From: Macrostomum lignano | Taxonomy: Eukaryota | DNA: 64,000 nt | Reading direction: 5' to 3' | Assembly (NCBI GenBank): GCA_002269645.1 | Contig: NIVC01000691.1 | Coordinates: 62,001 to 126,000 of the forward strand | Shown: positions 1-64,000 of the stretch, piece by piece | Layout of the letters: every line of letters begins with the position of its first letter | How positions within the stretch are numbered: position 1 is the first letter of the stretch | Notes under the pieces: model-generated | What the model was told of the DNA's origin: nothing | The model's input: the letters and a program-made list of their open reading frames with translations, nothing else | The model's database searches: none | Program-made: the position numbers and the translations under genes

Positions 1-943
1 GCTCTCTTTGCTGCAGCTCTCTCTGCTGTTGCTCTCTCTGCTGTTGCTCTCTCTGCTGTTGCTCTCTCTGCTGTTGCTCTCTCTGCTGTTTCTCTCTCTG
101 CTGTTGCTCTCTCTGCTGTTGCTCTCTCTGCTGTTGCTCTCTCTGCTGTTGCTCTCTCTGCTGTTGCTCTCTCTGCTGTTTCTCTCTCTGCTGCTGCTCT
201 CTCTGCCGTTGCTGAAGATTATTGAGATACCGTCTCTGCTGCTCATAAGAATCATTTGCTCTATCTTGACCTTGAAATTGACCTTGCTGATTTTTTACGT
301 CTAAAAGTGAATTCTGGTGCGCATTCTTATTGCTTTTAAAATCTTGGTCACTACCATTAGTATCTGTACGGCCAACACTGTGAGCAGCATTGCCAGGCTT
401 CTGATGAGCCGGTGCCCGAGAATCGAATGTTCCGCTCGATCCTCGATCAGACTCGCCAGGCGAAAGAGCTGACGAATAAGAAGCAGACTGAGCGGAACCA
501 CCAGGTACTGTCGGTTTAGCAACACCTGTGCCAGAGTTTGGCCAATTATTGTTGCTACCCGCAGGAGGACTGGCTTCCTTCAACTCAATCGGAGGTGCTC
601 CATCACTCTTGCCACAAACGCTGCATATCCTTCGCGTAGAATCCTCGTTGATGAAAGTGCAGAATTGGCACTGCCAGCCACCGCTGCTGCTAGAAGCAGG
701 TGGCGGAGATGTTGGTTGAGGCGGTGGCGGTCGTTTTGGCGGCGTGCGGCCTGACTGGGGAGATCGTGAAGGACCAGCGGCCGGCCCGGGCTGGTAGGGT
801 CTGGTCTGGTGATTTTTCCGATTCGGATGGTTGTGCCAAATCTGGTCGCAGCTTTTGCACAGCAGATTCCGGCTGCAGCCGGCTGTTTCGCACTGCACTT
901 CGGCTGGGTAATCGCCACAAAAGCTACAGTCTACTGTAGCCAT
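1..943 (-). CDS. HOIP/RNF31-family paralog, 5' part: B-box + NZF zinc finger + QQQRE repeat; runs off the left edge of the window
   Basis: Manual translation from ATG at 943: MATVDCSFCGDYPAEVQCETAGCSRNLLCKSCDQIWHNHPNRKNH (B-box) ... WQCQFCTFINEDSTRRICSVCGK (RanBP2/NZF) ... QQQRE repeats. No stop before position 1, so it is absent from the ORF track. Confidence 0.8.
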   Translation of the reverse strand, partial: MATVDCSFCGDYPAEVQCETAGCSRNLLCKSCDQIWHNHPNRKNHQTRPYQPGPAAGPSRSPQSGRTPPKRPPPPQPTSPPPASSSSGGWQCQFCTFINEDSTRRICSVCGKSDGAPPIELKEASPPAGSNNNWPNSGTGVAKPTVPGGSAQSASYSSALSPGESDRGSSGTFDSRAPAHQKPGNAAHSVGRTDTNGSDQDFKSNKNAHQNSLLDVKNQQGQFQGQDRANDSYEQQRRYLNNLQQRQREQQQREKQQREQQQREQQQREQQQREQQQREQQQREKQQREQQQREQQQREQQQREQQQRELQQRE

Positions 944-1173
944 ACTGCGCTCAGTGGGAGTATTGACTGCTTGGTTAATATTTGATTGACTTAAAAAAGG
1001 TTGGCTCTAAATAATCCCAGACTAAGCTATTTAGAACCAGATGAAACCTCGTTTGAAAGTTGTAAAACTGTGAGCCTTGGTGAACTTTTTTTACTGTCGT
1101 TACTATTTGAAATCATTATGGAGTCTCAAAAAATAACACCTCAGAACAATAAAATAACTAATATTTGATTAAA

Positions 1174-1466
1174 CCTGCCCCAATTAGGCCAGATGTGCAA
1201 CCGACATCTCAGCCGCAGCTATTGCGCGGCGCATCTGAAGGCTGCGTACGGCTGTACAGTACAAGGACCTGGGGGGTTACTCCACACTCCCTCAATTACA
1301 CACTGAATTACCCTAGCTAATGCTGGCACCTATTTTACAGCTGGGTGAACTGAAGCAATGCAGAGCTGAGTTTCTTGCTCAAGGACACAAATCCCCCCGA
1401 GTAGGTCGAGAATCGAACCCCCGACCTTTATCTCGTGCGTCCGACGCTCTATAACCACGAGGCTAC
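1174..1466 (-). mobile_element. tRNA-derived SINE family A, copy 1 (CORE/MIR-like central domain)
   Basis: Minus strand begins TAGCCTCGTGGTTATAGAGCG...GGTTCGATTC (Pol III A/B boxes), followed by TGTGTCCTTGAGCAAG...CAGTTCACCCAGCTGTAAAATAGG. Homologous copies at 2543-2823 and 6140-6380. Confidence 0.75.
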
Positions 1467-2123
1467 AACCTTCATTGATGAATTTATTATTATGACCAAA
1501 TAATGCGGTACATATTTCTACTCTAATGCTTGTGCTATTATTAAGTGGAAGCTAAAAAACTACATTTAATGTTGCCTGTTGGAGTAAAACTATTAAAAAT
1601 CTGAAAATCATTTCAAACCAACATCCGTTTGGTACACATAAGAATCTCATTAAATACGCACATTTATTTAACATATTCAGCACATTGATTGCAAATATTG
1701 GCAACAGTAAGCAAATAGAAAGCGCGTTTTTTCATCGACTGGCTAATATTTCCGCGAGTTATTTATTCAAAACCTCATGTGAGGTTTTGAGGTCTATTTG
1801 TACCTTTACCATCAGTATAGTATCATCAGTCTGTAACAGTCTATTTTAATTTATTGATATATTGCTCAATAGTAAAAATCTTCTAAACAGACTGATAATC
1901 AAAAAAGTACAATACGAGTATTGATTTCCTATTTAAGGCTGCGATCAACGACCAGCTTGCATCAATCAGGTCGAGTCCATTAGATGCAGTATAACAGAAT
2001 CCTTAAAGACGACTCGAAGCTGCATCAGACGGCTGGTTTACAACTTTCTCAGCCATCCGGAAATCTATGAAGAGGATTCAACATCTTCCGTGACAAATGA
2101 AGCATCAACCAGTTGATCTGGCA

Positions 2124-2438
2124 TCAAGACGGAGTATCAGCTTTGCCGCACAAGTTTAGCAACAGCAATGCAAAGAGCAGAACTGCTGGACCATTAAAAA
2201 TCCAGAATTCGATGTTAAAAAATCTGCGCGATGAAACTTCAGTGCTAGATGGACTTATAGAAACTTCAGACTGCTGCTGATGATAAGGTTCGGTCACGTG
2301 ATTTTTACGATTAGGGTGTCCGTGCCAGAGCGAGTCGCAGCTGCGGCACAGAATGTTGCGGCTGCAGGCGGGCGTACTGCAGTAGACGGCGGCTGGATTG
2401 TCGCCGCAGAAACTGCAGTCTACTATTGATGACGTCAT
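2124..2438 (-). CDS. Short B-box-only ORF related to the HOIP B-box (truncated paralog or first exon)
   Basis: MTSSIVDCSFCGDNPAAVYCSTPACSRNILCRSCDSLWHGHPNRKNH matches the B-boxes at 1-943 and 30601-34143; ATG at 2438. Confidence 0.55.
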   Translation of the reverse strand: MTSSIVDCSFCGDNPAAVYCSTPACSRNILCRSCDSLWHGHPNRKNHVTEPYHQQQSEVSISPSSTEVSSRRFFNIEFWIFNGPAVLLFALLLLNLCGKADTPS

Positions 2439-2542
2439 GGAGAGCAAGTGGAACTGGGCGACGAGAGTGGTCAGCATGAGAAAATATAAAATACTTTCTT
2501 CAATAATAATAGCTCGTAATAAAAAAATGATAACACATGTCT

Positions 2543-2823
2543 CAATTGGGCCAGATGTGCAACCGACAGCTCAGCCGCAGCTATTGCACGGCGCATCTGA
2601 AGACTGCGTACGGCTGTTCAGTCCAAGGACTGGGGGGGGGGGGGTCGCCACACCCAACCTTCAATTACCCGAGCTAATGCTGGCACCCATTTTACACCTA
2701 GGTGAACTGAAGCAATGCAGAGTTAAGTGTCTTGCTCAATCAAGGACACAAATTGTTTCGAGTGGGTCGAGAATCGAATCCCCGACCTTCAAGTCATGAG
2801 CCCGACGCTTCATCCACTAGGCT
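2543..2823 (-). mobile_element. SINE family A, copy 2
   Basis: Aligns by eye with 1174-1466 (ggccagatgtgcaaccgaca...gagaatcgaa...cgacgct). Confidence 0.75.
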
Positions 2824-2901
2824 GAAACCCCTTGCGGTAGGCTACACCCCCCTACTAGGCGACACCCCTAGAATTTTTAAATCAGAATATCTGATAAAAA
2901 A

Positions 2902-3270
2902 GAGGACGTAGCCCAGTGGTCCAGCGCGGCGCTCTGATATTCCAGCGGCCCAGGCTCGATTCCAATTGCAGTCAGCAGTAATCTAAATTAATATGGGGCT
3001 AAATTGGAATCTCGGCTTGGCTCTGTTCGCGCAATTAACGCCCTTAAGGCCTAAACCCAAGACACAGTGAAGTGTACATGCACAACGATAAATAAAGTTA
3101 GCGCCGCTGTACACTCCTGTGTGAGTGTGTGCCTGTGCGTATGACTGCGTACGTATCCGCGCGCTTTTGTGCCTGCTCAGGGGAGTCGAGGGAATGGGCA
3201 GCAATGCCTCTCGCCGGTTGTGTGACAATGTCGCTTAAAGTGCGCCAGGGTGCACACAGCCCCCTGCCTC
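2902..3270 (+). mobile_element. tRNA-derived SINE family B, copy 1
   Basis: Head GTAGCCCAGTGGTCCAGCGCG...GGCTCGATTCC (A/B-box-like); body homologous to inverted copies at 25025-25390 and 56648-57005. Confidence 0.7.
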
Positions 3271-4117
3271 TAATCTATATAACTAAATAAGAAATCTGTG
3301 AAAAAATAAAACTGGCAGTTCAGCACGGCAATCTTTCGTCACTTAGTCATTTAGTTTTGGCTATTTGCTATCCTATCCATTCTTATCTGCTGCTCGACAT
3401 TAGATTTTAAAACGTATTGATCTAATAGATTATTACCTGAATTCCAGTACCAATAAACAATAACTAAAAAATAGTTTGATCAGCAACAACAAAAACTTCC
3501 TATATAAAAGCCATAGCTACATACATAACTGTAAAATGATAACTAGAAAACACAGCCAATTGAAAGAACTGGCGTTTTAAGCAGATCAAAAAACGGAAAA
3601 GTTTATTTCTTCTTATAAAATTTGGCCTTTAGCTAGAGTAAAAAAAGACTTTTCGCACAAAAAAATACTAATAACTGCAATACTTTGCATTCAAAAAAGT
3701 TTTACTGGGATAAAATTTGCACAATGCAGTAAATTTAATATTCTGGCACTTCAAATTTGCAACAAAATACATGTACAGTAATAGTTCGCAGAAAACCATA
3801 AAAAATGCCATTAGAATTAGAAATTTGTCACCATCAGAGCGGTAAGAAAACTCGAAATGATAAAATCGAGAATACGTTTAGCGTGTCTTTAAAGAACGTT
3901 TACGGATAATGTGTTCGGAAGTTAAAACCATATGAAAACACATAATTAAGCAGTATTCAGAAAATACAAAACCATCTGGTATATACTTGTAATTTAGGTA
4001 TACTCTTGATTGTGTGGCAACTATCAAAACTTATAAATGAGCAAAAGAAAGGCAAGGATATATAAGAAAAGAATCCGATTCTCTTCGCTATTTAAACAGG
4101 CTTAGTCTCGATAAAAA

Positions 4118-5719
4118 TTAAGACCGAAGCGGAACTTGGCGCACGATCAGTGCACGCAAAGCTGTCGCGTCTGTGGAAATACTACTCTGAACCTCAATTT
4201 TATGCCTTCTGCAAGTTTCCTTCAACTGCTCAACGTCCATCACCTCAACTGGATCCAAGCGATTCTTGTTGATCAGCGATACAAGGTACTCTTTGTAGTG
4301 CTTGCCGCACAGTTTTGCGTGACCCTCAACGGGTCTGCCGCAAGCTTCGTCAACCAGATTGCCACTCTCTTTCTGCTCCATCACATTGCAGGTACCAGAA
4401 GTGGCGCCTTCTGCAGCCGTCTCGTACTGAACCCCGTGGTCGCTGAGCAGCTTCTGAAGACTTCGCACAGTAAAGTCTCTCAGGTAGAACAGACAGTCTC
4501 TCGGATGCTCGCAGACGAGACCTCGACCGTGCAGTCTTTTGAAAAAGCCGCCGCAACCTGAGCAAAACTCTGCCCGACACGGCGGCCGGCAGGTGAAGTG
4601 CATGCACCCGCCCTTCGCCAGCGCGTATTTGAACTTGCACTTCGGACACTCGATGCCGTTGTTTTCTAGAAACGCTGCCACTCCCTTCGCTTGGTAGTCC
4701 GGATCATTCTCCACCAGCCACTGCTGGAACTGCTCGCAGCTGATTTTCTCGTGCTGCTCTCGCCACTGCTTGCGGCACTGCTTGCACGTGTACTTTGAGC
4801 ACTGGTTGCACTGGAACTTCAGACCCCGCATCTGCTCACTCAGTACAACTCCATTTGGACAGTGGCTGCACCACCGGAAATTCGGGTCCCGCATCAGGTT
4901 CCAATCGCGAAGCCTCTGCTCGAGCATGTTGATCTTGTCAGCCTCGAACCTGATCTCGGCATGCTGGAAGCTTTTCACCTGGATTAGCAGATACTCAAAA
5001 TAGTTCTCCAGCTCCGCTTCGTTCTCAGAGTCCGGTGTGTTACAGATCGGACACTGAAGATGAGACACATGATCGTTGTTGTCCAGACTGGCGGACACAA
5101 AGTTCCGGAAGCAGCTGAAGCACAACTTGCACTGGCAGGAGGCCATCTGGAGAACTTTATGCCTGGGAAAGCTATCAAAACAGATGGGACACTCGTTCTT
5201 GAAGTACGCACTCACAAAGTCCACGTAGTCAAGCTGGTCTCCGCAACTGCGAACAGCTTCGGCCAAATCGTTTGGATCGAAATCCCGGAACTCTGGCTGT
5301 TCGCGAAGCTTAATAAAGTTAGCCGAGTGTTCCAGTTTAGTGAAACTGAATCTTAACATCAAGTCTATCATCTCTTCGTTATTTTCATTGTCCTCATCAA
5401 CATCACTGAGTGACCGAGATGTTAAGCTTAGGAAGGACAGCTCAGACTGCAGCTGCTCTGATTCAGGCGGCGACTCTGACACAAAAAGCAGCCAAGAGCC
5501 GCAGGCGGAGCAATAGTGGCGGCTTCTTGGGTTGAGAAGAGTGCACCTGATGCACAGGTATTGACCAGTGCGCTGGTTTACATCAGTCACAATTTCCTTT
5601 AAGCTGTGACAGGATTCGCAAACTTTGCAGAAGATGCGTCCTTCGCTGACTGGCAGGCAGAAGGCGACAAACTCGTTGTTAAAAGTGCAAATCTTGCACT
5701 CCCAGTTGACGCAATCCAT
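4118..5719 (-). CDS. RNF31-like: HOIP/RNF31-like RBR E3 ligase, short form (2 NZF, RING1-IBR-RING2, LDD), 533 aa
   Basis: CPKCKFKYALAKGGCMHFTC (catalytic Cys/His), HPRDCLFYLRD and EQKE..DEACG..LCGKHYKEYLVSLIN..LDP closely match the human HOIP RING2-LDD. Confidence 0.9.
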   Translation of the reverse strand: MDCVNWECKICTFNNEFVAFCLPVSEGRIFCKVCESCHSLKEIVTDVNQRTGQYLCIRCTLLNPRSRHYCSACGSWLLFVSESPPESEQLQSELSFLSLTSRSLSDVDEDNENNEEMIDLMLRFSFTKLEHSANFIKLREQPEFRDFDPNDLAEAVRSCGDQLDYVDFVSAYFKNECPICFDSFPRHKVLQMASCQCKLCFSCFRNFVSASLDNNDHVSHLQCPICNTPDSENEAELENYFEYLLIQVKSFQHAEIRFEADKINMLEQRLRDWNLMRDPNFRWCSHCPNGVVLSEQMRGLKFQCNQCSKYTCKQCRKQWREQHEKISCEQFQQWLVENDPDYQAKGVAAFLENNGIECPKCKFKYALAKGGCMHFTCRPPCRAEFCSGCGGFFKRLHGRGLVCEHPRDCLFYLRDFTVRSLQKLLSDHGVQYETAAEGATSGTCNVMEQKESGNLVDEACGRPVEGHAKLCGKHYKEYLVSLINKNRLDPVEVMDVEQLKETCRRHKIEVQSSISTDATALRALIVRQVPLRS

Positions 5720-6139
5720 CGTGGTAACAGCGCTTGAGCTGTCTTAAATCGCACATGAAAGTGAGAAGTCAGATACATAAACAGATGAATTTCACAGAGC
5801 AATGATAACGAAGAAAGATCATTTCTAAACTTTGTAAAAAAACAATTTAAGTTCTAACAAGTTTAAATGATATTTCCCATATAATCTAGTTGAAAAGTGA
5901 TCTTATTTTAAAGAGAAATTTCATTGAAATTTAAGAGACACTTATTAGCAGTCTATCAGTAGAATATCAACAAATAAATGATTTGCTTGTTTTGTCTTTA
6001 ACTGACAGCAATTAATTTGGTCACCCAATGAGTCATAGGTCTTTCACAGCTTCAGGGAGTGGAGAAGCTAAAGGACTGCATGATACACAGGTTATTACTC
6101 GTAATTCAAAAAAATAATAACAGTAATTGATTAATTACA

Positions 6140-6380
6140 CCTGGCCCAATTGGGCTAGATGTGCAACCGACAGCTCAGCCGCAGCTATTGCGCGGCGCAT
6201 CTGAAGGCTGCGTACGGCTGTTCAGTCCAAGGACTGGGGAGTCGCCACACACACCCTCAATTACCCCAGCTAATGCAGGCACCCATTTTACAGCGGGTGA
6301 ACAGGAACAGGTTCCAGTGGGATCGGGAATCGAGCCCCTGACCTTCAAGTCGTGAGTCCGACGCTCCAACCACTAGGCTA
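6140..6380 (-). mobile_element. SINE family A, copy 3 (internal deletion)
   Basis: Homologous to 1174-1466; tRNA-like head TAGCCTAGTGGTTGGAGCGTCGG...GGCTCGATTCC on the minus strand. Confidence 0.75.
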
Positions 6381-7933
6381 GGCAATTATTAACCCCAAAC
6401 AAGAATAAGCCAGAAAGGATCCAGATGATTGTGCTAAAAAAAGATAATAATAAAAAACCAACCACCTATGAGGGACTGCTTATCATACTGAACACACACT
6501 AAAAGTGGGGTCTAACCTTGCTAAGGCAGACGGAGACCGTTTCCTGGTTTGTTTGCCTTCTTCAAACAACCACAGCCACATGCCGACCTCTCCCACCTCT
6601 CTCAGTGTACACAGACGTTTTCTGTATGGAAAATTTGTTCGGGTAATGGGAAAGATTTTACGACTCAAATCTTTACTCGTCTACTTTTCTGAGTAGTTTA
6701 ACTTGAATCTCTCATACATCAAATCTTCTGGGACTATTCTGCTGGACATAAGTTTTCGAAAGTAAACATAATAAGAAAGAAGAGCAATTACACCTAGCCA
6801 AGCTTTGGCAAAATAAAATGCTTTCCGTCTTACAATTGTGTTTTATTGCTCACACTGCTCAATTACTCACATAATATGGAAATCCTCATGACCGCAAAAT
6901 TTAACAAGTTTAATTGGAACTTTTGAAATATATTTTAAAAAGTTTCATCTGAACAAAAAAATCAACAAAAACCAATCGAAAGTTCTAGAATAGTTCAAAT
7001 AGTCGTAATGGACAAACAATATTGTGGCGCTGATTGGAATAACAATATTGACACGTCGGAAGTTAGTCGTTAGTTGATCACAAAATTACGCTGGTATTAT
7101 GCAAGAACACACTTAGGTTGAAGCAATTGTATCCGTCTTGTAACCAGACGCTTTATCGATAGAAAAAATGTTTAACCCAAGAAGGAAAATCAAACGAAAA
7201 CTTGTGGATAAACTTTGCAATATTGCATATGTAGTAGAAAATAGTTTAAGGGGTTGAGGCAAATTTGCTTTTACGCTACTGTTAGTAGTTTCCGTTCGAA
7301 AAAGTTTCAGTAGTAAAAGTTAGTCAGGGCTTTGTGGGAAGTAAAGTGAAGTCTGTCTTCAAAGTTACAACTTTGAAATTTAAGATACAGGGGAAGTTCA
7401 AGGCTGCACAAGAAGAGTCCTGCCTCAACAATCAGGAATCAGGCAAAAAAATACCTCAAAAGGAATTGGATTCCTGCCTTTGTAGTTTAATCTCTCAATG
7501 GGCAATAGATATACAATTAAAACGCATGCACCACGCATCACTCAAGGGGGATGATCTGAATAAATATAAAAATAATCATTAGCTTTTACTAAAAATAAAG
7601 CAAAGTGGAGAAACTTTAAACTGGCAGGTAAGAAACCAGCTGTAAACTGTATGTAGTTTTTGCAAACGACGTTATCAATGTTTCGAATAAAACTTTGAAA
7701 GCGAGTATAGCACATATTATGCACCTTAACTGCAGTATAAATATTTTACCTTGCAAAAGCCCAATGATGATATCTGCTAGTAAGCAACTAGCTCTTAGAA
7801 TTGTACACAAAAATGTAGCGTAATTCGTAGCATAATCCAACAATTAAAGTTATAAAACGAATATCAATTTAACAATATATCAGAATATGACCTCAAAGAA
7901 GAAAATGGGAAGTTTTTTTAGTCAACAAATACA

Positions 7934-9835
7934 TCAACCCCAAATATCTAGGCCACTTTCAAAATCCACGTCATAAGAGTTGAACATCGACTCGGAGCCA
8001 CCGAAAGCGCCATCTGCACCCGATCCACCCTTCGAAGGCGTGGTTTTGCCGCACACAGTGCAAAGAACACGCAAACCATTGGAGACGCTGGGCGCAGTTG
8101 GAGACACGGCGGTGCAGTGCGGGCAGGTAAAGTCAACTGAAGTTGAAATCTCCGACAATGTGGGTGACAAATCGCGACGATTAAAATTAAGCTTCGGTTT
8201 ATTGTTTGACGAAAAAAAATCCAGTCGCATGGGACGCTGGGCGAGACCCGGGTTCAAACATTTCGATGGTGCCACTAGAGGCGCAGATGTAGGTCGCTGC
8301 GCTTTGCCCACCTTACTGCTCATAGGGCCAGCCAGAAAGTCCGGCGCACCTACACGGTCCTTCTTCTTGTTGCCACGCATGGCGCTGGCCAGGGCCTCCT
8401 TGAGGTGCGACTCGCACAGACCCGCCTCCACCACCGGCCTCCCGCACTCCCCGTCCTCCAGACCGCCTCCTGACGTCTCCTTCTGCTCCTGGACGCTGCA
8501 CCGACCTCCAGCGCCCGCCACTCCGACAAGCTCCAGCTCAACGCCCCGATCCAGCGCCGTCTGCCGAACCTTCTCCAACGGCCAGTCTCTGAACGTCTCC
8601 ACACACTCCGACCCGTGGTGGCAGTGCAGTCCCTTGTTCCCGCCGCAGCACTCCTGTCGAACAAACAGACTGCCGCAGTCGCTGCAGAACTCCGCCTTGC
8701 ACTGCCTGCACGTCAGGTGAAGACAGCCGCCTCGAGACAGCTCGAACTGGAAGCCGCACTTTGGACACGAGCTGCCCCGACTCTCCAGGAACTGCGCCAG
8801 TCCGCGCTCGCTCAAGTCCGTCTGCTGACGCCACTCGCCGAACTGCTGGCAGCTCACGCCTCGGTGCCGCTCGTGCCACGCCTTGCCGCACTTCCTGCAC
8901 GTCTCCTTGCCGCAGTGCGGACACCGCACCTGTCTGTCGTGGTGCTCCGACACCTCGAAACCGTTCGAGCACCCGCTGCACCAGCAGAAGTTGTCCGTCA
9001 GCTTCAGTCGCCAGTCGCGCAGTCTCTCATCCAGCTTCTTCATCACTACGGGCTTTAGCTTGCCCGCCAACAACCTCTGCAGCAGCGGAAAGTACTCGCA
9101 CGACGTGTCCGTCAGAGCTCGGTCGTCCAGCTTGTCGCACACCGGACACGTCAGCACCGACACCGAGCTGTCGTGCATCAGGCGCACCTCGATCTGCTGG
9201 CACAGACAGTCGCTGCAGACCTCGCAGCCGCACAGGGGAACCTCGACCAGCTTCTTGTCGTCGATGCACACTGGGCAATCTTTGCTAGCAGTAGTTTCCA
9301 TTGGAGCTGCTTTAGAGTTTCGAATAGAAATAGCTCTGAGCGGTCGAATTTGATCCCACTGCAGCACACCTTCAGTAGCCCTGTGAGTAGGGTAAAACGG
9401 CTTCAAACTCCTAGTGAAAATGTCATTCGCTTCTACAGCACCTGGGTCCCGCTCTTCGCCTATGCATCTTCGAAGACCCAATGTGCTGCTTGTCTCGCTC
9501 ATCCGGGTCCTCGAAAATCGCTGAGACATACTAATGCTCAAAGGTTCGGCTGCTGCATCCGTTTCGGCGTCTCGCAAACTCCACGAAGCACGGGATTCAT
9601 CGTCAAAGCTTTGCCTGTGCTGTTGGTTTTTACGAGGCTTTGGCTTGGGTGCCCGCTCAAGATGCTGTGCTCTCTGCTGTCGCTGGTGCAGATCCAGAAG
9701 CTCCTCACAAGAGACTGACTTGGAACACACGCTGCAGATGATGCGGCTTTTAGGATTTGAAGTGTCGCACATGGCCGAGTTGATAAATGTGCAGTGCTGG
9801 CACTGCCACTCAATGTTTTGGCTAGCTGATGCCAT
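7934..9835 (-). CDS. RNF31-like: HOIP-like RBR E3 ligase, divergent type B (NZF, RBR, truncated LDD, C-terminal NZF)
   Basis: First in-frame ATG at 9835 (MASASQNIEWQCQHCTFIN); CPVC-x-RING1, IBR, CPKCGFQFELSRGGCLHLTC, FRDW, VQEQKE..DGECG..LCESH; C-terminal FTCPHCT...LCTVCGK. Confidence 0.85.
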   Translation of the reverse strand: MASASQNIEWQCQHCTFINSAMCDTSNPKSRIICSVCSKSVSCEELLDLHQRQQRAQHLERAPKPKPRKNQQHRQSFDDESRASWSLRDAETDAAAEPLSISMSQRFSRTRMSETSSTLGLRRCIGEERDPGAVEANDIFTRSLKPFYPTHRATEGVLQWDQIRPLRAISIRNSKAAPMETTASKDCPVCIDDKKLVEVPLCGCEVCSDCLCQQIEVRLMHDSSVSVLTCPVCDKLDDRALTDTSCEYFPLLQRLLAGKLKPVVMKKLDERLRDWRLKLTDNFCWCSGCSNGFEVSEHHDRQVRCPHCGKETCRKCGKAWHERHRGVSCQQFGEWRQQTDLSERGLAQFLESRGSSCPKCGFQFELSRGGCLHLTCRQCKAEFCSDCGSLFVRQECCGGNKGLHCHHGSECVETFRDWPLEKVRQTALDRGVELELVGVAGAGGRCSVQEQKETSGGGLEDGECGRPVVEAGLCESHLKEALASAMRGNKKKDRVGAPDFLAGPMSSKVGKAQRPTSAPLVAPSKCLNPGLAQRPMRLDFFSSNNKPKLNFNRRDLSPTLSEISTSVDFTCPHCTAVSPTAPSVSNGLRVLCTVCGKTTPSKGGSGADGAFGGSESMFNSYDVDFESGLDIWG

Positions 9836-11856
9836 GCGATTTGGTGCTGCAAGCTTGCAAACCTTTGCTGCAAGGAGTTTATTTAAACAAAATTTAGTCA
9901 ACTTTGAACTAAAAGGATAATCAGTTTGAGAAAACAATGTTGGAAAGCTTGCAATATAAATTTCTAAGACTTAGGAGGAACTCAAAAATATCATAGTAAT
10001 GTAATATAATATAGGTAAATAGTATCCTATACTACTCATGTTAGATATATATCATAAGAGCGATTAGATTATGTATATTTTTTCAATAAACATCCGCCCC
10101 ATATGCTCTTTTAGTAGTAAAATTAGCGCTTTCAGCTGTTATCTAATTCAATAGAGAGTGGCATATACAGTGACTTTAGCAGCTCGTAGTAGTACCAGTG
10201 GCCTCTACCATTAGCTAAATATTTTCGTTAACTTTACTATGTAAAACTTATAAAGAAAAAAACGATTTGAGACTCGCAATGCAATGCGAAGGCAATTTAA
10301 ATCTCAAAAGTATATTTTATAAAAATATTTTAAGCCATCTTGTTAAAAATACCGCTGTTGACTTAAAAAAAATCAATTATTGTAGCAAAATATGAACTAG
10401 GATAAAAATAATTGGACAATAAATTTGATTGGCCTAATTTGGAAACTTTTAAGAAACGTATCAACAGTGAGCATACCGGTATACAGGTACACACTTAAGG
10501 TGGAAACTTATGAAGGCGAAGACATAATTCTAATTCTAGACAAATTGGATTTTGAAAAAAAACTTTAAACAAATCAAGAATTTAATACTAAAATCATTAA
10601 GGCTGATTAACATTATCATAGAATGAGCAATCAAGTCGCACTATCGATGTAAAAAGGAATGAAAGCTGCTGTAGGAGTTACGAGCGTAACCACACGAAAT
10701 TGGACCTTTATTTGATTTGATGTCAGTGTAAACAACACTTTGCCTCTTTTGACGAACACACTTAAGAAAACTTTATTTACTAGCAGTCGAAAAATAGTGT
10801 CACGAAAATTTCCTGCAAACAACTGCGTGTAGTGACGATTGAAAGTTTTCAAAATACACTACAAATCGATTGAGCATCAATTGATTGCTTGTTTAAGCTA
10901 ATTCATTTTACTGCCATATTTCATAGAACAAGCTTAAAATCAACTAATTGTCTACGCAGTAAATTGACTCAAATGTAATTAACTGTGTACCTGCAAATGT
11001 CATGCGACACAAAAAAGAAAGGACATCAAAACAACGAGAAACAAATACAAAATGGAAATATATAATAAAAATACTAAACGATGCTTTTTACACGTGCTTT
11101 CTTTGATTTCTTTCTAGCAAGCAGTTTCTGCCTACACTGCTCACTTTGGCAAGTGGCTTTTATCTACTTGTCGAAACTTGTCTCTGACAATGCTCTTAGT
11201 GCTTGAGCAGCTAGAATGCATTGTGCGCTGAAACTTACAAGAAAATATTTTTTTAATTAAGACAAAAATTCGGCCGCAAGTGACGCCCGCCCCTCGGCCC
11301 TCGCCCATACAGCGAAGACGGGGTGAAAGGCCCCTGGCTAGAGGAAGGGGCAGATAAAACGCACGCAAAGTACTCGTACACAGAGTGCACAAAGCTGTCC
11401 CAGAGAGAGCAAAGTGACTCATAATAAAACACACATATGCTTTGCCTACGGTAGTGTAATCAAAATTCTTCCTCGAGAAATCTACACTACCGCCTATCGA
11501 TCAAAAAAGTAAGTGACAATGCGCTAGTATGCAAAATTAAAGTATACAAGGGCTATAAACAGAGAAAAAGTAAAAAACCATCAACGATTCATCACTTGCA
11601 TAAAATCAAAAAGAGTCAGAAGTTATTGAACATAAAAAATTCACAAGACTTCTCACAAAAATCAGCAAAATACATGTTGTTTTAACAAAATTATGAAACA
11701 TTTTAAAACAATAATTTGAACACATACTCGAGACGAGCATTTCAGATTTTGTAACATGGCAATTTAAAAACAAAAGTTAAAGCCGCGAAGGAATGAATAG
11801 CTCGACTAACTGTTTTGTTCATCAACTTTCTACATTTACACCATGGCTTCTTTTTC

Positions 11857-14800
11857 TTAGATACCCCACAGCGGTGGCACCATGTCCTTCAGCCGTTCGC
11901 GGTAAACTTTCATCTTCTCTCTCGCAGCAGAGAGAGAAGGGTTGGAGGCTTTGACTTGTGGCAGGGCCAAACGAAACCTTCTAAACATCTCCAGCAGCTC
12001 ATTCTCATTGGCAACATCTACCAAATCGAGTTTGTTTGCATTGATGAGCTGAATTAGATACTCACGGTAGTGCCTGTCACATATACCTGGCTTGTTATGA
12101 GTAACTTTTTCGGTACAAGGACAGACTGTCAGCTTTCCGTCCATCTTCAAATCAGGAAGCTCACAAGCTTTGCCAACATTTAAGCATGCTTCGCTCACTT
12201 TTACCTTATTTCCCCTCAGCAAATCAAGAAAGGTCGTCTGTTTTACTTGCTTCAAATTAAAGTAGCACTGGCGTTGGTGGTGCACATGAAATCCCTTAAA
12301 CGGGCAGCCTTCGTGAGGTCTCTTCTGAGGGCTTCGACAAAATGGACAGAATGAATGCCCACATCTGCAGTGAAACACAGAATATCCTGATTTGGACACT
12401 CGTTGGTAGCAAAGACTGCAGTTTGGGCAAACCAAATCAAAAGTCAGAAGCTCCATCATCTGATCGTGCAGGTTTGCGTCAGTAGGCGAGAAGCCTTGCT
12501 TCTGAGCAGCTGTGTGCATTTCGTTATAATCTTCTTTTTGTTGAATACCTGCTGCATAATCCCGATAACTGCTGCAGTTTATCCGTTGGTGATCAACCCA
12601 GAAGCCGAAGCATTTCTTGCAGACATCCTGTTTGCAAACTTTGCAGTAACTTTCGCACTGTCGAGTGTCCATTTTCGGTAGTCCACCATTCCTATGAGGA
12701 CAATAGCCATTCGAAGTGTTTACTGCAACTGTCGAGGCATCTTTAGAGGCTTTTGATTTTGTCCCTTTCTTGCCTGCGGCTTCGACCACTTCCCAACCCT
12801 CGTCGCTTTTTTTGCTTGAATTTTCTTCAAGGTGCGCCACTGCATACTCCACAGTGTCAGAGCCAAGCACATCTGCCATTTCCATCAGTTGCATCTTCAT
12901 GAAATCCCGACTATCTTCATCATCGCATACACCCTGGCAGGCAGGGCACTGAATTCTGCTGCTTTTTAGATCAACAAGAAATTTCTTAAAGCACTCTGGA
13001 CACATCTGGCACTCGCATACTGCCATGGCAACAAGTTTGTGACGTGGTAAATCATTCGAACAGCGGTTGCACTTGCGACGCAGTTGGCTCATCAGAGCAT
13101 CGTCTTCGAACGCCAAGTCGCCACACGACTCAATCGCAACTACAAGGTCTGATTCGGAAAACTCTTTAAACTTAGGCATACTTTTGACAACCAGAATTCT
13201 CTCTGCTACCCAGTTTTCTACTCTGAGCTGCAAAGCCAGGTTTTGAGCTTTATCGGACCATTCGGTAGAATCGCTTCCTGCCGCTCCGACTGCAGCACTG
13301 GCGGCTGATGTGGCTGCGGAGGTCAGCATGGACGCAGCAGCAGCGGCTTCACTGCGAGCGACTGCGCCTCCTTTAGTGGCGCCACCAATGAGTTTGGTAA
13401 TGTATGTGCAAGCAGAGCAAATTCCAAGCCCAGTTTCTGGCTGCGATGGAGCCGGGTTCACCAGCGTGCAGTGATTGCAGATCCAGCTGCCTTTGCTTTG
13501 AGAATTGTTTTCTTGGAAATTTTGAGAGGTTACATTTGAAAGAACATTCGTTGTATGATGTCCATGTAGTTGCCGATTCTGTTCTTGCTGTTTCTCTCTC
13601 TGCTGCTGCTCTCTCTGCTGCTGCTCTCTCTGCTGTTGCTCTCTCTGCTGCTGCTCTCTCTGCTGTTGCTCTCTCTGCTGCTGCTCTCTCTGCTGTTGCT
13701 CTCTCTGCTTTCGCTCTCTCTGCTGTTGCTCTCTCTGCTGTTGCTCTCTCTGCTGTTGCTCTGTCTTCTGTAGCTCTCTCAGCTGGTCTCTCAGCTGTTC
13801 TTCTCTCTCCTGTTGCTCTCTCTGCAGCTGTTTCTCTCTCTGCTGCTGCTCTCTCTGCTGTTGCTCTTTCTGCTGCTGCTCTCTCTGCTGCTGCTCTCTT
13901 TGCTGTTGCTCTCTCTGCTGCTGCTGTCTCTGCTGTTGCTCTCTCTGCTTTCGCTCTGTCTTCTGTAGCTCTCTCAGCTGGTCTCTCAGCTGTTCTTCTC
14001 TCTCCTGTTGCTCTCTCTGCAGCTGTTTCTCTCTCTGCTGCTGCTCTCTCTGCTGTTGCTCTTTCTGCTGCTGCTCTCTCTGCTGCTGCTCTCTTTGCTG
14101 TTGCTCTCTCTGCTGCTGCTCTCTCTGCTGTTGCTCTCTCTGCTTTCGCTCTGTCTTCTGTAGCTCTCTCAGCTGGTCTCTCAGCTGTTCTTCTCTCTCC
14201 TGTTGCTCTCTCTGCAGCTGTTTCTCCCTCTGCTGCTGCTCTCTCTGCTGTTGCTCTTTCTGCTGCTGCTCTCTCTGCTGTTGCTCTCTCTGCTGTTGCT
14301 CTCTCAGCTGGTCTCTCAGCTGTTCTTCTCTCTCCTGTTGCTCTTTCAGCTGGTATCTCAGTTGTTCTTCTCTCTCCTGCTGCTCTCTCAGCTGGTCTCT
14401 CAGCTGTTCTTCTCTCTCCTGTTGCTCTCTCAGCTGGTCTCTCAGCTGTTCTCTCAGCTGTTCTTCTTTCTCTTGTTGCTCTCTCAGCTGGTCTCTCAGC
14501 TGTTCTTCTCTCTCCTGTTGCTCTCTCTGGTGCTGGTCGCTCTGTTGCTGCTCCAACATCTGCAGCAGTCTCGCCGCCTCATCATTACCTAGATGAGACT
14601 CCAGTTCGTACACAAGAATCATGGTCGTGTTTCGAGCTACGTGGTCTCCAGACCAGGCCACTCCGCACACCGGACACTCCAGCTGCCCCGGCATTCCGGA
14701 CAGGAAGCTGCAGAAACAGCCACAGCACAGCTCGCACTCGCACGTCGCCATGTGAAACAGCTTGTGACGCGGCATCTGCTTTGAGCACTGGCAACACTGG

Positions 14801-15126
14801 CTTCTCAGGTGCGCCAACAGAGCTACCACATCATCACAGGCCTTCTCGCAAGACTGGATGGAGTCAATGAGGTCAGTATCGGAGAAGTCCTTGAACTCCC
14901 TGAGCTGCTTCACTTCCTGGAGTCGCTCGGTCAGCCAGGTGTCGCAGCGACGCTGGGCCTGAGGCGGCGGCGGCAGCACCTCGACTCGGTGATTCTCAAC
15001 GCTGTGCCAGTTGGTGTGGCAGGACTCGCAGATCAGTTGGAAGCCGCAGCCGGCCTCCAGGCACCGGATTGAGGCGCCTGGGCGGCTGCAGATGAGGCAG
15101 CGCTCAGCAAACATTCGGTGAGCCAT
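11857..15126 (-). CDS. RNF31-like: HOIP-like RBR protein with duplicated UBA-like/RING1 unit, QRE coiled coil and substituted active site (predicted pseudo-ligase)
   Basis: ATG at 15126. Order: B-box-like, RING1 copy 1, QRE repeat, NZF, RING1 copy 2, IBR, RING2 (CPNC..SKSGYSVFHC), LDD (ICDRHYREYLIQLINANKLD). Confidence 0.85.
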   Translation of the reverse strand: MAHRMFAERCLICSRPGASIRCLEAGCGFQLICESCHTNWHSVENHRVEVLPPPPQAQRRCDTWLTERLQEVKQLREFKDFSDTDLIDSIQSCEKACDDVVALLAHLRSQCCQCSKQMPRHKLFHMATCECELCCGCFCSFLSGMPGQLECPVCGVAWSGDHVARNTTMILVYELESHLGNDEAARLLQMLEQQQSDQHQREQQEREEQLRDQLREQQEKEEQLREQLRDQLREQQEREEQLRDQLREQQEREEQLRYQLKEQQEREEQLRDQLREQQQREQQQREQQQKEQQQREQQQREKQLQREQQEREEQLRDQLRELQKTERKQREQQQREQQQREQQQREQQQREQQQKEQQQREQQQREKQLQREQQEREEQLRDQLRELQKTERKQREQQQRQQQQREQQQREQQQREQQQKEQQQREQQQREKQLQREQQEREEQLRDQLRELQKTEQQQREQQQREQQQRERKQREQQQREQQQREQQQREQQQREQQQREQQQREQQQREKQQEQNRQLHGHHTTNVLSNVTSQNFQENNSQSKGSWICNHCTLVNPAPSQPETGLGICSACTYITKLIGGATKGGAVARSEAAAAASMLTSAATSAASAAVGAAGSDSTEWSDKAQNLALQLRVENWVAERILVVKSMPKFKEFSESDLVVAIESCGDLAFEDDALMSQLRRKCNRCSNDLPRHKLVAMAVCECQMCPECFKKFLVDLKSSRIQCPACQGVCDDEDSRDFMKMQLMEMADVLGSDTVEYAVAHLEENSSKKSDEGWEVVEAAGKKGTKSKASKDASTVAVNTSNGYCPHRNGGLPKMDTRQCESYCKVCKQDVCKKCFGFWVDHQRINCSSYRDYAAGIQQKEDYNEMHTAAQKQGFSPTDANLHDQMMELLTFDLVCPNCSLCYQRVSKSGYSVFHCRCGHSFCPFCRSPQKRPHEGCPFKGFHVHHQRQCYFNLKQVKQTTFLDLLRGNKVKVSEACLNVGKACELPDLKMDGKLTVCPCTEKVTHNKPGICDRHYREYLIQLINANKLDLVDVANENELLEMFRRFRLALPQVKASNPSLSAAREKMKVYRERLKDMVPPLWGI
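13585..14530 (-). repeat. Coding QQQRE/QLRE tandem repeat with a 195-bp higher-order unit
   Basis: 15-bp GAGAGAGCAGCAGCA-type units; the marker ttctctctcctgttgctctctctgcagctg recurs at 13801, 13996 and 14191. Confidence 0.9.
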
Positions 15127-16479
15127 GCGTTGCACAACCAAGTTTGCTTGTTGGTCAGGAGCGCTGCATGCATTGAAATAGGGTAGAAGCTTTAAACTCA
15201 ATCAAGAGCAACTGTGGATTGACAAGTTTGAGTAATCTAGCTACGAGAGCATAAACTAAAGAGAAACATTTCAGAGAGTCATTTTTGGAGGGTTTCAAAA
15301 AAATATTCAGATGGGGTGTTGCTTGCTAGGCGATATTGTGAAGAACTAAAAAGCTAAGAATCATTATTAAAGTCAATAAAATATTTCAACGCATTTAGCA
15401 CTTTGAGATGACTTGTCGAGTTTATTTGGCAACGAAAAAGAACAAAGTTTTGGTATTCCCACTGGGAAAACCAAAGTCAGCTGGTTACCCTAAAGGCTAA
15501 GGAGCACCGGTTTAAACCATCTGCTATACAAAATCATCTCATTCAGTATGATACGGTAAGTGCTGTAGTTGTCAACCAGAAAAGTGCTTTAAAAAATCTA
15601 CAAATGCCAATTAGACTACAGACTCACTAATCATTAAAGTTCTGCCTAAGCTCGCCTAGCCTCAACACCCAGCCCTAGCACAGTGGCGCAGGTCACGTCC
15701 TCCGTATTATCTGAGAGTTGCACTACTGTATTCGTGCCTGTCCATGCTTTTAACCTGTTAATGTGCATTGATTGTTTTCTACCTTTACCAAAACTATTGA
15801 TTTTTCACGACTGTTTCATTACGATTTAGTTTTTTAAAAACTGAGTTTTGATACCGCATCACACAGTGAACCATAATTTGAAGTTGAGAAAAGAACAAAA
15901 ACAAAAACGTTTCGTACCTTATAAATTAACACTTCAGCAAAACGCTTTAACAGCAAAACATTAAAATCTGGAGTATCTTAATAATGAAAAACAAAGACTA
16001 TATGGATACAGCACAGCTATCTTTGTCTTGAATCATACATTTAAATTTAAGGTAAATATCACGTTTATAAAATATAATACCATTGTATAAAATCACAGAG
16101 AATATTTTGGTATATTCTGTGTTGAAAAACGGAATAATTGAACTTTTTGTTTACAAAAACAACTCAGCATTGAATCACTCAAATTTGGTTGGAACAAATC
16201 CATCACATTTCTCAATGCAGTGTTGGAAGCCCTGTACTCGACAGGAGTTCTAGTCGAGTCCTGCGTAGACTGTAGGCCTTCCCTAGATTTCGATCTGAAA
16301 GGGTGAAGTTTTTCGCGCTAAGAAACATTGTTTTACTCTACATGACACAATTAAATAAAACTTCTATGGTGTAATCTATTGTCCGCCCTACTCGTCAAGT
16401 TGCTATACAGCAACAATCAATGAAAATGCATAATCAAACAAAAGCTGAGGATACGACCAGCCAATAATAGGAAGCAGTG

Positions 16480-16915
16480 GTGTACACCGCAAAACACTGA
16501 AAAATGATTTTAACCCATTGTTCAACCAAGCAAGCAAGGCCCTGCTTGAACTCATCCGCAGGGACATCAGGGCGGTGACCATGGCCCTCTTGAGTAATGG
16601 TTGTTTTTCCAAGCACCGCTACCTCCAGAGAGCCCATTTTGCCTCTCTGGTGTTCAGAATGCGGACCACTTCATTTGTGAATGCCAAGCCTTTACTCAGG
16701 ATAGGCTCACCAACTTCGGCCCAAACCCAGAGCTTTTTCACGTTTTCAGGACAGGAGAATCTCTGCCAGCTCGTCCGCTACCTAAGGGCTAGCGGGCGAG
16801 CGACCATCCACCTTCCGGACTCTCCGGAGGCGGGAACTGAAGCTCTAGGGCGACGACGCCTCCCCGCTGTATCCAGATGCCCGAAACCCCCTGAAGCTAA
16901 GTCAAGTCAAGTAAG
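16480..16915 (+). mobile_element. Decayed 3' end of a non-LTR retrotransposon (I/LOA/R1-type C-terminal Cys-His region)
   Basis: Frameshifted pieces ELIRRDIRAVTMALLSNGCFSKHRY / ESPFCLSGVQNADHFICECQAFTQDRLTNFG / LVRYLRASG resemble the conserved ORF2 C-terminus; ends in a short (AAGTC)n-like tail. Confidence 0.5.
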
Positions 16916-17388
16916 ATACTATACCCTCTAATAGACCTGCTCAGAGATAGCTAACCGAACTACTCTGATTGTAACATTTAAAGAATAAATCATCCCCCTC
17001 CATACACCAGACCGAACTACTGATTCGCCCAGACAGCAGACCTTTAGAGCGATTTCAAAATCATCGGAAGCATCTTACTTGAAGCCTTCCCCTTGTATCA
17101 ACATCTTACTTAGCAAGTCAACATCACTGATTAAAACCATTGAAACATCAAACCACCCTGAAGTGATCATAAACTGAGCCACAGTAGTGAGTCTCAAACT
17201 CAAACCCAAGCAAAGAGAAACTCGAACTGCCATTTAACTGAATCAACAAACAATACATCTACAGTAAAGCTTATCCAACTTGATACCAAGTATAAGAGTG
17301 TAAAAAACACAACCCAAATCTGCTTGAAGTCTTGATCTCTGATGAGTAGATGAATTCAACTGAAACTTAACCAGTCATTGCAACAAAA

Positions 17389-17728
17389 CTAACCTGCATC
17401 TACGGCACCATCAGTTGCTGCTAGATCGCGAACCTCCACCCTGAACGACCGGCCCATTGTTACATTGCCAAAGCCAAATGTTAACAAATGAACTCCCGGC
17501 ATTTTCGGAGTAAAACTGCAGAGGTATTTCACTTTGCCTTCGGAGGCTGCAATTCTGAATCGAACTGGCACTTGAGCACCGTCACTTTCAACGCCTTCCG
17601 GTACGAGACGGAAAAATGGTTGGCTTCCATCAACACCGATTTTTAGGATTAGAAGTGTCGCACATAGCCGAGTTGATAAATGTGCAGTGCTGGCATTGCC
17701 ACTCAAGATTTAGTCTAACGAATTCCAT
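17389..17728 (-). pseudogene. Half-NZF start copied from the 7934-9835 gene, joined to a filamin-type Ig repeat fragment with a 1-bp frameshift
   Basis: MEFVRLNLEWQCQHCTFINSAMCDTSNPK (ATG 17728, stop 17630), then in the next frame ...YLCSFTPKMPGVHLLTFGFGNVTMGRSFRVEV (filamin-like). Confidence 0.55.
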
Positions 17729-18330
17729 ACGATTTGGTGCCGCAAGCCTGCAGGCCTTTGCTGCAAGGAGTTCATTTAAACAAAATTGAGCTAACTTTGA
17801 ATTAAAAAGGTTATCAGTGAGAAAAAATGTTGGAAAGTATTTAATTATAAATATCTAAATAGTAATTAAGTAAAATCTAGCCATATAATATCACACTCAT
17901 TAAAAGTAAATTCTATTAGCTTATAAATATTTTCCCACTGAAAATGCGCCCAATGTACGAGTATATCTTTTCTTTCAGTACTAAAATTAGCTTTTTTCTG
18001 CTGTTATCTAATTCAATAGCGAGCGGCATATGTTGTGATTTTAACAGCTTCTAACACCCGTGGCTATTACCACTAGCTAAATGTTTTCATAAATTTACTA
18101 AGTAATACTTAAAAAGAAGAAAAACGATTTGAGACTCGCAATGAAATGCGTAGACAATAGAAAGTCTAAATAGTATATTTTATAAATCTTGTAAAAAACA
18201 CAGTTGTTTAATCGAAAAATATCGATGATTGTAGAACCATGTAAACTAGGATAAAAATGATTGGACAATAATTTCGATTGGTTTAGTTTGGAGCCGATTA
18301 AGAAACGGACAAAAAGTGAGCACATAAACT
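17640..18330. repeat. Segmental duplicate of ~9750-10480 (5' end and upstream region of the type-B RBR gene)
   Basis: Shared blocks such as agtgtcgcac..gccgagttgataaatgtgcagtgctggca, ctgttatctaattcaatag and aacgatttgagactcgcaatg occur in both places in the same order. Confidence 0.8.
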
Positions 18331-18493
18331 CAGCAACCTGTTAAAAGCTTCCACTCCGAAACCAGTGGTCAAGTTTTCATAGGTCTCAGTCACTTCTCAG
18401 CCAGTTCGCCTCACCCACAAGGCCCTGGATGAGATGCGAGTATATCAGTATGCCAGGACCGCTGCTGACGCCAGAGCAAGTCTCCAGTGCCAA

Positions 18494-18846
18494 CTATCAT
18501 GAGCGCTAATTAACGTCTTCAGCTACTGTCTCCACCGCTAACTGTCTTCATCGCTTATGTCTCCACCGCTAACTGTCTTCATCGCTTATGTCTCCACCGC
18601 TAACTGTCTGCATCGCTTATGTCTCCACCGCTAATGTCAGCAGAGTAATTTACTGCTATTGACATTAAGGGATTTTAATTACATGTATTACTTTCAAACC
18701 AATTGCCGACATAAGGATTTTAACTTTTGTTAGTGTTATACGAGAAAAAGGATTGTAACAAATATAAAATACAAAACTCACTAAGATTTTGTGAAAGAAT
18801 AAGGCGCTGGAGACAGTAGCGGTGATGTCAATGGCGCTCATGACAG
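18494..18846. mobile_element. MITE-like element with ~43-bp imperfect TIRs and an internal 31-bp tandem repeat
   Basis: ctatcatgagcgc...gctactgtctccaccgc at 18494 is the inverse of gcgctggagacagtagc...gcgctcatgacag ending at 18846; TGTCTCCACCGCTAACTGTCTTCATCGCTTA x~3.5 at 18527-18633. Confidence 0.5.
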
Positions 18847-20272
18847 TAAGCGCTTGCGCTGGTGAAGCCTAGTGAGCAATAACTGAAGAATTATGGCTAG
18901 AGCTGGATTATTTAAGTTGCCACTTGTTGACCACTGGTTTAAGAAAGTTAAGGAGCCGAATGAAAAACAGCTGATAACACTTGTGTAAAGAATCGAAACT
19001 AGTACGAAAGAAAGAAGTTCGGTAAAGTCCATAGATTATAAAAACAGTGTTTTAGTATCTGTGTTTAAGTCAGAGGTCTAGTCAGACGAAAAAGAAGCAC
19101 AAAAAGTTTTTGGTAACTTTAATCACAGTCTCAAATGGCAATAAAATCTTAACAAAATAGCCGAATGTGGACACATTGGAACAAATTTAAATTAAGGCAC
19201 GATAAAATGGACCATTGGTTAGAATTGGATACTGATTATAAGAATTGAAAATAAAAAAATAAAGACCTGTTTTCTACTGCCGAAAAAGTTTCCTGGGATA
19301 TCAAATAAACATGAACAATTAAATATTAAAAAAATTAATTCACAGAACCGGGAATAATTTTGAGGATTTTTTCTTCGAGTGGTTTTCAGATTGTATCCTC
19401 GTATTAGAATTTGACTCATTTGTTCTGTTAATACGAGGTAACAGGGTGTGAAAAATCAAGTTCAAAGTATTTGAAACGATATTGGCCAATTAGTGACAAT
19501 TTTTTAGTTTTAGTTATTTTTTTAACTAACTAATAAATCAATCCATTATCAGTAGAATTACCAGGAACACATGCTTTTACCACCAAAAAACATTTATTGC
19601 TGCGCAGTAAGGAGCAACGCAGGCACCATAGAGACCCTGTTGCAAATTTCTCTAGTTTCGTTGATCAAGCCTAGACAGTGGGTAAACCTCAACTGCTGGA
19701 CATCCTCAGCTAGTTTTTCCAATCATTCCCGTCCAGAGTCACCTGATGTTACCTTTTGAAGGTCCAGAAGCTACGCCTGTGTGAAGGCCAGTGACCAACG
19801 AAGTCAAAGCTGATGCAGACACATGTGGTCGCCGTGCTGATAAAATTTGGAGGCTTGGAAAGGCTGCACTAAAAAGTAGTGCTTATTGGCGCACAGGGGA
19901 GCATTGAATACGCCCGTACAATAGCGCTAAAGGGAAAAATCCGATCTTCTACGAGTAGCAGGATCGTCGAGTATCTCGACGGTCCAGAATGCTGGTGACT
20001 TAATTGTTGTTTAAAAAGTTGCGCCGCAAAAAGTTAGCCCGTGTTTCTTGAATTTAGTGTGCCTGCGTTGCTCCGTTCCGGTGCAGCAAAAAATTATCAG
20101 GCGGGATTCCCCCGTTGATAGTTCGACGGGTGGAAAAATAGCTCGGTATTCTTACTGTTAATTAAAACTATGAGCTTAAGTTGATACAGAGTAATCCTAT
20201 CACGAAAATATCTGATCGGAAAATAGGGAGCGTCTCTAAAAATAATTATTAGGAGAGTACCGCCATGGTGAG

Positions 20273-23200
20273 TCACTTTACAAGTGGCTGCTGCTGAGCA
20301 ATCAAAGCTCGCAGGGCTGCCACTTTGTTCTCGCCGACTCCCGAGCAGTCAATTCCTTCACGCAGACACGCTCCCCTGAGCTCGCCTTCGTCCATCACAC
20401 TGACGGGATCCAGCTTTTGCTTGTTCACCAGCGATACAAGGTACTCAATGTAGTGCTTCTCGCACAGGTTCGCCTGGCCCGGTTTCACGTCGACACCGCA
20501 CGGCTCATCCTTCAAACCGCTTCCAACTTCCTTTTGCTCCATCACTTCGCATTTGTCAACTGAGTTCTCAGCTTCGCTCTCGAACTCCACCTTGTGTAAA
20601 TTCAGCAGCAGCTGGAGCCGGTCCACTCCAAAGTCTCTTAGATAGAACAGACAGTCTCTCGGGTGTTTGCAACTCAGGCCCCTGCCCTGAATGATTGTAT
20701 ACTCGCCATCACAGCCTGCGCAGAATTGAAAGCGGCACATTCGGCAGGTGAAGTGCAGACAGCCACCCTTTGCTAAGGCATATTGAAAGCGACAATTAGG
20801 GCACTCAATGCCATTGGCTTGTAGAAAAAATCCAACACCTTTCTCCTGATATTCTGGATCATTGTATTTTAGCCAAATCTCAAACAGGTCACAGTCAATG
20901 TCCTCATGCTGATCTTTCCACGGCTTTTTGCACTCTTTGCAGGTAAAGGCCTGACAATTAGGACATTGGAACTTCAAGCCGATCATGATCTCTGCAAGTA
21001 AAATTTCAAAGCCACAGCTGCTGCACCTGCACCATCGATAGTTTGGATCTTGAAAAAAATTCCACTCTGTGATCTTCTTCTCGACAAGATCCAAAACGTT
21101 TTTATCAAATTTATATTCAGATTGTTTAAAGCGGATGTCATTGATCTGTTGCAGAAGCATTTTGAAATGGCTCTCCAGCTTTTCTATTTGATTTGGATCC
21201 GGAACTTGACAGATTGGGCAACAAAGATCTGTGACATGCCCGCCACCTGTCATAGCTGTTGTCACGAAGTTACGAAAGCACTCGTGGCACAACTCGCACT
21301 GACATGAAGCCATAGGCAATAACTTGTGTCTTGGAAACTCTCCACCACAGCAACTGCACTCGCACCCCAAGAAACTTTTCACGAAGTCAACGTAATCCCG
21401 CCTGTTATTGCTGCTCTTCGCAGCCTCCGCTAGGTCATAAAGATCGCGGCCCTTAAACTCGCTGTTTTGCATAAGCTGAAAAAGTATTTTAGCATCGCTA
21501 ATCTTTCTTAAGTCGAACTCTCCCATCAGACAGTGGAGGGAGGTCTCACTTTCATTCATTCTGTCGAACTTAGGTGGCTCCTGGCCCTCCTTGCGGAACA
21601 AAAATTGTGCGAAATCTCTAAAGACCCGTTCGTTTTCGGCTTGATAAAAATTAGTAAAATCACCATCGCCCTGAAAATCAAGGTTCACCTCATGGGCTGA
21701 CTGCAGCAACTCTGGGCAGTTCTCCGCAATCCAAGCGACCTTTGCTTTGTGACGCTGGGCGCAAATCTGAATAGCCGCTTCAAGGTCGCATGTGTTGTCC
21801 AGCACAGCAGATGCGATATCGTCAAATGAGGGTCGCACACCTGCATTATCATCCTGCAGCACTTTCGCTACCTCGCAACCGACCTGCTCAATCAGTGCCG
21901 GCCATTTTTCTGCGACCCAGACCTTGAATCCAGCCTCCGACTGGGCGCCATCATCAGCAGTTGCCACCAAATACAGCTGGCCCAGCCGACCATCGAAGCC
22001 AGAAAATTCGATATCTTGTATAAGCTTCATCAGCTGTCTGTTTGCAGCCGCCTCCATCTCTGGATTTCGCTGACGGGCTACTGGCTTGACCTCAAAGGGA
22101 AGCTTGATACCGTCACTGCCACCGAGTTCACGTGGAGTTTGGCAAATTGCGCAAGACTTTGCAGTAATGGGATTAAGCATTGTACATGCGGAGCAAGACC
22201 AATCTTGATCATTAGACAGCGGCTGTCTTACGGGTTGAAAAACTTTATTCAAATCATTGTCATAAAGCTGCTCCTCTTTCTGATGTTGCTCCCTCTGATG
22301 ATGCTCTCTCTCAAGTAGCTCTCTTTCACGCTCAATTAGCTCTATCTCACGCTCCTTATCACGCTCTCTCTCCCACTCTCTCTCACGTTGCTCTCTCTGC
22401 TGCTGCTCTCTCTGATTTTGATTTCTTTGCTTTTGCTCTCTCTGCTGCTGCTCCCTCTGGTGTTGCTTTCTCCCAAGTAGCTCTCTCTTACGCTCAAGTA
22501 GCTTTCTCTCACGCTCAATTAGCTCTCTTTCACGCTCAATTAGCTCTATCTCGCGCTCCTTATCACGCTCGCTCTCCCATTCTCTCTCCCGTTGCTCTCT
22601 CTGCTGCTGCTCTATCTCCCGTTGCTCTCTCTGCTGCTGCTCTCTCTGCTGCTGCTCTATCTCCCGTTGCTCTCTCTGCTGCTGCTCTCTCTGCTGCTGC
22701 TCTCTCTGCTGCTGCTCTCTCTTCTGCTGCTGCTCTCTCTTCTGCTGCTGCTCTCTCTTCTGCTGCTCTCTCTGCTGCTGCTCTCTCTCCCGTTGCTCTC
22801 TCTGCTGCTGCTCTCTCTCCCGTTGCTCTCTCTCCCGTTGCTCTCTCTGCTGCTGCTCTATCTCCCGTTGCTCTCTCTCCCGTTGCTCTCTCTGCTGCTG
22901 CTCTCTCTGCTGCTGCTCTCTCTGCTGCTGCTCTCTCTGCTGCTGCTCTCTCTGCTGCTGCTCTCTCTGCTGCTGCTCTCTCTGCTGCTGCTCTCTCTGC
23001 TGCTGCTCTCTCTTCTGCTGCTCTCTCTGCTGCTGCTCTCTCTGCTGCTGCTCTCTCTGCTGCTGCTCTCTCTGCTGCTGCTCTCTCTTCTGCTGCTCTC
23101 TCTGCTGCTCAAAAAAATCATTTGCTTTATTTAGAACTTCAAATTGACCTCGCTGATTCAAGTGCAAAAACAAATTCTGCTGCTCTCTCAGCTTCTTCTT

Positions 23201-24250
23201 GTTGCCTTGCATGGCGCTGACCAGGGCCTCTTTGAGGTGCGACTCGCACAGACCCGCCTTGACCACTGGCCTCCCGCACTCCCCGTCCTCCAGACCGCCT
23301 CCTGACGTCTCCTTCTGCTCCTGGACGCTGCACCGACCTCCAGTGCCCGCCACTCCGACAAGCTCCAGCTGAACGCCCCGCTCCAGCGCCGTCTGCCGAA
23401 CCTTCTCCAACGGCCAGTCTCTGAACGTCTCCACGCACTCCGACCCGTGGTGGCAGTGGAGTCCCTTGTTACCGCCGCAGCACTCCTGTCGAACAAACAG
23501 ACTGCCGCAGTCGCTGCAGAACTCCGCCTTGCACTGCCTGCACGTCAGGTGAAGACAGCCGCCTCGAGACAGCTCGAACTGGAAGCCGCACTTTGGACAC
23601 GAGCTGCCCCGACTCTCCAGGAACTGCGCCAGTCCGCGCTCGCTCAAGTCCGTCTGCTGACGCCACTCGCCGAACTTCTGGCAGCTCACGCCTCGGTGCC
23701 GCTCGTGCCACGCCTTGCCGCACTTCCTGCACGTCTCCTTGCCGCAGTGCGGGCACCGCACCTGCCTGTCGTGGTGCTCCGACACCTCGAAACCGTTCGA
23801 GCACCCGCTGCACCAGCAGAAGTTGTCCGTCAGCTTCAGTCGCCAGTCGCGCAGTCTCTCATCAAGCTTCTTCATCACTGCGGGCTTCAGCTGGCCCGCC
23901 AGCAGCCTCCGAAGCAGCGGAAAGTACTCGCACGACGTGTCCGTCAGAGCTCGGTCGTCCAGCTTGTCGCACACCGGACACGTCAGCACCGACACCGAGC
24001 TGTCGTTCATCAGGCGCACCTCGATCTGCTGGCACAGACAGTCGCTGCAGACCTCGCAGCCGCACAGGGGAACCTCGACCAGCTTCTTCTCGTCGATGCA
24101 CACCGGGCACTCTGCTGATGTCTGCAGCTCTGAGAGGTCAGTGGATTTTCCGCACACTGAGCAGATCAGCCTTCTGTGCAGTTGGCGACTCAGTGCTACA
24201 TTATTGATGAAGGCACAACACGGACACTGCCACTGCGATAGGCGTGGCAT
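20273..24250 (-). CDS. RNF31-like: Chimeric double-RBR HOIP-like E3 ligase, 1325 aa (NZF, type-B RBR, QRE coil, NZF, UBA, type-A RBR-LDD)
   Basis: Single ORF with two complete RING1-IBR-RING2 units: FELSRGGCLHLTC and YALAKGGCLHFTC...HPRDCLFYLRD...LCEKHYIEYLVSLVN..LDP. Confidence 0.88.
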   Translation of the reverse strand: MPRLSQWQCPCCAFINNVALSRQLHRRLICSVCGKSTDLSELQTSAECPVCIDEKKLVEVPLCGCEVCSDCLCQQIEVRLMNDSSVSVLTCPVCDKLDDRALTDTSCEYFPLLRRLLAGQLKPAVMKKLDERLRDWRLKLTDNFCWCSGCSNGFEVSEHHDRQVRCPHCGKETCRKCGKAWHERHRGVSCQKFGEWRQQTDLSERGLAQFLESRGSSCPKCGFQFELSRGGCLHLTCRQCKAEFCSDCGSLFVRQECCGGNKGLHCHHGSECVETFRDWPLEKVRQTALERGVQLELVGVAGTGGRCSVQEQKETSGGGLEDGECGRPVVKAGLCESHLKEALVSAMQGNKKKLREQQNLFLHLNQRGQFEVLNKANDFFEQQREQQKREQQQREQQQREQQQREQQQREQQKREQQQREQQQREQQQREQQQREQQQREQQQREQQQREQQQREQREREQREIEQQQREQREREQREREQQQREQREREQQQREQQKREQQQKREQQQKREQQQREQQQREQQQREQREIEQQQREQQQREQREIEQQQREQREREWESERDKEREIELIERERELIERERKLLERKRELLGRKQHQREQQQREQKQRNQNQREQQQREQREREWERERDKEREIELIERERELLEREHHQREQHQKEEQLYDNDLNKVFQPVRQPLSNDQDWSCSACTMLNPITAKSCAICQTPRELGGSDGIKLPFEVKPVARQRNPEMEAAANRQLMKLIQDIEFSGFDGRLGQLYLVATADDGAQSEAGFKVWVAEKWPALIEQVGCEVAKVLQDDNAGVRPSFDDIASAVLDNTCDLEAAIQICAQRHKAKVAWIAENCPELLQSAHEVNLDFQGDGDFTNFYQAENERVFRDFAQFLFRKEGQEPPKFDRMNESETSLHCLMGEFDLRKISDAKILFQLMQNSEFKGRDLYDLAEAAKSSNNRRDYVDFVKSFLGCECSCCGGEFPRHKLLPMASCQCELCHECFRNFVTTAMTGGGHVTDLCCPICQVPDPNQIEKLESHFKMLLQQINDIRFKQSEYKFDKNVLDLVEKKITEWNFFQDPNYRWCRCSSCGFEILLAEIMIGLKFQCPNCQAFTCKECKKPWKDQHEDIDCDLFEIWLKYNDPEYQEKGVGFFLQANGIECPNCRFQYALAKGGCLHFTCRMCRFQFCAGCDGEYTIIQGRGLSCKHPRDCLFYLRDFGVDRLQLLLNLHKVEFESEAENSVDKCEVMEQKEVGSGLKDEPCGVDVKPGQANLCEKHYIEYLVSLVNKQKLDPVSVMDEGELRGACLREGIDCSGVGENKVAALRALIAQQQPLVK
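22290..23110 (-). repeat. Coding QQQRE/ERE repeat
   Basis: Runs of ctctctctgctgctg on the plus strand, inside ORF 20273-24250. Confidence 0.9.
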
Positions 24251-25024
24251 GTTAGATTCTCAATCGAACAAAAACGTTATTTAGATTAATGATTTTATGC
24301 CTCGTAAAAGTCTTAACATTTGAGTTAATAAACATAACTAGCTATATAGAAAAGTAACGAGAATTTGAAGCTCCTGAGACTTTTTCAAACTTTGTTTTGC
24401 TAATTTCAAATTTTGTCTCTAAAAACAGTGGCTGTGCTTTGAAGTAAAAAAATAGTACAGTGACTCGAAAATATTGCTCGAAAAATAATAATCGATATTT
24501 ACTTAGACAAACAGGCACTTTGCCATAATACATCAGCTGATAAATACAATAGATAAGCACGAAGCGTGTAACACACAAAGTTTCAATATCATTCAAGCAG
24601 TTGTATCGCGACGAAAATGAAAGGCAAAAATAATAAAAATGAGCACATTGTAACAAATACGATTGCCTCCATTCATTATATCGTAAGTGAATTGTAGTCA
24701 AACCTGCCATCAAAAAAACTGTCTGCAATTATCACTCGTTAATATATAAAACTTTGAGTATAATTATTGCATAGCACAAGCATGTCAACAGTACAACCAG
24801 TAACATTGGGACACCAACGCTGAGACCAAAAAAGTGAAAAAGCAAATGATTAAAACAAATATACTATAAACTTGCACACTTGCGTCAAAGACAAAAATAA
24901 TCGCACAAGTTGCATTCAGCACAGTGACGCAGAAATGCTGCATCAGGTCCTCGATTTTGCACTAATAGCTAGTGAGAAATCACAAACATTTTTGCATGAT
25001 CCAAAGCAGCTTTTTAGTTAGAGG

Positions 25025-25390
25025 CAGGCAGGAGGTTGTGTGCACCCTGGCGCACTTTAAGCGACATTGTCACACAACCGGCAAGAGGCATTACTGCCCA
25101 TTACGCCGACTCCCCTGAGCAGGCGCACAAGCGCGCGGATACGTACGCAGTCATACGCACAGGCACACACTCACACAGGAGTGTACAGCGGCCCTGACTT
25201 TATTTATCGTTAGGCATGTACACTTCACTGTGCCCTGGGGGTTGGCCCTCAAGGTGGGCGTTAATTGCACGAGCAGAGCCAAGCTGAGATTCCAATTTAG
25301 CCCCAAATTAATGCGACTGCATTTGGAATCGAGCCTGGACCGCTGGCACATTAGAGCGCCGCGCTGGACCACTGGACTGCGGGTCCTCTC
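25025..25390 (-). mobile_element. SINE family B, copy 2
   Basis: Reverse complement of 2902-3270 (gtgcaccctggcgcactttaagcgacattgtc...ggaatcgagcctgg). Confidence 0.75.
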
Positions 25391-25898
25391 TAAAACAGCC
25401 AGGTTACTAGGCCATAGGACTAGGGCAAATTGTTGATACACTGACAAATGGAACGCTTTTTCCCCAGCTATTGGTTTTATAATTAAATTAATATCTATAT
25501 GAATTGCACGGCACTAAATGAAGCACACGTTTTTTTGCCTTTGCGGCTAATTTAGAATTAAACTAAGTCATCTAACGCTTACGTCTGACAACACATGATA
25601 AAACTAGTAATCATTTTAATAGAAATGCTAGGCTGAGCATTAAACATAATGTTTAATAAAAATCTAATAATTTGACTAAAATATATCGCAGTATTTGCAT
25701 TCACGTGTGGAGACAATTTGATGAGATTGGAGAGAAAAAAATGCTAGATTAAATACATTAGACTCCTGGAGAGATTGGTTAAAAGTCAGTCTGCATTAGA
25801 TAAGGATATTGAGTAATTAGAAGCTAAATACTTGCATAATACAATTGGAACAATTCAAAAGTATTTTATTCAACATTGCCGTCTACATTCTGTGCGAT

Positions 25899-28133
25899 CT
25901 AATTCTGTTGTTGATAGTGGTAAGATTTTAGATTCTGTTGAGTCGCATTTATTGGCTGAAACGGGCTCGTGAACTGCTGCATTCTTGAGCTCATGCTCTG
26001 CATTGGCGGTACTGGTGAGTTCATGCTCTGCATTGGCTGCATTCTTGAGTTCATGCTCTGCATTGGCGGTACTGGTGAGTTCATGCTCTGCATTGGCGGT
26101 ACTGGTGAGTTCATGCTCTGCATTGGCGGTACTGGTGAGTTCATGCTCTGCATTGGCTGCATTCTTGAGTTCATGCTCTGCATTGGCGGTACTTGTAAGT
26201 TCATGCTCTGCATTGGCGGTACTGGTGAGTTCATGCTCTGCATTGGCGGTACTGGTGAGTTCATGCTCTGCATTGGCTGCATTGAGTTCATGCTCTGCAT
26301 TGGCTGCATTGAGTTCATGCTCTGCATTGGCTGCATTGAGTTCATGCTCTGCATTGGCTGCATTGAGTTCATGCTCTGCATTGGCTGCATTGAGTTCATG
26401 CTCTGCATTGGCTGCATTGAGTTCATGCTCTGCATTGGCTGCATTGAGTTCATGCTCTGCATTGGCTGCATTGAGTTCAAGCTCTGCATTGGCTGCATTG
26501 AGTTCATGCTCTGCATTGGCTGTCTGTAATGCGACGGTCTCAAGCTCTGATTCGGCAGCAGAGGCGGTGGAGGCCGAGCGAACCAGTTAGTCACAGAAGG
26601 TATGGAAGTCCTGACTGCCTGCAACGCTGTTGTGCCACCTCCAGGCCTTTGATTCGAGGTCACAGAAGCGGCAGCTGCTGGTGAGTCGCACATCTCACAG
26701 CTGGCAGGCGAACCGGATTCAACGTTGACCGGCGAGTTGACATTGTGGCACAGGCTGCAGATCCACGGCTGCTGCGGAGCGGCCTCCTGCGGCGTAGAAG
26801 TCGGCAGTAACGGCGGAGGCAGGAGCGTCATCATTTCAATGAGCATCGGAGTGAGCTTGAACTCCACTGGACTGGATGCGGCAGGGGCGGCGGCGGCGGT
26901 GACTGCCTGCTTGACTTTCCTGCCACGCATGGCGCTGGCCAGGGCCTCCTTGAGGTGCGACTCGCACAGACCCGACTCGACGACCGGCCTCCCGCACTCC
27001 CCGTCCTCCAGACCGCCTCCTGATGTCTCCTTCTGCTCCTGGATGCTGCACCGACCTCCAGCGACCGCCACTCCGACAAGCTCCAGCTGAACGCCCCGCT
27101 CCAGCGCCGTCTGCCGAACCTTCTCCAACGGCCAGTCTCTGAACGTCTCCACGCACTCCGACCCGTGGTGGCAGTGGAGTCCCTTGTTCCCGCCGCAGCA
27201 CTCCTGTCGAACAAACAGACTGCCGCAGTCGCTGCAGAACTCCGCCTTGCACTGCCTGCACGTCAGGTGAAGACAGCCGCCTCGAGACAGCTCGAACTGG
27301 AAGCCGCACTTTGGACACGAGCTGCCCCGACTCTCCAGGAACTGCGCCAGTCCGCGCTCGCTCAAGTCCGTCTGCTGACGCCACTCGCCGAACTGCTGGC
27401 AGCTCACGCCTCGGTGCCGCTCGTGCCACGCCTTGCCGCACTTCCTGCACGTCTCCTTGCCGCAGTGCGGACACCGGATCGCCAACTCCTCGACGTTGTC
27501 GTCAACTTCAAAGCCGAATGCGCAGCCGCTGCACCACATGAAGTTGCGGCTTCGCTCCAGACGCCAGTCGCGCAGTCTGTCGTCGAGCTGCTGCATCAGG
27601 TCGCGGCTGAGCCGGCCCGCTAGCAGACTCCGCAGCTGGGGAAAGTACTCACAGCTGGGATCGGCCAGGGTGTCCGAATCTGGCCGGCTGCAAACCGGAC
27701 AAGCAAGCCGGTCAGCCGAGCCGTGACTGCGCAAGCTGACTCGGACGAATCTACACAGACAGTCGCTGCAGAGCCGACAGCCGCACAGAGGGACTGTCAG
27801 AAGTGTTAGCTGCGACTCCAGGCACAGCGGACAGTCGCCACAGTCGGAGTAATCGGCAACCGCAGTCGGTGCAGCGTGGGGAACGCCAACGGGCTCGCTA
27901 GATTTGCCGCAGACTTCGCAGATGAGTCGACTGGAACCGGCGGTGCGACGCGTCTCAGCCAGCTGATTCTCGTAGGTGCAGTGACGGCAGCGCCAAGTGG
28001 CAGCGCTGCTGCTGTTCTTCTTGACAGTTGCCTTGTTTTTATGACTTTTTTGTTTTTGTTTTTCATTCTGATGCAGCTGGAATGAGGCTGAATGATTGCC
28101 TCTACGTTTGGAGCTGCTGACGCTCGATGTGGC
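25899..28133 (-). CDS. RNF31-like: HOIP-like type-B RBR E3 ligase with C-terminal NZF and PMQSMNS repeat tail; start probably in an unidentified upstream exon
   Basis: WRCRHCTYEN..LICEVCGK (NZF), RING1, IBR, FELSRGGCLHLTC, WICSLCHNVN (NZF). No in-frame ATG upstream of the domains; candidate acceptor TTATTCCAG|GCC at 28133. Confidence 0.8.
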   Translation of the reverse strand, partial: ATSSVSSSKRRGNHSASFQLHQNEKQKQKSHKNKATVKKNSSSAATWRCRHCTYENQLAETRRTAGSSRLICEVCGKSSEPVGVPHAAPTAVADYSDCGDCPLCLESQLTLLTVPLCGCRLCSDCLCRFVRVSLRSHGSADRLACPVCSRPDSDTLADPSCEYFPQLRSLLAGRLSRDLMQQLDDRLRDWRLERSRNFMWCSGCAFGFEVDDNVEELAIRCPHCGKETCRKCGKAWHERHRGVSCQQFGEWRQQTDLSERGLAQFLESRGSSCPKCGFQFELSRGGCLHLTCRQCKAEFCSDCGSLFVRQECCGGNKGLHCHHGSECVETFRDWPLEKVRQTALERGVQLELVGVAVAGGRCSIQEQKETSGGGLEDGECGRPVVESGLCESHLKEALASAMRGRKVKQAVTAAAAPAASSPVEFKLTPMLIEMMTLLPPPLLPTSTPQEAAPQQPWICSLCHNVNSPVNVESGSPASCEMCDSPAAAASVTSNQRPGGGTTALQAVRTSIPSVTNWFARPPPPLLPNQSLRPSHYRQPMQSMNSMQPMQSLNSMQPMQSMNSMQPMQSMNSMQPMQSMNSMQPMQSMNSMQPMQSMNSMQPMQSMNSMQPMQSMNSMQPMQSMNSPVPPMQSMNSPVPPMQSMNLQVPPMQSMNSRMQPMQSMNSPVPPMQSMNSPVPPMQSMNSPVPPMQSMNSRMQPMQSMNSPVPPMQSMSSRMQQFTSPFQPINATQQNLKSYHYQQQN
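25975..26520 (-). repeat. Coding minisatellite: 27-bp (PMQSMNSMQ) and 33-bp (PMQSMNSPVPP) units
   Basis: gagttcatgctctgcattggc repeated about 19 times with two alternative spacers. Confidence 0.9.
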
Positions 28134-28292
28134 CTGGAATAATATCACAGTATTTTTAACAATGTGTACCAGCTTCTATAATAATACTTTCCTAATTCCA
28201 TCGTATATGCCCTTTTCTGAGAAAACTTCTAACGTCAACTGAAGTGTACAACTTATTTATTTAATATCTAAAGTTGGTTTCTTAACAATTTA

Positions 28293-28767
28293 CGAGGGGT
28301 GTCCCAAAAGTTTCCGGAATCTGTGCTTTAGCTCATCAGTACCTTGACCAATTTTTGTGTTTATGTGTCAAACTAAAGATATTTTTTCAACAAAAAAGCT
28401 TGTCATTTTAATTTCCTGTTTATCTGGTTTCGGTTAATAGTTTCACCAGGAAATGTGAAGGAAGGTCAGTACTAGTGTTACACAACCTCGAATGTCTGTG
28501 TTGTCCTTTTTCCATCATCAATTTTTTGCAAAGTTAACTTTGAATTCATGAGAAAGATGTGGAAATGAATGAAAATGAATGAAACCAGTAAAATTGCTGA
28601 TCAGATCTAGTAGTGCCAGCGCTTGCTTATACTATACCAAATGCTTGCTTTTGGCTGAAGACTTAAAGATAATGAGTTCTCTCCATAGCCTTGAGTCAGC
28701 GGAGTCTAAGTAGTGAGGTACTGAGGAGCTAGAGCAAAGATTCCGGGAACTTTTGGGACACCCCTCG
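28293..28767. mobile_element. Non-autonomous Tc1/mariner MITE (475 bp)
   Basis: TA|CGAGGGGTGTCCCAAAAGTTTCCGGAATCT ... AGATTCCGGGAACTTTTGGGACACCCCTCG|TA: ~30-bp TIRs, TA target duplication, no ORF. Confidence 0.85.
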
Positions 28768-30600
28768 TACCCTAAAATGGTTTTCCAAAGACAAGTTTTT
28801 GCCACTTAAAAGACAAAATTTCAATTTTCCAGCAAACTTTACGACATCAGGACAGTAGTAGCAATTGAAGGAGCAATTAAGCACTTGGTAACAGGCATAC
28901 CAAAATGATTATACTGTCTGATAAGTTTACGGACAAGTGAATACGTTTTCGGGGAAAAGACGATTAATATACTAGTAACCTGAGTGTTAACATTCTATTC
29001 TATGGTATACTTCAGGATCCTATAAAAAGGTAATAAAATTCATGTTACAGCGAGTAGTCAAAATTTATAAAAAAATAAAAGAAAGTTAACTGAACACATG
29101 AACTTCAAAAAGGTATTGTATTGGTGTGGTTTTTACTTGGAGTTAAACTAAAGAAAACTTTCAAATTGAAAAAGATTGTTGTCAATAGCAAAAAAGCAAT
29201 AAAGCGCGACCCCAATTCTGAATAATCAAAAGCTATCGTGTCTCTTCAACTCGCTGTTTAAATATTTGATGCACAAGGTTATTAGAACAAAAAAAAATAT
29301 GTTTTGATGAGAACAGGATTTTGTAGAATTTTGTATGAAAATAACTGATACCGAAGAGAATAAAATATTTTATGGCAGAAATGTTTCTAGAAAAATTATC
29401 ATGTACATGAAAGTTGGAAATCAAAACACTAAAATTAAGAACGGCTTAATAATATTCTTCAACTCTATTATTTACTCGAAGTTTTGTTCTTGAGCTTAAT
29501 TGACTAAATCTCCATACCCCGTGCATAGGTTAGATTAAAGATTAAAAATCATTATCATTCATGACTTGTTCAAGTTAACCTTTAACTGATTCAATATCTA
29601 GTACTACACAATATTTCATTTCATCAGTACTAAATTCAATTAAACTCATATTCAATTAAAACATGCGAAAGATCAATTCCGACAAGGTCATGCAACCATG
29701 TGGATGCAGAAATTCAGTAAAGATAAACTCTCACTCAAAATAGACAGCGGTTTCAAGAAAAACTTACTGAAACGTTATGTGACTAAACCTCGCAATGAAA
29801 AGCCTTTGGTTTAGAGGAGCAAAAAATCAATTGAAACAAATTCTTTTTCTAAAAGACGGTGTTGGCTGAACATATTTTCTTTAAATATATATTCAGTAGA
29901 GAAAGAAAACATGAACGAAGAGCAAGAGGATGATTCGCAACGTGACTTTTTATTTTTTAATGTGTCTTTTGATGTTCCTGTGTGCTGTGCATGTGGCCAT
30001 TTTCTGGAAAGTCTAACCAAAGATTACGAGTTTTTCGAAATGAGAGAGAACAGGTTGAATAGAAAGGAAGTTGGATGCAAACAAATAATCACAAAATATT
30101 AAGCAATCTGTCATTGACTTGTCTGCATTGGTTTTCTTTCTCTGCGTGAATTGAATGCCAGTTTGATCAATAGGAAGGCTTTTTAGTACTTCTATAATAT
30201 TTATATAAATTAATACCCTTTTGTGTTAAAAAGCCGAAAAATACGTTATATTTAAAAAGCAGATATTAATTGGGATAAGCACATATACGAGCGTATTCTC
30301 ATTCATTTGTTCTGATTTTAAAGCACGACGAAATATTGTGTTATATGGATGAGCGTCTGGATAAACATTCAATAGAAAAACACTTCAACCAATGTAAAAA
30401 GTTAGTAAATCAATCGATCAAAGTCGATATCGATCAAATCGAGCCGTCTTAATACGACTAAGACGGCACTTGATGGATCTATTAAACGGAAACAAATTAG
30501 CACAATGCGGAAAAGAAACGATATAGTGCTGTTGTCAATGGTAGAGACAATAAAACTTCTACGAAAAAAGCTATCAGATTTTTTCAAAGAACTTTCAGTG

Positions 30601-33600
30601 TTAATTTTGTGCCCCAAGCGGAACATTTGCTACAATCATATCTCGAAGAGCATCTAGACTATTTGCGGGTACTCCCGAGCAATCGATTCCATGACGGTTG
30701 CACACTGCTCGCAATTCGTTTTCCTCCATCACGCTAACGGGATCCAGCCTTTTTCTGTTAATCAGCGCTACAAGGTATTCAATGTAGTGCTTTTCGCACA
30801 GGTTTGCCTGACCAGGATTAACTTTGGCTCCACAGGCTTCGTCGGACAAGGTGTCTTTCTGCATCATTAATTGACACTCTTCGACAGCTGGTTCAATATC
30901 CTTCTTAAACTCTACTTCGTGAGACAGCAGTAGCTGCTGCAATCGATTCACACCATAGTCTCTTATGTAGTACAGACAGTCTCTCGGATGTTTACATGCT
31001 AAGCCCTTACCTGACTTATCAGTAAAGAATTCTCCTTTGCAGCCAGCACAGAATTGAAATTTACACTTTCTGCACGTAAAGTGTTCACATCCACCCTTTG
31101 AAAGCTCGTACTGATACCGACAATTCGGACACTGAATACCGTTTTCCCTTAGAAAAGATGCTACTTCTTCTTCCTGATACTTTGGATCATTGTCTTGAAG
31201 CCATTGCTCGAATTGATCACAGCTAAGCTCTTCGTGCTGATCCCTCCAGGGCTTGTTGCAGTCTTTGCAAGAATGTTTGTGGCACTCGGGGCACTGATAT
31301 TTTTTGCCAAGAATTATATCTGGAAGCATCAGTCCGGTGCGGCACTGGCTGCACCAGCGAAAGTTATCATCGAGATAAAGATTCCACTCAGCGATTTTAT
31401 TCTCAATGAGATCCACATCCTGTTTCTCAAATCGCACCGTATCGTGGTGAAAGTTTCGAATCTGATCCAAAAGAGTGGCGAAATGACTTTGCAGCTCTTC
31501 GGTTTGATTGGCATTCGGCTTGGTACAGTATGGGCAGTGAAGCTCTGTGACATGCCTGTTGTTTCGAATCACGGAACAAACAAACATGTGAAAACACTCA
31601 TGGCAAAACTCACATTGGCAAGAAGCCATTAACAGCAGTTTATGCTTTGGATATGGTTCAAAACAGGACTTGCATTCATAACTGAAGTACTTTTGCACTG
31701 ATTCAACATCAAAGCAGTTCTTAGCAGCTTCAGCAAGGTCTTTAATGTCGTAGCATTTCAGCATGTCGATGCAAAGAAAGTTTCTAAATCTCTCTGCATC
31801 TTCGATTTTTCTTATGTCAAACTCTCCCATCAGACAGTAAAAGGAAGCTTTGCTAGTGTTCATCTGCCGAAATTTAGGCTCCTCAGTTCCTTCCTTAGAA
31901 AATAAAAACTTGGCAAAGTCATTGAATGCGCGCTGATTTTCCATTTCAAATAAGTTAGTCTGATCGCCTTGCATATCAAGGTTTACCTCATGGGGTGACT
32001 GCAGCAATTCCGGGCAATTTTCGGCAATCCAAGCGACCTTTGCTACGTGACGCTGGGCGCACAGCTGGATAGCCGCTTCAAGATCGCATGTGTTGTCTAA
32101 AACAGCAGATGCGATTTCGTCAAATGAGGGTCGCAATATCACATCAGCCACACCTGCATGAGTATCCTGCAATACTTTTGCAACTTCGCAACCGACCTGC
32201 TCAATCAGTGCCGGCCATTTTTCTGCTACCCAGGCCTTGAATCCAGCCTCCGACTGGGCGCCATCATCAGCAGTTGCCACCAAATACAGCTGGCCCAGCC
32301 GACCATCGAAGCCAGAAAATTCGATATCTTGTATAAGCTTCATCAGCTGTCTGTTTGCAGCCGCCTCCATCTCTGGATTTCGCTGACGGGCTACTGGCTT
32401 GACCTCAAAGGGAAGCTTGATACCGTCACTGCCACCGAGTTCGCGTGGAGTTTGGCAAATTGCGCAAGACTTTGCAGTAATGGGATTAAGCATTGTACAT
32501 GCGGAGCAAGACCAATCTTGTTCATTGGACAGCGGTTCTTGTTTAGGCTTCAGTGGTGCGCGATCTGGAATCTCCACCTGCTTTGGAGCTTCTGGCTGTT
32601 TTACTGCTGGCTCCTGCTGCTGTTTTTTGACCTTTGCAATAATTTCCTTATCGTCGCAAGTCATCGAACAAACTGAGCATATGACGCGGCTACTTTTTAT
32701 TAGCTTCGTCTCGGCTATAGGATTTAGCGCCGTACAAACGGGGCAAGGCCAACTGTTCGCTTCCGTTGGTTCGGTAGGCACCGGCCTTGGAGGCAACTGC
32801 TGCTGCGGAGGGGGTGGAGCTGTCTCAGGTTTCGGCACAATTGATTTAGACAGACGTGGCTTGGGCTTCGGTATCGATTGTGGCTGTTGAGGCGGTTGCG
32901 GTGGCTGCGGAGCTGGCAGCGATGGCTGCGGAGGTAGCTGATCTGAGCAGTCAAAAAACTCTTCTTCAGGCGTCGGCGGTCGACGAATGTCGCCAGCTGG
33001 CTTCGAAAAGCTGCGCTCCTCGCTAATAGGCTTTAACGACATCATGAACTCATTGAGTTTCATTACACGGGCATCTGACTCGCTGGTATCGCTAGGCTGC
33101 TGTCGCGGTGGCTGCTGTGGCTGTTGTTGAGGTAAAACATATCGCGGTTTTTGTCCAGGATACTGCGGCGGTGGAACCCTCGGAGGCGGCACAGCAACAG
33201 CAGGTGCAGCAGCAGCAGCAGCAGCAACAGGCGCAGGTTGCTGCTGCTGTTGAGCTAGATTTGGACTATTATTACCCATGAGACCAAGTTGAGACTTATA
33301 ACTAACCGCTTGACTGTTTGACACAACCTTTCTAACTCCAGAGTTCAACTGCACACTGGCAGGTCCCACCACGCCCGGTGGCAGCAACCGCACAGCGTTG
33401 GATCCGACGGCGTCGCTGATTTTTCGTCGATTATGACTGCGCCGGTCCGGATGCCCGTGCCAGCGTCCGTCGCAACTCTCGCACAGGCGCCGCTTGGAGC
33501 AGTGCTTCTCCTGGCAGGCCACCGTTGCCGCGGCCTCGCCGCACAGGTCGCAATTCTGGTTGAGTTTGCGCTGCATTGCGTTTACTCTATCCTGCATTCC

Positions 33601-34143
33601 GGAGGGTCCGGCACGCCTAAGAGCTGGCTGTTCGTTCTTGGCGATAAGCTTAGCACCCAACGGATGGTTATCCTTAATGATGAGGCTCAGCTCTTCAGCC
33701 AGCAGGTACAAGTCTACAAGAGTATCAGCAAGGGCTTCGTTCGACAATCGTTCAGATGTAATGGTGAAATTCTGATCGTTGCGCTCGAAACCAATGCGTT
33801 CTAATAGTTGGTCAACGCCCGAGAGGCACTGGCAGAATGAGGCCTGCACCCTGTGCCAATCCGGTGGTCGGTCTCTCTCTGGACGCAGCAGGTGCTTGAG
33901 CTTGTTGCGCAGAAATAAACAGGACCGCTTGACGTCTTCGGCTGATTTTTTGTCACCCGACATGGCGGCGCGAGCATCCACTAGCTTGTACTTTTGGTTG
34001 ATCTGCATTTGCAGCAGTTCGCCATAGTCTAGCTGGCGACTATCTCGGATGGCCTCAAGCAGGTTAGATCTGGCATTGCGAACTGAAACATCGCCAAGAC
34101 CTCCGGAGTTCGGAATCGGGGGCAACGGCCTCGATTGGGCCAT
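30601..34143 (-). CDS. RNF31: HOIP/RNF31 orthologue-like, full architecture: PUB, B-box, 2 NZF, UBA, RBR, LDD (1180 aa)
   Basis: N-terminal PUB-like (WHRVQASF...LLERIGF), B-box CDLC..LCESCDGRWHGHPDRRSH, NZFs, UBA-like helices, YELSKGGCEHFTC, HPRDCLYYIRD, LCEKHYIEYLVALINRKRLDP. Confidence 0.9.
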   Translation of the reverse strand: MAQSRPLPPIPNSGGLGDVSVRNARSNLLEAIRDSRQLDYGELLQMQINQKYKLVDARAAMSGDKKSAEDVKRSCLFLRNKLKHLLRPERDRPPDWHRVQASFCQCLSGVDQLLERIGFERNDQNFTITSERLSNEALADTLVDLYLLAEELSLIIKDNHPLGAKLIAKNEQPALRRAGPSGMQDRVNAMQRKLNQNCDLCGEAAATVACQEKHCSKRRLCESCDGRWHGHPDRRSHNRRKISDAVGSNAVRLLPPGVVGPASVQLNSGVRKVVSNSQAVSYKSQLGLMGNNSPNLAQQQQQPAPVAAAAAAAPAVAVPPPRVPPPQYPGQKPRYVLPQQQPQQPPRQQPSDTSESDARVMKLNEFMMSLKPISEERSFSKPAGDIRRPPTPEEEFFDCSDQLPPQPSLPAPQPPQPPQQPQSIPKPKPRLSKSIVPKPETAPPPPQQQLPPRPVPTEPTEANSWPCPVCTALNPIAETKLIKSSRVICSVCSMTCDDKEIIAKVKKQQQEPAVKQPEAPKQVEIPDRAPLKPKQEPLSNEQDWSCSACTMLNPITAKSCAICQTPRELGGSDGIKLPFEVKPVARQRNPEMEAAANRQLMKLIQDIEFSGFDGRLGQLYLVATADDGAQSEAGFKAWVAEKWPALIEQVGCEVAKVLQDTHAGVADVILRPSFDEIASAVLDNTCDLEAAIQLCAQRHVAKVAWIAENCPELLQSPHEVNLDMQGDQTNLFEMENQRAFNDFAKFLFSKEGTEEPKFRQMNTSKASFYCLMGEFDIRKIEDAERFRNFLCIDMLKCYDIKDLAEAAKNCFDVESVQKYFSYECKSCFEPYPKHKLLLMASCQCEFCHECFHMFVCSVIRNNRHVTELHCPYCTKPNANQTEELQSHFATLLDQIRNFHHDTVRFEKQDVDLIENKIAEWNLYLDDNFRWCSQCRTGLMLPDIILGKKYQCPECHKHSCKDCNKPWRDQHEELSCDQFEQWLQDNDPKYQEEEVASFLRENGIQCPNCRYQYELSKGGCEHFTCRKCKFQFCAGCKGEFFTDKSGKGLACKHPRDCLYYIRDYGVNRLQQLLLSHEVEFKKDIEPAVEECQLMMQKDTLSDEACGAKVNPGQANLCEKHYIEYLVALINRKRLDPVSVMEENELRAVCNRHGIDCSGVPANSLDALRDMIVANVPLGAQN

Positions 34144-37100
34144 GACTGACAGTTTTTAACTCGTATGTCAGTTAATTTAGAACACAGATTTTGCACATGA
34201 ATGTCAATTTTGAAGTTTGCTATTGAGTGTTGCTTTTATAAAGTTGTCCAAATATGGCATCAAGCTTCTCTATCTGGCCCTCGAATCCTTTGAAACTTTA
34301 AAATTGCAATCCAGCCCTTCTTTTTTAAGCTCTCTTCTCTCCCGTCTTCTCTTTCTTTTTTCTCTCTATTCTGATTTCCTCTCTCATCTCTTCTTTCCTT
34401 TTATCTCTAATCGCATTTATCCTCTTATTTTCTCTCTCTTATCTTCCCTCTCATCACATCTCACATCTAATCTTATATTTTCTCTTTTATCTCTTTTGTC
34501 ATCCCGTTTGCCATTTCTCATCTCTCCCCTCAGCATATAGACCTTGCAGATACACAGCTATAGAAAAGAACTGCTCTTATAGCTATGACTGCATAAATCT
34601 GGTAGTTTGAACTCTTTCCTATAGATTTCAATAGTCATCGTTTTGACTTTTCAAACTATTATTAGAAAAAATAATGTAAAACAATGTAAAAATGTAAAAA
34701 TACAGTGATTTAGAAAGAAGCTATAATTCTGCATACAACTATGCTTATTATAAAAAAAATTAAAAGTCTAATACTAGGATAGGCATAAATAAAATACAAA
34801 CTAGCTTACTAATAAGTAGTAGGTTAGGACTGTGATACAGCATTTATTTTTACATATGGGACAAATGTATACTTACTATTAATAATGCCAATATACTTTT
34901 ATAGATCTTTTAAAATTATCTAAATAACATAAACTCTAATATAATTGAAATCTAATAAGAATAACTTAAAGCACTTAATATTCTAATATTTAGTTTAATT
35001 AGGGTAGGATTGTCACAGGATCTGTCTCTTTAACAAACTTCTAGCTTGCTACCTATAGATACTATGTTTTTAACATACATTGAGTACATAATGATAGACT
35101 AATATAAAATAATAATTCTGAATCATTCTTGGTTTAGAAAATATGTCTAAAAAGGTTTTTTAGATGTTTCAGATTTTTTTAGCTTTTAGCTATTCATTTT
35201 AATTTTTTTTAAATGCTTAGTTTCCCAATTGCAGCCAAAGTCTTACCTGTGGAAGATACCTTTTTTAGACTAGACATTTCTTTCTCATCTATGGTTTTTA
35301 AAAAAATTGATAATGCTATTATTGCCTACAACTCTATGAAATCCATTAGGCTATTCACAAAAAATGGCCATTCATTATAATATGGCCTAGTTCTTATGCT
35401 TAAATGCATTATTACATAGCTTTTACTTGTAATATATGACTATCTTAAAGATATTTGAAAGGAATTTCTTAATATATAAGTATTAAAAAGTTTAAAATAG
35501 TTACAATGTATTGAAAGACATCTATACCTTAGAAAGAATTCTTTTATTTTCCTTTCCCTAATGAAATTTATGAAAACATTCAGCATTTTTTATTCAACAT
35601 AAGTTTTAAGGTAAGTTTGAGCTCTAGAGCATTTAACAAAAACAGAATAATAAAACATTGAATAATTGAATAAAAAAATGGTTATGATAGAATTTTACCT
35701 TTTAATTTAGTTTATAATTGCTTGATATCTATTGTTGGTCTTTTGAGTAAAGGCCAATATAATCCTATTATAATATTTTGACAAAAATTTTCCTTAAAAA
35801 ATTCTTTTTAGGGAGGTTTTATATATATATGGTACATTTTTAATACTTATGCTATAAATCTAATAGCTAAGTTTCTCTGTTAAAACTTTAACAATTTAAG
35901 ACCATATCTATTTGGCATTGTAGGCATAGCCGCATAGGCATTGGAATATTTAAAAAAGTAAGTGGCCAGCTAGCCCTTTTCCAAAGCAAACCACTTTAAT
36001 CAATAAATGAAGATTGATTTTATTCAATCTTTTTAATTTCCAGAAACTGAACTAACATATAAAATCATGATATTTTCTATATTTTTATATGAATACAAAG
36101 TCCTTATCTTATAATTTTAGAAGTCATTTGTAAGAAAATATATCAAAAGTTGCTTAAAAAATGGATGGGAGGCCAGGTACCACTGATGCCCCCCAACTTC
36201 AAAAGTGGTAGGGGGCATGGCCCATTGCCCTCCCCTCATTTTATGTCAAAATTATTTTAATAATATCTATAATCTTAAGTCAAAATTAAAAATGCCAAAT
36301 TGAAAACTAAGATATTAGCTGGTACAAATATTATTTAAGACATTCAAAATCAAATAAAATTTCAACATCCATCATTTATCCCTTATGTAGCAAAGCCTTT
36401 CTGACCAAAGTTGCTAAGGTCTACAACTTTCATAGTTACATTAGAGCCTAATCAAACTTTACAACTTGATAGAAGTCTTAAGAAAACCCAATAATGCCGT
36501 GACTAGAAGTATCGATTAATATTCTAAATTTAATATGAACTACAAGACATAAAACTTAAAATTGTATCTAATATCCAAGTCCGAATCATAATAGTAGTGT
36601 AGGGCCTATTTGACATAACAGCTCTGCTCTGGCTATATATTTGAAGCATTAAAAATATAAAATAGACCTTAACCAAAAAAGCACTTTTATTTTTTCCTTC
36701 ATATAATAGGCTTGTGCAATTTTTTTACATCTTACATTTTGTCAGTCAGATTCAGAACAAGGTACAAAAATATCTAATCTTTTTTGACACTCCCAAAACT
36801 AATTCCAAGTCAGCATAAAACTACCCATACAAAATCTGTGTCAAAAAGTTGCTTAAGCATCAATAATAAAGTAGAAACTGATCTAATTCAATGTAAGGAC
36901 AATATTTTAAAAGCTATCAATAAATGAAGTGCCAAGTTGAGCATTGCAACTCGTCCGAGACAACTTTTTAGTACCTGGTTTAACAGGACCTTGTTAAATT
37001 AAATGCGAAAGCGAAAACTGATAAAATTACTAGGGTTTATTTTCTATTGTAAGTGAAAGTTTACATAAATAACTTAAATTCAAATTAGTATCGGTCTTTA

Positions 37101-37968
37101 AGTTTTGGCAGTTCAGTCAGTCTTGTTATTTTATTCATTTCATTTTCTTAATTCACTCGATTATAAAGCCGCTAAAAACTTGAATGAAAAATACGACCCA
37201 TTTAAAATATTACCGTAGGCGTAGGCTCACTTGCTTCCAAGTTTAAGTTGCTTGATCGACCACGAATCTTAGATTTGTGCTTTCTAGCTCATTCAGTTTT
37301 AAAAAGCATAGCACGAAATACATTTAACTACAGCCAATTGATGGGCTTGTCCTACTCCTACATGCACTGATCGCCCATGCAGGCTAATACATGATAATGT
37401 ATTTAAAGCTTAGCTTTGAGCACTTAAGGAAGGCCTTTGAAAATCCATTATTCTTTTCTTTAAAATAATTCTTGCCACTCCGTTGCCTGAAACAGCAATA
37501 AATCGAGTACAAAATACTACATGCATAAACTGAACATAGTGTATACGTATGTTTGATTTCCAATCTGACTAAATTGACGATAGATCGTTGTGAACACAAG
37601 CGTCAGACTTTGACAAGAGGGCTGAAAAGTAGACCATAAATTTCTCTTCTAGATACTTTGGCACCAAAAGTGATACGTATATAATCAGAAAGAAAAGTTT
37701 CCCCAGGACAGTAGTTTGACTTTGACTTCTCATGTATCATAAACAACTTCTTCAATCTTCAGTTTTAAATGCCATGTCAGTCGAGTTACCCCAGTATTGA
37801 CCCAAAAGTTACTCACAGTAAAACTGCAAGCCCAATATCAAAATATAGAAAAATCTAAATCTCGCCTATGCTAATTAAATGTCATAATAGAGATATGGAC
37901 ATTGAATCTCAGACGCGATTTTAATATAAAAGGAATAAGGCTGAGGGCTCATCTATCTAAACTGTAGT

Positions 37969-38218
<250 letters not shown>

Positions 38219-38462
38219 CCTTTCGGCAATTCTATACCCAATCCAATCCTCCAATCCAAACCCAAGTCTCTCAACCCCTCCGCCCGCATCGCCCCGCGGA
38301 AGCCCCTCGGGCTGCTCCTATTGGTTGGCTCGACCGGGAATCTGAATCATCATATATCTTCATTATTAGCGGCCGCATTCATTATTAACAGAAGCTCCAA
38401 ATCCAAACGGTTGATTTTTTATCTGCTCGATTGCGCGCACTACAAACTACTGAGGCTGAGAC

Positions 38463-38598
38463 ATGATTCGAGCCCTGGCATCCAGCAGCTGCGGCGAGCA
38501 GGCATCGAGCCGACGAAAACAGGAGAAGCCGACCCAAATCAGCCCCGGAGATCGAAGCGGCTCAGGCCGTACCGAATCCGAGGAGACTGCTCCCAATG
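38463..38598 (+). CDS. BCL11: BCL11 orthologue exon 1 (NuRD/RBBP4-binding RRKQ motif)
   Basis: MIRALASSSCGEQASSRRKQEKPTQI resembles MSRRKQGKPQHL (BCL11A) and MSRRKQSNPRQI (FOG1). Ends AAT G|GTGAGT, a phase-1 donor that matches the acceptor at 43790. Confidence 0.75.
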
Positions 38599-38824
38599 GT
38601 GAGTTCTTGAGCTCACTAGTGCCATGCATTTTCTCTGATAAGTGCCATTTCTGTGCTGATAAGTGCCAATGATCTGACTAACAACTACAGAGACCAACTA
38701 CTGTAGCTATAGAGTAGAACTTTATTGCTTAACCCCACTTTGATATCCTGCTCTAACAAAGACTTCTCTCATCTCTCTCGCCCTTTTGATCAGCATTTTT
38801 CTATTATTTCTTTTATTCCTATCT

Positions 38825-39250
38825 TTCTTCTCTCTCCGTGCCTTTCTCTTCCTCTCTCCCTGCCTTGATCTTCCTCTCTCCCTGTCTTTCTCTTCCTCTC
38901 TCCCTGCCTTTCTTCTCCTCTCTCCCTGCCTTTCTCCTCCTCTCTCCCTGCCTTTCTCTTCCTCTCTCCCTGCCTTTCTTCTCCTCTCTCCCTGCCTTTC
39001 TCCTCCTCTCTCTCTGCCTTTCTCCTCCTCTCTCCCTGCCTTTCTCCTCCTCTCTCCCTGCCTTTCTCCTCCTCTCTCCCTGCCTTTCTCCTCCTCTCTC
39101 CCTGCCTTTCTCCTCCTCTCTCCCTGCCTTTCTCTTCCTCTCTCCCTGCCTTTCTCCTCCTCTCTCCCTGCCTTTCTCTTCCTCTCTCCCTGCCTTTCTC
39201 CTCCTCTCTCCCTGCCTTTCTTCTCTCTCTCCCCCTGTCTTTCTCCTCTC
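38825..39250. repeat. 22-bp pyrimidine-rich minisatellite (intron 1 of BCL11)
   Basis: CTCCCTGCCTTTCTCCTCCTCT-type units. Confidence 0.9.
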
Positions 39251-39809
39251 TTTCTCTAGTCTACTCACGCTTGCCTCTGCCTGATATTTGAATCACGGAA
39301 AGCTTTCACGCAAATCGTGTACAATAGTCGAATTCTATAGCTGAGCTTGAAAACAAAACTATTGACCTCCGCGAACCATACAATCGCACAAGTAGTAACA
39401 AAGACGCAAAAAGTTTTGCGTTAATATGTCCTCTCATTTTTTCTTGTTTTTCTAAGCTCGGTCAACACTGGAAAATCTCGTTGGCCTACGCCTGACAGAC
39501 AGCTGTCGCTAACTCAGCCTGATAGGTATCGGCATGTCGGAGAGCTGCAGGAACTACACAGAGTGGGATAAAGACTGGTTGACCAGTGAAAGCTTGAAAA
39601 AACTGTGAAATCTTTTAGCCTCATCTATATTAGCAATACAATAGGCTGCCTTAGACTCTTTGTCCACCCAACCCCCAAACGTCTTTCAAGAAGGGGATGC
39701 ATTGGAGAGCAGTGTGGGAAAAATGCGATAAAAAAGTTGGTGTCAAGTGGCTTACAGTTTCACAAGTCTAGCTTTATTCCAAGTGACCTTCTACTCGTAT
39801 CTGTTCTCA

Positions 39810-40520
39810 AATACCCTTCATATCTATCCTCAAATACCCCTCATATCTATCCTCAAATACCCCTCATATCTATCCTCAAATACCCCTCATATCTATCCTC
39901 AAATACCCCTCATATCTATCCTCAAATATCCCTCATATCTATCTCAAATATCCCTCATATCTATCTCAAATACCCCTCATATCTATCCTCAAATACCCCT
40001 CATATCTATCCTCAAATACCCCTCATATCTATCTCAAATATCCCTCATATCTATCTCAAATACCCCTCATATCTATCCTCAAATACCCCTCATATCTATC
40101 CTCAAATACCCCTCATATCTATCCTCAAATACCCCTCATATCTATCCTTAAATACCCCTCATATCTATCCTCAAATACCCCTCATATCTATCCTCAGATA
40201 TCCCTCATATCTATCCTCAAATACCCCTCATACTTATCCTCAAATACCCCTCATATCTATCCTCAAATACCCCTCATATCTATCCTCAAATACCCCTCAT
40301 ATCTATCCTCAAATACCCCTCATATCTATCCTCAAATACCCCTCATATCTATCCTTAAATACCCCTCATATCTATCCTCAAATACCCCTCATATCTATCC
40401 TCAGATATCCCTCATATCTATCCTCAAATACCCCTCATACTTATCCTCAAATACCCCTCATATCTATCCTCAAATACCCCTCATATCTATCCTCAAATAC
40501 CCCTCATTCCTATCCTCAAA
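39810..40520. repeat. 23-bp minisatellite (intron 1 of BCL11)
   Basis: TCCTCAAATACCCCTCATATCTA repeated about 30 times. Confidence 0.9.
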
Positions 40521-41006
40521 CACTCCGCAAAAGTGACACGGAGCCAAAAAGGTGAGAAGTCTCTTTTTCAGTTCCATAATTCACTGATGAATTTAAAAAA
40601 ATGTTTAGAGTAAAAACTGAGCTTGAGTGCTTCAGGCCTCCAGTGGCCTTCAGGATCGTGGCGGCCCTTCAACCCCGCACTGGGGGGAAGGGGAGATACA
40701 GAAAGGTTCAGGCATTCATTGACCGGATTGAGTAGGCTGGAGACAATGGGCTGCAAGCGTAGCACAAAGGAGAGCCAGCCATCGCTTTATCAACCTGAGC
40801 GGTGCTTTTTTTGCAATTTCGCTCAAACGAATCGCCACGCGCTCTCAGCTCGGCCAAGCGAATCGCCTGCCGGCTAAGAGCAACTCTGCGACTCTCTGCT
40901 TCTGAAGCAAAAAAACCCGACTCGCTTGAGTTCACTTTGGGCCGAAATGAGAGCCATGGGAGTTCTGCGATGTGCTTTGACGACTGCCGCTCTGGTAGCT
41001 GCACAC

Positions 41007-43071
<2,065 letters not shown>

Positions 43072-43790
43072 CATTAATTCAGCAATGGCTTACGGGTTTT
43101 TTCGATCTGCCGCCCGCATGGCAGCCCGGCAGGTCCCAGGCCGGCCCTCGTGGGACAGCAGAAAGCGGCACAGGGCCATGGGGCAGAGACAATGGAAGCA
43201 GCTCGCAGACAATAGCAGATCAGCGAAGAGTGGATTCTACCCCCCCCCCCGGCTTGAGCTATCTCTAGAGAGGATGCCGCTCGGCTCAGCTGAGTGGAGT
43301 CTGAGCAACAATCACAGCCGTAGCTGCTCGGGCACTCAGAGGGCCATTTTCAATTTCATTTCAACAGGCGAGCAGGCGGGGAGCCCTCATCATGCCGCCC
43401 CAGCCTCCTCTGCCCATTCTTTTTCCCTGGCCACTCATGTATGCAATTTTTCTGCTTTTTTACTGAGCCTTTTTCCAGCTCTGCATTTTTTGTCAGGTCC
43501 TTTGCCCTGATCCGCGGTGAATTTTAAGCAGCTGGGATAATGCCAGCGATGGCTGATTTGATTGATTCAAGCCCAAGCATAGTGGCGATCGCATCTGCAT
43601 GGAGGGGATTCTGATTGCTCAGTTTGAAAATTGAATAATTTTATCATATCTGAGAATACGTGACCTCTTTGTTTGCTTTGCTTACCGGGAGGAAACAGGT
43701 TATACCTGTTTAGTTTCACTTTACATTTTCAGCTAATTTTTTCTCTTCAATTTCTGTTGAGTTGCACCGGTTTAAATCTCTTCCCCACAG

Positions 43791-43934
43791 AGATTGCGGA
43801 CGCTTCTGCGGTCTTGAAGTCTTCGAACTCTAACGTGATGACGACTCAATCCAGCAGTCAGCAGCAGGGACCGTCTGAGTCGCTCACGGAGAGCAAGGAT
43901 GCCTGGACCAGCACCCGAGGCTGTGTGGACTCAA
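43791..43934 (+). CDS. BCL11: BCL11 exon 2 (predicted)
   Basis: Acceptor TTCCCCACAG|AG completes Glu (G|AG) in frame with exon 1; donor TCA A|GTGAGT at 43935. Confidence 0.6.
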
Positions 43935-43942
43935 GTGAGTCA

Positions 43943-44270
43943 AAGGGGAACAGAGGGGAACAGAGGGGAACAGAGGGGAACAGAGGGGAACAGAGGGGAA
44001 CAGAGGGGAACAGAGGGGAACAGAGGGGAACAGAGGGGAAGAGAGGGGAACAGAGGGAACAGAGGGGAACAGAGGGGAACAGAGGGGAAGAGAGGGGAAC
44101 AGAGGGGAACAGAGGGGAACAGAGGGGAACAGAGGGGAACAGAGGGGAACAGAGGGGAACAGAGGAGAACAGAGGGGAACTGTGGGGAACAGAGGGGAAC
44201 AGAGGGGGAGAGAGGGGAACAGAGGGGAACAGTGGGGAACAGAGGGGAACAGAGGGGAACAGAGGGGAAA
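43943..44270. repeat. 10-bp GAGGGGAACA minisatellite in predicted BCL11 intron 2
   Basis: About 33 tandem units between the GTGAGT donor (43935) and the CTCACCCTCCAG acceptor (44366). Confidence 0.9.
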
Positions 44271-44366
44271 GAAGTGTAGTTGGGTGTGCGGAGAGGCGAG
44301 AGGGAGCAGAGGCACATTCATGCATGTTACACAGACAAAGATGCAAGCCGCCAACTCACCCTCCAG

Positions 44367-45508
44367 CCCCTGGCAACGCAGCGGACCCGGCAGCCGGAGG
44401 TCAACAGTTGGACGAACCCAGCAGTTTCGTGTGCCGCAAATGCCTGTGCAGCTACCGGAGCGCCTGGCAGCTGCTGCAGCATGCCCAGTCCCAGCACCGG
44501 CTGGATATCTTCCTGTCCTCGGGAGAGGGCATCGCTGCCGCAACGGAAACCGCTTCAACGACAAGCTCCTCGCCGCTGGCGCACTCGCCACCACCGCCGC
44601 CGCCGCTGCAACAGCATCCCGAGAAGCGGCGTCTGGCGCTCCAGGCCGGTCTGTTCGACCCGAGCCTGATGCTGCCGCCGCCGCCGAGGCCGCTGCCGAT
44701 GCCACCGCCGCCGCCGCCTCCACCGACCAGCTCGAGTCTGCTGTCATCGGCTGCCGCATTCTACGCTGCCAGATCGCCCTACAGTCCCCACTGCTGGCAC
44801 CCAGCCGTCACGGCTGCTATGGCGGCCGCCATGGCGGCTTCCGCGGCGGCCAAGCGGCCGAGGCTGGATTTCGATGGTCCTCAGCAGCAGCAGCAGCTGC
44901 CTCTGCCGCTGCCGCTGCCACCACCGCAGCTCTGGCGACGCAGCTCGGTGGTACCGCCGCCGCCGCCGCTGCCTCCGCCGCCGCTCCTGCCGCCAGCCCT
45001 GTCTCCGGCCGGACCTCCAGCCTCAAGCGTATCTCAAGCCGCTGCACCGCCGACTTCCTCTGTGTCGCTACCGACAGCGGCTGTCGATATTGATTCTGGA
45101 AATGCTAAAAACGCCAAGAACCTAAGCAGCAGCAGCAGCAGCAGCAACAAGAACAATCAACCTGCCTCAACTGCAGACGCCGACGCCATCGCAGCAACAC
45201 CGTCGCCGACAAAGTCTCGACGCAGCGACACCTGCGAGTTCTGCGGCAAAGTGTTCAAGAACTGCTCGAACCTGACTGTGCACAGGCGGAGCCACACGGG
45301 TGAGAAGCCGTACAGCTGCCGGCTGTGCAGCTACGCCTGCGCGCAGAGCAGCAAGCTGACGCGGCACATGAAGACGCACGGCGGCAAGAGCGCCGCTGCG
45401 CACGTGTGCACCCGATGCCGCACGCCGTTCAGCGTTGCCAGCACTCTCGAGAAGCACCTGCGCAAGTGCCAAGCCGATGGAACTGACGACGTCCCAGAAG
45501 CCAATTGA
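44367..45508 (+). CDS. BCL11: BCL11 exon 3: ZF1 and the three C-terminal C2H2 fingers
   Basis: [29 protein letters not shown] and [58 protein letters not shown] are near-identical to BCL11A/B motifs; AATAAA near 45712. Confidence 0.92.
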
Positions 45509-46122
45509 AGCACAACTGAGTTGTTGAAGTTCGAGACTTTGTTCACCTGTACACTTGCTGTTGTCTTTTTCGGTTTTGTCCAGTCCAGTCTTCATTGTAC
45601 CGCTTTGCTGTCCAGAACAGAACAGATTTCTTTGATTAAATCTTCTTACCAGTAGAATACGATGGCATCTACTCAAGCCAACATTACAGCCTACAGCTTT
45701 CTATCGCGGTGAATAAATTTCAGCTTGTGGTTTAGTCTGATTGCACCTGGATATTGTCGTTCTCTGAGCTTTTTTTCTGTGGCTTCAATTAGATCTCAGC
45801 TCTACTTGTACCTGTCTTCGAGACCTGTTTTTTGGACCTTCGTTATTATAAACAAATTGTTCTACTTGTTATTAATTTCAAATCATCAATGTGACAAAAT
45901 TTAAAATGTGTTTCTAGTTGTGCCGTAACTTCTGTCCAACCTGTGTGTCTCCTTGTTTGCCAAGCCCACCTGTAATCTGTTATTAAACGGCGGCGTTTTC
46001 AAACAAAATCTTTTATCGGCGACAACATAAATTCGTTAATCAGAACAGCTCAATCATGCTCTTTAGTTTTTGTTTTTCTAAAAAATTTGCAGGAGGGCTG
46101 TGGGCTGCCTAGCGCAACGCCT

Positions 46123-46534
<412 letters not shown>

Positions 46535-47006
46535 GCTGCCGTATAAGGCTATGGTGTGCACATTCCCAGTTGTAGGACAACACTCTGCCCACCAGCAGCA
46601 CTGACAAGGCCAAGTGAAACTTGATGCAATTCTGGTTCAGAATGCGAGTTGGTTAGTTCAGCCCCACAGCCAGGCTGTTAGATCTGTCTGGTGTCCAAGT
46701 CGCGTGCAGCAGCCAGGGTCACACGCGCAAGTCAGCGCTGATGGAACTGTCGTGCTATTCGATTCACAGAACTTGCGCCGAGGCCTAGACCATGGACTTC
46801 TTGACCATAGAATCTGGACTGGACATTAGTAGCTGATGACGAATTTTTGGATATTTATAGCAGGATCGTCGCCACCTGGGGGGACAGGGGGACATGCCCC
46901 TCCCCAGTAAAAGCTATTGATAGGACATGTAAATCCTGTGTCCCCCCGTCCCACCTTGCGAATTGATACGAAAATCAATAATTTTGCTTCAGGGGTGACG
47001 GAATAT

Positions 47007-48124
47007 AACGCCTTCCGCGCCAAAATGAGTGTCTGCGGCGCCAAAATGAGTGTCTGTGGCGCCAAAATGAGTGCCTGCGGCGCCAAAATGAGTGTCTGCG
47101 GCGCCAAAATGAGTGCCTGCGGCGCCAAAATGAGTGTCTGCGGCGCCAAAATGAGTGCCTGCGGCGCCAAAATGAGTGTCTGCGGCGCCAAAATGAGTGC
47201 CTGCGGCGCCAAAATGAGTGTCTGCGGCGCCAAAAAAGGGTCTGCGGCGCTAAAATGAGTGCCTGCGGCGCCAAAATGAGTGTCTGCGGCGCCAAAATGA
47301 GTGCCTCCAGCGCCAAAATAAGTGTCTGCGGCGCCAAAATGAGTGTCTGCAGCGCTAAAATGAGTGCCTGCGGCGTTAAAATGAGTGCCTGCGGCGCCAA
47401 AATGAGTGTCTGCGGCGCCAAAATGAGTGTCTGCGGCGCCAAAATGAGTGTCTGCGGCGCTAAAATGAGTGTCTGCGGCGCTAAAATGAGTGCCTGCGGC
47501 GCCAAAATGAGTGTCTGCGGCGCCAAAATGAGTGTCTGCGGCGCTAAAATGAGTGTCTGCGGCGCCAAAATGAGTGTCTGCGGCGCTAAAATGAGTGTCT
47601 GCGGCGCTAAAATGAGTGTCTGCGGCGCTAAAATGAGTGTCTGCGGCGCTAAAATGAGTGTCTGCGGCGCTAAAATGAGTGTCTGCGGCGCCAAAATGAG
47701 TGCCTGCGGCGCCAAAATGAGTGTCTGCGGCGCCAAAATGAGTGCCTGCGGCGCCAAAATGAGTGTCTGCGGCGCCAAAATGAGTGCCTGCGGCGCCAAA
47801 ATGAGTGTCTGCGGCGCCAAAATGAGTGTCTGCGGCGCTAAAATGAGTGTCTGCGGCGCTAAAATGAGTGTCTGCGGCGCCAAAATGAGTGTCTGCGGCG
47901 CCAAAATGAGTGTCTGCGGCGCCAAAATGAGTGTCTGCGGCGCCAAAATGAGTGTCTGCGGCGCCAAAATGAGTGTCTGCGGCGCCAAAATGAGTGTCTG
48001 CGGCGCCAAAGTGAGTGTCTGCGGCGCTAAAATGAGTGTCTACGGCGCCAAAATGAGTGTCAGCGGCGCCAAAATGAGTGTCTGCGGCGCCAAAATGAGT
48101 GCCTGCGGCGCCAAAATGAGTGCT
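47007..48124. repeat. 21-bp minisatellite (GCGGCGCCAAAATGAGTGTCT)n
   Basis: About 53 units; same family as 63058-64000 in inverted orientation. Confidence 0.93.
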
Positions 48125-48799
48125 AACAACATCAATTCCAAAAATAATGTAGGAATTTAGTGCTGTAAAATTTTTGGCCCATAGAACCCACAGCAACGCC
48201 TACCGTTTTATACTTTTCTAATCATCTTTAAACTTTTATCTGATTTTCTGCTTCATAGACCCCCTTTTTCGGCCATAGACTATATAAAGAATAAAGAGTT
48301 TCAATTCCAGATAACCAGACCAAGGGCTCCTTGGTCATTGGGGTTGACAGTATTTTTTTACTTTGCTGCCCAGGACAACGGGTCTGCAGGAGGCTCAAGC
48401 GTGCGCAAAGGCTCTCTGCGAGATGGATGCTTGGTTGCGCAGACAATTGCGCAGTTAAATGGCTCCAGAGACTCATGCATGTAGCTGCAGTTCAGCTGTG
48501 CAATATAAGCCCCCATTGATTCACATGGTCTGCTCTGGTCACATGGGCCTGCTTAACTTTCAATTTGTATTATTTACTTAGCAGCGCGACACCATGGCAC
48601 TGCCCCCGGGGCTGTGTCGGCAGCAGCGGCGGCAGCAATACATCTTCTAGGCCAATGACGGAATAACAGAGTCGGCCCAAATTATGGATGAATTTTGGTC
48701 AGGCGGTTTGGTGAGAAAATAGAAACTCTCCGCTGCCACTTTTGTGCAGCGATGGGACCGCGCTGTGCTGCTGTGTAGATGTATACAGTAGCTAAACAG

Positions 48800-49500
48800 C
48801 TGCTGAGGGTGTGAAGGAGGTTGAAGAGAGTCTGGAGAGGGTGAGGAGAGGGTAAGGAGGGGGTGTGGAGAGTGTGGAGAGGGTGTGGAGAAGGTAAGAA
48901 GAGGATGTAGAAAGGGTGTGGAGAGGATGTGGAGAGGGTAAGGAGAGGGTGTGGAGAGGGTGTGGAGAGGGTGTGGAGAGGGTGTGGAGAGGGTGTGGAG
49001 AGGGTGTGGAGAGGGTGTGGAGAGGGTGTGGAGAGGGTATAAGGAGAGGATGTGGAGAGGGTATGGAGAGGGTGTGGAGAGGGTGTGGAGAGGTATGGAC
49101 AGGGTGTGGAGAGGGTGTGGAGAGGGTGTGGAAAGCGTACAAAGAGAATGAAGAGAGGGTGTGGAGAGGGTATAGAGAGGGTGTGGAGAGGGTATGGAGA
49201 GGGTGTGGAGAGGGTATGGAGAGGGTGTGGAGAGGGTGTGGAGAGGGTATAAGGAGAGGGTGTGGAGAGGGTGTGGAAAGCGTAAAATGAGAATGAAGAG
49301 AGGGTATGGAGAGGGTATGGAGAGGGTGAGGAGAGGGTGTGGAGAGGGTATGGAGAGGGTGAGGAGAAGGTGTGGGAGAGTAAGAAGAAGAGGGTAAAGA
49401 GAGGGATGAGAAGTTGAAAAGAGATGTGATGAAGAGAGGCTGAGAAGTGGTTGAGGCGAGGGTAAACAGGGTCAGGAGAGGGTGAACAGAGGGTGGATTG
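48800..49500. repeat. 11-bp purine-rich minisatellite (GGAGAGGGTGT)n
   Basis: Degenerate tandem array. Confidence 0.88.
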
Positions 49501-50579
49501 GAGGGTCCGGAAATGATGAAGAGACGATGAAGACAGAATCCCGATGCTGTAAAAAACATTGGACGCGCGCGTGCTAGCTGCGTACTGTAAGTGCTTTCTG
49601 ACCCGAAGATATCTCGGCATTATTAATCACGCAGTCTGGTCCGAAACTGTAACTCAATCCAAGACCCACGCATACCAGATGGAAGCCATGCAGCCCGACA
49701 TTGTAGCGGCTTGCCTTCTTTCGTCAAGAAAAGAAACTAAAGCTAAAAAGAAGCCGAATTTCCTGCTTGTGGACAATATTTTTGGTGAGGGAAGAAGCCG
49801 CCGGTAGCTGATGTAGCGGAGGTTCTCCAGCTCTCTGTGGTTCTCCCAGCTTTATTCTCACGCCTGCTTGGCTGCCACGGTCTCACGGACGGAAATCCGA
49901 GAGACCAGGAGACCAGGAGTTGTTTATTCTGCAGTAACAAATTACTGATTATGGTTCTTTATATTTTTAATGTTCAAATAATGCTACTGATTTCAGTAGT
50001 AGCTTTCAAGGTGAAGCTATTCGCAAGTGTCTGCTTATATGGATGAGCGTACCTGTACGTGAAGATTCGGGTAAAGATTGGAAATTCTAACCTAGGAGGG
50101 AAGGTGGGTCAGGGAAGGCAGGTGGGTCAAGGAAAGGGAGTTGGGTCAAGGAAGGCTGATGGATCAAGGAAGGCTAGTGGGTCAAGAGAAGAGATAAGTG
50201 AGAATTCAATCTAGACTACTTAGAAAAGTAGATGAATAAATATTTGAATCGTAAAATCTGCCTTGTAAAATCTTGAAAACTGCAAGTGACTGCGTATTTT
50301 TAGGCAATTAAAAAGGCTGTGTTTTTGGTATGCATACATCTTTGCTTTAGGCTAGCTCAGGACGTGTAACAAAAAGTGTTCAAGATTTGTTAAAATATGG
50401 AAATGGTAGCAACTCCTTTGCACAATTGGCTACAAATCCTTAGCAAACAAAAGCGTGCAAAGTTGGCAACTAAGTTCAAACTCAAGTAATTTAGAACACT
50501 TTTGAGATTTTTCTTTACTTAGAGACAGCAAAGCTGATGGCTACTTTGAGTGGCAAGGATTTCTGAGCTGGCGATCATG

Positions 50580-51585
50580 ATTGTGAGTTCATGAGTGAGT
50601 TCATGAGTGAGTTCATGAGTGAGTTAATGAGTGAGTTCATGGGTGAGTTCATGAGTGAGTTCATGAGTGAGTTCATAGGTTTTTGAGTGAGTTCATGAGT
50701 GAGTTCATGAGTGAGTTCATGACTTTATGAGTGAGTTCACGAGTGATTTCATAGATTTTTGAGTGAGTTCATAGGTTTTTGAGTGAGTTCATGACTTTTT
50801 GAGTGAGTTCATGAGTGAGTTCATGAGTGTGTTCATGACTTTATGAGTGAGTTCATAGGTTTTTGAGTGAGTTCATAGGTTTTTGAGTGAGTTTATAGGT
50901 TTTTGAGTGAGTTCATAGGTTTTTGAGTGAGTTCATGAGTGAGTTCATGAGTGTGTTCATGACTTTATGAGTGAGTTCATAGGTTTATGAGTGAGTTCAT
51001 GAGTGAGTTCAAGAGTGAGTTCATGAGTGAGTTCATGAGTGAGTTCATGAGTGAGTTCAAGAGTGAGTTCATGAGTGAGTTCATGAGTGAGTTCATGAGT
51101 GAGTTCATGAGTGAGTTCATGAGTGAGTTCATAGGTTTTTGAGTGAGTTCATGAGTGAGTTCATGAGTGAGTTCATGACTTTATTAGTGAGTTCACGAGT
51201 GATTTCATAGATTTTTGAGTGAGTTCATAGGTTTTTGAGTGAGTTCATGACTTTTTGAGTGAGTTCATGAGTGAGTTCATGAGTGTGTTCATGACTTTAT
51301 GAGTGAGTTCATAGGTTTTTGAGTGAGTTCATAGGTTTTTGAGTGAGTTTATAGGTTTTTGAGTGAGTTCATAGGTTTTTGAGTGAGTTCATGAGTGAGT
51401 TCATGAGTGTGTTCATGACTTTATGAGTGAGTTCATAGGTTTATGAGTGAGTTCATGAGTGAGTTCAAGAGTGAGTTCATGACTTTATGACTGAGTTCAT
51501 GAGTGAGTTCATGAGTGAGTTCATGAGTGAGTTCATGAGTGAGTTCATGAATGAGTTCATGCGTGAGTTCATGAGTGAGTTCATT
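50580..51585. repeat. 12-bp minisatellite (GAGTGAGTTCAT)n with a 456-bp higher-order duplication
   Basis: The variant block gagtgatttcatagattttt occurs at 50741 and 51197, with the same sequence of variants around it. Confidence 0.9.
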
Positions 51586-51654
51586 TGTACTGGTAGGCAT
51601 TTAATTTTTAATTAGAAGCGTATAATTGTTTTAATTGAAAAAAAGTATATTTAT

Positions 51655-51748
51655 GATGTTTTCTGGGTAATTGCTCTGGGTAATTGCTCTGGGTAATTGC
51701 TCTGGGTAATTACTCTGGGTAATTGCTCTGGGTAATTGCTCTGGGTAA
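51655..51748. repeat. 13-bp tandem (GGGTAATTGCTCT)x7
   Basis: Direct reading. Confidence 0.9.
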
Positions 51749-52704
51749 GTGCTTCGAACTGAGCGCAAACGGGATAGCAGTGACTCCAAAATGATAGATA
51801 GGCAAGCAATATATTGTAAAGCTAAGAAGCTAGGAAAATAACCGATTACTGAGAACATCAAACTCGCACAATAACTAAAAAGGAGTCAGAGAAAAAAGTG
51901 TTTAAACAGAACCAACAAAAAGTGCAGACTATGTTGAACAAAGCTTGAATCAGAGGATAAATATTGTTCGTAAAACAGTAAGTTGGCTAACATTAATGAA
52001 TAAATTCCGAATAATTAAATTAACCATTTTTCCTTGTGGTTGCAAAATTCTGAACCTTGTCTGGCGCGCTCCCACGCGTGCAGCCCCGAGCAATCAAAGC
52101 CTTTGAAACGTGAGACCCTGCCAGTTGTTTGTCAATTCCCATCAAGGATGCAGGGCGGATCCAGCATGCAAAAAACGCAGACTTTTAGTCGGCACGCGAA
52201 TGCATTTAGTCGGGGATTTCACGCATGGTAGAAGGACGCCAGACTGGAGTTTCTTAGAAATTAGATATTTGTCGAGAGAGCTGAATGGGGTTTTACCATA
52301 GACAACAAAACCGGAGGAGAAAACCTATTCATCAAGAGCATACCGAGCGTATGGTAGCGGCATTCGTTCAGTCTCGAGAAGAGGGATGAAATTTAAGCTT
52401 AAAACTAAAAAAATTAAAAATTTTACATCAAATTTGATTACTCTGGCCGCAGATCTTTCTCGCTTCTAAATTTCTCTATAGGAAATGTTTTTCCATGCTT
52501 CGACACCATGCATATTACGCATCAGCTAAATATAGATTTTTTGCTATGGAATGGACCGCAATTTGCTGAGTTCTCACATGAGGTGCGAGTTTTGATTCGA
52601 ATTTTGGTCAAATAGTGACCGCTGACCCCCTATCCTCATTTCTTCCTTGCTTTCTTTTTTCCCTATTGCTGTGCAGCTGGGTGTGCTCAATACACACTTG
52701 TTTC

Positions 52705-53013
52705 TCATGCCACCAACGGCTGCACCGATCCTGTGCCAGATTTGCACAAGAAAAGCTTCTTCAAGCATCTGCGAAAGTTGGCATTGAACGAACAATAAAA
52801 CAGAAAGCTGGTGCCATTGGCGCTGAAGTGAAACATCAACAGATAGTCGGCAAGCAGGTTGTTTACTTCTGGGTTCAGGCCGAGATTACCGTTGAAAACC
52901 CAGCTCAGAGCATAGAAGCCAATGCTGGGCAGGTTCGAGCACAGGTAGAATGCCGACAGGATTAACACCATCTGACTGCCTGAGCGGCTTTGGGATTCGG
53001 ACTCTTCGTAAGC
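52705..53013 (-). CDS. Class A (rhodopsin-family, peptide-receptor-like) GPCR exon 3: TM6-TM7
   Basis: Acceptor TTTTCCTTACAG|GCT (phase 0); MVLILSAFYLCSNLPSIGFY...SFLFYCSFNANFRRCLKKLF. Confidence 0.8.
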   Translation of the reverse strand, partial: AYEESESQSRSGSQMVLILSAFYLCSNLPSIGFYALSWVFNGNLGLNPEVNNLLADYLLMFHFSANGTSFLFYCSFNANFRRCLKKLFLCKSGTGSVQPLVA

Positions 53014-53432
53014 CTGTAAGGAAAATACATGCGATAATTAATTGGTCATGTTTCCCGGAAATTTTCTATTCAGGATGACAAAATTCTACAAAAAATTGTC
53101 GACAAGAGTCTTACTATCAGAAGTAAACGTTTCCCTTGGAGTTATCTGTGGTTGTTCTTTTTAACTGTATGTCAGGTTCAACTCTTATAACACGAAAAAG
53201 TCACAATAAAGCAAAAGGCAGATTGTGAGTCTGAGATGAATCGAGGATGGCGATCAGGTGGGAGTCCAGAGTAGCAATTGAGGAGAAATCAGAGACAGCT
53301 GCGAAAGTCAGCAAAGAGGAGGCACCGACTCGGTTGCATCATTGTTCTTCTTTCGCAAAAGTTAGCCACTGGCGAAGCTTTTAACTTGCACTTTATTTCT
53401 TAGAAACAGAACACAGTGCAGCACAGACAGCC

Positions 53433-55756
53433 ATGACGGCCCATCAGCCGCCTCCGGTCACATCAGGGCGACCTCTCAGCCCACCTGAGCCGCCGCAGTT
53501 CGAGTCGGTGCTCGAGTCGCTCGAGTCGGGAGACTGCGGCCTCCTCAGTGAGTGGCGGGCAGGACTTTCTCGGCAGGTCCTTGCTGCACGTCGCCAGCTT
53601 TCTAAGAAACGCAGAGGCCGCGCGGCTGCTCGTGGAGGCCTCTGCGAACGTCAACCTGGCCGCAGCTGACGGCTCTACGCCGCTGCACTGTGCCGTCCTC
53701 GGCAGCAGCGAGCGACTGACGCGGCTGCTGGCTGCTGCGAGCCGGAGCGAGTCCAGCCGTCCGGACGGGGACGGACCGACCTGCGCTGCCACCGACAGCC
53801 GTCAGGAGCCGCCACCGGTCTCGGGAGCCGCCGTCCCGCTGCCGACTTCGCTGTTTCTGTGCGTCCTGCACGGCCGGGCTGGCGTTGTGGACGTTCTGAC
53901 GGGCAATGTCGAAATCGTTCGAATATTGCTGAGTGCCGCTGCAGATCCCGACAGGCGGAACCCGAACTGCCCTCGTGGTTCAGCTCCACTGCATGAGGCT
54001 GAACAATTTGGGAACATTGACGTCATGAGCCAGCTGATTAGCGCAGGTGTGAATACCGAAATTACGGATGAAGAAGGCTTCACTCCTGTTCACCGTGCGG
54101 CAGAAAGCAACTTGAGCACTGAGACAGCCGCAGTTCTCACCAAAGCCGGAGCCAATGTTGATTAATCTCCAGAAAGGTTAGATAATCGTTTAAAGTATTT
54201 TTATTTCGCAGTCTGGTCTTATTATAAGGAGGACGTGAAGCGGAATATCGCCGCTGCACACTGCAGTTCGTAAAGGAAGAGCAGAGCTGGTTGCCATGCT
54301 GCTCAGAGCTGGAGCCAGGGTCGACCTGCTGAACAGCAATGGCCGAACTCCCCTGGCATTGGCTGTTTATATGAAAAACTCCGGAGATCGTCCGGAGAGC
54401 TGATTCGAGCTGGAGCTTCAGCCGATATGAGCAGCGATAACAACTAGGATTTGGTCAAGCAGGCAATCGAGCGTCGGTAGCTGTCCATGGCTCGGATGCT
54501 GATTGAGGCTTCTGCAGACATCGATGGAAAAAACAGCTTAGAGTGGTTTATAGTTGCCTAAGCAGCTGGGTTCACAGAGGCGGTGCAACTTCTGATCGAT
54601 GCTGGTGTCAGCTGGGATCAGCCAGGACCGATGGTCTTCACGCTGTCGTTGTTTACTATGATGCTTCCAGGCAATGACTCAGTCAGAGAATTTTTAATTG
54701 CTGCTGGAGCGGAATCGCCACCAGATGCGATTAAGATATTTTTTCTGCATTCTTCTCAGCCCCTATATCGCAGCGCCGACCGTCCGGTCAGCGGAGGAGC
54801 AGCGCCAGGAGCAGCTCGCGGCTGTCCGAAGCCATGCGAGCCGCCGGGTTCAAGCAGGCCAACGCGGCAGTTCAGAGCGGCGCTGCAGGACATCCTGAGA
54901 CACCCGATGGATTACAACGACTTCTTTATGTTCGGTAGCTTCGCAGACGGGTGGGGCAGCAGCCTGGAGACTCTGAACGGGGAGATCAGCTGGGACTCCG
55001 ACATTGACGTCACCTTCATTGAGTCCGATAGACTGTCAGAGCTGCTGCAGCTGATCGGTGAGCTGCCAGACTGCGCCAGATTAGCCAGAGAGAGCCTCAG
55101 GTTGATGGCGCATCTCAAAGTCGGAGCACCGCTGGATGCGGCCGGTGCTGCAGCAGGACTGACGGGCCAGGAGAGCAGCGGCATCGAGTGTCCGGAGAGT
55201 CCTGGCGGAGGCAGCGAGCTGCTGTCGGTAGGCGAGGCGAAGGAGCTCGTGTGGCGGCACCTGGAGGAGACCGACTCCGCCGCAGTGCTTCAGTTTGTGT
55301 TTGAAGAAAGTCTGGATTTTAGATTTCTGCCGTCTCGCGTCAAGAAAATATTCAGGATTATCTTGTGAGACAGTTTTGCACCTGAATATGGCCGGTTGCT
55401 GATTCTCCCAGTAGATTTTAGAAAACTTCTGGCGAGTCTGGCTGCTCAGGATGAGGCAGCTTCAACTTCATACAGGCATTTTTGGCGCAAAGTCATGAAC
55501 TCGTACGCAATTCGAATCTGAATAATATTTTAACAAATTTATTTTGCAAATTCAATTTAGCCTTGTAAAGTTCCAGTAGTTGTTAATCCTTGAAATTGTC
55601 AGTAAAGTGTGAATTTCACTGTTGTACTTTTGCGACCTAAACCTAACCACGGAGCTGCTGCCCATGGCGCTGGATGCAGTTGAGAGGCTGAGATCCGAAG
55701 ATGAAGCTGGCGTGGTGCAGCAGCTGCTCGGGCCGCAAGAGGATGCTGAGGGCTGA
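53433..55756 (+). pseudogene. Decayed ankyrin-repeat + nucleotidyltransferase (Mab21/cGLR-like) gene nested antisense in GPCR intron 2
   Basis: Multiple ankyrin repeats (GSTPLHCA, GSAPLHEA, GFTPVHRA, GRTPLALA); frameshifts near 53565 and 54385; in-frame stops at 54445, 54478 and 54559; FMFGSFADGWG...DSDIDV NTase motif at ~54925-55011. Confidence 0.7.
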
Positions 55757-56009
55757 CTGCTCCATGGATTTGGATCCCTGCTGACTGACATTTCAATTTG
55801 CATGATTTTTCCCGGATGGGAAGTCTGAGCATAAAGAGGCTGGACCCGTGCCTCTCACAAACTCTTTTGATCAAAATTTTTATATTTGAAACACAAAAGC
55901 GCCGTCTGACAGCAGACATTTTTCCTTTTGATCATCTTTCAGTGTATACTTTTACATTACATTTTATTCATGAATATACCCTCGTAACTGTCTTTTTCTG
56001 TATTTTCGC

Positions 56010-56244
56010 GGGGCGTCGCCACAGATTCTATTGTGGGGGAAAGGGGACAACCCTCCCCCCCCCCTACATGACTAAATTCCTGCATCATTCTGAGAATCGG
56101 TGTTTCTAGCACTCTTTTTGGCAACGTGAAGCAAAATTATTGATTCCCACAACTGGGCACAAAGACTTTGCATCCACCCCATAGCTTTTACGGGGGGGGG
56201 GAGGGCATGACCCCCTTGTGCCTCACCCCTGGTAGCGACGCCCC
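56010..56244. mobile_element. Small MITE-like element
   Basis: GGGGCGTCGCCAC at 56010 and GTAGCGACGCCCC ending at 56244 (inverted), with C-run and G-run subterminal blocks; TSD not clear. Confidence 0.4.
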
Positions 56245-56647
56245 TCATATTCTCTAGATTCTCTCTATGACTATCAATAATTTTGAGACTATAATTTTAA
56301 TATCTGAACAAACGAGTTATGTAATTCAATTATAACAACTTAAAAATCATAATTTTGTCCAATTAATAATTATTAATTCTCTTGATTATGAGATGATCTG
56401 TTCCTATCAAGTAAGCTCACCAGAATTCTAGATTTGAGATCAAGGACACTGGGTGCTCACTCGAACGAAACAAGAAATCATTGAGTCAGAAGTCTGAGTC
56501 ACACTCTTGCAATTGCACCACCAACTTTACTACAGTCTTTTGGCATGCGTGTGCATTTTTGTTAGGGTCCGGGAGGCACCAGCCTTGGTGGCCATGGACT
56601 CTTAATTGCCCTTGAATCTGCTTTCAAAGCATTTTTAAAGCATTCAG

Positions 56648-57005
56648 AGACAGGTGGCTCCGTGCACCCTGGCGCACTTTAAGCGACATTGTCGCAACCC
56701 ACGAGAGGCATTGCTGCCCATTACGCCGACTCCCCTGAGCAGGCACACAAGCGCGCAGATACGTACGCAGTCATACGCACAGGCACACACCCACACAGGA
56801 GTGCACAGCGGCCCTAACTTTATTTATCGTTAGGCATGTACACTTCACTGTGCCTTGGAGGTTGGCATTCAAGCTGGGCGTTAATTGCACGATCAGAGCC
56901 AAGCCGAGATTCCAATTTCGCCCCAAAAGCCCCAAATTAATGTGACTGCACTTGGAATCGAGTCTGGGCCGCTGGCCGCGCCAGACGACTGGACTACGCC
57001 CCCAA
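56648..57005 (-). mobile_element. SINE family B, copy 3
   Basis: Homologous to 25025-25390. Confidence 0.72.
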
Positions 57006-57244
57006 CCCACTAAATCGAACATACTGTTTAGGCTTTACCTTGATTAAACTTGATCAAACTAGATATTGCATGATCAATTTCATAACTACCAGAACGAATT
57101 GCCTGGCAAAACTAATTATATTAATTAAAGCTAACTGTTGGTTCCGAGACAGGGTCATCGGAGCACGCGATGTTAAAAATAGAATCATTCAAGCAAACTT
57201 ATTTCGTTGAAAATGTGAGTTTCTGGCATGTGAGTGATTGCAAA

Positions 57245-57740
57245 AGTTTATGAGTTCATGTGTGACTTCATGAGTTTATGAGTGAGTTCATGAGTTTATG
57301 AGTGAGTTTTTGAGGTCATTGAAGAGTCCATGAGGCCATTGGAGAGTTCACGAGTTAGTTCATGAGGTCATTGGAGAGTCCATGAGGCCATTGGAGAGTT
57401 CACGAGTTAGTTCATGAGGTCATTGGAGAGTTCACGAGTTAGTTCATGAGGTCATTGGAGAGTCCATGAGGTCATTGGAGAGTTCACGAGTTAGTTCATG
57501 AGGTCATTGGAGAGTCCATGGGATCATTGGAGAGTCCATGAGATCATTGGAGGTCCATGAGATCATTGGAGAGTCCATGAGGTCATTGGAGAGTCCATGA
57601 GATCATTGGAGAGTCCATGAGGTCATTGGAAAGTTCACGAGTTAGTTCATGAGATCATTGGAGAGTCCATGAGGTCATTGGAGAGTCCATGAGGTCATTG
57701 GAGAGTCCATGAGGTCATTGGAGAGTTCACGAGTGACTTT
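57245..57740. repeat. ~20-bp minisatellite (GAGGTCATTGGAGAGTCCAT)n related to the 12-bp array
   Basis: Starts with gagttcatg/gagtttatg units like 50580-51585, then switches to 20-mers. Confidence 0.85.
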
Positions 57741-57811
57741 ATAAGTTGAAAGGTGGGTTAGTGAGTTACTAAAAGAGGGGTCTGTACATGAGTCGGAGAA
57801 CAAATGCTCAC

Positions 57812-58193
57812 CGCGGCGGAGGCCCCAACTCCGAACTGTAGCCGGCGCCGCGCTGCCGCCCGGTACATAAGCGCCGCCAGGCAGATGTTGCAGCCGGCCA
57901 GCAGGAAGCAGGGCACGGCGCTGTACAGCACGAACTCAGCGGCCACGAATGCCTGAACAACCAACGGGTTGGAGAAGTCGCACACCTTCGGTTCATTCTG
58001 AGACTGTCCGGACTCCAAACCGGTGGAGTTGGTTAAGTTCACCGAATTGGAATTGGCCGGTGACGCTGGCGACGGCGACTCCAGGCTGAGGTAGTGCAGC
58101 AGCGGCCAGTTCCTTGCCACTGAGGCTGCCGTCAGCAGGGCGATGAGGACCGGCACGAAGCTGGGAGAGGTGTGCGGCTTGCGCCAGGTGGGT
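57812..58193 (-). CDS. GPCR exon 2: TM4-ECL2-TM5
   Basis: Acceptor TTATTGCAG|A (phase 2), donor GCG|GTGAGC (phase 0); VPVLIALLTAASVARNWP...FVLYSAVPCFLLAGCNICLAALMY. Confidence 0.8.
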
Positions 58194-59864
58194 CTGCAAT
58201 AAGGGCCATGGGGAGCGGTTTGAGGAATGTAGTGTGAGCATCTTTGCGTGTATTTTGTTGTAAATTGACTGCATTAGTTTCTATATTGTTATTGAATTGT
58301 TATTTTGCTTTAGTTTAGTCATACGTTTTTGGTGTACTTTTTCCTTGTTAGTTAGAATCAATTTTGTAAACAGGTTAGAGTTAGACGCCAAATTTGTGAC
58401 TCAGCGGAGGGTTGAGTTTGTCTGCGAACCCCAGCTTGCGCGGTCAGCCAATCAGAACCGGCCTGGACCCTGGCACGCGGCAAGTTTCAATTCTACCCGG
58501 CGCGCGGGCACAGTGCAAATCGGCTTATCGAGCGGCCGGCCAGACGACCACCACCCGGCTTGAGGGGGGTTTTGGGGGTTGTGACTCTGACTATATATGA
58601 AAGTGTGTTTTGGCAATCGGATCTCGCCTCTCTCCTTCTCGCCTCTCTTTCCCCGGTTTTGTTTGTCCAGCTTCCCGGCCGGTGGCCTGTTTCCCTTGAT
58701 TCGCGCTTTGAGGCGTTTTGATTTCATCACCCCGGTCCATATCTTTGTCCCCGCCCAACCGCAGTAGTCTTGTGACGTAACGTCTACGGCAAATTCCTGT
58801 CTGAAGTCGTCGCTATCAAGCGCGGTTAGATAGAGACTGTCGGATCTGATCAAGTACGCGGCCTCGATACGAGGGCCTCAGTGTTACACTGAAGGGCAGT
58901 GCCGATAGAATTTAGTCGGTACTCCGTTGAACGGTCGATTCGGCAGGGCTCTCGTTGAGAGTAGGTTCTGGTTTAGGCCAGGGTTAGGAGTCTTTCTCCA
59001 TGGTCCTGTGTTCGGTGCCTCCTTCTTCTTCTTCTTCAGCTGAGATCCGCTTGTCAGTGCGTATATAGTCATTATTTATTAATCGTTATTATTCGTTATC
59101 ATCAGTCTAATTATCTGCGCCGCAAATTTGTTTGAATCTTGTAACTCAGCTAATCAAATTAAACCGTCAATCAAGTTAGCTATTCTTGAAATAGGATTAT
59201 CACTCTCTAATCTTTCGGTTTGTGTTCCCTCGTGTTCTTTATTTTCTTGTACTGTACCTGCGGCTATTGGAGAAGACTGGTAGAACTCGCCGACCGGCGA
59301 TAGGCGATTAGGATTAATAGCTTTAAAATCTCTGACGCTCCAAGTAGGTTTGTCTAGGGCCTAACTAATTGCTCACCGTGCATGCTATTATCTAATTGCC
59401 TATTTCATCACAGGAAGGTGCGTTACGAGCGTATGTGCTCAGTCATTTTTAGACTTCGATTTGGTCATGACTAGCTTACATTTAGGTCATACGACTTTAA
59501 TTCGGTCATAACTGGTTTAGGTCATCTGATTTTGATAGATTTTGATTTTTATTTTAAATAGTTTAGGTCAGTAGTAATATACCATACAAAATTGCCAGCA
59601 AACCATTCTCATAAACCAAATGATTTTAACCCTTTATCAGTGTGAAATGGCTCATTTGACTCAAAGTCATTCGACTTTCGCTCCGCTCATCCTCGCTTCA
59701 TTTCGGTCAATCAACTCATTTCACACTTACAACGGTTAATTCTCTTTGAATTCTGAGAATACGCTCTGCTCTCGTCGTTCGCTTTGGTTTGCTGGCAATT
59801 TTGGCTGTTTAAATTGGCCTGGTTTAAATATCAGGCATTTTATAGAATAAAATTTATATAATAT

Positions 59865-60762
59865 TTATTCGAGATCTGCTTTCGGCAACAGTAGTCCACT
59901 GCCCATAACGTTTGCATTTAAGAAGATTCCAGAACCTGCTTTTGGTCGCATCTCGAGATATAATCCGCTTCCGTCATGTTTTTCAATGATGTTAAAATCT
60001 TTTCCTAATTTATTAAAAATCTTCTGAACGGCTGGTCTAAAATTGGCTCCAATATTGTCAAAAAATCCTTTAGCTTTCTCACTCGTTTTTTTTAAAGTTT
60101 GCCCAAACTCGTGTAGTTTATCCGCGAAAACTCCGCTTCCGTGGGTTGATCCTTGTAAGATTAAACCTTTTCCCGACGCTAACCTAGCTTCTGCATTTCT
60201 TTTTTGTGCTGGTGTTGCTGAACTACTATTAATAGTGTCTATGAGTTTCTGTTTGAATTGAGCATCCTGCGTTATTTGCTGTCTTTGAAATTCAGCATCT
60301 CGTTTAGCTTTTTCATCCGCAGCTTTTTTTTGCAAAAATTATTGGGAGCAAAGTTGCAAGTGGAGGTATACCCCCTTGTTTTGCTTTTAATTCTGCTAAC
60401 TGTTTTCGATAATCATGAATTCTTTTTCCTGCTAAACCGGCTGCTCCTGCTGCCCCAAGTCCTAAAAGAATTGGTAGAATGGGTAGTAATCCACCATCTT
60501 TTTTTATGTGGGTCTCCAATAAAAATTTCACATCAGAGTCTGTTAGCCGATAATTTTTACCACGGTTGTTAAAGGATATTGGCCTTCCTTCTTGTGCATA
60601 TTTTGAAGCAAGTTTAAATGTATCAATGTCGTAGTCAAGTTTTTTGCCTAAGCGATCCAATCTTTTCAACATTGCGTGGCTGTGTTTATTATCATCTAAA
60701 TCTAAAGTGTCTACAACCTCTGCTATAAAATATGGCCGATTTTCGTCATTAACTGAGTCCAT
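59865..60762 (-). CDS. Polinton/adenovirus pX(mu)-like core protein ORF, split by a 1-bp frameshift in an A8 run (~298 aa if corrected)
   Basis: KKDGGLLPILPILLGLGAAGAAGLAG..KQLAELK..GGIPPL, then AKKAADEKAKRDAEFQRQQ and repeated GKGL/GSGL/GSGI motifs. Confidence 0.65.
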
Positions 60763-60772
60763 TTTTATATTG

Positions 60773-61045
60773 TTAAAATTTCTTTAATCCTTTTCCGCCT
60801 TTTATTGTGGTTAACACTTTATTAAAATCCTGACTATCTTTATTGCAATAAAGCAATTCTGTTGGTTGTGCGTCTTGGGTTGCTTCCTGTGCTAGTTTCA
60901 AATCTTTTATTGCTTTTATTTGTGAGAGGGTGTCGTTAAATTCCCTCAATTTCTTTAGTTATTCTGCTGCTCTCGCTGCTTCGATTCCGCCCTTTATTTT
61001 TAGTAACAGAAAAAGAGACGAAGTGGAGGCACAATAGGTTGGGGT
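60773..61045 (-). pseudogene. Degenerate Polinton-type small ORF with two IKGG motifs
   Basis: KIKGGIEAARAAE*LKKLREF...LTTIKGGKGLKKF*; internal TAA at 60959-60961; ends 11 bp before the next ATG. Confidence 0.4.
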
Positions 61046-61535
61046 AGAATTGGAGCTTTTCTTTTAGAATGGCGCTTTTCTTTATAATTACAAAGATTGG
61101 CGCTAGTTGTGTTGCTGCCTTTCTCTCTATAAAGGAACAATGGGTGGTAAGAGAAAAGAGACGAATTATAACTTATGAATGGGCCAGTATGAAGTTTCAT
61201 ACTACAGAAAAAGACCCTTGGCGCCTGCGGCGCGGCCTGGGGTTACAGAGTGCTTGTGTGTGTTAGGGAGAGTTTGAGTACCATACAAAATTGCCAGCAA
61301 ACCAAAGCGAACGATGAGAGCAGAGCGTATTCTCAGAATTCAAAGAGAATTAATCGTTGTAAGTGTGAAATGAGTTGATTGACCGAAATGAAGCGGAGGA
61401 TGAGCGGAGCGAGTTGAGCGGAGTGAAGACGAGCGGTAATGAAAGGGAAATGAGCCATTTCACACTGATAAAGGGTTAAAATCATTTGATTTATGAGAAC
61501 GGTTTGCTGGCAATTTTGTATGGTATATTACTACT

Positions 61536-61820
61536 TAGGTCATACAGTTTTGATTCGGTCATAAATAGTTTAGGTCATAAGATTTAGATTCGGTCATACG
61601 AGTAACTGGTTTAGGTCATACGATTTCGATTCTGTCATAGATAGCTAAGGTCATGTGATTTGTATTTGGTCATAAATAGTTTAGGTCATAGTTTAGGTTT
61701 ACGATTTCGATTCGGTCATAGATAGCTAAGGTCATGTGATTTGTATTTGGTCATAAACAGTTTAGGTCATAGTTTAGGTTTAAGATTTCGATTCGGTCAT
61801 GTCTATTCTAAGGTCATTTG
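61536..61820. repeat. Degenerate TAGGTCATA/TTCGGTCATA tandem array, continuing at 59460-59569 on the other side of the Polinton
   Basis: Repeated ttaggtcata and ttcggtcata words on both flanks. Confidence 0.75.
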
Positions 61821-61828
61821 ACTCCCAC

Positions 61829-62184
61829 CTGACAATGGAAAGCAGCCGAACCACGGACAGAGCCACCAGCAGCCACAGCGCCAGGTCGCAAAACAGGTAC
61901 ACTGCAAAAGTGTGAATCTTGCAGGCGGCCAAGCCGATGCTTCGAATGTCGAAGTCTATCAGCAGCCTCTGCCAGTACCTGAGCACAGCGGTGAGCAGTA
62001 CGGCTGCATCGGCGGCTGCAAGGCAGATAAAAAACCTGCGAGTGTTCGCGCTGGCCAGACTGGGGAATCGCCAGAACACCGCGGCAGAGGCCAAGTGGCC
62101 AGCCAAGCCGCCGAACAGCAGGATGGTCAGGTAGACTTGGTAGATCCGCTTGGCAACGTCCTGGTGCTGCTCGATTGAGGCCAT
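61829..62184 (-). CDS. GPCR exon 1: TM1-TM3
   Basis: ATG at 62184; ILLFGGLAGHLAS (TM1), FFICLAAADAAVLL (TM2 LAxAD), ACKIHTF..LWLLVALSVVRL (TM3); donor GTC AG|GTGGGA (phase 2). Exons sum to 356+382+309 = 1047 nt = 348 aa + stop. Confidence 0.85.
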
Positions 62185-63057
62185 GCCAGACAGACAGAGT
62201 TTTCTGGGTTCTTTGCCAACACCTCTAAAAGCAGATCTGCAGAGAGCAGATCTCAGGTAAATTATACCCTATGGGATTTCTATAGGGGGGAGATCTCTCT
62301 CCCTATCGTGATTGGATTCCTCATCTAGACCACTCCCCACCGATGGGTTCACCTCGGGTGAGCGCAGACTGCAAGGCTCCGCAATTCTCTCTCGCGCATC
62401 CCTGCCTCAGCGTCTCTTGACTTAATTGCCAGGTATATTGCCCGAGAACTGCCTGCTAGCTTCGACGGGGAAGAGAGAGAGTGAGTGGAAGAATCAACGC
62501 TTTCGACAAGAAGAGCTCGCTCGGACACGAAATACAGCGGCAGTAGCGAATTTGAACTCTGTGGCCTCGGTGACCTCGAATAGTCACGGATTTTATTGGA
62601 GGAGTAGACTGTGCCGATTTCTCATTTCTGTGAACTGCTCGATTTCATTATCGCACCAGTTTTAACGAGGTTACTGCGAGGGGTGTACTGAAACTGTCTC
62701 CGAAAGTAGAACGTAAACTTTCAATAAAAATGCTACTGTGTAATACCATGGCAATAGAGTCACGGTTTGAAAATTTCATTGGGAGTGAGTACTGCTTGAT
62801 ACTCGTAGCTGGCTATGTTGACTTTGAAGAGCACAGAGACTGAAAATTCATACTCAAGCATCTGAAACGTGGTAGAGCTTGAGACAGCAAAGTTACATGA
62901 AGTCAACACGTTTTTGAAGTTCTAACGTCTTTAGTTTGTTCTTTTGTTTGCTTGCAGTCACCATGGATTTTTTGGTGGGGAGACAAAGCCAAGAATTCTA
63001 TATGTGCATGTTAATGACTAAATTGTGTGCTCACATTATTTTTAGAATTGGTGTTGT

Positions 63058-64000
63058 CAACACTCATTTTGGCGCCGCAGGCACTCATTTTGGCGCCGCA
63101 GGCACTCATTTTGCCACCACAGACACTTATTTTGGCGCCGCAGGCACTCATTTTGGCGCCGCAGGCACTCATTTTGCCACCACAGACACTTATTTTGGCG
63201 CCGCAGGCACTCATTTTGGCGCCGCAGGCACTCATTTTGCCACCACAGACACTTATTTTGGCGCCGCAGGCACTCATTTTGGCGCCGCAGGCACTCATTT
63301 TGCCACCACAGACACTCATTTTAGCGCCGCAGGCACTCATTTTGCCACCACAGACACTCATTTTGGCGCCGCAGGCACTCATTTTGGCGCCGCAGGCACT
63401 CATTTTGCCACCACAGACACTTATTTTGGCGCCGCAGGCACTCTATTTTGGCGCCGCAGGCACTCATTTTGGCGCCGCAGGCACTCATTTTGCCACCACA
63501 GGCACTCATTTTGGCGCCACAAGCACTGATTTTAGCGCGGCAGACACTCTATTTTGGCGCCACAAGCACTCATTTTGGCGCCACAAGCACTCATTTTGCC
63601 ACCACAGACACTCATTTTGGCGCCGCAGGCACTCATTTTGCCACCACAGACACTTATTTTGGCGCCGCAGGCACTCATTTTAGCGCCGCAGGCACTCTAT
63701 TTTGGCACCACAGGCACTCATTTTGGCGCCACAAGCACTCATTTTGGCACCACAGGCACTCATTTTGGCGCGGCAGGCACTCTATTTTGGCGCCACAAGC
63801 ACTCATTTTGGCGCCACAAGCACTCATTTTGGCACCACAGGCACTCATTTTGGCGCCACAAGCACTCATTTTGGCGCGGCAGGCACTCTTTTTTGGCGCC
63901 GCAGGCACTCATTTTGCCACCACAGACACTTATTTTGGCGCCGCAGGCACTCATTTTGCCACCACAGACACTTATTTTGGCGCCGCAGGCACTCTAGTTT
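63058..64000. repeat. 21-bp minisatellite family (TTTTGGCGCCGCAGGCACTCA)n, runs off the right edge
   Basis: Reverse complement of the 47007-48124 family, with ccaccacagac variants. Confidence 0.92.

What the first reader, a model, noticed from the sequence alone, without database searches (positions are those of the whole stretch)
1..34143. Tandem, diversified HOIP (linear-ubiquitin ligase) gene cluster
Seen: six long minus-strand ORFs carry seven RBR modules with HOIP-specific RING2-LDD motifs, plus three partial relatives, in 34 kb; the cluster continues off the left edge. Known: HOIP/RNF31 (Drosophila LUBEL) is the RBR that builds Met1-linked ubiquitin chains and is typically single-copy. 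Inference: this is a birth-and-death expansion with domain shuffling, as seen in immune gene families, and may amount to a multi-component system of active, dead, unregulated and double ligases.
Basis: partly seen in the sequence, partly recalled or inferred. Interest (0 to 1): 0.88.

Follow-up and report, generated by a model that had tools for sequence, protein, structure and literature searches.

The report
Expanded, reshuffled HOIP ubiquitin-ligase gene array
A flatworm (Macrostomum lignano) carries a tandem array of about ten genes derived from HOIP, the enzyme that builds head-to-tail ubiquitin chains and is usually present in one or two copies, and the copies have been recombined into apparently active, catalytically dead and double-enzyme forms.

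Summary
Window 1-34143 holds six uninterrupted minus-strand ORFs (533-1325 aa) with seven RING1-IBR-RING2-LDD modules. Each aligns end to end with human HOIP RBR-LDD. There are also three partial relatives. The array runs 11.8 kb further left, giving about ten genes in about 46 kb.

The genome is M. lignano Mlig_3_7. Its three known subgenomes each carry a collinear copy of the array with different gene content. A second locus holds an intron-bearing HOIP plus degenerate neighbours.

The modules fall into three classes.
- **A (g1, g4b, g6):** catalytic Cys/His, Arg935/Asp936 and a full helical base, but all four ZF1 zinc ligands are deleted.
- **B (g2, g4a, g5):** catalytic residues and ZF1 kept, but the helical base is truncated.
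- **C (g3, left-edge gene):** catalytic Cys/His and Arg/Asp replaced, so dead.

g4 fuses a B and an A module. g6 and g4 are recombinant mosaics. dN/dS between subgenome copies is 0.15-0.53. All M. lignano modules form one clade among animal HOIPs.

I conclude this is a real, lineage-specific, birth-and-death HOIP family. Chain type, partners and biological role (immune or proliferating-cell/germline) are untested. I found no description of it in the literature.

The parts
2..943 (-). g-1, 5' part (314 codons) of a 982-aa gene that ends at window -2005. It has a B-box-like Zn finger, an NZF, a QQQRE repeat and an NZF, followed by a class C (dead) RBR-LDD that lies left of the window.
   Evidence: ORF. 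ANCHR-like B-box at 17.8 bits. PF18091 at 37.5 bits in the left part. Catalytic Cys->Val and His->Val.
2280..2429 (-). Relic of a B-box-like zinc-finger exon (partial relative).
   Evidence: tblastn: 68% identity to g-1 residues 2-51, E 5e-19. It lies outside any long ORF.
4118..5719 (-). g1, 533 aa: NZF, NZF-like, then class A RBR-LDD (module 4121-5197; catalytic Cys codon about 4604-4606). It has no UBA and no PUB. It is the most conserved member.
   Evidence: PF18091 84.7 bits, IBR_1 57.7 bits. 43% identity to human HOIP RBR-LDD, E 1.5e-93. dN/dS 0.15 between subgenome copies.
7934..9835 (-). g2, 633 aa: NZF, class B RBR-LDD (module 8276-9286), then a tail with an NZF-like finger.
   Evidence: Pfam. 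PDB RNF31 6e-53. Residue table. Helical base stops aligning near human residue 1012.
11857..15126 (-). g3, 1089 aa: B-box-like finger, a lone RING1, a QQQRE repeat (15-bp coding microsatellite at 13586-14553), an NZF, and a class C dead RBR-LDD (module 11860-13080).
   Evidence: PDB RNF31 3.5e-20. Cys885->Tyr, His887->Val, Arg935->Lys, Asp936->Gln, IBR Cys802->Arg. 100% identical to NCBI M. lignano BOX15_Mlig011956g1. dN/dS 0.40.
17645..17710 (-). Relic of an NZF finger (partial relative).
   Evidence: tblastn: 95% identity to g2 residues 7-28, E 2e-9.
20273..24250 (-). g4, 1325 aa, the double ligase: NZF, class B RBR-LDD (23111-24115), QQQRE repeat (22581-23109), NZF, UBA (about 21719-22039), class A RBR-LDD (20276-21364).
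   Evidence: Two PF18091 and two IBR_1 stretches. UBA_HOIP 28.2 bits. The 5' part is 97% nt identical to g2. The 3' half is 88-98% aa identical to the g6-like gene of contig C110.
25899..28133 (-). g5, about 745 aa: NZF, class B RBR-LDD (26814-27848), and an MQSMNS-type repeat tail (27-bp coding repeat at 25984-26522). There is no in-frame ATG before the NZF and RING1. A 3' splice acceptor (AG at 28135-28134) opens the frame.
   Evidence: Pfam. The open frame and acceptor are conserved in all three subgenome copies. The M. lignano spliced leader ends in ATG (PMC8629364). A start codon donated by trans-splicing is my inference.
30601..34143 (-). g6, 1180 aa, full HOIP architecture: PUB-like N-terminus (33559-34143), B-box-like Zn finger, two NZFs, UBA, class A RBR-LDD (30604-31680).
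   Evidence: PF18091 77.7 bits, UBA_HOIP 23.7 bits, RanBP finger. PDB RNF31 7e-69. N-terminus vs an annelid HOIP carrying Pfam PUB: BLASTP 5e-5. Mosaic: residues 1-700 are 95-100% identical to the copies on C762/C110, while the RBR-LDD is only 50-68% identical with saturated dS.

Best explanation
Window 1-34143 is the larger part of a roughly 46-kb head-to-tail array of about ten genes. All descend from the flatworm's HOIP/RNF31 gene. The genome is Macrostomum lignano (assembly Mlig_3_7).

The array arose in this lineage by tandem duplication. It keeps turning over through unequal recombination or gene conversion between paralogues, which produces mosaic genes. It also changes through expansion of in-frame microsatellites and occasional disruption. 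All sampled copies remain under purifying selection.

Proposed mechanism, inferred from residues:
- **Classes A and B are working RBR ligases.** RING1 binds E2~ubiquitin. Ubiquitin passes to the RING2 cysteine (the Cys885 equivalent, with the His887 equivalent as base). The LDD, with the Arg935/Asp936 equivalents, presents an acceptor.
- **The NZF fingers** recruit the enzymes to existing ubiquitin chains.
- **The two acceptor-positioning parts of the LDD are split between classes.** A has the helical base but not the ZF1 zinc finger. B has ZF1 but a truncated base. Linkage or acceptor specificity has therefore probably diverged. Only A is a strong candidate for Met1-linked chain synthesis.
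- **Class C proteins are pseudo-ligases.** They keep the fold, most zinc ligands and the NZFs. They most likely act as non-catalytic ubiquitin-binding partners or regulators.
- **g4** joins a B and an A module in one chain.

Shown here: homology, residue states, array structure, mosaicism and selection. Inferred: enzymatic activity, chain type, partner roles and biological process.
For: - g3 is 100% identical to an NCBI M. lignano protein on a 476,613-bp contig.
- **Family.** PF18091, IBR and UBA_HOIP hits. End-to-end alignment to human HOIP RBR-LDD.
- **Residue states** are. Their meaning comes from PMC5413910 (ZF1 plus helical base position the acceptor) and PMC7125101 (Arg935/Asp936 contact the acceptor ubiquitin and are essential).
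- **ZF1 loss is rare.** The ligands are kept in about 145 of 152 other animal HOIP representatives.
- **Lineage-specific clade.** IQ-TREE support 93/88 with 10 other animal HOIPs. FastTree support 0.954 with 150 representatives.
- **Three collinear copies with 8, 11 and 7 modules**, consistent with the published S/L1/L2 subgenomes.
- **Mosaics.** g6 residues 1-700 have dS 0.05-0.07, against pS 0.74-0.75 for its RBR-LDD. g4 is g2-like at the 5' end and g6-like at the 3' end.
- **Selection.** dN/dS is 0.15-0.53 for all genes, including the dead class C at 0.40-0.47. ORFs of 533-1325 aa are intact.
- **Some family member is transcribed.** A transcript whose best hit is RNF31 appears in differential-expression gene lists of two M. 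lignano RNA-seq studies.
Against: - There are no activity data for any member.
- Loss of ZF1 in class A, and in the intron-bearing locus-2 gene, may impair Met1 specificity.
- dN/dS of 0.4-0.55 for B and C is only moderately constrained and was measured over short divergences.
- Expression could not be assigned to individual paralogues.
- One left-hand gene is split on two of the three subgenome copies and some copies on C762 are truncated, so part of the array is decaying.
- One long-branch annelid sequence falls inside the M. lignano clade in the large FastTree, with support 0.0.
Confidence: 0.72

Rival explanations
1. The array is an innate-immune arms-race family. It would be diversified by pathogen pressure, as NLR-like or TRIM-like families are, and its members would be induced by infection or wounding.
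For: - HOIP/LUBEL acts in NF-kB-type immunity in mammals, flies and shrimp (papers listed).
- Copy-number turnover and mosaicism are seen here.
- An RNF31-best-hit transcript is differentially expressed with age, together with TRAF1, BIRC2/3 and TAX1BP1 homologues.
Against: - Every pairwise dN/dS is below 1. Site-specific tests were not possible.
- The same best-hit label also appears in a proliferating-cell gene list.
- No infection data exist.
- OTULIN and the SHARPIN PH domain were not detected, and UBAN was only sub-threshold.
Confidence: 0.3
2. The family serves proliferating cells, the germline or reproduction, as proposed for the ARI1 RBR expansion in Caenorhabditis, rather than immunity.
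For: - An RNF31-best-hit transcript sits in a 1,870-gene list whose enriched terms are ribosome biogenesis, DNA recombination and telomere maintenance. That is one of the proliferating-cell lists of PMC5173321.
- There is a precedent for a lineage-specific RBR expansion tied to the germline (PMC6288150).
Against: - The paralogue behind the label is unknown.
- Nothing was found in the supplements of the Macrostomum reproduction-gene study.
Confidence: 0.25
3. The copies are largely redundant by-products of a repeat-rich neopolyploid genome and are drifting toward pseudogenes. Only the intron-bearing locus-2 gene, and perhaps g1, would be functional.
For: - One gene is split on two subgenome copies, and there are truncated type C and B copies on C762.
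- dN/dS is relaxed at 0.4-0.55 for B and C.
- Two relics lie in the window.
Against: - Uninterrupted ORFs of up to 1325 aa are kept in parallel on three subgenomes.
- dN/dS is clearly below 1 even for dead class C.
- Nearly all zinc ligands are retained.
- Classes A, B and C are ancient (saturated dS), so they have survived far longer than neutral decay would allow.
Confidence: 0.15
4. The cluster is an assembly artefact, made by concatenating haplotigs or homeologues in tandem.
For: - Mlig_3_7 is redundant, and 36% of its length is in chimeric scaffolds.
- g2/g4a (97% nt) and g3/g-1 (89% nt) are similar enough to raise the question.
Against: - The same C-A-B-C-B...A order recurs on three separate scaffolds with their own flanks.
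- Most neighbours within a scaffold differ at saturated synonymous distance and belong to different classes.
- Subgenome divergence is only about 2%, far less than the distances between paralogues.
Confidence: 0.03

Closest known systems
Human/vertebrate HOIP (RNF31), catalytic subunit of LUBAC
   Same: g6 has the same domain order: PUB-like, B-box-like finger, NZFs, UBA, RING1-IBR-RING2-LDD. Classes A and B keep the catalytic Cys885/His887 and Arg935/Asp936. The RBR-LDD is 34-43% identical.
   Different: - About ten tandem paralogues instead of one or two genes.
- Long uninterrupted ORFs.
- ZF1 ligands deleted in class A, helical base truncated in class B, active site destroyed in class C.
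- A double-RBR fusion (g4).
- The PUB motif around human N102 is not conserved.
- No SHARPIN PH or OTULIN detected in the genome.
Drosophila LUBEL (CG11321) and crustacean LUBEL
   Same: These are invertebrate HOIP orthologues whose RBR-LDD makes Met1 chains without HOIL-1 or SHARPIN (papers listed; PMC5413910). That is a plausible model for how the flatworm enzymes could work alone.
   Different: LUBEL is a single, very long gene (2892 aa) that retains ZF1. The flatworm has many short and mosaic genes, dead copies and ZF1 loss.
ARI1-family RBR expansion in Caenorhabditis (PMC6288150)
   Same: A recent lineage-specific expansion of one RBR subfamily (abstract).
   Different: It is a different RBR subfamily (Ariadne, no LDD). 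I do not know of dead or double modules reported there.
Second RNF31-like/'lubel'-like paralogue of fishes, sharks and frogs
   Same: It shows that HOIP-type RBR-LDD genes can duplicate and take on new N-terminal domains (UEV and others).
   Different: One extra copy, not a tandem array. The catalytic features were not examined here.

Membership tests
HOIP/RNF31 (RBR-LDD ligases) | RING1-IBR-RING2 with the conserved zinc ligands | tested here: met
   All Cys/His ligands of RING1, IBR and RING2 are conserved in classes A and B. Class C lacks only the IBR Cys802 equivalent. IBR and IBR_1 Pfam hits are above cut-off in five of the six ORFs.
HOIP/RNF31 (RBR-LDD ligases) | Catalytic Cys885 and His887 in RING2 | tested here: met
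   Present in g1, g4b, g6 (A) and g2, g4a, g5 (B). Not met in g3 and g-1 (C), which have Tyr/Val and Val. Class C is therefore a HOIP-derived pseudo-ligase, not a ligase.
HOIP/RNF31 (RBR-LDD ligases) | LDD helical base (Pfam PF18091), found only in HOIP | tested here: met
   Class A scores 78-113 bits over the full model. Class B scores 27-29 bits over model positions about 25-75 only, so it is truncated. Class C scores 37-43 bits. The cut-off is 23 bits.
HOIP/RNF31 (RBR-LDD ligases) | ZF1 zinc finger inserted in RING2 (ligands at human 911, 916, 923, 925) | tested here: not met
   Class A and the locus-2 gene have a 9-10-residue deletion that removes all four ligands. Classes B and C keep Cys/His at these positions. 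About 145 of 152 other animal HOIPs keep them. My assignment of these four residues to one zinc site is an inference from the pattern and from PMC5413910.
HOIP/RNF31 (RBR-LDD ligases) | Acceptor-ubiquitin contacts Arg935/Asp936 | tested here: met
   Arg-Asp in classes A and B. Lys-Gln in class C. Their role is taken from PMC7125101.
HOIP/RNF31 (RBR-LDD ligases) | N-terminal PUB, zinc finger, NZF and UBA modules | tested here: met
   g6 has UBA_HOIP at 23.7 bits, a RanBP/NZF finger and a B-box-like finger. PUB is weak: hhalign E 0.0018 against fish HOIP and BLASTP 5e-5 against an annelid HOIP with Pfam PUB. The AF2 model was poor (pLDDT 57) and the fold search empty. The other genes carry subsets of these modules.
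HOIP/RNF31 (RBR-LDD ligases) | Closer to HOIP than to any other RBR family | tested here: met
   PDB searches give RNF31 at 7e-69, 6e-53 and 3.5e-20 for A, B and C, against ARIH2 at about 1e-4 or no hit. All modules fall among animal HOIPs in the trees. An explicit tree with non-HOIP outgroups was not built.
HOIP/RNF31 (RBR-LDD ligases) | Synthesis of Met1-linked ubiquitin chains | not testable with these tools
   This needs in vitro assays.
LUBAC-type complex (HOIP with HOIL-1, SHARPIN; OTULIN as eraser) | SHARPIN PH domain and OTULIN (Peptidase_C101) encoded in the genome | tested here: inconclusive
   The six-frame scan of G000 gave no match for PF16764 or PF16218. The tool's controls gave no positive either, and exon-wise search can miss divergent genes.
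LUBAC-type complex (HOIP with HOIL-1, SHARPIN; OTULIN as eraser) | HOIL-1/RBCK1 partner present | not tested
   No specific family model or verified query sequence was on hand, and further genome sequence could not be fetched.
LUBAC-type complex (HOIP with HOIL-1, SHARPIN; OTULIN as eraser) | UBAN-type Met1-chain reader (CC2-LZ) | tested here: inconclusive
   PF16516 scores 32.8 bits on three contigs, below the 35.3-bit cut-off.

The most novel reading that the evidence does not exclude
The flatworm may have split HOIP's chain-determining machinery among paralogues: ZF1-less A, base-truncated B and dead C. It has re-joined two of them in the B+A fusion g4. If so, the family could write ubiquitin linkages or modify acceptors other than Met1 of ubiquitin. 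The class C pseudo-HOIPs and the RING1-only proteins could have taken over the activator or scaffold roles that HOIL-1 and SHARPIN play in LUBAC. That would make this a self-contained, HOIP-only multi-subunit ubiquitin-writing system.
Probability: 0.15. Interest if true: 0.85.

Novelty: new variant of a known kind. Interest (0 to 1): 0.62.

Why it matters
HOIP is the only known ligase that makes linear ubiquitin chains. Its specificity is attributed to two LDD elements, ZF1 and the helical base.

This array is a natural mutagenesis series of exactly those elements. It contains enzymes without ZF1, enzymes without the end of the base, fold-preserving dead copies and a tandem double enzyme. All have been kept by selection in one animal that can be made transgenic and knocked down by RNAi. 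Testing them would show directly which elements are needed for Met1 specificity, and whether RBR pseudo-ligases regulate active relatives.

It also shows that a signalling enzyme thought of as near single-copy can undergo birth-and-death evolution.

If the copies turn out to be redundant, the finding is merely an unusually large gene-family expansion in a neopolyploid genome.

Tried and rejected
- **PUB domain by sequence.** Pfam, and a PDB profile search with the N-terminus of g6 plus the locus-2 gene, found nothing.
- **PUB domain by structure.** AlphaFold2 on an 8-sequence alignment gave pLDDT 57, and Foldseek against the PDB gave no match below E 0.2. PUB now rests only on weak sequence comparisons.
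- **Expression by exact protein look-up.** The g1 product is not on record, because records of the window's genome are left out.
- **Expression by homologue search.** Searches returned no near-identical transcript-derived proteins.
- **Supplements of two further Macrostomum RNA-seq papers** held no RNF31 entry.
- **My first reading of 'HPRDC' as Arg935/Asp936 was wrong.** Numbering from Cys885 puts Arg935/Asp936 in 'YLRDW', so class B is not acceptor-site-dead.
- **Retrogene origin from the intron-bearing locus-2 gene.** This is not supported as stated. That gene nests inside class A as sister to g6/g4b, with g1 outside. Intron loss versus gain remains open.
- **P0258 as a flatworm relative.** It is from the annelid Branchiobdella kobayashii, and its position in the tree has no support.
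Full report
**Where the window comes from.** The window is G000:C691:62001-126000, in a 764,410,778-base assembly of 5,269 contigs. Size and scaffold number match the Macrostomum lignano DV1 assembly Mlig_3_7. That assembly is given as 764,424,962 bases in 5,270 scaffolds (PMC5730564) and as 5,269 scaffolds in PMC10733133. One of the window's own products is 100% identical to NCBI 'hypothetical protein BOX15_Mlig011956g1 [Macrostomum lignano]', on a contig of 476,613 bases, which is the length of C691. The organism is therefore a free-living flatworm.

**The observation.** Six long uninterrupted minus-strand ORFs lie between 4118 and 34143. I call them g1 (4118-5719), g2 (7934-9835), g3 (11857-15126), g4 (20273-24250), g5 (25899-28148) and g6 (30601-34143).
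- Pfam finds the HOIP-specific C-terminal domain PF18091 (the LDD) with IBR/IBR_1 in g1, g2, g4 (twice), g5 and g6. It also finds UBA_HOIP and a RanBP/NZF finger in g6.
- g3 escaped Pfam at protein level. It is found by the six-frame PF18091 scan at 43 bits.
- BLASTP of human HOIP RBR-LDD gives end-to-end alignments to seven modules: g1 1.5e-93, g4b 2.7e-81, g6 4.2e-73, g2 6e-56, g5 5e-55, g4a 2e-54 and g3 1.4e-22. The human sequence was read from the 5EDV alignment.
- Three partial relatives exist. They are the first 314 codons of another gene at 2-943, a B-box-finger relic at 2280-2429 and an NZF relic at 17645-17710.
- To the left, the 2-943 ORF continues into a 982-aa gene (g-1). Three more HOIP-derived ORFs follow, down to window -11.8 kb. 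Cys-loop channel genes come after that.
- To the right of 34143 there are only tandem repeats and a C2H2 zinc-finger gene.

**Family assignment.** In the PDB sequence search the best hits of g6, g2 and the g3 module are all RNF31/HOIP, at 7e-69, 6e-53 and 3.5e-20. The next family, ARIH2, reaches only about 1e-4, and nothing else appears for g3. An exhaustive HMMER search with the g1 module finds 167 cluster representatives below 1e-30. Those I looked up are HOIP/RNF31/LUBEL proteins of sponges, cnidarians, molluscs, annelids, arthropods, tardigrades and vertebrates.

**Three module classes.** I aligned the modules to human HOIP and numbered from Cys885 in GGCMHF.
- **Class A (g1, g4b, g6).** It keeps all RING1, IBR and RING2 ligands, Cys885, His887, Arg935, Asp936 and a full-length helical base. 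A 9-10-residue deletion removes the residues at human positions 911, 916, 923 and 925.
- **Class B (g2, g4a, g5).** It keeps Cys885, His887, Arg935, Asp936 and Cys/His at those four positions. It has Phe888Leu. It stops aligning near human residue 1012, so the last part of the helical base is missing.
- **Class C (g3, g-1).** It has Tyr or Val for Cys885, Val for His887, Lys-Gln for Arg935-Asp936, and has lost one IBR cysteine. It cannot form the thioester.

PMC5413910 states that the LDD is a zinc finger (ZF1) integrated into RING2 plus a helical base, and that both are needed to position the acceptor ubiquitin. PMC7125101 states that Arg935 and Asp936 contact the acceptor ubiquitin and that alanine mutants lose linear activity. 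That the four deleted positions are the ZF1 ligands is my inference. It rests on their clean joint loss while the flanking His926 and Cys930 remain. Among 152 other animal HOIP sequences about 145 keep Cys911, His923 and His925. Apart from M. lignano's own locus-2 proteins and one fragment, only two others lack them.

An earlier reading of mine, that class B had lost Arg935/Asp936, was a numbering error and is withdrawn.

**Architectures.**
- **g6** has the full HOIP order: a PUB-like N-terminus, a B-box-like finger, two NZFs, UBA and RBR-LDD.
- The PUB assignment is weak. It rests on hhalign E 0.0018 against fish HOIP. It also rests on BLASTP 5e-5 against the N-terminus of an annelid HOIP whose product carries Pfam PUB. 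The AlphaFold model was poor and the fold search empty. The segment around human Asn102 is absent from the alignment.
- **g1** is NZF, NZF-like, RBR-LDD, with no UBA.
- **g4** is NZF, B module, QQQRE repeat, NZF, UBA, A module.
- **g3 and g-1** combine a B-box-like finger, NZFs, QQQRE repeats and the dead module. g3 also has a lone RING1.
- In human HOIP the isolated RBR-LDD is active without HOIL-1 or SHARPIN, and the N-terminal part including the UBA restrains it (PMC3463842). Calling g1 'unregulated' is a reasonable inference, not a result.

**Copies elsewhere in the genome.** PF18091 gives 32 matches on six contigs.
- Three contigs (C691, C762, C110) carry collinear versions of this array at 85-96% nucleotide identity, flanks included.
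- The other three contigs carry a second locus. It holds a HOIP gene with at least four introns (UniRef A0A1I8H8R9 is its gene model) followed by degenerate relatives, one of them also dead at the active site.
- M. lignano DV1 is known to hold three homeologous subgenomes, S, L1 and L2, that differ by about 2% in SNPs (PMC10733133). Triplication of each locus is therefore expected, and the genome-wide count must be divided by three.
- The three arrays are not equal. C691 has 8 modules, C762 has 11 and C110 has 7. The double ligase is on C691 and C762 only. C762 has truncated class C copies.
- One left-hand gene is a single 1049-aa ORF on C762 but is split within its peptide repeat on C691 and C110.
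- The arrays are also far more diverged than the 2% genome average.

**Mosaic genes.**
- g6 is 95-100% identical in protein to the g6-like genes of C762 and C110 over residues 1-700 (dS 0.05-0.07). It drops to 50-68% over the RBR-LDD, where synonymous sites are saturated (pS 0.74-0.75). An old, otherwise unsampled class A module has been grafted onto a young 5' half.
- g4 is 97% identical in DNA to g2 at its 5' end. It carries a QQQRE repeat like that of g3. Its 3' half is 88-98% identical in protein to the g6-like gene of C110.
- This is direct evidence of domain shuffling by recombination between paralogues.

**Selection and age.** Between subgenome copies dN/dS is 0.15 for g1, 0.32-0.39 for g2, 0.43-0.53 for g5, 0.30-0.33 for g6, 0.39 for g4 and 0.40-0.47 for the dead g3 and g-1. 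Within the window, the three class A lineages and the three classes are separated by saturated synonymous distances. g2/g4a (dS 0.14) and g3/g-1 (dS 0.17) are recent duplicates. Old classes that still have open frames of about 1000 codons on three subgenomes are not neutral debris.

**Phylogeny.**
- IQ-TREE on 35 modules puts all M. lignano modules in one clade (support 93/88), apart from human, gar, Nematostella, four molluscs, a tubeworm and two mites.
- Classes B (100/100) and C (100/98) are each monophyletic on long stems.
- The intron-bearing locus-2 gene nests inside class A, as sister to g6/g4b, with g1 outside.
- A FastTree with 150 database representatives gives the same clade (0.954). 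One long-branch annelid sequence (Branchiobdella kobayashii) is attached with zero support.
- The expansion is therefore specific to this lineage. A simple 'retrocopies of the locus-2 gene' story does not fit the tree, although M. lignano genes average 4.9 introns and these ORFs have none.

**Partners.** Six-frame scans of the genome found no SHARPIN PH domain and no OTULIN. CC2-LZ/UBAN matches were sub-threshold only (32.8 bits against a cut-off of 35.3). These negatives are weak. HOIL-1 was not tested.

**Expression.** Direct look-ups failed because records of this genome are masked.
- A transcript whose best human hit is RNF31 is in a 1,870-gene list of PMC5173321. That list is enriched for ribosome biogenesis, DNA recombination and telomere maintenance, so it is one of the paper's proliferating-cell lists.
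- Such a transcript is also in an age-dependent list of PMC5946080, together with TRAF1, BIRC2/3 and TAX1BP1 homologues.
- At least one family member is therefore transcribed. Which one is unknown.

**Literature.** Full-text searches for Macrostomum with RNF31, for HOIP/LUBAC with flatworms, and for RBR/HOIP/LUBEL expansion found no description of this family. Public records call the proteins 'hypothetical' or 'IBR domain-containing'.

**Verdict.** This is a real, lineage-specific, tandem HOIP family that evolves by duplication, recombination and loss. It has probably active (A, B), dead (C) and fused (g4) forms. Membership in the HOIP family is met on every sequence criterion except ZF1 in class A and the active site in class C. 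Whether any member makes linear chains, and what the family does in the animal, remain to be tested. Interest is moderate to high, because the variants fall exactly on the elements held responsible for linear-chain specificity.

Noticed in passing
window 28100-28175 (minus strand); the same site on C762 and C110: g5 has no in-frame ATG ahead of its NZF and RING1 in any of the three copies. The frame opens exactly after a polypyrimidine-AG acceptor (tattattccag|GCC ACA). The M. lignano spliced leader ends in ...TTGCATG (PMC8629364). Trans-splicing here would therefore donate an in-frame start codon, giving M-A-T-S-S.
   Followed up: partly
window 1-213, 13586-14553, 22581-23109, 25984-26522: In-frame coding microsatellites. 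A 15-bp unit encodes QQQRE runs in g-1, g3 and g4, and a 27-bp unit encodes MQSMNS-type repeats in g5. Their length differs between subgenome copies. They also create long spurious plus-strand ORFs such as 13404-14870 and 25993-26529.
   Followed up: partly
left of the window, C691:50167-52299 and 52318-53169 (window -11833..-8831): Two adjacent ORFs of 710 and 283 aa are one intact 1049-aa ORF on C762. They are split at different points of a RERDSGQPM peptide repeat on C691 and C110. This is either decay in progress or long-read indel errors in a repeat. These proteins have a B-box-like finger, NZFs and two RING1-like motifs, but no recognisable RING2-LDD.
   Followed up: partly
window 37971-51584 and 57493-63994: The right half of the window is dominated by simple and tandem repeats. 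Examples are (CTAT)x515 at 41007-43068 and 21-23-bp units at 39794-40520, 47017-48122 and 63061-63994. They produce strong GC skew and several long meaningless ORFs. The only Pfam-supported gene there is a C2H2 zinc-finger ORF at 43673-45508 (+).
   Followed up: partly
G000:C1573:235-256 kb (also C1037 and C1484): The second HOIP locus is itself a small tandem array. It holds an intron-bearing full-length gene that also lacks ZF1 and has HPRSC in place of HPRDC. A 712-aa relative with Cys885->Ala follows, then two further B-box/IBR remnants. An Ariadne-domain gene lies 21-34 kb away on two of the contigs.
   Followed up: partly
P0259 / P0113 (Ephydatia muelleri, sponge): A sponge protein shows four tandem RING1-IBR units when aligned to the g1 module. 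Multi-module HOIP-like proteins are therefore not confined to the flatworm.
   Followed up: no
P0258 (Logan contig SRR8799326_30631, Branchiobdella kobayashii) and P0257: Two other animal HOIP representatives also lack the ZF1 ligands. ZF1 loss may therefore have happened more than once in fast-evolving lineages.
   Followed up: no
one search hit list: Many fishes, sharks and Xenopus have a second RNF31-like/'lubel' gene whose RBR-LDD is joined to UEV and other domains (PF05743, PF07292, PF23085, PF23222). HOIP is therefore not strictly single-copy in vertebrates.
   Followed up: no

Follow-up and report, generated by a model that had tools for sequence, protein, structure and literature searches.

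A reused RBR-LDD cassette with different heads and tails in tandemly arranged HOIP-like ubiquitin ligase genes of Macrostomum lignano

HOIP (RNF31) in vertebrates and LUBEL in Drosophila represent the catalytic RBR-LDD ligase of LUBAC, which makes Met1-linked (linear) ubiquitin chains. Concerted evolution together with hybrid genes produced by gene conversion or unequal crossover is well known from opsin, globin, KIR, and NLR clusters, and in TRIM5-CypA (TRIMCyp) the C-terminal recognition domain of an E3 scaffold was replaced through cDNA retrotransposition. The 64,000-nt stretch of Macrostomum lignano DNA analyzed here (the window; contig NIVC01000691.1, hereafter contig 691, to which it is 100% identical over 15.7 kb of compared sequence) holds what its sequence identifies as seven or more RBR E3 ubiquitin ligase genes, tandemly clustered and derived from HOIP/RNF31. 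Three of them (g7934, g20273, and g25899) carry the type-B cassette that is the subject of this work.

Like HOIP and LUBEL, the type-B genes encode a RING1-IBR-RING2 triad with the HOIP-specific LDD ("helical base") behind it, a RING2 Cys-x-His, an RDW motif, and NZF zinc fingers in the same proteins; moreover, the neighboring gene g30601 is laid out like HOIP throughout, with the HOIP UBA pair present. They differ in lacking the last ~55–60 LDD residues and any PUB or UBA, in forming a multicopy tandem array with unrelated C-terminal tails, and in that some copies share one ORF with a second, complete RBR-LDD, to which a QQREQ coiled coil connects them. As in the opsin, globin, KIR, and NLR clusters, identity between paralogs exceeds that of their flanks, silent sites are homogenized, tract ends are sharp, and copy number and hybrid genes vary between haplotypes or homeologs; however, the homogenized unit here is a single catalytic domain and the rest of the genes is unrelated. 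As in TRIMCyp, the catalytic or scaffold part of an E3 is retained while the C-terminal part is exchanged for an unrelated domain, but the type-B swaps would follow paralogous homology in a tandem array, and recognition by the tails is putative. The features of the cluster are as follows.

1..1020, minus: seventh family member, 5' portion only; zinc finger, NZF, linker, and a QRE repeat that continues past the window edge
4118..5719, minus: g4118, short HOIP-like ligase of 533 aa whose LDD is complete, our yardstick for truncation
7934..9835, minus: g7934, 633 aa from the ATG at 9835 (ORF and translation)
9835-9282, minus: g7934 long head, with an NZF inside at 9808-9716
9281-8360, minus: g7934 type-B cassette; RING1 starts at 9277; PF18091 profile 26-72/92
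8731-8708, minus: g7934 RING2 catalytic GGCLHLTC
8386-8360, minus: g7934 cassette end, ...SAMRGNKKK
8359-7934, minus: g7934 tail; zinc ribbon (CxxC...CxxC) at 8131-8045; no significant Pfam match
11857..15201, minus: g11857, translation probably from the ATG at 15126; at the N terminus a zinc finger, UBA-like region, and RING1 duplicate, then QRE repeat (14553-13586) and NZF; C-terminal RBR-LDD-like half whose RING2 is without the catalytic Cys (SKSGYSVFHC, 12396-12367)
17636-17389, minus: remnant of a filamin-like tail exon (weak filamin Pfam match, E = 0.0037)
18322-17637, minus: orphan copy of the g7934 promoter region plus half an NZF, 73.6% identical to 10473-9748
17638..23191, minus: window-specific 5.5-kb segment; contigs 110 and 762 have 277 nt instead
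20273..24250, minus: g20273, a single ORF of 1325 codons with two ligase modules
24250-24114, minus: g20273 short NZF head
24113-23192, minus: g20273 type-B cassette
23191-23102, minus: g20273 pre-QRE linker
after the linker to ~22267, minus: g20273 QQREQ coiled-coil repeat
22201-22133, minus: g20273 NZF (Pfam RanBP zinc finger, residues 683-708), then a UBA-like region
21364 to 20276, minus: g20273 second, complete RBR-LDD (PF18091 1-92/92 on residues 1210-1297)
20767-20744, minus: catalytic GGCLHFTC of the second ligase
25899..28148, minus: g25899, NZF head at 27995-27900
27833-27482, minus: g25899 diverged RING1/IBR part, 62% identical to other cassettes
27481-26921, minus: g25899 near-identical tract, 98.9%
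26909-25899, minus: g25899 tail; ribbon resembling an NZF at 26765-26682, and PMQSMNS-type repeat with a 27-nt unit at 26522-25984
30601..34143, minus: g30601, canonical HOIP layout of two NZFs, HOIP UBA pair, RBR, and complete LDD

The type-B module and its shortened LDD

The Pfam models IBR, IBR_1, and PF18091 (HOIP LDD) match all six complete window genes except g11857, which yields a weak zinc-finger match only. IBR and IBR_1 exceed the Pfam threshold in all three type-B genes, corresponding to the RING1-IBR-RING2 triad, and neither PUB nor UBA_HOIP matches g7934, g25899, or the N-terminal half of g20273 in Pfam; UBA_HOIP is found in g30601. A phmmer search of the PDB aligned the cassette with residues 10–316 of the 376 in the human HOIP RBR-LDD (6sc5_A; E = 4e-53). 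The closest relatives outside Macrostomum are HOIP/LUBEL orthologs with at most 41% identity, and among 1.84 billion proteins there is a single representative with more than 50% identity.

Because the alignment to 6sc5_A ends at residue 316, 60 LDD residues are missing. Likewise, PF18091 matches the three type-B copies only over positions 25–75 of its 92 but full-length window paralogs over 1–92, so that the complete LDD or helical base (PF18091 1-92; human 910–1072) is absent from the cassette. Among the matches listed in an exhaustive HMMER search, most HOIP-like ones extend ~46–65 residues beyond the aligned end, and the paralogs and orthologs likewise go on for 46–65 residues. A preliminary description of this DNA had put the loss at ~50–60 residues, and PF18091 together with the human alignment bears this out, giving ~55–60.

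The type-B RING2 motif GGCLHLTC aligns with human GGCMHFHC with the catalytic Cys and His (human C885/H887) kept, and alignments with human HOIP and invertebrate orthologs show that the cassette LDD keeps FRDW and the C...C...CxxH pattern. At sequence level the module thus keeps its catalytic Cys-x-His along with the R-D motif and the two sets of LDD zinc-finger ligands; the LDD ligands and the R-D motif have a role in the acceptor-ubiquitin platform (PMC3940038, PMC3463842). In human HOIP, every LDD mutant tested was inactive, and expression failed for constructs without the LDD (PMC3463842). Enzymatic activity of the type-B module, including the making of linear chains, is putative.

Homogenization of the cassette

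The cassettes of g7934 and g20273 (9281-8360 and 24113-23192) are 96.96% identical over 922 nt without a gap (self-BLASTN, MAFFT). By the same methods the third copy, in g25899, is 90.5% identical overall (8371-9100 vs. 26921-27653), and a maximum chi-square scan revealed a step at cassette position 354 (~27481 in the window; chi2 = 227), with 61.9% identity on its 5' side and 98.9% on its 3' side, where 27481-26921 was compared with the consensus of eight other cassettes. The third copy is therefore homologous across the whole RBR and near-identical over its 3' 560 nt only. The preliminary description had presented three blocks as near-identical DNA, and this holds for the first two (97.0%) and, in the third gene, for 27481-26921, upstream of which homology continues at only 62%; the edge that it gave for this block, 27478, coincides well with the scan.

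Two sister contigs (110 and 762) of the same assembly, Mlig_3_7, carry the same locus, in keeping with an assembly of which ~85% exists in triplicate, with ~2.2% divergence between the copies (PMC10733133). Since the three genes recur on both with copy-specific diagnostic SNPs, the window copies are not assembly duplicates, an objection that the preliminary description had anticipated. The three contigs together hold 11 cassettes. Identity between paralogs is 97.8–98.9% in the cassette versus 88–92% in the adjoining long heads, and fourfold-degenerate sites, counted as sums across 10 nonindependent pairs, diverge at 39/1334 (2.9%) in the cassette versus 63/646 (9.8%) in the head.

Much stronger purifying selection on the cassette after simple duplications that shared their end points, with no exchange, would also yield a conserved core, and it fits the zinc-rich catalytic nature of the cassette, the disordered appearance of heads and tails, and an amino acid divergence of 2.8% in the cassette versus 16% in the head. 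This explanation is very improbable and largely refuted: silent fourfold sites are themselves 3.4 times less diverged in the cassette, the 26 synonymous and 31 nonsynonymous variant codons in it argue that constraint is not strong, the RING1/IBR half of the PMQ gene would be equally catalytic yet is only 62% identical, and the histories of heads and tails conflict (see below).

The step from 61.9% to 98.9% is found in the PMQ genes of all three contigs, and in the contig-762 PMQ copy the PMQ-diagnostic alleles are gone between ~733 and 850 and replaced by alleles of neighboring paralogs. Of the 253 pairs of informative sites within the cassette, 92 violate the four-gamete condition, whereas a neighbor-based (PHI-like) permutation test gave no significant signal (p = 0.58 and 0.26) and detected no spatial structure among the mosaic SNPs. 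Some of these SNPs may stem from short-read polishing of a PacBio assembly. Fifteen informative sites are copy-specific and common to the contigs, so homogenization is incomplete and not very recent.

The NZF2-UBA tract of g30601 and g20273 appears to be a second exchange block: 32538-32238 and 22225-21925 are 95–100% identical, the remaining C-terminal halves only 53–76%. The HOIP gene on contig 110 resembles g30601 on its 5' side and the g20273 C-terminal half on its 3' side, with the switch being a 300-nt tract of 100% identity.

Reassortment of heads and tails across contigs

The tails behind the cassettes fall into four classes, characterized by a zinc ribbon, by a filamin-like exon, by a QRE coiled coil with a second ligase, or by PMQSMNS repeats. 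No significant similarity between the classes was detected in DNA or protein (z < 2.1 against shuffles), which upholds the earlier view that the tails are different, except that the g7934 tail, then labeled an NZF, holds a zinc ribbon (CxxC-x17-CxxC) not recognized as an NZF by Pfam. The NZF of the g25899 tail gives a subthreshold Pfam match (10.8 bits). The tails may have a role in targeting.

The combinations present, all drawn from one draft assembly, are short head with filamin-like tail, short head with QRE tail, long head with zinc ribbon, and long head with QRE tail. The short NZF head precedes the filamin-like tail on contigs 110 and 762 and the QRE/second-ligase tail on the window contig, and the QRE tail thus stands behind both kinds of head. 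The long head of g7934 in the window is 97.6% identical to the head of the QRE-tailed gene on contig 762 but only 91–92% identical to the heads of its positional orthologs; it groups with the L3b head, apart from those orthologs. These patterns support a cassette joined in modular fashion to different heads and tails, with shuffling that is apparently ongoing.

The window-specific 5.5-kb segment contains the pre-QRE linker, the QRE repeat, and the C-terminal half of a HOIP gene with its 3' flank, as well as a diverged version of the sequence upstream of g7934 together with the first 30 codons. Its left junction is the exact end of the cassette, and its right junction is nonhomologous and outside any repeat; there the orphan g7934-type copy is joined out of frame to the filamin exon remnant (17636-17389), an exon that on the sister contigs is spliced to a short-head cassette. 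The cassette-QRE junction is also found on contig 762 within an intact ORF of 1105 aa, and this recurrence together with the nonhomologous right junction argues against a repeat-collapse artifact.

The near-identity, the mosaic SNPs, and some of the combinations might more generally be products of assembling and polishing a three-copy, repeat-rich genome. Mlig_3_7 has been described by those who analyzed it as error-prone, with paralogs collapsed or expanded and 93% of read pairs multimapping (PMC10733133), the NCBI gene models P0001 and P0002 are chimeras that switch from one cassette to another at distances of 7.6 and 11 kb, and the mosaic sites show the absence of spatial structure noted above. 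We nevertheless regard an artifact as decidedly unlikely: each locus has three cassettes with copy-specific SNPs on three contigs, polishing is unable to make the identity step common to all three, the far junction of the 5.5-kb segment lies in no repeat, and the fused ORFs stay open over 1325 and 1105 codons.

The cassette end and the mode of exchange

All 11 cassettes end within ~25 nt, with divergence points at cassette positions ~911, 922, and 935. In the window, g7934 and g20273 part directly after ...GGCAACAAGAAGAAG (codons ...SAM(R/Q)GNKKK) and g25899 parts 11 nt earlier, after ...CGTGGC, so that pairwise self-BLASTN and MAFFT comparisons place the three match ends at most ~12 nt apart, confirming the common stop point described before. 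Every tail begins in phase 0 behind an AAG codon, and the purine run AACAAGAAGAAG closes the cassette. The seventh gene has a pre-QRE linker that shares homology with the beginning of the g20273 QRE tail, and ~12 nt before this homology starts the linker contains a 9/10 microhomology, GCAAYAAGAA.

The phase-0 tails raise the question whether the cut is an ancient HOIP intron at which tails were swapped by intronic recombination before the intron was lost, and the family does have introns, for example 17 codons past the cut in the filamin-tailed gene of the sister contigs. This is scarcely credible: the homologous position is exonic in HOIP from Lamellibrachia, Owenia, and Diadema (residues ~510, 1661, and 1779 inside exons 492-550, 1593-1701, and 1763-1819, respectively), and the M. 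lignano paralogs with a complete LDD are intronless there.

A hotspot at the cassette end, where repeated independent breaks added new tails, was the interpretation of the preliminary description. It would account for four unrelated tails starting within ~25 nt, for the position of the left junction of the 5.5-kb segment, and for the purine run and microhomology. We consider it unlikely, because there are three separate divergence positions, a junction at the edge of a block is equally expected from homologous invasion within that block, the same tails behind different heads require exchange within or 5' of the cassette, and the NZF2-UBA block behaves alike without any truncation. Three independent cuts are not supported, given the same truncated LDD in 11 of 11 cassettes and divergence points that are clustered but unequal; the shared truncation is most simply a single event in the ancestor of the type-B subfamily. 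As a hotspot at the cut is not required to explain the pattern, the earlier interpretation is only partly supported: modular heads and tails are found across three contigs, and the hotspot is dispensable.

We favor as fairly probable a single LDD truncation followed by homogenization of the cassette by gene conversion, with exchanges inside it that swap heads and tails. Exchange within the cassette is indicated by the identity step of the PMQ-tailed genes, by the converted tract in the PMQ copy of contig 762, and by the contrast in silent-site divergence between cassette and head. The type-B members would be old paralogs whose ~0.9-kb catalytic cores are held ~97–99% identical by nonreciprocal transfer, whereas their NZF heads are ~55–60% identical in DNA (alignment judged by eye), their tails cannot be aligned, and RING1 of the PMQ-tailed gene has stayed at 62% identity. 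As the core is the only long near-identical stretch, homologous exchanges, whether unequal crossover or one-ended invasion with subsequent long copying, would begin and resolve within it and so reassort 5' heads and 3' tails; the cut would look equal in all copies because the block edge is inherited and marks the limit of homology. Homologous exchange reshuffles junctions but makes none, and four tails need at least two to three close illegitimate joins, whose clustering may reflect loss of homology in fast-evolving linkers or selection for joins at a domain end.

In a recent case, a short-head gene that is filamin-tailed on the sister contigs would have gained, in the window, the 5.5-kb copy of a paralogous unit consisting of QRE coiled coil, NZF, UBA, complete RBR-LDD, flank, and the start of the next gene. 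The copy would have started at the cassette and ended in a nonhomologous junction within the filamin exon, leaving an in-frame two-ligase ORF and an orphaned filamin-like tail. What exchange in the type-B cluster would thus generate are not hybrids between similar genes but novel domain architectures, two-enzyme fusions among them.

Gene Content and Repeats of the Window

The window contains at least seven HOIP-derived genes within 35 kb, and the coding blocks are GC-rich with AT-rich spacers between them. Six long intron-free ORFs were identified by an ORF scan, together with the start of a seventh gene that runs off the left end.

HOIP-derived genes of the window
5719–4118, minus strand, long intron-free ORF (g4118)
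9835–7934, minus strand, long intron-free ORF (g7934)
15201–11857, minus strand, long intron-free ORF (g11857)
24250–20273, minus strand, long intron-free ORF (g20273)
28148–25899, minus strand, long intron-free ORF (g25899)
34143–30601, minus strand, long intron-free ORF (g30601)
1–1020, seventh gene, start only: B-box-like zinc finger, NZF, linker, and QRE repeat

Five of the six complete genes match the Pfam models IBR, IBR_1, and PF18091, the HOIP "E3 ubiquitin ligase RBR C-terminal domain" that corresponds to the LDD. The canonical HOIP/RNF31 layout is seen in g30601, which also matches the HOIP UBA pair and zinc fingers of RanBP type. The exact g4118 protein is found on NIVC01000691.1 (assembly GCA_002269645.1), where the locus and the window are 100% identical over 15,719 nt, and every close relative in the databases is an M. 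lignano protein. g11857 has a weak zinc-finger match alone in Pfam, yet a degenerate RBR-LDD is visible in its translation. At 12396–12367 its C-terminal RBR reads SKSGYSVFHC in place of the GGC(L/M)HFTC of the other genes, and because the catalytic cysteine is absent g11857 likely encodes a pseudo-ligase. Its N-terminus is a duplicate of the UBA-like and RING1 part of its own C-half, placed before the QRE repeat. The g20273 QRE tail shares homology over its first 30 residues with the pre-QRE linker of the seventh gene (...NSLLDVKNQQGQFQGQDRANDSYEQQ).

The right half of the window (37971–51584 and 57493–63994) is satellite-rich, with (CTAT)x515 at 41007–43068, an inverted (GATA)x103 at 46124–46534, a 21-nt minisatellite at 47017–48122 with an inverted copy at 63061–63994, and further arrays of period 22, 23, 10, 11, and 12/20 nt; long "ORFs" in this half are probably repeat artefacts. 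A dispersed repeat of ~330–370 nt (86–89% identity), probably a small transposable element, lies at 2901–3269, 25026–25389 (inverted), and 56646–56976 (inverted), and also occurs on contigs 110 and 762, which carry the other two genome copies of the locus. One of its copies lies between g25899 and g20273, at no junction.

A Shared Cassette with a Truncated LDD

Three of the genes, g7934, g20273, and g25899, share a cassette of ~0.9 kb encoding RING1, IBR, RING2, and an LDD that is cut short. The near-identical DNA blocks reported in these genes by the preliminary description were confirmed by self-BLASTN and MAFFT: 8360–9281 and 23192–24113 are 96.96% identical over 922 nt without gaps. The g25899 copy (26921–27653) has an alignment identity of 90.5% overall, an average that masks a step located within one catalytic domain, as this copy is 61.9% identical to the consensus of the others 5′ of cassette position 354 (window ~27481) and 98.9% identical 3′ of it (χ2 = 227). 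The block originally delimited at 26918–27478 is therefore the near-identical part of g25899, and the remaining RBR is homologous but old. At the 3′ end, g7934 and g20273 part directly after ...AACAAGAAGAAG and g25899 does so 11 nt earlier.

The cassette aligns with residues 10–316 of the 376 residues of the human HOIP RBR-LDD (6sc5_A; E = 4e-53), and thus 60 residues are missing. The Pfam LDD profile is covered at positions 25–75 of 92 in the cassettes versus 1–92 in the full-length paralogues. HMMER was run exhaustively against 1.84 billion representatives, and most of the HOIP-like matches listed run on for ~46–65 residues past the aligned end and then stop. When the paralogues and three orthologues from invertebrates are aligned with it, the cassette is seen to be cut directly behind the helix ...HYKEYLVSLIN(K). 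The predicted fold of the cassette and the position of the cut are fixed by the match to solved HOIP structures. Retained are the RING1 pattern, the RING2 catalytic Cys-x-His (GGCLHLTC), the FRDW motif, and the Cys/His zinc-finger ligands that in HOIP form the acceptor-ubiquitin platform (PMC3940038, PMC3463842); the terminal third of the helical base is absent, as are PUB and UBA domains. In human HOIP, all LDD mutants tested were inactive and constructs without the LDD could not be expressed (PMC3463842). The exhaustive search returned no relatives of >50% identity outside the one cluster. A database protein that ends 4 residues past the cut (P0096) was rejected as an LDD-truncated relative from elsewhere, as it lies on a 2-kb contig and was probably cut by the contig end.

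Reassortment and Homogenization across Three Loci

About 85% of the Mlig_3_7 genome is present in three copies that are ~2.2% apart (1.1% in CDS) (PMC10733133). We reached the sister loci on contig 110 (L001) and contig 762 (NIVC01000762.1; L002 and L003) via related proteins and mapped them onto the window. Together the three contigs carry 11 cassettes, five of them on contig 762 and three each on contig 110 and in the window; all have a common end place, and one of four tails follows.

Tails and their junctions (cassette / tail)
Zinc-ribbon tail: AAGAAGAAG / GACCGTGTAGG, three copies
Filamin-like tail (database protein P0003): AACAAGAAG / CCCCGTGTAGGC, then an intron GTAAGC...CCAG, two copies
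QRE coiled-coil tail: AAGAAGAAG / CTGAGAGAGCAGCAG, three copies
PMQSMNS tail: GGCAGGAAAGTCAAG / CAGGCAG, three copies

The proposal that different tails follow the same cassette was borne out, and these tails are unrelated to one another: with shuffled sequences as the control, local alignment of DNA and protein detected no homology between tail classes (all z < 2.1), and the zinc-ribbon and filamin tails have just 9 nt (CCGTGTAGG) in common, right after the cut. The cut said to be common to all copies was confirmed on formal alignment: the LDD is truncated in all 11 copies and the ends are clustered, although the divergence points (cassette positions ~911, 922, and 935) are not identical. The NZF labels first given to two tails also need qualification: the g7934 tail contains a ribbon, CxxC-x17-CxxC, similar to the N-terminal NZF of the same gene yet without a Pfam match, and the NZF of the g25899 tail is sub-threshold.

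The same heads are found with different tails across the three contigs, in agreement with the suggestion of modular, swappable ends; all of these combinations are read from one draft assembly. The short NZF head precedes the filamin tail on contigs 110 and 762 and the QRE tail in the window, and two genes on contig 762 pair the QRE tail with the long head. One of the two (L003 4565–7882) is an intact 1105-codon ORF with a long head, cassette, short QRE, NZF, and complete RBR-LDD; the other is interrupted past the QRE repeat. The cassette of the intact ORF has a one-codon deletion (CEFPLL), and its second RING2 reads GGSLHFTC, which is either a catalytic Cys-to-Ser change or a sequencing error. 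The long head of g7934 shares 97.6% identity with that of one contig-762 QRE-tailed gene versus 91–92% with those of its positional orthologues, and the g7934 tail groups with those orthologues (95.8%).

Two database proteins were dropped as natural combinations, P0002 (BOX15_Mlig019423g2; short head, cassette, and g7934 tail) and P0001 (BOX15_Mlig000845g2; internal RBR duplication), because their gene models, spanning 11 kb and 7.6 kb, jump between cassettes. These chimeric NCBI models, at L001 10001–21167 and L003 10001–17646, join the start of one cassette gene to the end of another 7.6–11 kb off; in the g7934 region of the window's own contig (L007) no NCBI gene is called. Look-ups in public assemblies by exact sequence returned no record for the g20273 fusion protein or P0003.

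A 5.5-kb segment (23191–17638) is present in the window alone, where it stands in for 277 nt of both sister contigs. It starts exactly at the cassette end, contains the pre-QRE linker, QRE repeat, NZF, UBA, and complete RBR-LDD with 3′ flank as well as a copy, now diverged, of the region upstream of g7934 together with 30 NZF codons, and stops, out of frame, midway in the filamin exon, where the junction is non-homologous. Because a cassette, QRE, ligase, flank, and next long head also follow one another in this order on contig 762, the simplest reading would be homologous invasion in the cassette, long copying of a paralogous unit, and illegitimate rejoining, and we infer this origin.

A second exchange block, which behaves like the cassette, involves g30601 and the C-half of g20273, which in their NZF2-UBA start are 95–100% identical over ~300 nt (32538–32238 / 22225–21925), 82–90% identical over the next 280 nt (32538–31960 / 22225–21650 overall), and 53–76% identical in the rest, on the 3′ side. 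The contig 110 HOIP gene is g30601-like on one side and g20273-like on the other, with the switch within the ~300-nt tract. Neither sister contig has a close match to the C-terminal RBR-LDD half of g30601 (30601–31960) or to the 3′ flank of that half (to ~28142); their HOIP genes instead have a C-half 93% identical to that of g20273. An attempt to join the three contig arrangements by one consistent order of events reconstructed none.

Among the five long-head genes, the cassettes are 97.8–98.9% identical and the adjoining heads 88–92%. Purifying selection on the protein is largely rejected as the explanation because silent sites are also depleted of divergence: summed over non-independent pairs, 39/1334 four-fold degenerate sites (2.9%) differ in the cassette versus 63/646 (9.8%) in the head. 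Variant codons in the cassette comprise 26 synonymous and 31 nonsynonymous changes. In the long heads themselves (window 9835–9282 and orthologues) amino-acid divergence is 16% versus the 9.8% at silent four-fold sites, which suggests weak constraint or diversifying selection on the NZF-RING1 linker.

Fifteen informative sites are copy-specific and common to the contigs, and the paralogues therefore existed before the three genome copies diverged; two are common to same-contig paralogues alone, and 12 follow neither pattern. In the PMQSMNS copy on contig 762, the diagnostic alleles are gone between ~733 and 850 and the alleles of its neighbors are found there. The four-gamete test is failed by 92 of 253 site pairs in the cassette, and a PHI-like neighbor-permutation test for recombination inside it was not significant (p = 0.58). 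Some mosaic sites may be polishing artefacts because 93% of Mlig_3_7 read pairs are multi-mapping (PMC10733133); polishing does not account for the identity step, the structural differences, or the silent-site contrast.

Origin and Meaning of the Common Cut

The preliminary description suggested a recombination hotspot as the source of the common end. Neither a hotspot nor three independent cuts is required or demonstrated, as one event and a homology edge would account for the truncation found in 11 of 11 cassettes; because of this ubiquity and the lack of any >50% identical relative outside the cluster, a single, ancestral truncation is the economical view. As the sole long near-identical stretch, the cassette would be where exchanges both begin and resolve, so that heads and tails would be swapped whole and the apparent breakpoint would be an inherited edge of homology. 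The 3′ edge falls at the domain end and the 5′ edge at the first RING1 cysteine. The best explanation overall, which we consider reasonably probable, is a cassette truncated once, homogenized by conversion, and hosting the swaps.

The inherited edge does not account for the first arrival of four unrelated tails within 25 nt. The paralogues may be old enough for unconstrained linkers to have diverged past recognition (short and long genes are only ~55–60% identical in their NZF heads, as judged by eye), selection may have favored joins where the last retained helix ends, and microhomology at the cassette end may have contributed; that end, GGCAACAAGAAG, resembles AGCAATAAGAAT just 5′ of where the seventh gene turns homologous to the QRE tail. 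Exon shuffling at an ancestral intron was rejected, as intron positions in three other animals do not match the cut.

Within human LUBAC, the specificity for Met1-linked (linear) ubiquitin chains comes from the HOIP subunit and is given by its LDD (PMC3463842). The cassette descends from, and may work like, HOIP/RNF31/LUBEL, from which it departs in its incomplete LDD and missing PUB/UBA domains. The cluster behaves as tandem families do under concerted evolution and non-allelic homologous recombination; the latter process and gene conversion are both already well known. To our knowledge, HOIP is a single conserved gene in well-studied animals, and we found no relevant paper on HOIP-family or RBR expansion in Macrostomum or other invertebrates. 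It is improbable, although conceivable, that the cassette is kept deliberately as a portable recombination handle, yielding across three subgenomes a combinatorial repertoire of putative E3s with different recognition tails, among them expressed two-headed enzymes whose LDD-truncated and complete linear-chain modules would share a substrate, for example, to build mixed or branched chains in innate immunity.

Three features are unusual: the LDD is naturally truncated, HOIP-derived genes are numerous, and some ORFs have two RBR modules. These are natural variants for asking what the last third of the LDD adds to activity and chain type and how the RBR core bears new neighbors, and the locus is a clear, recent case of a conserved domain serving as the homology handle for domain shuffling between neopolyploid subgenomes.

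Follow-up and report, generated by a model that had tools for sequence, protein, structure and literature searches.

Introduction

E3 ligases that form a thioester intermediate, the HECT and RBR types, are usually held to require a catalytic Cys. The RBR ligase HOIP (RNF31), the catalytic subunit of LUBAC, has a role in immunity and is a target of bacterial effectors. In other parts of the ubiquitin system there are pseudoenzymes that have kept a fold, lost its catalytic residue and work by binding, OTULINL/FAM105A being one. Further examples are the pseudo-E2s of the UEV type (Mms2/Uev1a) and the pseudo-DUB Rpn8 (PMC10211241), as well as the TRIM RING pseudoligases (bioRxiv 10.1101/2024.10.15.614675); none of these is an RBR. 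A review of pseudoenzymes states that HECT ligases have no known pseudoenzyme and makes no mention of an RBR pseudoenzyme (PMC10211241), and a natural RBR without its Cys did not turn up in the literature searched. The active-site Cys is essential to RBR function, and RNF216 is active though it lacks the His of the catalytic triad (PMC7458406). Here, we analyze a gene from the flatworm Macrostomum lignano that keeps the zinc scaffold of HOIP and has lost the residues on which its chemistry depends, much as these pseudoenzymes have lost theirs.

Results

A HOIP paralog within a tandem cluster

The window is the whole stretch of DNA that was analyzed, 64,000 nucleotides of M. lignano contig NIVC01000691.1. 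The gene under study runs from 15126 to 11857 on the minus strand and is intronless; its frame of 1089 aa plus stop contains neither frameshifts nor stop codons. The open reading frame (ORF) as listed is slightly larger (11857..15201, minus strand, 1114 aa) and begins at a TTG codon, with the first Met lying at 15126, where it aligns to Met1 of a related protein, P0060. In GenBank the gene is PAA78395.1 (BOX15_Mlig011956g1), modeled as a partial “hypothetical protein” of 976 aa from which the repeat has been partly spliced out. The source of this model is RNA-seq/transcript-based annotation, and its existence suggests that the gene may be transcribed; a search of expression tables found no mention of the gene, and the underlying reads possibly map to several copies.

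Five further complete HOIP-like ORFs are present in the window (4118-5719, 7934-9937, 20273-24250, 25899-28148 and 30601-34143), which share with this gene the minus strand, the tandem cluster, the lack of introns and a HOIP origin. Unlike it, they retain the GGC-x-H motif and the acceptor Arg-Asp pair and are recognized by the Pfam IBR, IBR_1 and LDD models; their description in the first-pass annotation as active neighbors is upheld, at the level of sequence, by the Cys, His and Arg-Asp present in all five. No DNA-level similarity between the dead copy and these paralogs was detected outside the repeat, a coil-coding minisatellite held in common with the gene at 20273-24250. The window also contains the 5′ part of a second dead HOIP gene (W_down; 1..943, minus strand), comprising its first 314 aa with a zinc finger, a Pro-rich region and an NZF. 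The annotated product of that gene is 984 aa long, and its coil and dead RBR-LDD, with the loop SKSGVPVFHC, lie beyond the window start.

Loss of the catalytic and acceptor-site residues

The C-terminal 414 aa of the protein align to the RBR-LDD region of human RNF31 in phmmer searches against the PDB (5edv, E 2.3e-20; 4ljo, E 6.9e-16). When residues are numbered with a chain offset of 692 (C699 of QECAVC being chain residue 7), the RING2 active-site loop reads SKSGYSVFHC and the position of human C885 is occupied by Tyr915, encoded by TAT at 12384-12382 on the minus strand. The equivalent of H887 is Val917 and that of Q896 is Ser, against a family consensus of His and Glu/Gln/Asp for the triad. 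The acceptor-site pair R935/D936 (YLRDW), which every other aligned HOIP-family representative has (100%), is replaced by Lys959/Gln960 (FNLKQ; 12247-12252). The codon and the alignment thus bear out the three changes (Tyr for C885, Val for H887, KQ for RD) first proposed from inspection of the sequence. None of the five conserved catalytic or acceptor positions is kept, the losses being G800 (the leading Gly of GGC), the catalytic residues C802 and H804, and the acceptor residues R846 and D847 (PAA78395.1 numbering). In an exhaustive search, 128 of 136 HOIP-family RING2-LDD segments had Cys at the catalytic position.

A largely retained zinc scaffold

Against this loss, the order of domains is that of human HOIP (zinc finger, a putative NZF, UBA-region tail, RING1, IBR, RING2 with its insert, LDD). 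All features described here lie on the minus strand. The protein begins with a B-box-like zinc finger (aa 10-46; 14989..15099) homologous to the N-terminal zinc finger of HOIP and to the Met1-proximal one of P0060, followed by a UBA-like tail (tail a, aa 61-110; 14797..14946), the helical stretch found ahead of RING1 in HOIP paralogs, and by RING1a (aa 111-155; 14662..14796) with 8/8 Cys ligands. After a long (REQQQ)n coil (aa 193-516; 13579..14550), encoded by a minisatellite of 15-bp units organized into higher-order repeats of 195 bp, comes a putative ubiquitin-binding zinc finger of the NZF (RanBP2) type (aa 546-573; 13408..13491) with the CxxC...CxxC pattern and the motif CTLVN, a weak match to PF00641 (E 0.002-0.005, under the gathering score). 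A second UBA-like tail (tail b, aa 629-685; 13072..13242) and RING1b (aa 686-731; 12934..13071), again with 8/8 Cys ligands, lead into a divergent IBR (aa 808-851; 12574..12705) that has 7/8 canonical ligands. The RING2 core (aa 899-930; 12337..12432) lacks the catalytic triad, and its zinc-finger insert (aa 931-954; 12265..12336) keeps the H-x-H-H...C ligands. The LDD (11860..12264) matches PF18091 with E 7.8e-10 and 39.2 bits, the cutoff being 23 (the repeat was left out of the Pfam search), and retains both its C/C/C/H zinc site and the motif CDRHYREYL.

We compared the zinc ligands with those of 57 HOIP-family representatives, at the positions where at least 85% of these agree. All 28 conserved Cys/His other than the catalytic Cys and His are present, yet the window copy is only ~25% identical to human HOIP. 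The earlier statement that the zinc ligands are largely intact therefore holds for the family-conserved set, but needs qualifying on two points: the second Cys of the IBR motif WCxxC is absent (YCPH-R), and the RING2 motif HCxxC is contracted to HCRC. Searches with the Pfam IBR and IBR_1 models detected neither the IBR nor RING2 in the window copy. The protein departs from human HOIP in several further respects; it has no PUB and no UBA_HOIP (PF16678) detectable by Pfam, carries an additional N-terminal UBA-tail and RING1 unit and a 324-aa REQQQ coil, has an insertion on either side of the IBR (~20 and ~17 aa), and is intronless. OTULIN/SPATA2 and HOIL-1/SHARPIN are brought to HOIP by its PUB and paired UBA domains. 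PF16678 matches only a 1180-aa neighbor, and all that remains of the UBA region in the window copy is the short helical tail before RING1. An AlphaFold model was of too poor a quality for surfaces to be judged.

A multi-copy dead family

At least seven copies of the dead module are present on three paralogous contigs of the one assembly, and in six of the seven the frame stays open for 550 codons or more, notwithstanding a pairwise dS of 0.10-0.21. The former active-site loops read SKSG[Y/V/S][S/P/L/F]VFHC, and KQ stands for RD in every copy. The residue at the Cys position is Val (GTT) in five copies, namely four intact ones and a broken one, Ser (AGC) in L5_syn and Tyr (TAT) in the window copy; it is Cys in none. 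Since the other copies read Val or Ser, the Cys had gone before the dead family diversified, and the Tyr is secondary, being neither a direct Cys-to-Tyr change nor the primary inactivating event. With so early a loss, whether reads show TGT at the Tyr codon, which had been put forward as a refutation, becomes moot. Because the nucleophile is missing from 7/7 copies, the canonical RBR mechanism, in which ubiquitin passes from E2~Ub to the RING2 Cys and on to the Met1 of ubiquitin, is predicted to be impossible for the window protein.

Mosaic similarity among the dead copies is evidence of gene conversion, which complicates dS and means that pairs are not fully independent. The window gene belongs to a recombining, M. 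lignano-specific multi-copy family and is not a singleton. Not every member is intact. The dead half of L001 copy A carries four frameshifts (1-, 1-, 8- and 2-bp indels) and two in-frame TGA stops, and in L6_syn a single stop codon severs the dead module from the N-terminal part; the module is therefore dispensable in at least some copies.

Two other groups of sequences invite comparison. The M. lignano proteins PAA67416.1 and PAA73089.1 (P0061/P0140) are likewise HOIP-derived, with a zinc finger, NZF, UBA-tail and RING1, and have a dead RING2 (SKSTADHIAC) with Ala for Cys and with KN in place of RD; the two frames are intact and show an omega of 0.48 between them. They differ from the window copy in having a single RING1 and no IBR or coil, and are ~29% identical to it in RING2-LDD; a neighbor-joining tree groups them with it, a grouping that long-branch attraction may explain. 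The spider protein GIX67345.1 (Caerostris darwini; P0050) is a HOIP-family RBR-LDD that also has Ser at the catalytic position, but it comes from an unrelated lineage, and in it RD is still present together with most of the residues around the active site. The record may represent only a fragment, produced by annotation, of a far longer RNF31 gene (a cluster mate is 4049 aa).

Origin of the second RING1

The first-pass annotation described a duplicated UBA-like and RING1 unit with a QRE coil in between. The two units are indeed mutually closest relatives (38% identity, E 2e-28) and lack the same 5-6 residues in a RING1 loop; a fusion of modules is nevertheless preferred to a tandem duplication within the gene. 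A tandem array of 15-bp units at 13586-14553 codes for the 324-aa coil between them (44% Q, 22% E, 18% R), and the coil DNA is 79-86% identical to that of the coil in the neighboring gene (22267-23110). From Met1 onward P0060 and the N-terminal module are colinear (45% identity), and P0060 lacks an RBR C-terminus; copies of the W_down type carry the identical kind of dead module behind another N-terminus. The preferred account of the double RING1 is that modules fused via the coil minisatellite, where recombination within the common (REQQQ)n-coding array would have joined a RING1-only N-terminal module (zinc finger, UBA-tail, RING1a), free-standing as P0060, to a dead module (NZF, UBA-tail, RING1b, IBR, inactive RING2, LDD). 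The gene would then be a chimera of these two partners, each of which brought its own RING1.

Selection and alternative explanations

Across the dead family, pooled dN/dS is 0.49 (p = 3e-10), as estimated from three pairs among the seven copies whose full independence is weakened by gene conversion. The regional values are 0.21 for the UBA-tail, 0.36 for RING1b, 0.30 for the IBR, 0.42 for RING2 and 0.46 for the LDD, and 0.7-0.8 (not significant) for the linkers; the folded domains are under purifying selection and the linkers are not. In the N-terminal module, comparison of the window and L001 copies gives an omega of 0.13-0.26 with zero indels. For a constrained protein, ~0.5 is a high omega. 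When replacements between the window and L001 copies were polarized with distant outgroups no asymmetry was found (17 vs 15), and purifying selection is supported at the level of the family and is putative for the branch leading to the window copy alone. With dN/dS lowest in the folded domains, the view that the gene is dead and maintained, as opposed to decaying, is supported.

The same data bear on the possibility that the gene is a young, still-open pseudogene, a neutral relic of tandem duplication and recombination in an unstable HOIP cluster, whose frame has stayed open by luck, with help from the stop-free repeat. The degradation of L001 copy A and the truncation of L6_syn are what would be expected of such a relic, as are the omega of RING2-LDD between the window copy and copy A (0.72, not significant), the free variation of the former active-site dipeptide and the drift of IBR and RING2 beyond Pfam recognition. 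We nevertheless regard it as unlikely, given the long frames in 6/7 copies, a pooled omega over intact copies that reaches its minimum exactly at the zinc domains, the survival of all 28 structural Cys/His at such low identity, and a simulated probability of only ~0.03, before indels are counted, that the C-terminal half would be stop-free if neutral.

It is distinctly unlikely that the protein is still an E3 ligase by another route, either with its RING1s acting as canonical RINGs or through an alternative nucleophile such as the Ser of L5_syn or some other Cys. Both RING1s have 8/8 ligands and are among the most constrained parts of the protein (omega 0.13-0.36). Canonical RINGs are marked by an Arg/Lys “linchpin” after the last ligand, however, and here that position is Gly (CPVCG) or Gln (CPACQ), with CPACG in human HOIP. 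RBR catalytic triads do vary, as the activity of RNF216 without its His illustrates, but the active-site Cys is essential for RBRs (PMC7458406). Most copies have Val, which is no nucleophile, against the one that has Ser, and the remaining Cys of RING2 are zinc ligands.

The high omega and the hyper-variable loop would also be explained if the dead HOIP were a fast-diversifying immune decoy, kept as bait for effectors aimed at the catalytic site of LUBAC. A multi-copy, recombining, lineage-specific family with an omega of ~0.5 is consistent with this, as are the immune role of HOIP and its targeting by bacterial effectors; in the two former active-site codons, moreover, 3-4 of 6 nucleotides have changed in two “syn” copies against a background divergence of ~7%. 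Positive selection is without site-model support, though, the host has no known pathogen or effector, and the clustering of changes could stem from multinucleotide mutation where the sequence is free of constraint, which leaves the idea highly improbable. That the Cys is missing through an error of sequencing or assembly in the PacBio-based, long-read and highly redundant M. lignano genome build (PMC5730564) is effectively refuted by seven independently assembled Cys-less copies on three contigs that have V for H887 and KQ for RD in common and whose TAT, GTT and AGC codons differ from TGT/TGC by substitutions, not indels.

Discussion

We think it probable that the window gene encodes a HOIP-derived pseudo-ligase, a chimeric member of an M. 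lignano multi-copy family that acts without catalysis. The dead family has lost the thioester Cys together with the other two triad residues (His, Gln/Glu) and the Arg-Asp that places the acceptor, while retaining almost all zinc ligands. E2~ubiquitin, ubiquitin chains or both could be bound by the two RING1 domains and the NZF of the window protein, with a long charged helix as spacer, and a likely non-catalytic role would be that of an adaptor or of a regulator acting on the active HOIP paralogs by competition; the protein may be an E2~Ub sink, a scaffold or a dominant negative.

More tentatively, this may be the first natural RBR pseudo-ligase family, in which Val is ancestral and several expressed copies under selection regulate an unusually expanded set of Met1-chain ligases by binding E2~Ub or ubiquitin, the former active-site loop having become a fast-evolving surface for interactions.

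The locus illustrates how a coding minisatellite can serve as the joint at which whole domain modules are shuffled between tandem paralogs. If the pseudo-ligase reading is true, the RBR-LDD fold can be put to use outside catalysis, and with a dead RBR lying beside five active paralogs in a flatworm amenable to transgenesis and RNAi, its effect on linear-ubiquitin signaling would be directly testable.

An intronless cluster of HOIP-like genes

Six complete intronless HOIP/RNF31-like open reading frames (ORFs) are arranged head to tail along the minus strand of the window, at 4118-5719, 7934-9937, 11857-15201, 20273-24250 (1325 aa), 25899-28148 (749 aa), and 30601-34143 (1180 aa). The third is the candidate dead HOIP-like gene: its frame is open from 15201, and the first Met, at 15126, gives a protein of 1089 aa and aligns with Met1 of a related RING1-only protein (P0060). 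The single-exon structure is shared by all six genes of the cluster (4118-34143), and M. lignano genes average 4.9 introns (PMC5730564); a retrocopy, later duplicated in tandem, may have founded the cluster.

In GenBank the candidate is modeled as PAA78395.1 (“hypothetical protein BOX15_Mlig011956g1, partial”, 976 aa), which equals the ORF exactly, minus 125 aa of repeat treated as spliced out. Because the annotation of this assembly was made from transcripts (StringTie/TACO and de novo; PMC5730564), the existence of the model implies RNA evidence, though not copy-specific evidence; no expression values for the candidate were found in the published supplements searched. A 488-aa plus-strand ORF at 13404-14870 was rejected as an artefact, being the minisatellite of the candidate read antisense.

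A long (PMQSMNS)n-type repeat closes the 749-aa ORF (25899-26600, minus strand), and the annotation on the window contig covers just a 75-aa fragment of this ORF. Elsewhere in the window, simple-sequence arrays at 39600-43500, 46800-48200, and 63000-63700, which include a (TCTA)-type microsatellite of ~2.5 kb and a ~21-bp satellite reading THFGAAD / LILAPQT, produce lengthy spurious ORFs in both orientations. An ORF with C-terminal C2H2 zinc fingers, which follow a protein repeat, and ankyrin-repeat-like ORFs occur at 43673-45508 (+) and 53548-55368 (+); these bear no relation to the HOIP cluster.

Loss of catalytic residues on a retained zinc scaffold

The last 414 aa of the candidate align to the RBR-LDD region of human RNF31 (phmmer against PDB; 5edv, E 2.3e-20; 4ljo, E 6.9e-16), and the stretch facing the human active site is CPNCSLCYQRVSKSGYSVFHCRCGHSFCPFC. 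When residue equivalences are counted from C699 (chain residue 7 of 5edv), C885 corresponds to Tyr915 (codon TAT at 12384-12382), H887 to Val917, Q896 to Ser, and R935/D936 (YLRDW) to Lys959/Gln960 (FNLKQ). The codon and the alignment thus bear out the substitutions at the catalytic Cys, the His, and the RD pair that the first-pass annotation had read from the sequence. All five complete neighboring HOIP-like ORFs keep both GGC-x-H and RD. The active-site Cys of RBR ligases is essential, and H887 is required for aminolysis (PMC7458406); the candidate, lacking the RING2 Cys, cannot run the canonical RBR relay.

The loss is concentrated in what the family uses for catalysis. Sixty-one HOIP-family members, found by searching 1.84 billion cluster representatives exhaustively with HMMER, were aligned, and the candidate retains 50 of the 70 positions at which 85% or more of them agree. 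Conserved Cys and His residues other than the catalytic pair are all kept (28/28), and the losses include G800, C802, H804, R846, and D847 (PAA78395.1 numbering), that is, the catalytic loop and the acceptor-ubiquitin pair. The earlier description of the zinc ligands as largely intact holds for these 28 residues, but the IBR “WCxxC” motif lacks its second Cys (YCPH-R) and the RING2 “HCxxC” motif is reduced to “HCRC”. Pfam gave no RBR or LDD match with the full-length candidate because the repeat is present; the LDD was recovered when the search was rerun without the coil. An AlphaFold2 model of the C-terminal 414 aa, built on an 8-sequence alignment, was too poor to use (mean pLDDT 51, pTM 0.37).

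A seven-copy family without the catalytic cysteine

The sole database relative first compared was P0001 (M. lignano BOX15_Mlig027647g1, 74% identical), encoded at locus L001 on contig NIVC01000762.1. It was the only relative returned by a word-indexed protein search with the C-terminal query; the N-terminal module returned none, and paralogs on homeologous contigs were missed. Further copies were reached through homeologs of a 533-aa neighboring gene (P0003), which led to loci L005 and L006, and by tblastn with the candidate modules. In total, tblastn detects the dead module (NZF, UBA-tail, RING1b, IBR, RING2 without the catalytic Cys, LDD) seven times on three contigs. Two of these copies are on the window's own contig: the candidate and W_down. 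The latter (L002 14714-17725) is annotated as a 984-aa gene; its first 314 codons lie at 943-2 on the minus strand, and it runs on beyond the window start. W_down comprises a ZnF, a Pro-rich region, an NZF, and the coil, followed by a dead RBR-LDD with SKSGVPVFHC and a single RING1.

An open frame of at least 550 codons is present in 6/7 copies, Cys is found at the catalytic position in 0/7, and Val for H887 and KQ for RD occur in 7/7. The former active-site loop reads SKSGVPVFHC in four copies, SKSGSLVFHC in one, SKSGYSVFHC in the window gene, and SKSGVFVFHC in the broken copy, L001 copy A, which has Val (GTT) at the Cys position. As Val is common among the copies, their comparison indicates that it is the ancestral state of the dead family and that Tyr is secondary, having arisen from GTT CCT to TAT TCT and not by a TGT to TAT hit. 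The Cys-to-Tyr change initially taken to be inactivating is therefore abandoned as such, since paralogous copies carry Val or Ser. The absence of Cys from all seven copies also makes any sequencing error at 12382-12384 irrelevant to the conclusion.

At the former Cys and the residue that follows it, the codons (window 12379-12384 and the L005 and L006 equivalents) read GTT CCT, TAT TCT, AGC CTT, or GTT TTT. This dipeptide is a local hotspot, with 3-4 of 6 nucleotides changed in two “syn”-type copies against a background divergence of ~7%, and its flanks (SKSG, VFHC) are invariant between copies. It could reflect a complete loss of constraint, a multinucleotide mutation, or the adaptation of an interface.

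Maintenance of the dead module

A two-copy comparison of the window gene with L001 copy A gave omega 0.57 overall and 0.72 in RING2-LDD. The near-neutral evolution that this suggested was rejected in favor of a six-copy analysis, because L001 copy A is a pseudogene and the two-copy dN/dS is misleading: its N-terminal 660 nt are 96% identical to the window gene with no indels (omega 0.13-0.26), whereas its C-terminal 1.7 kb are 87% identical, with indels of 1, 1, 8, and 2 bp and two in-frame TGA codons. At this locus (L001 5671-10732) the N-terminal module (ZnF, UBA-tail, RING1a, coil, NZF) is still a 730-aa open frame, strongly constrained at the same low omega, and the dead half is frameshifted; the module may have an independent function, like P0060.

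Among the six intact copies, pairwise omega is 0.44-0.61 at dS 0.10-0.21, and three non-overlapping pairs give a pooled omega of 0.49 (151 synonymous vs 287 non-synonymous changes, p = 3e-10). Family omega follows the domain structure, being 0.21 in the UBA-tail, 0.36 in RING1b, 0.30 in the IBR, 0.42 in RING2 with its zinc-finger insert, and 0.46 in the LDD, compared with 0.72-0.82 (not significant) in three linker regions. In simulation, the chance that the C-terminal half of the window gene would stay stop-free under neutrality is ~0.03, indels not yet counted. Taken with the retention of 28/28 scaffold but 0/5 catalytic residues, these patterns mark a pseudoenzyme rather than a pseudogene in decay. 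The proposal that the gene is both dead and maintained is thus supported at the level of the family, whose omega is nonetheless high, with two dead-module copies damaged and mosaic similarity among copies that points to gene conversion. Replacements polarised with distant outgroups (17 vs 15, 66 sites unpolarised) were too noisy to separate out the constraint on the terminal branch of the window copy.

Between the window and L001/L005/L006, dS among copies of the dead module is 0.10-0.21, and the region of the adjacent 533-aa gene has diverged by 3-4%; subgenome SNP divergence in M. lignano is ~1.4-2.5% (PMC10733133). Copy divergence above that level implies that the cluster predates the genome duplication or has been reshuffled by gene conversion between non-allelic copies.

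Origin of the two RING1 domains

The two UBA-tail+RING1 units of the candidate are 38% identical (E 2e-28), are mutual closest relatives, and have a 5-6-residue loop deletion in common. The observations that follow favor fusion through a minisatellite over the internal duplication proposed initially. The N-terminal module (ZnF, UBA-tail, RING1a, helix) is colinear with P0060 from Met1 at 45% identity, and P0060 runs on into an unrelated repeat and NZFs, without an RBR C-terminus; the “down”-type copies have the coil and dead module as in the candidate, but another N-terminus (ZnF, Pro-rich region, NZF) and one RING1. The long QRE coil noted between the units is confirmed at aa 193-516 (Q 44%, E 22%, R 18%). 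Its DNA consists of 15-bp tandem repeats organized into 195-bp higher-order units of 91% identity, and is 79-86% identical to the REQQQ minisatellite (22267-23110) of the neighboring 1325-aa ORF (20273-24250, minus), where it joins two complete RBR-LDD modules that each contain the catalytic Cys, His, and RD. Beyond the coil, no DNA similarity between the candidate and its neighbors was detected. At L001 a “coil-NZF-linker” unit is present three times. On the simplest reading, the (REQQQ)n minisatellite would be a recombination joint at which whole modules are exchanged, and the candidate would have arisen when a RING1-only gene was joined to a dead RBR-LDD gene.

The 1325-aa ORF has no gene annotated on the window contig, and in L001 its N-terminal module is a separate 487-aa gene.

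A putative non-catalytic role and other pseudoenzymes

Binding surfaces are probably what selection preserves: the two RING1 domains, the NZF-like finger, the RING2-LDD fold, and a charged, helix-forming spacer of ~320 residues with 47 E(i)-R/K(i+4) pairs. RING1 would offer the E2~Ub docking site of RBRs. It is plausible from these features that the candidate acts as a non-catalytic adaptor, or competes for E2~Ub, for ubiquitin chains, or for the partners of the active paralogs. A basic “linchpin” after the last RING1 ligand marks canonical RING ligases. That residue is not basic in either RING1 (CPVCG, CPACQ; human CPACG is alike), and so nothing suggests that the protein has been converted into a canonical RING ligase.

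The catalytic Cys is kept in 128/136 HOIP-family RING2-LDD segments; the exceptions are the candidate family, PAA67416.1/PAA73089.1, a spider protein with Ser, a sequence that is probably misaligned, and two fragments with a gap there. PAA67416.1 and PAA73089.1 (L003 6001-8094, NIVC01001484.1; L004 6001-8097, NIVC01001037.1) form a second dead M. lignano pair that is more divergent than the candidate, with Ala at the Cys, KN for RD, and no IBR; both are intact and share 95% identity (omega 0.48). A neighbor-joining tree groups this pair with the candidate family, on long branches, which may be an artefact. The spider HOIP-like RBR-LDD protein (Caerostris darwini GIX67345.1), with Ser for the catalytic Cys and RD kept, may be an independent Cys loss or an annotation fragment. 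A metagenome scan with the dead-family alignment gave 207 pattern matches, none of them confirmed.

The candidate is by homology HOIP-derived, and as it fails the defining catalytic features of that family we class it, on its sequence, as a HOIP-derived pseudo-ligase and not a HOIP ligase. In the literature searched, no description of this locus, of Macrostomum RNF31, or of Cys-less RBRs was found. Known pseudoenzymes of the ubiquitin system include pseudo-E2s, pseudo-DUBs, and TRIM RING pseudoligases, and a pseudoenzyme review notes the absence of a HECT pseudoenzyme and leaves RBR pseudoenzymes unmentioned (PMC10211241). Pseudoenzymes as such are already known; the candidate would be one inside the RBR class.

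Follow-up and report, generated by a model that had tools for sequence, protein, structure and literature searches.

An open reading frame with two HOIP-like RBR modules in Macrostomum lignano, probably a recent chimera of tandem paralogs

HOIP (RNF31; human structures 5EDV, which covers the RBR-LDD, and 4LJO), the catalytic subunit of LUBAC (HOIP with HOIL-1L), has one RBR module, and the division of chain priming and extension in LUBAC must be dissected inside a multi-subunit complex. A precedent for two E3 catalytic units per polypeptide is CUL9, which is reported to combine two E3 classes, a cullin-RING and an RBR, on one chain (PMC11257990), and which is vertebrate-conserved and biochemically characterised. 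Tandem, double or duplicated RBR/TRIAD modules were not found described in the literature, which also yielded nothing on HOIP in flatworms, and two complete modules were present in none of the best 150 HOIP-like representatives of a 1.8-billion-protein library, in agreement with the statement of the initial annotation that no characterised protein is known to have two RBR catalytic units.

We analysed a stretch of 64,000 nucleotides (the window) of contig NIVC01000691.1 from Macrostomum lignano, a neopolyploid flatworm; contig coordinates equal window coordinates + 62000. Within a tandem array of HOIP-like genes, the ORF list of the window contains a 1325-aa frame on the minus strand at 20273..24250 (NIVC01000691.1:82273-86250), with an ATG start and no internal stops. 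Pfam finds IBR/IBR_1 in four stretches of this ORF and the HOIP LDD family PF18091 in two, and an HMM of one module, trained on the window's paralogs, matches it twice at full length, at aa 44-353 (462 bits) and aa 960-1300 (564 bits). Alignment to 5EDV was unambiguous and revealed that neither module has lost a zinc ligand, its catalytic Cys or His, or the Arg-Asp of the acceptor site; at E < 1e-5 every match to a solved structure was RNF31, so that HOIP is the only solved relative of each module at this threshold. The proposal that one ORF holds two HOIP-like RBR modules is thus borne out; the GGCLHL (Cys232, 23555-23557) and GGCLHF (Cys1164, 20759-20761) motifs on which it drew were both found, and, judged by their residues (C232/H234 and C1164/H1166, with all zinc ligands present), both modules would be catalytically intact.

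The N-terminal part (all features are on the minus strand) opens with an NZF-like zinc finger at aa 7-33 (24152..24232), a W-x-C-x2-C...C-x2-C pattern read from the sequence that received no Pfam call. Its target-specific sequence, CPCCAFINNVALS, carries six target-specific replacements, TF to AF among them, by which the Ub-binding Thr of the TF motif is lost. A target-specific RING1-IBR patch is also present in the ORF. The type-B N-module consists of RING1 at aa 48-94 (23969..24109), an IBR at aa 145-190 (23681..23818; Pfam and 5EDV alignment), RING2 at aa 218-248 (23507..23599), with Cys232, His234 and a Glu in the third triad position (C885/H887/Q896 in human HOIP, by alignment), and a truncated LDD at aa 249-353 (23192..23506), which retains the acceptor-site Arg-Asp. 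Aligned to 5EDV (aa 44-353 to chain positions 7-319, E = 2.4e-53), the module keeps all Cys/His columns; the alignment ends at 319 (HOIP ~1011), and the last ~60 residues of a complete LDD are missing. This truncation is common to all type-B paralogs, with the PF18091 profile matched in part only. The N-module is not of the HOIL-1/RBCK1 type: its solved relatives at E < 1e-5 were RNF31 chains only, and no HOIL-1-like RBR, UBL or ester-forming signature was detected in the comparison.

Homology to the unfused type-B genes stops at 23191/23192 (junction 1), confirming that the junction previously placed at 23194 is real. Between the modules lie a QRE repeat, an NZF and a UBA, as had been reported, the last of these being a HOIP-type pair. 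A lead-in (LREQQNLFLHLNQRGQFEVLNKANDFFEQQ; 23102..23191), derived from a QRE-bearing paralog, is followed by a Q/E/R-rich repeat of ~275 residues (aa 381-655, 22286..23110; 86% Q/E/R), whose core comprises ~35 copies of a 15-bp unit at 22581-23109 with degenerate flanks, and by a linker tail (…EEQLYDNDLNKVFQPVR; 22225..22285) that meets HOIP NZF2 at 22224/22225 (junction 2). The RanBP-type NZF, equivalent to HOIP NZF2, occupies aa 684-704 (22139..22201), where Pfam places a RanBP/NZF zinc ribbon (aa 683-708) at 23.1 bits, slightly below the 27-bit cut-off. The HOIP-type UBA pair (PF16678, UBA_HOIP) at aa ~738-844 (21719..22039) reaches 26.9 bits, above the cut-off of 22.4; its partner binding is putative. 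The C-module (type A / L-type) comprises RING1 at aa 965-1014 (21209..21358), an IBR at aa 1074-1120 (20891..21031; Pfam and 5EDV alignment), RING2 at aa 1150-1180 (20711..20803), in which Cys1164, His1166 and Gln align with C885/H887/Q896 of human HOIP, and a complete LDD at aa 1183-1325 (20276..20704), with PF18091 positions 1-92 of 92 matched at aa 1210-1297. Its alignment to 5EDV (aa 960-1300 to chain positions 6-338, E = 6.3e-78) keeps all Cys/His columns and continues through the LDD.

The C part therefore resembles HOIP in its NZF, UBA pair, RBR, complete LDD, Cys-His-Gln triad and acceptor-site Arg-Asp, and the C-module would contain, by sequence, everything that HOIP requires for Met1-linked chain building. 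The ORF differs from HOIP in having two RBR modules instead of one, in its Q/E/R repeat, and in the N-module's Glu and cut LDD; by Pfam it also lacks the PUB domain and the N-terminal B-box-like zinc finger, and a PUB-like N-terminus and zinc finger, read from the sequences, are confined to the 1180-aa gene next to it and to the homeologs of that gene. The initial annotation had further likened the ORF to a covalent version of the HOIP/HOIL-1L assembly. That comparison stands insofar as two catalytic RBR units would share one particle; however, the link is covalent here and both units are HOIP-type, and the analogy is loose because the N-module resembles HOIP, though with its LDD truncated, and not HOIL-1. 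We purely infer that the two units might cooperate as in LUBAC.

The array exists in two other subgenome copies, L001 and L002/L005. Both have at the syntenic position a stand-alone, stop-terminated type-B ligase of 388 aa, termed type-B-short (L001:14355-15521; L002:19436-20602 = L005:10001-11167). It shares its start and 5′ flank with the target, and the RBR cores are 98-99.7% identical, but it ends in 'GDNKKPRVGVANV…KRCR*' and has neither the QRE nor a second module; the GGCLHF module in these copies belongs to a HOIP gene of 1186-1188 aa. The window contains a 5.5-kb block (17638..23190, minus strand) where the other two copies have 277 bp. The block comprises the lead-in and QRE, the HOIP 3′ half, ~1.1 kb of patchy HOIP 3′-flank-like sequence and a fragment (18322-17641) resembling the 5′ region of a 7934-type gene. 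On each side of it, the window is collinear with both subgenome copies and equidistant from both throughout.

Such an arrangement might be an assembly artefact, with reads of different paralogs mis-joined and no single DNA molecule carrying both modules in frame. The type-B core is 96-99.7% identical among paralogs, the modules are separated by ~0.8 kb of low-complexity repeat, and a junction 2 of the target type has no other instance in the sequence examined, being unique to the window; in addition, deposited gene models of the family are confounded by paralogy, and the Mlig_3_7 assembly is error-prone, with chimeric scaffolds making up 36% of its length (PMC10733133). However, given collinear sequence on both flanks of the insertion, an artefact would require two compensating mis-joins, and the window is a distinct third copy on either side of the block, with no subgenome switch. 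Misassembly across the repeat is made less likely by the position of junction 1, which lies in unique sequence ~80 bp upstream of the QRE repeat and outside it, and by the recurrence of the same breakpoint at two loci of another contig, where the sequence has diverged. The repeat itself is far below typical long-read length. Moreover, the C-module is unlike every other copy (dS 0.22-0.26) and so must be somewhere in the genome; the HOIP gene of the window's subgenome has a different ('E-type') block where this sequence would be, and an exchange of the two 3′ halves would still yield a double-RBR ORF. We consequently regard an artefact as quite improbable.

The two further loci extend the comparison. 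L004:4565-7882 (NIVC01000762.1:233616-236933) is a second double-RBR ORF, situated elsewhere in one of the arrays, of 1105 aa and with two full RBR modules, in which the second active site reads GGSLHF (TGT to TCT, Cys to Ser) and the triad Gln is replaced by Lys; it differs from the target in its 7934-type N-terminus, its short QRE and its lack of the UBA pair. L004:10031-13750 has the same type-B::lead-in::QRE breakpoint and continues into a pseudo-RBR without the catalytic Cys; it also carries an in-frame stop. To the base, the breakpoint of junction 1 is the same in the target, L004:4565-7882 and L004:10031-12025, with junction peptides 57-78% identical, and only the window's copy has two intact catalytic centres. 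The three fusion loci look like a real family generated by recombination. A single donor supplying both the QRE and the GGCLHF RBR of the whole 3′ part was rejected, as the QRE-bearing paralogs compared (the 11857-type and the left-edge type as seen through L004) terminate in a pseudo-RBR that lacks the catalytic Cys.

We conclude that the ORF is probably a genuine, evolutionarily recent chimera in a tandem, heavily recombining HOIP/RNF31-like family, and that its two-RBR capacity is probably a by-product of shuffling. As we infer the order of events, a type-B RBR gene would have been fused once, at one breakpoint, to the linker and QRE of a QRE-bearing paralog, after which non-allelic homologous recombination or gene conversion would have duplicated and reshaped the fusion, giving three loci. 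The window's copy would combine the promoter-proximal part of a type-B-short gene, the fusion junction with the QRE, and the 3′ half (NZF, UBA pair, RBR and full LDD) of this subgenome's canonical HOIP gene. The base composition of the ORF is mosaic: GC3 is 0.82 over the N-module and 0.52-0.54 over the C part, in agreement with the respective source genes. The C part is 97-99% identical to HOIP genes over NZF-UBA, and diagnostic sites assign the 5′ end of the N-module to type-B-short and its 3′ end to the fusion/7934-type. Three of the 15 target-specific replacements (K324E, D350N and N351K) are probably donor-derived, because they match the 7934/fusion-type sequence. If translated, such a chimera would present two independently loadable RBR units separated by ~275 residues of charged, presumably helical sequence, with the N-module (Cys-His-Glu triad, truncated LDD) as the constant catalytic part across all fusions; the enzymatic behaviour of the product is a prediction.

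Alternatively, the ORF may encode a selected, functional dual-catalytic E3, a polypeptide that is made and whose two active RBR modules work together in cis. In such a covalent analogue of a two-RBR complex, priming or branching would, for example, fall to one module and the extension of Met1-linked chains to the HOIP-type module. With every catalytic and zinc residue intact in both modules, dual catalysis by the product is plausible. The frame stays open for 3975 nt through two junctions and the ~825-nt repeat, the RBR core of the N-module departs from the unfused copies at only two amino acids, the 5′ flanks of the target and of the type-B-short gene are collinear, and residues 1-80 of the L002 type-B-short copy form the start of a transcript-based gene model. 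The fusion architecture is old enough to have produced three diverged loci, and the fairly long private branch of the C part, with 28 non-synonymous and 25 synonymous changes, none of them at zinc or catalytic residues, points to purifying selection on the C-module (omega ~0.28), although dN/dS values and ages are unreliable because of gene conversion among paralogs. The long intact ORF and a C-module omega of ~0.3 may reflect selection on the fusion itself, which could favour a functional dual ligase; equally, these signs may be inherited from unfused donors through gene conversion. Further evidence argues against selection for dual catalysis: the syntenic position lacks the fusion in two of the three subgenomes and one array lacks it entirely, each sister fusion either has lost its second active site or stops short of it, the N-terminal NZF, with its lost Thr, and the C-terminal edge of the N-module account for 13 of the 15 replacements specific to the target, and the only two AATAAA hexamers of the gene (23131 and 22249) flank the QRE repeat. 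Relaxed selection on the N-module was considered and is not significant (15 non-synonymous to 4 synonymous changes versus 9:10 in unfused copies; Fisher p = 0.09). We therefore judge a selected dual-catalytic enzyme possible but unlikely, and it seems rather improbable that the ORF is expressed as one polypeptide whose active modules cooperate in cis over a long charged helix, combining attachment or branching with Met1 extension. The simplest reading is that the capacity to encode two RBRs came as a by-product of the shuffling, with no selection for dual catalysis behind the architecture.

A translated product would be the first natural E3 to combine two RBR catalytic centres, and a ready system for testing whether RBR units in cis split chain priming from extension. 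The locus is instructive even in the absence of expression, as a record of the origin of new multi-domain enzymes: near-identical tandem paralogs of a recent polyploid recombined, one breakpoint was reused three times, and the resulting fusions have fared differently, one with both sites live, one with its second site dead and one interrupted by a stop.

The deposited annotation has no gene at the locus (window positions down to 20601), a further point against a functional enzyme; the other fusions are likewise unannotated, and an exact-protein look-up found no record of the 1325-aa product. A search with the composite junction peptide returned only P0005. It missed P0001-P0004 in spite of 45-60 residues identical to the query, and because these were known positives, the null result carries no weight. 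The deposited models P0003 and P0005 are hybrids of two loci, and a practical warning follows for users of the HOIP-like family: its gene models mix paralogs and omit the fusion ORFs entirely. P0003, with an apparent double RING2, was dismissed as a precedent, being a gene-model artefact that joins L004b to L004c, and P0007 (883 aa, five matched stretches) has 4-5 RING1-IBR repeats and one catalytic RING2 and is not a double RBR. Splicing of type-B-short to a downstream filamin-like exon, by which the target transcript would skip the second module, found no support: P0005, the 494-aa model, is itself a hybrid that has a 7934-type tail, and the filamin match is sub-threshold (17.5 versus 26.9 bits). 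In the window, the 5.5-kb block displaces the first ~53 codons of the filamin-like segment.

On the minus strand of the window, positions 20273-24250 (NIVC01000691.1:82273-86250; record position equals window position plus 62000) form one ORF of 1325 codons with an ATG start, in DNA identical to NIVC01000691.1 of assembly GCA_002269645.1 (Mlig_3_7). The initial annotation described this ORF as two catalytically intact HOIP-like RBR modules in one polypeptide, joined by a QRE linker, and that description proved accurate. A single-module HMM, built from an alignment of five RBR modules of the window's paralogs, matched the ORF twice at full length (aa 44-353 and 960-1300), and the human HOIP RBR-LDD crystal structure 5EDV aligned end to end with both the N-terminal, type-B module (GGCLHL; E = 2.4e-53) and the C-terminal, L-type module (GGCLHF; E = 6.3e-78); RNF31 chains were the only solved relatives of the two modules at E < 1e-5. 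Pfam gave four stretches of IBR/IBR_1, two of PF18091 (the C-terminal LDD family of HOIP) and a RanBP-type zinc ribbon at aa 683-708 that scored just below its cut-off; the stretch separating the QRE repeat from the second RBR matched the HOIP UBA pair above the cut-off. In the module alignment, all zinc-ligand columns, the GGC-x-H catalytic motif and the Arg-Asp pair equivalent to HOIP R935/D936 were invariant in both modules, with Cys232/His234 and Cys1164/His1166 as the respective catalytic residues. At the third triad position the N-module has Glu, like parkin and HHARI, and the C-module Gln, like HOIP. The LDD of the N-module ends at the equivalent of HOIP approximately 1011, as it does in every type-B paralog. 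The linker consists of a 15-bp unit repeated approximately 35 times plus degenerate copies, and is 86% Q/E/R across 275 residues. Sequence specific to this ORF includes a stretch of the N-terminal NZF (…CPCCAFINNVALS…) and a RING1-IBR patch (…PICQVPDPNQIEKLESHFKMLLQQINDIR…).

The closest database proteins are M. lignano entries named 'hypothetical protein BOX15_Mlig…', and HOIP is among the nearest precedents. With the single-module profile as query, an exhaustive HMMER search across 1.84 billion representative proteins returned 184 at E <= 1e-30, and the best 150 of these 184 were re-scanned. The hybrid model P0003 aside, none of the best 150 contained a second complete module or a second catalytic RING2 motif; as only HOIP-like proteins rank among them, double modules may occur in other RBR subfamilies. 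The papers searched make no mention of a tandem or duplicated RBR in one protein, 'two RBR' always denoting two separate proteins, and Marín's survey of the RBR genes of plants is silent on duplicated supradomains. The other nearest precedents are LUBAC, a two-RBR assembly but a non-covalent one, and CUL9, which combines two different E3 engines in one polypeptide. The search also revealed P0007 (883 aa, from the representative library), a HOIP-like protein with 4-5 tandem RING1-IBR units followed by a single catalytic RING2, which represents either a further internal duplication in the family or a gene-model artefact.

The ORF belongs to a head-to-tail, minus-strand array of HOIP-like single-ORF genes. 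In order of transcription these are a full-length HOIP-like gene (34143-30601), a type-B-long gene (28148-25899), the double-RBR ORF (24250-20273), a QRE-bearing gene with two RING1 and a RING2 without the catalytic Cys (15201-11857), a 7934-type type-B gene, a short type-A gene (5719-4118) and a further QRE-bearing gene that runs off the window start (1 to approximately 870). M. lignano is a recent polyploid, and Mlig_3_7 holds three subgenomes (PMC10733133); we recovered two further copies of the array, on NIVC01000762.1 (loci L001 and L004) and NIVC01000110.1 (loci L002 and L005). In both of these, the GGCLHF module lies inside a HOIP gene of 1186-1188 aa, and the gene after type-B-long is a stand-alone type-B-short gene of 388 aa (NZF and type-B RBR) ending '…GDNKKPRVGVANV…KRCR*'. 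The L-type half that the other subgenomes carry in HOIP is found, in the window's subgenome, in the double-RBR ORF. The window's own HOIP-like gene (30601-34143, minus strand) matches its homeologs over the N-terminal two-thirds, and from approximately the end of the UBA region has a very divergent RBR-LDD (GGCEHF; dS approximately 1-2 to the others) and an unrelated 3′ flank. The source of this divergent block was not found among the loci examined.

Collinearity of L001 with the window runs down to 23191 (L001 15414), consistent with the initial annotation, which had placed the junction at about 23194, and resumes from 17637 (L001 15692); between these flanks lie 5.5 kb in the window versus 277 bp in L001. 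The block comprises a lead-in with the QRE repeat, a copy of the 3′ half of HOIP that begins at NZF2, includes the stop and shares 91-93% identity with the L001 and L002 HOIP genes, and approximately 700 bp similar to the first 30 codons of a 7934-type gene and the sequence upstream of them, and approximately 1.1 kb of HOIP 3′ flank has patchy matches in it. In record positions, junction 1 (type-B to lead-in) is 85191/85192, junction 2 (QRE tail to NZF2; window 22224/22225) is 84224/84225 and the distal block edge is 79638; the peptides across the two junctions are …GNKKKLREQQNLFLHLNQR… and …VFQPVRQPLSNDQDWSCSACTMLNPITAK…. The ORF is a mosaic in composition as well, with a GC3 of 0.82 for the N-module and of 0.52-0.54 for the C part, each resembling its own source gene. 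An open segment 3′ of type-B-short (window 17392-17709, minus strand; L001:15530-15937; L002:20611-21018) resembles a filamin-type Ig repeat, with a sub-threshold Pfam score (17.5 versus 26.9 bits). The block has displaced its first approximately 53 codons in the window, which indicates that the unfused state is ancestral.

Searching the recovered loci with the junction peptides by tblastn, followed by inspection of ORF lists and alignments, identified related fusions in another subgenome. One of them, L004:4565-7882 (minus strand of NIVC01000762.1:233616-236933), encodes a second pair of RBR modules in one uninterrupted frame of 1105 aa: a 7934-type N-terminus leads into a type-B RBR (GGCLHL) and the same 'KKKK|LREQQ…' lead-in as in the window, after which a short QRE and an NZF precede an L-type RBR whose LDD is complete. 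The HMM matched this double-RBR ORF at aa 189-497 and 741-1080, and Pfam gave the double pattern too. Its second catalytic codon is TCT (Ser) rather than TGT, and the triad Gln is replaced by Lys; among the M. lignano fusions found, only the window's copy has two intact active sites. At L004:10031-12025, a type-B RBR carries the same junction and a long QRE, and past one in-frame stop ('QNRQLH*HHATNV') the sequence continues to 13750 with an NZF and a pseudo-RBR. All three fusion loci break at the identical DNA base, …AAGAAGA[A/C]GC|TGAGAGAGCAGC…, where unfused genes run on as …CCGTGTAGG…, which argues that the junction arose once and then propagated. The third subgenome contained no fusion within the region examined. 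Fusion genes of the type-B::QRE kind form a small family in M. lignano, and two members are double-RBR ORFs. The type-B cores are 96-99.7% identical, and that of the window's ORF matches type-B-short at 5′ diagnostic sites and the fusion/7934 type at 3′ sites, a switch best read as gene conversion or homologous recombination within the core.

We consider it probable that the ORF arose by recombination-driven domain shuffling in the tandem paralog array of a recent polyploid, in which case the two-ligase coding capacity would be a by-product of shuffling, with a putative use. That the assembly itself is in error strikes us as improbable. Mlig_3_7 is chimera-prone, the paralogs hardly differ and the two modules are separated by a repeat; however, the 5.5-kb block has collinear flanks on both sides, and there is no subgenome switch, since L001 and L002 are about equally distant from the window on either side of it. 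Moreover, the sequence around junction 1 is unique and diverged versions of this junction are found elsewhere, the C-module has a sequence of its own that must come from somewhere in the genome, and swapping the two HOIP-type 3′ halves of the window's subgenome still gives a double-RBR ORF.

Shuffling being the preferred origin, the ORF could also be a selected dual-catalytic enzyme, functional in some form; we regard this as rather unlikely, and true cooperation of the two RBR modules in cis as distinctly less likely still. In the N-module, changes specific to this ORF number 15 non-synonymous and 4 synonymous, a contrast that is not significant against the unfused copies (p = 0.09). The N-terminal NZF took six of the replacements, one of them at the Thr of its TF motif, and the final 50 residues took seven, of which three match the fusion-type donor; the RBR core has only two. 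The C-module has 28 non-synonymous and 25 synonymous private changes (omega approximately 0.28), clustered between RING1 and IBR, with none at zinc or catalytic residues. It is an outgroup to the three other L-type copies (dS 0.22-0.26 to them versus 0.13-0.17 among them), and identity to the HOIP genes is 97-99% in NZF-UBA, 81-89% in RING1-IBR and 95-99% in RING2-LDD, a patchiness that looks like a history of gene conversion. These values attest to constraint on the sequence but, because of gene conversion, not to constraint acting on the fused gene.

The deposited annotation has no gene over the ORF in the range down to window 20601, and none over L004:4565-7882. It is unreliable for this family: models P0003 and P0005 combine exons of different near-identical paralogs 6-11 kb apart. 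P0003 (L004:10001-17646) joins the paralogs L004b and L004c, and its double RING2 is an artefact of this hybrid model. In P0005 (L005:10001-21167), the N-terminal 80 residues of the L002 type-B-short copy run into the tail of the 7934-type gene approximately 9 kb away, which suggests transcription of the type-B-short start in one subgenome; the 5′ flank of the double-RBR ORF is collinear with that start region (91%). The coding strand of this gene region has just two AATAAA hexamers (23131 and 22249), which lie in the unique linkers flanking the QRE, each followed by a T-run, and are a caveat rather than evidence, because 0-2 per coding sequence is normal in the array genes.

Other features of the array and window were also recorded. 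The QRE-bearing paralogs at 11857-15201 and the window start read SKSGYSVFHC and SKSGVPVFHC in place of a RING2 with catalytic Cys, and the former has a duplicated UBA-like and RING1 unit. Such pseudo-RBR ORFs are intact in at least two subgenomes (window 11857-15201, L005:13643-17209), the L001 copy appearing rearranged, and look like conserved pseudo-ligases. The end of type-B-long (25899-26500, minus strand) encodes a long MQSMNS/PVPPMQSMNS repeat whose copy number varies among subgenome copies. A dispersed repeat of approximately 350 bp (87-89% identity), probably a transposable-element fragment, has three copies in the window, with both orientations represented (25026-25389, 56648-56976, 2901-3269), and is also present in L001 and L002. 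Very long micro-/minisatellite arrays occupy 39605-43510 (plus strand) and 46826-49620, one a tetranucleotide reading (SIYL)n over approximately 2 kb, others reading PSYLSSNTPHIY and THFGAAD repeats; the same arrays flank the HOIP array in L002. On the plus strand, an ORF at 43673-45508 encodes a low-complexity repeat followed by C-terminal C2H2 zinc fingers (PF00096, E = 5.5e-13), and one at 53548-54165 encodes ankyrin repeats (PF00023, E = 5e-23) and is probably one exon of a larger gene.

Follow-up and report, generated by a model that had tools for sequence, protein, structure and literature searches.

A single deleted Polinton of 2 kb in Macrostomum lignano, probably cut down after insertion

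Short, non-autonomous Polintons are a known class: Kapitonov and Jurka reportedly described them in 2006, the "N" in a Repbase Polinton name stands for non-autonomous, and the Repbase families so named are multi-copy. Polinton-1N1_DR and Polinton-N1A_NV are Repbase names that occur in the available text of PMC9341505 and PMC11296320. Polintons, also called Mavericks or adintoviruses, have AGT-repeat ends, long inverted repeats and a 6-bp duplication; intact vertebrate elements measure 12.7-24.6 kb, and 96% of vertebrate loci are degraded (PMC8097293, in the parts available). For the Polinton remnants of C. elegans, the accessible text of 10.1101/2024.01.15.575659 leaves open whether they were partial at transposition or were deleted later. 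Accessory genes resembling pX have been reported in adintoviruses (available text of PMC8502044), and further background on Polintons is given in the accessible portions of PMC3014272, PMC5499653, PMC11161782, PMC5753468, PMC8504770 and 10.1101/2024.03.25.586562.

The element described here lies in a 64,000-nucleotide stretch of the Macrostomum lignano genome (the window: the whole stretch that was analyzed). Like described Polintons, it has AGT-repeat ends, long inverted repeats and a 6-bp duplication, and its long relatives encode a pPolB polymerase, an rve integrase, an A32 ATPase and a double jelly-roll capsid. It differs from intact Polintons in being only 1,966 bp long and without the core enzymes. 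It is a deleted, non-autonomous Polinton derivative that has no pPolB or integrase of its own, a classification already made in a first-pass annotation of the window and borne out by the termini, the 6-bp duplications of the family and the long relatives. In the literature searched, which was mostly non-subscription and without supplements, we found no description of defective-interfering Polintons or of this element.

Structure of the 2-kb element

The element occupies positions 59570-61535 of the window; it starts with AGTAGT and finishes with ACTACT, as read directly from the sequence. Copies of TAGGTC flank it on the plus strand at 59564-59569, inside a host minisatellite, and at 61536-61541. 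Because the hexamer recurs in that minisatellite (three times on the left and five on the right), the duplication alone is weaker evidence. For the family as a whole the 6-bp duplications are real, since they are perfect at 19 of the 21 two-ended loci and since the empty alleles of C1040, a short copy described below, contain the hexamer once. The ends, the terminal repeats of 234 and 250 bp and the TAGGTC duplication had been proposed by the first-pass annotation, together with 6-bp duplications at other copies; all were found.

The left terminal inverted repeat (59570-59803, plus strand, 234 bp) has been shortened by the large deletion; among relatives the match in this region spans about 330-370 bp. 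The right repeat (61286-61535, minus strand) has 250 bases. Bases 1-234 and 1717-1966 of the element are 88.4% identical, the differences being mainly one rearranged patch in the left repeat and a few substitutions. Both repeats contain an internal inverted copy of bases 11-35 and are predicted to fold into a hairpin (z -7.4, with 0 of 200 shuffles as stable), the arms of which are 61279-61303 and 61501-61525 in the right repeat. Each terminal repeat as a whole forms a hairpin of about 255 bases (61279-61535 in the window). Both Polinton termini, the predicted replication origins, are retained.

Read from its right end, the element consists of the repeat, a spacer, a small gene, a pX-like gene, a second spacer, the ATG of the putative polymerase start, a filler and the far repeat, an order that is collinear with one end of long Polinton copies. 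The closest long copy among the 40 of 221 candidates scored is G000:C1197, which matches block by block at 91, 96, 86, 94 and 92%; the subterminal non-coding DNA (60996-61285) is 96% identical to it, and no long copy among these best 40 of 221 exceeded 96%. The second spacer (59836-59864, minus strand) runs up to an ATG at 59838-59836 that in long copies opens the putative N-terminal part of the polymerase. The large deletion junction is occupied by a 32-base filler (59804-59835) that does not align to long copies, and past it only the last 234 bases of the opposite repeat remain. No template for this filler was recognized: its longest matches, 12 bases in seven long copies and 8 bases in the flanks, are both chance-like, and against the flanks no match was significant, 46 of 295 tiles matching equally well. 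A second patch, of 20 bases, lies in the left repeat (59658-59677, plus strand); it is absent from all other loci compared and is likely a repair filler made in place. It matches the left host flank, 170 bases off, at 11 of 12 bases, a match equaled by none of 295 tiles from the window and by 2 of 86 from Polintons in a comparison that was post hoc (the match had been spotted by eye beforehand) and one of four settings tried. Rfam gave no match within 59000-62200.

What remains of the genes? The longest open frames in the element have 156 and 157 codons, both on the minus strand, and Pfam searches with the window's own ORFs gave no informative match inside the element and no Adeno_PX. Comparison with relatives, in which the small gene encodes 136 residues and the pX-like gene about 320-330, revealed two broken genes. 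The pX-like gene is split on the minus strand into a 5' fragment (60331-60762), corresponding to residues 1-142 of an unbroken 328-residue relative, and a 3' fragment (59865-60329), corresponding to residues 164-328 and containing GxGLxL repeats. Residues 143-163 are gone and the frame changes there; the break, near 60330, falls inside an Adeno_PX-like stretch (residues 117-158 of the relative). The whole pX-like gene aligns unbroken at 25 of 47 other loci, some of which are alleles of one another. The small IKGG gene survives as a 3' remnant (60773-60995, minus strand; 136 residues in relatives) that has lost its first 57 codons, including the start; 55 and 47 codons are missing on the two other contigs that carry the element. 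The size of this deletion varies across the three contigs (+14 and +46 bases), a variation that could partly reflect assembly errors, and another 82 bases are missing from one contig of short-read run X1. Neither gene is intact on any of the three contigs.

In unbroken relatives, the pX-like protein has two hydrophobic stretches, each preceded by xGG, and matches PF05829 at E 1e-4, its 22 bits falling short of the 25-bit cut-off. Its Atlas cluster at 0.89 has 20% Adeno_PX members, a lead only. Against the PDB, a PX chain appeared only at E 4, and all sequence matches (E of at least 0.025) were treated as noise. The fold model reached pLDDT 46 and had no BFVD match at E <= 0.001, and a homologue search returned four unnamed proteins at 42-56%. 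The small gene found no support in Pfam, Atlas or the PDB. Its protein contains VKGG and IKGG, which fit the adenovirus protease motif, and it may resemble pVI or cupiennin.

When a set of 14 long-copy ORFs was compared with the element, only the two end genes matched (2/14). The element accordingly has no polymerase, integrase, ATPase, protease or capsid gene, as the first-pass annotation had held. That annotation had also described the interior as small pX-like and IKGG-containing ORFs; these ORFs are fragments of two broken genes. These core-type genes are present because they adjoin the surviving end. We conclude that the 2-kb element likely encodes no functional protein and has no present activity.

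One locus and its host site

Among the matches listed, the full element was matched at 97-100% in three places. The flanks of these three matches are 98% identical over 11.6 and 14.8 kb; hence they represent one insertion assembled three times. The junction pattern, with up to two mismatches allowed, turned up nowhere else. A longer allele was not seen at the site, all three contigs carrying the short form. A family of identical miniature elements was rejected, the three matches being one locus with a unique junction, and the same deleted structure, which an amplified non-autonomous (MITE-like) family should show at several independent sites, was found at this one only. The first-pass annotation had set a one-off internal deletion against its own proposal, and a single insertion with a unique junction is largely that.

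Both ends and the filler also appear in short-read contigs that come from independent studies. In run X1 one contig reads through the filler (59782-59908); the left end is bridged in X2 and X3 and the right end in X3, where the short sides of the contigs are 27 and 30 bases, just under the 31 bases that our bridging rule for short-read contigs demands. Among the joints listed for contigs of four runs none belonged to an empty site, which is no evidence on how often the site is occupied.

The host site was proposed to be a GPCR intron. An upstream ORF at 61783-62268 matches 7tm_1 at E 8.6e-5, below the cut-off, and 61829-62268 (minus strand) probably forms exon 1 of a gene for a rhodopsin-type GPCR. 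The GT at 61828 agrees in phase with the AG at 58162-58161, and the ORF downstream of the predicted intron had no Pfam match. It is plausible that the element sits in a GPCR intron spanning 61828-58161: the weak 7tm_1 match and the phased GT and AG speak for the proposal.

Several other features of the window were observed. Left of the element, 59000-59430 is a repeat of very high depth in all four runs, probably another mobile element in the same intron. About six long RBR E3 ligase genes, each a single ORF, stand in tandem at 4118-34155 (minus strand); the two genes tested match E3_UbLigase_RBR and IBR, and one also matches UBA_HOIP. A C2H2 zinc-finger gene lies at 43664-45508 and an ankyrin-repeat ORF at 53437-54165, both on the plus strand.

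The parent family and its other short copies

We searched the M. lignano genome (764 Mb in 5,269 contigs) with the element and obtained at least 139 matches, the best 40 of 340 candidates having been scored. A search for terminal patterns found 53 ends of the element's repeat type and 19 ends of a second type. Long two-ended copies measure 17-32 kb. The long relatives encode a protein-primed polymerase, pPolB (PF03175, E 6e-16), an rve integrase (E 1e-6, below the cut-off) and a Pox_A32 ATPase above the cut-off. The low-confidence model (pLDDT 52) of a 490-residue protein matches the double jelly-roll capsids of iridovirus, mavirus and Sputnik, with E values between 4e-9 and 4e-8 and low TM; its ORF was taken from a copy of the second repeat type and is fully covered in C734 and C1197. 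Candidates of 175 and 261 residues had no Pfam match, and the 175-residue protein had no PDB match; we presume them to be the protease and minor capsid by position and motifs only. The first-pass annotation had predicted long Polintons with related terminal repeats, and copies with polymerase, integrase, ATPase and capsid are indeed in the genome.

The long copies showed further variety. Two very different polymerases stand on virion modules that are 85-90% identical (L094:3471-7442 versus L033:3336-6077). In 6 of 6 readable long copies of the second repeat type there is no DNA similarity across the polymerase region, and translation of one of them showed polymerase motifs together with an endonuclease VII domain; all 15 first-type copies that reach the polymerase region match the other polymerase. 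Repeat type thus tracks polymerase type in M. lignano. Polymerase swaps are known in nematode Polintons, where the repeats are conserved (10.1101/2023.08.22.554363, in the text available). The second-type repeat also forms a hairpin and reads AGTAGT...ACTACT across 265-290 bases. A parvovirus-type phospholipase A2-like stretch lies upstream of rve in the integrase frame (L032:5696-6892 and L038:2534-3688); its Pfam matches are E 0.008-0.03, below the cut-off, and a single protein with the integrase is putative. Long copies also carry a galactose-binding F5/8 domain protein (E 2.5e-10, L031:8349-9998), possibly a fibre, and a restriction-endonuclease-like ORF (Eco47II, E 1e-4, below the cut-off, L032:4810-5337).

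Two-ended deleted copies are common: C393 (4,081 bp), C1040 (3,040), C1052 (6,155), C578 (7,815), C181 and C570 (1,654 and 3,062) and C2121 (8,955), besides C87a (7,422 bp) and C52 (about 3 kb), which have no duplication. Breakpoints and cargo differ between them; C393 has the integrase, C1052 part of the polymerase, and C578 and C2121 capsid genes. Open cargo genes shared across the short copies were not found, and in the 2-kb element both end genes are broken. Likely alleles, called by 8-base flanks, are C578 (7,815 bp) and C2173 (242 bp) at one site and C181 (1,654), C570 (3,062) and also C619 at another, while the likely alleles C55 and C600 are without the two genes that C52 keeps. C2173 (L067:939-1180) is a palindromic remnant that mimics a MITE. 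The 7.4-kb element C87a (G000:C87, L087:394-7815) has the two-gene end at both of its ends, inverted flanks and no duplication; it is either a fold-back rearrangement or an assembly artefact.

Two short copies deserve attention. C1040 (L039:466-3505; 3,040 bp) has a GTCCTG duplication, both end genes open and a junction with a 4-base overlap; its site is empty on two allelic contigs, C558 and C2760, with flank identity of 96-99%. C393 (L038:509-4589; 4,081 bp) has an open pX-like gene and an integrase frame, and related sites at 83-84% identity are empty. The junctions of these two other short elements were searched and each is unique. The repeats of both copies show 0 differences in 230 bases. 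C1040 and C393 look young and may have inserted already short. Clean repeats date structural change poorly, however, because C271 and C1197 have 0-1 differences between their repeats and yet contain about 14 kb of extra DNA.

Perhaps short copies preferentially keep the two-gene end? Of six other deleted loci, five retain the sequence up to and including the last part of the pX-like gene; the cut in C2121 runs through that gene. If single deletions fell uniformly, 5 or more of 6 would have P = 0.14, a count that leaves out the 2-kb element itself, C87a and C52 (no duplication), the single-ended C665, C632 and C4756, and the more heavily deleted alleles.

Origin of the short form and comparison with known systems

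We think that the 2-kb element is probably a single deleted relic of an 18-kb Polinton family, cut down after insertion by host repair. A longer copy would have been integrated by the family's integrase, giving the 6-bp duplication. End joining would then have mended double-strand breaks and left a filler of 32 bases at the big junction and one of 20 bases in the left repeat, and the smaller deletions in the two genes would have come later. Junction fillers are a known mark of polymerase-theta-type repair. Given the match between the 20-base patch and the host flank, one or more deletions of the filler type should postdate insertion; that the big deletion did so too is suggested by analogy. 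Deletion in place also appears common in the family, because at other sites the likely alleles are set apart by large deletions. Counting against it are the presence of only the short form at the site (3 of 3 contigs), the lack of a flank match for the 32-base filler, the young look of C1040 and C393 and the end DNA retained by five of the six deleted loci.

Perhaps the element was already short when it inserted? A long copy would have been deleted during extrachromosomal replication, and the short genome, with both origins, would have been copied and integrated once, in trans, by a long copy's proteins and would have decayed later; the element would be a fossil defective genome that owes its two genes to their position or to a cis-signal close to that end. 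Both termini and the duplication are intact in the 2-kb element, long copies with the same end type are present, and C1040 is polymorphic, its repeats being perfect, its end genes open and its junction marked by a 4-base overlap. Insect Polintons without polB are apparently still mobile (10.1101/2025.02.07.637071, in the text available). However, none of the short forms was found at a second site (all three junctions tested are unique), the bias toward the two-gene end is not significant and C2121 cuts the pX-like gene. Moreover, perfect repeats are compatible with later rearrangement, as in C271 and C1197, and no long copy among the best 40 of 221 candidates is closer to the element than 96%. 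We therefore hold this origin to be a tentative second possibility for the 2-kb element; C1040 is a better candidate for insertion in trans.

A wider proposal builds on the same observations, and on C1040 more than on the 2-kb element. The family may shed defective genomes of 2-4 kb extrachromosomally, which would keep both origins and preferentially the two-gene end, perhaps the site of a packaging signal, and which helpers would integrate and perhaps package. The 2-kb element would be an old fossil of this process and the polymorphic C1040 copy a fresh one. We consider the proposal, its account of these two copies included, doubtful on present evidence.

The first-pass annotation had favored a satellite-like derivative that retains core genes and is mobilized in trans. 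In the strong form of this reading, core-type proteins would be under selection, aiding packaging or interfering with a helper virus. The retained genes do resemble virion core or membrane-active genes (PF05829 and the Atlas lead), and one other short element has both genes open. But in the 2-kb element the genes merely adjoin the kept end, the start of the small gene and part of the pX-like stretch are lost, there is a single insertion with no family and a unique junction, and cargo varies across short elements. Selected cargo in the 2-kb element was rejected, both genes being broken, and we regard a selected satellite as very improbable. Collapse of the two ends of a long element during assembly is scarcely credible: the sequence here is repetitive and none of the short-read contigs covers the element in full, but the same junction stands on three contigs with their own differences, and short-read contigs cross the filler (X1) and the ends (X2 and X3).

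If deletion after insertion is the correct reading, a decayed single copy matters little, most animal Polinton loci being degraded and non-autonomous forms being known already. The 2-kb element is rather a pointer to a rich and recently active Polinton population in the M. lignano genome, in which some short derivatives are young and two types of polymerase accompany a near-identical virion module. Should short copies prove to have been inserted in trans, they would delimit the minimal cis-signals that a Polinton needs to replicate, integrate and be packaged. Shedding of defective genomes, if true, would leave a genomic record of defective-interfering particles from a virus whose virions have hardly been seen.

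How does the element compare with known shortened systems? Like the Repbase non-autonomous Polintons, it combines Polinton ends with an incomplete coding capacity; the Repbase elements form named repeat families, whereas here there is one insertion with a unique junction. It resembles the C. elegans remnants and the insect Polintons without polB in being a partial or deleted copy with inverted repeats. The insect elements are long and present in several similar copies, whereas the M. lignano element is tiny and single (10.1101/2025.02.07.637071, in the available part). The pX-like gene shares with the adintovirus GasderminX, PLA2X and cupiennin genes and with adenovirus pX and pVI a pX-like hydrophobic stretch after xGG and a position near the element's end (PMC8502044, as far as its available text goes). 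Unlike GasderminX, the pX-like protein showed no gasdermin-like domain (model pLDDT 46, no fold match). In contrast to PLA2X, the PLA2-like stretch, a weak Pfam match, is here joined in frame to the integrase and lies upstream of it. Defective-interfering genomes and gutless adenovirus vectors keep both termini and have lost the replication genes. The 2-kb element, known here from its sequence alone, likewise keeps its termini and is without replication genes.
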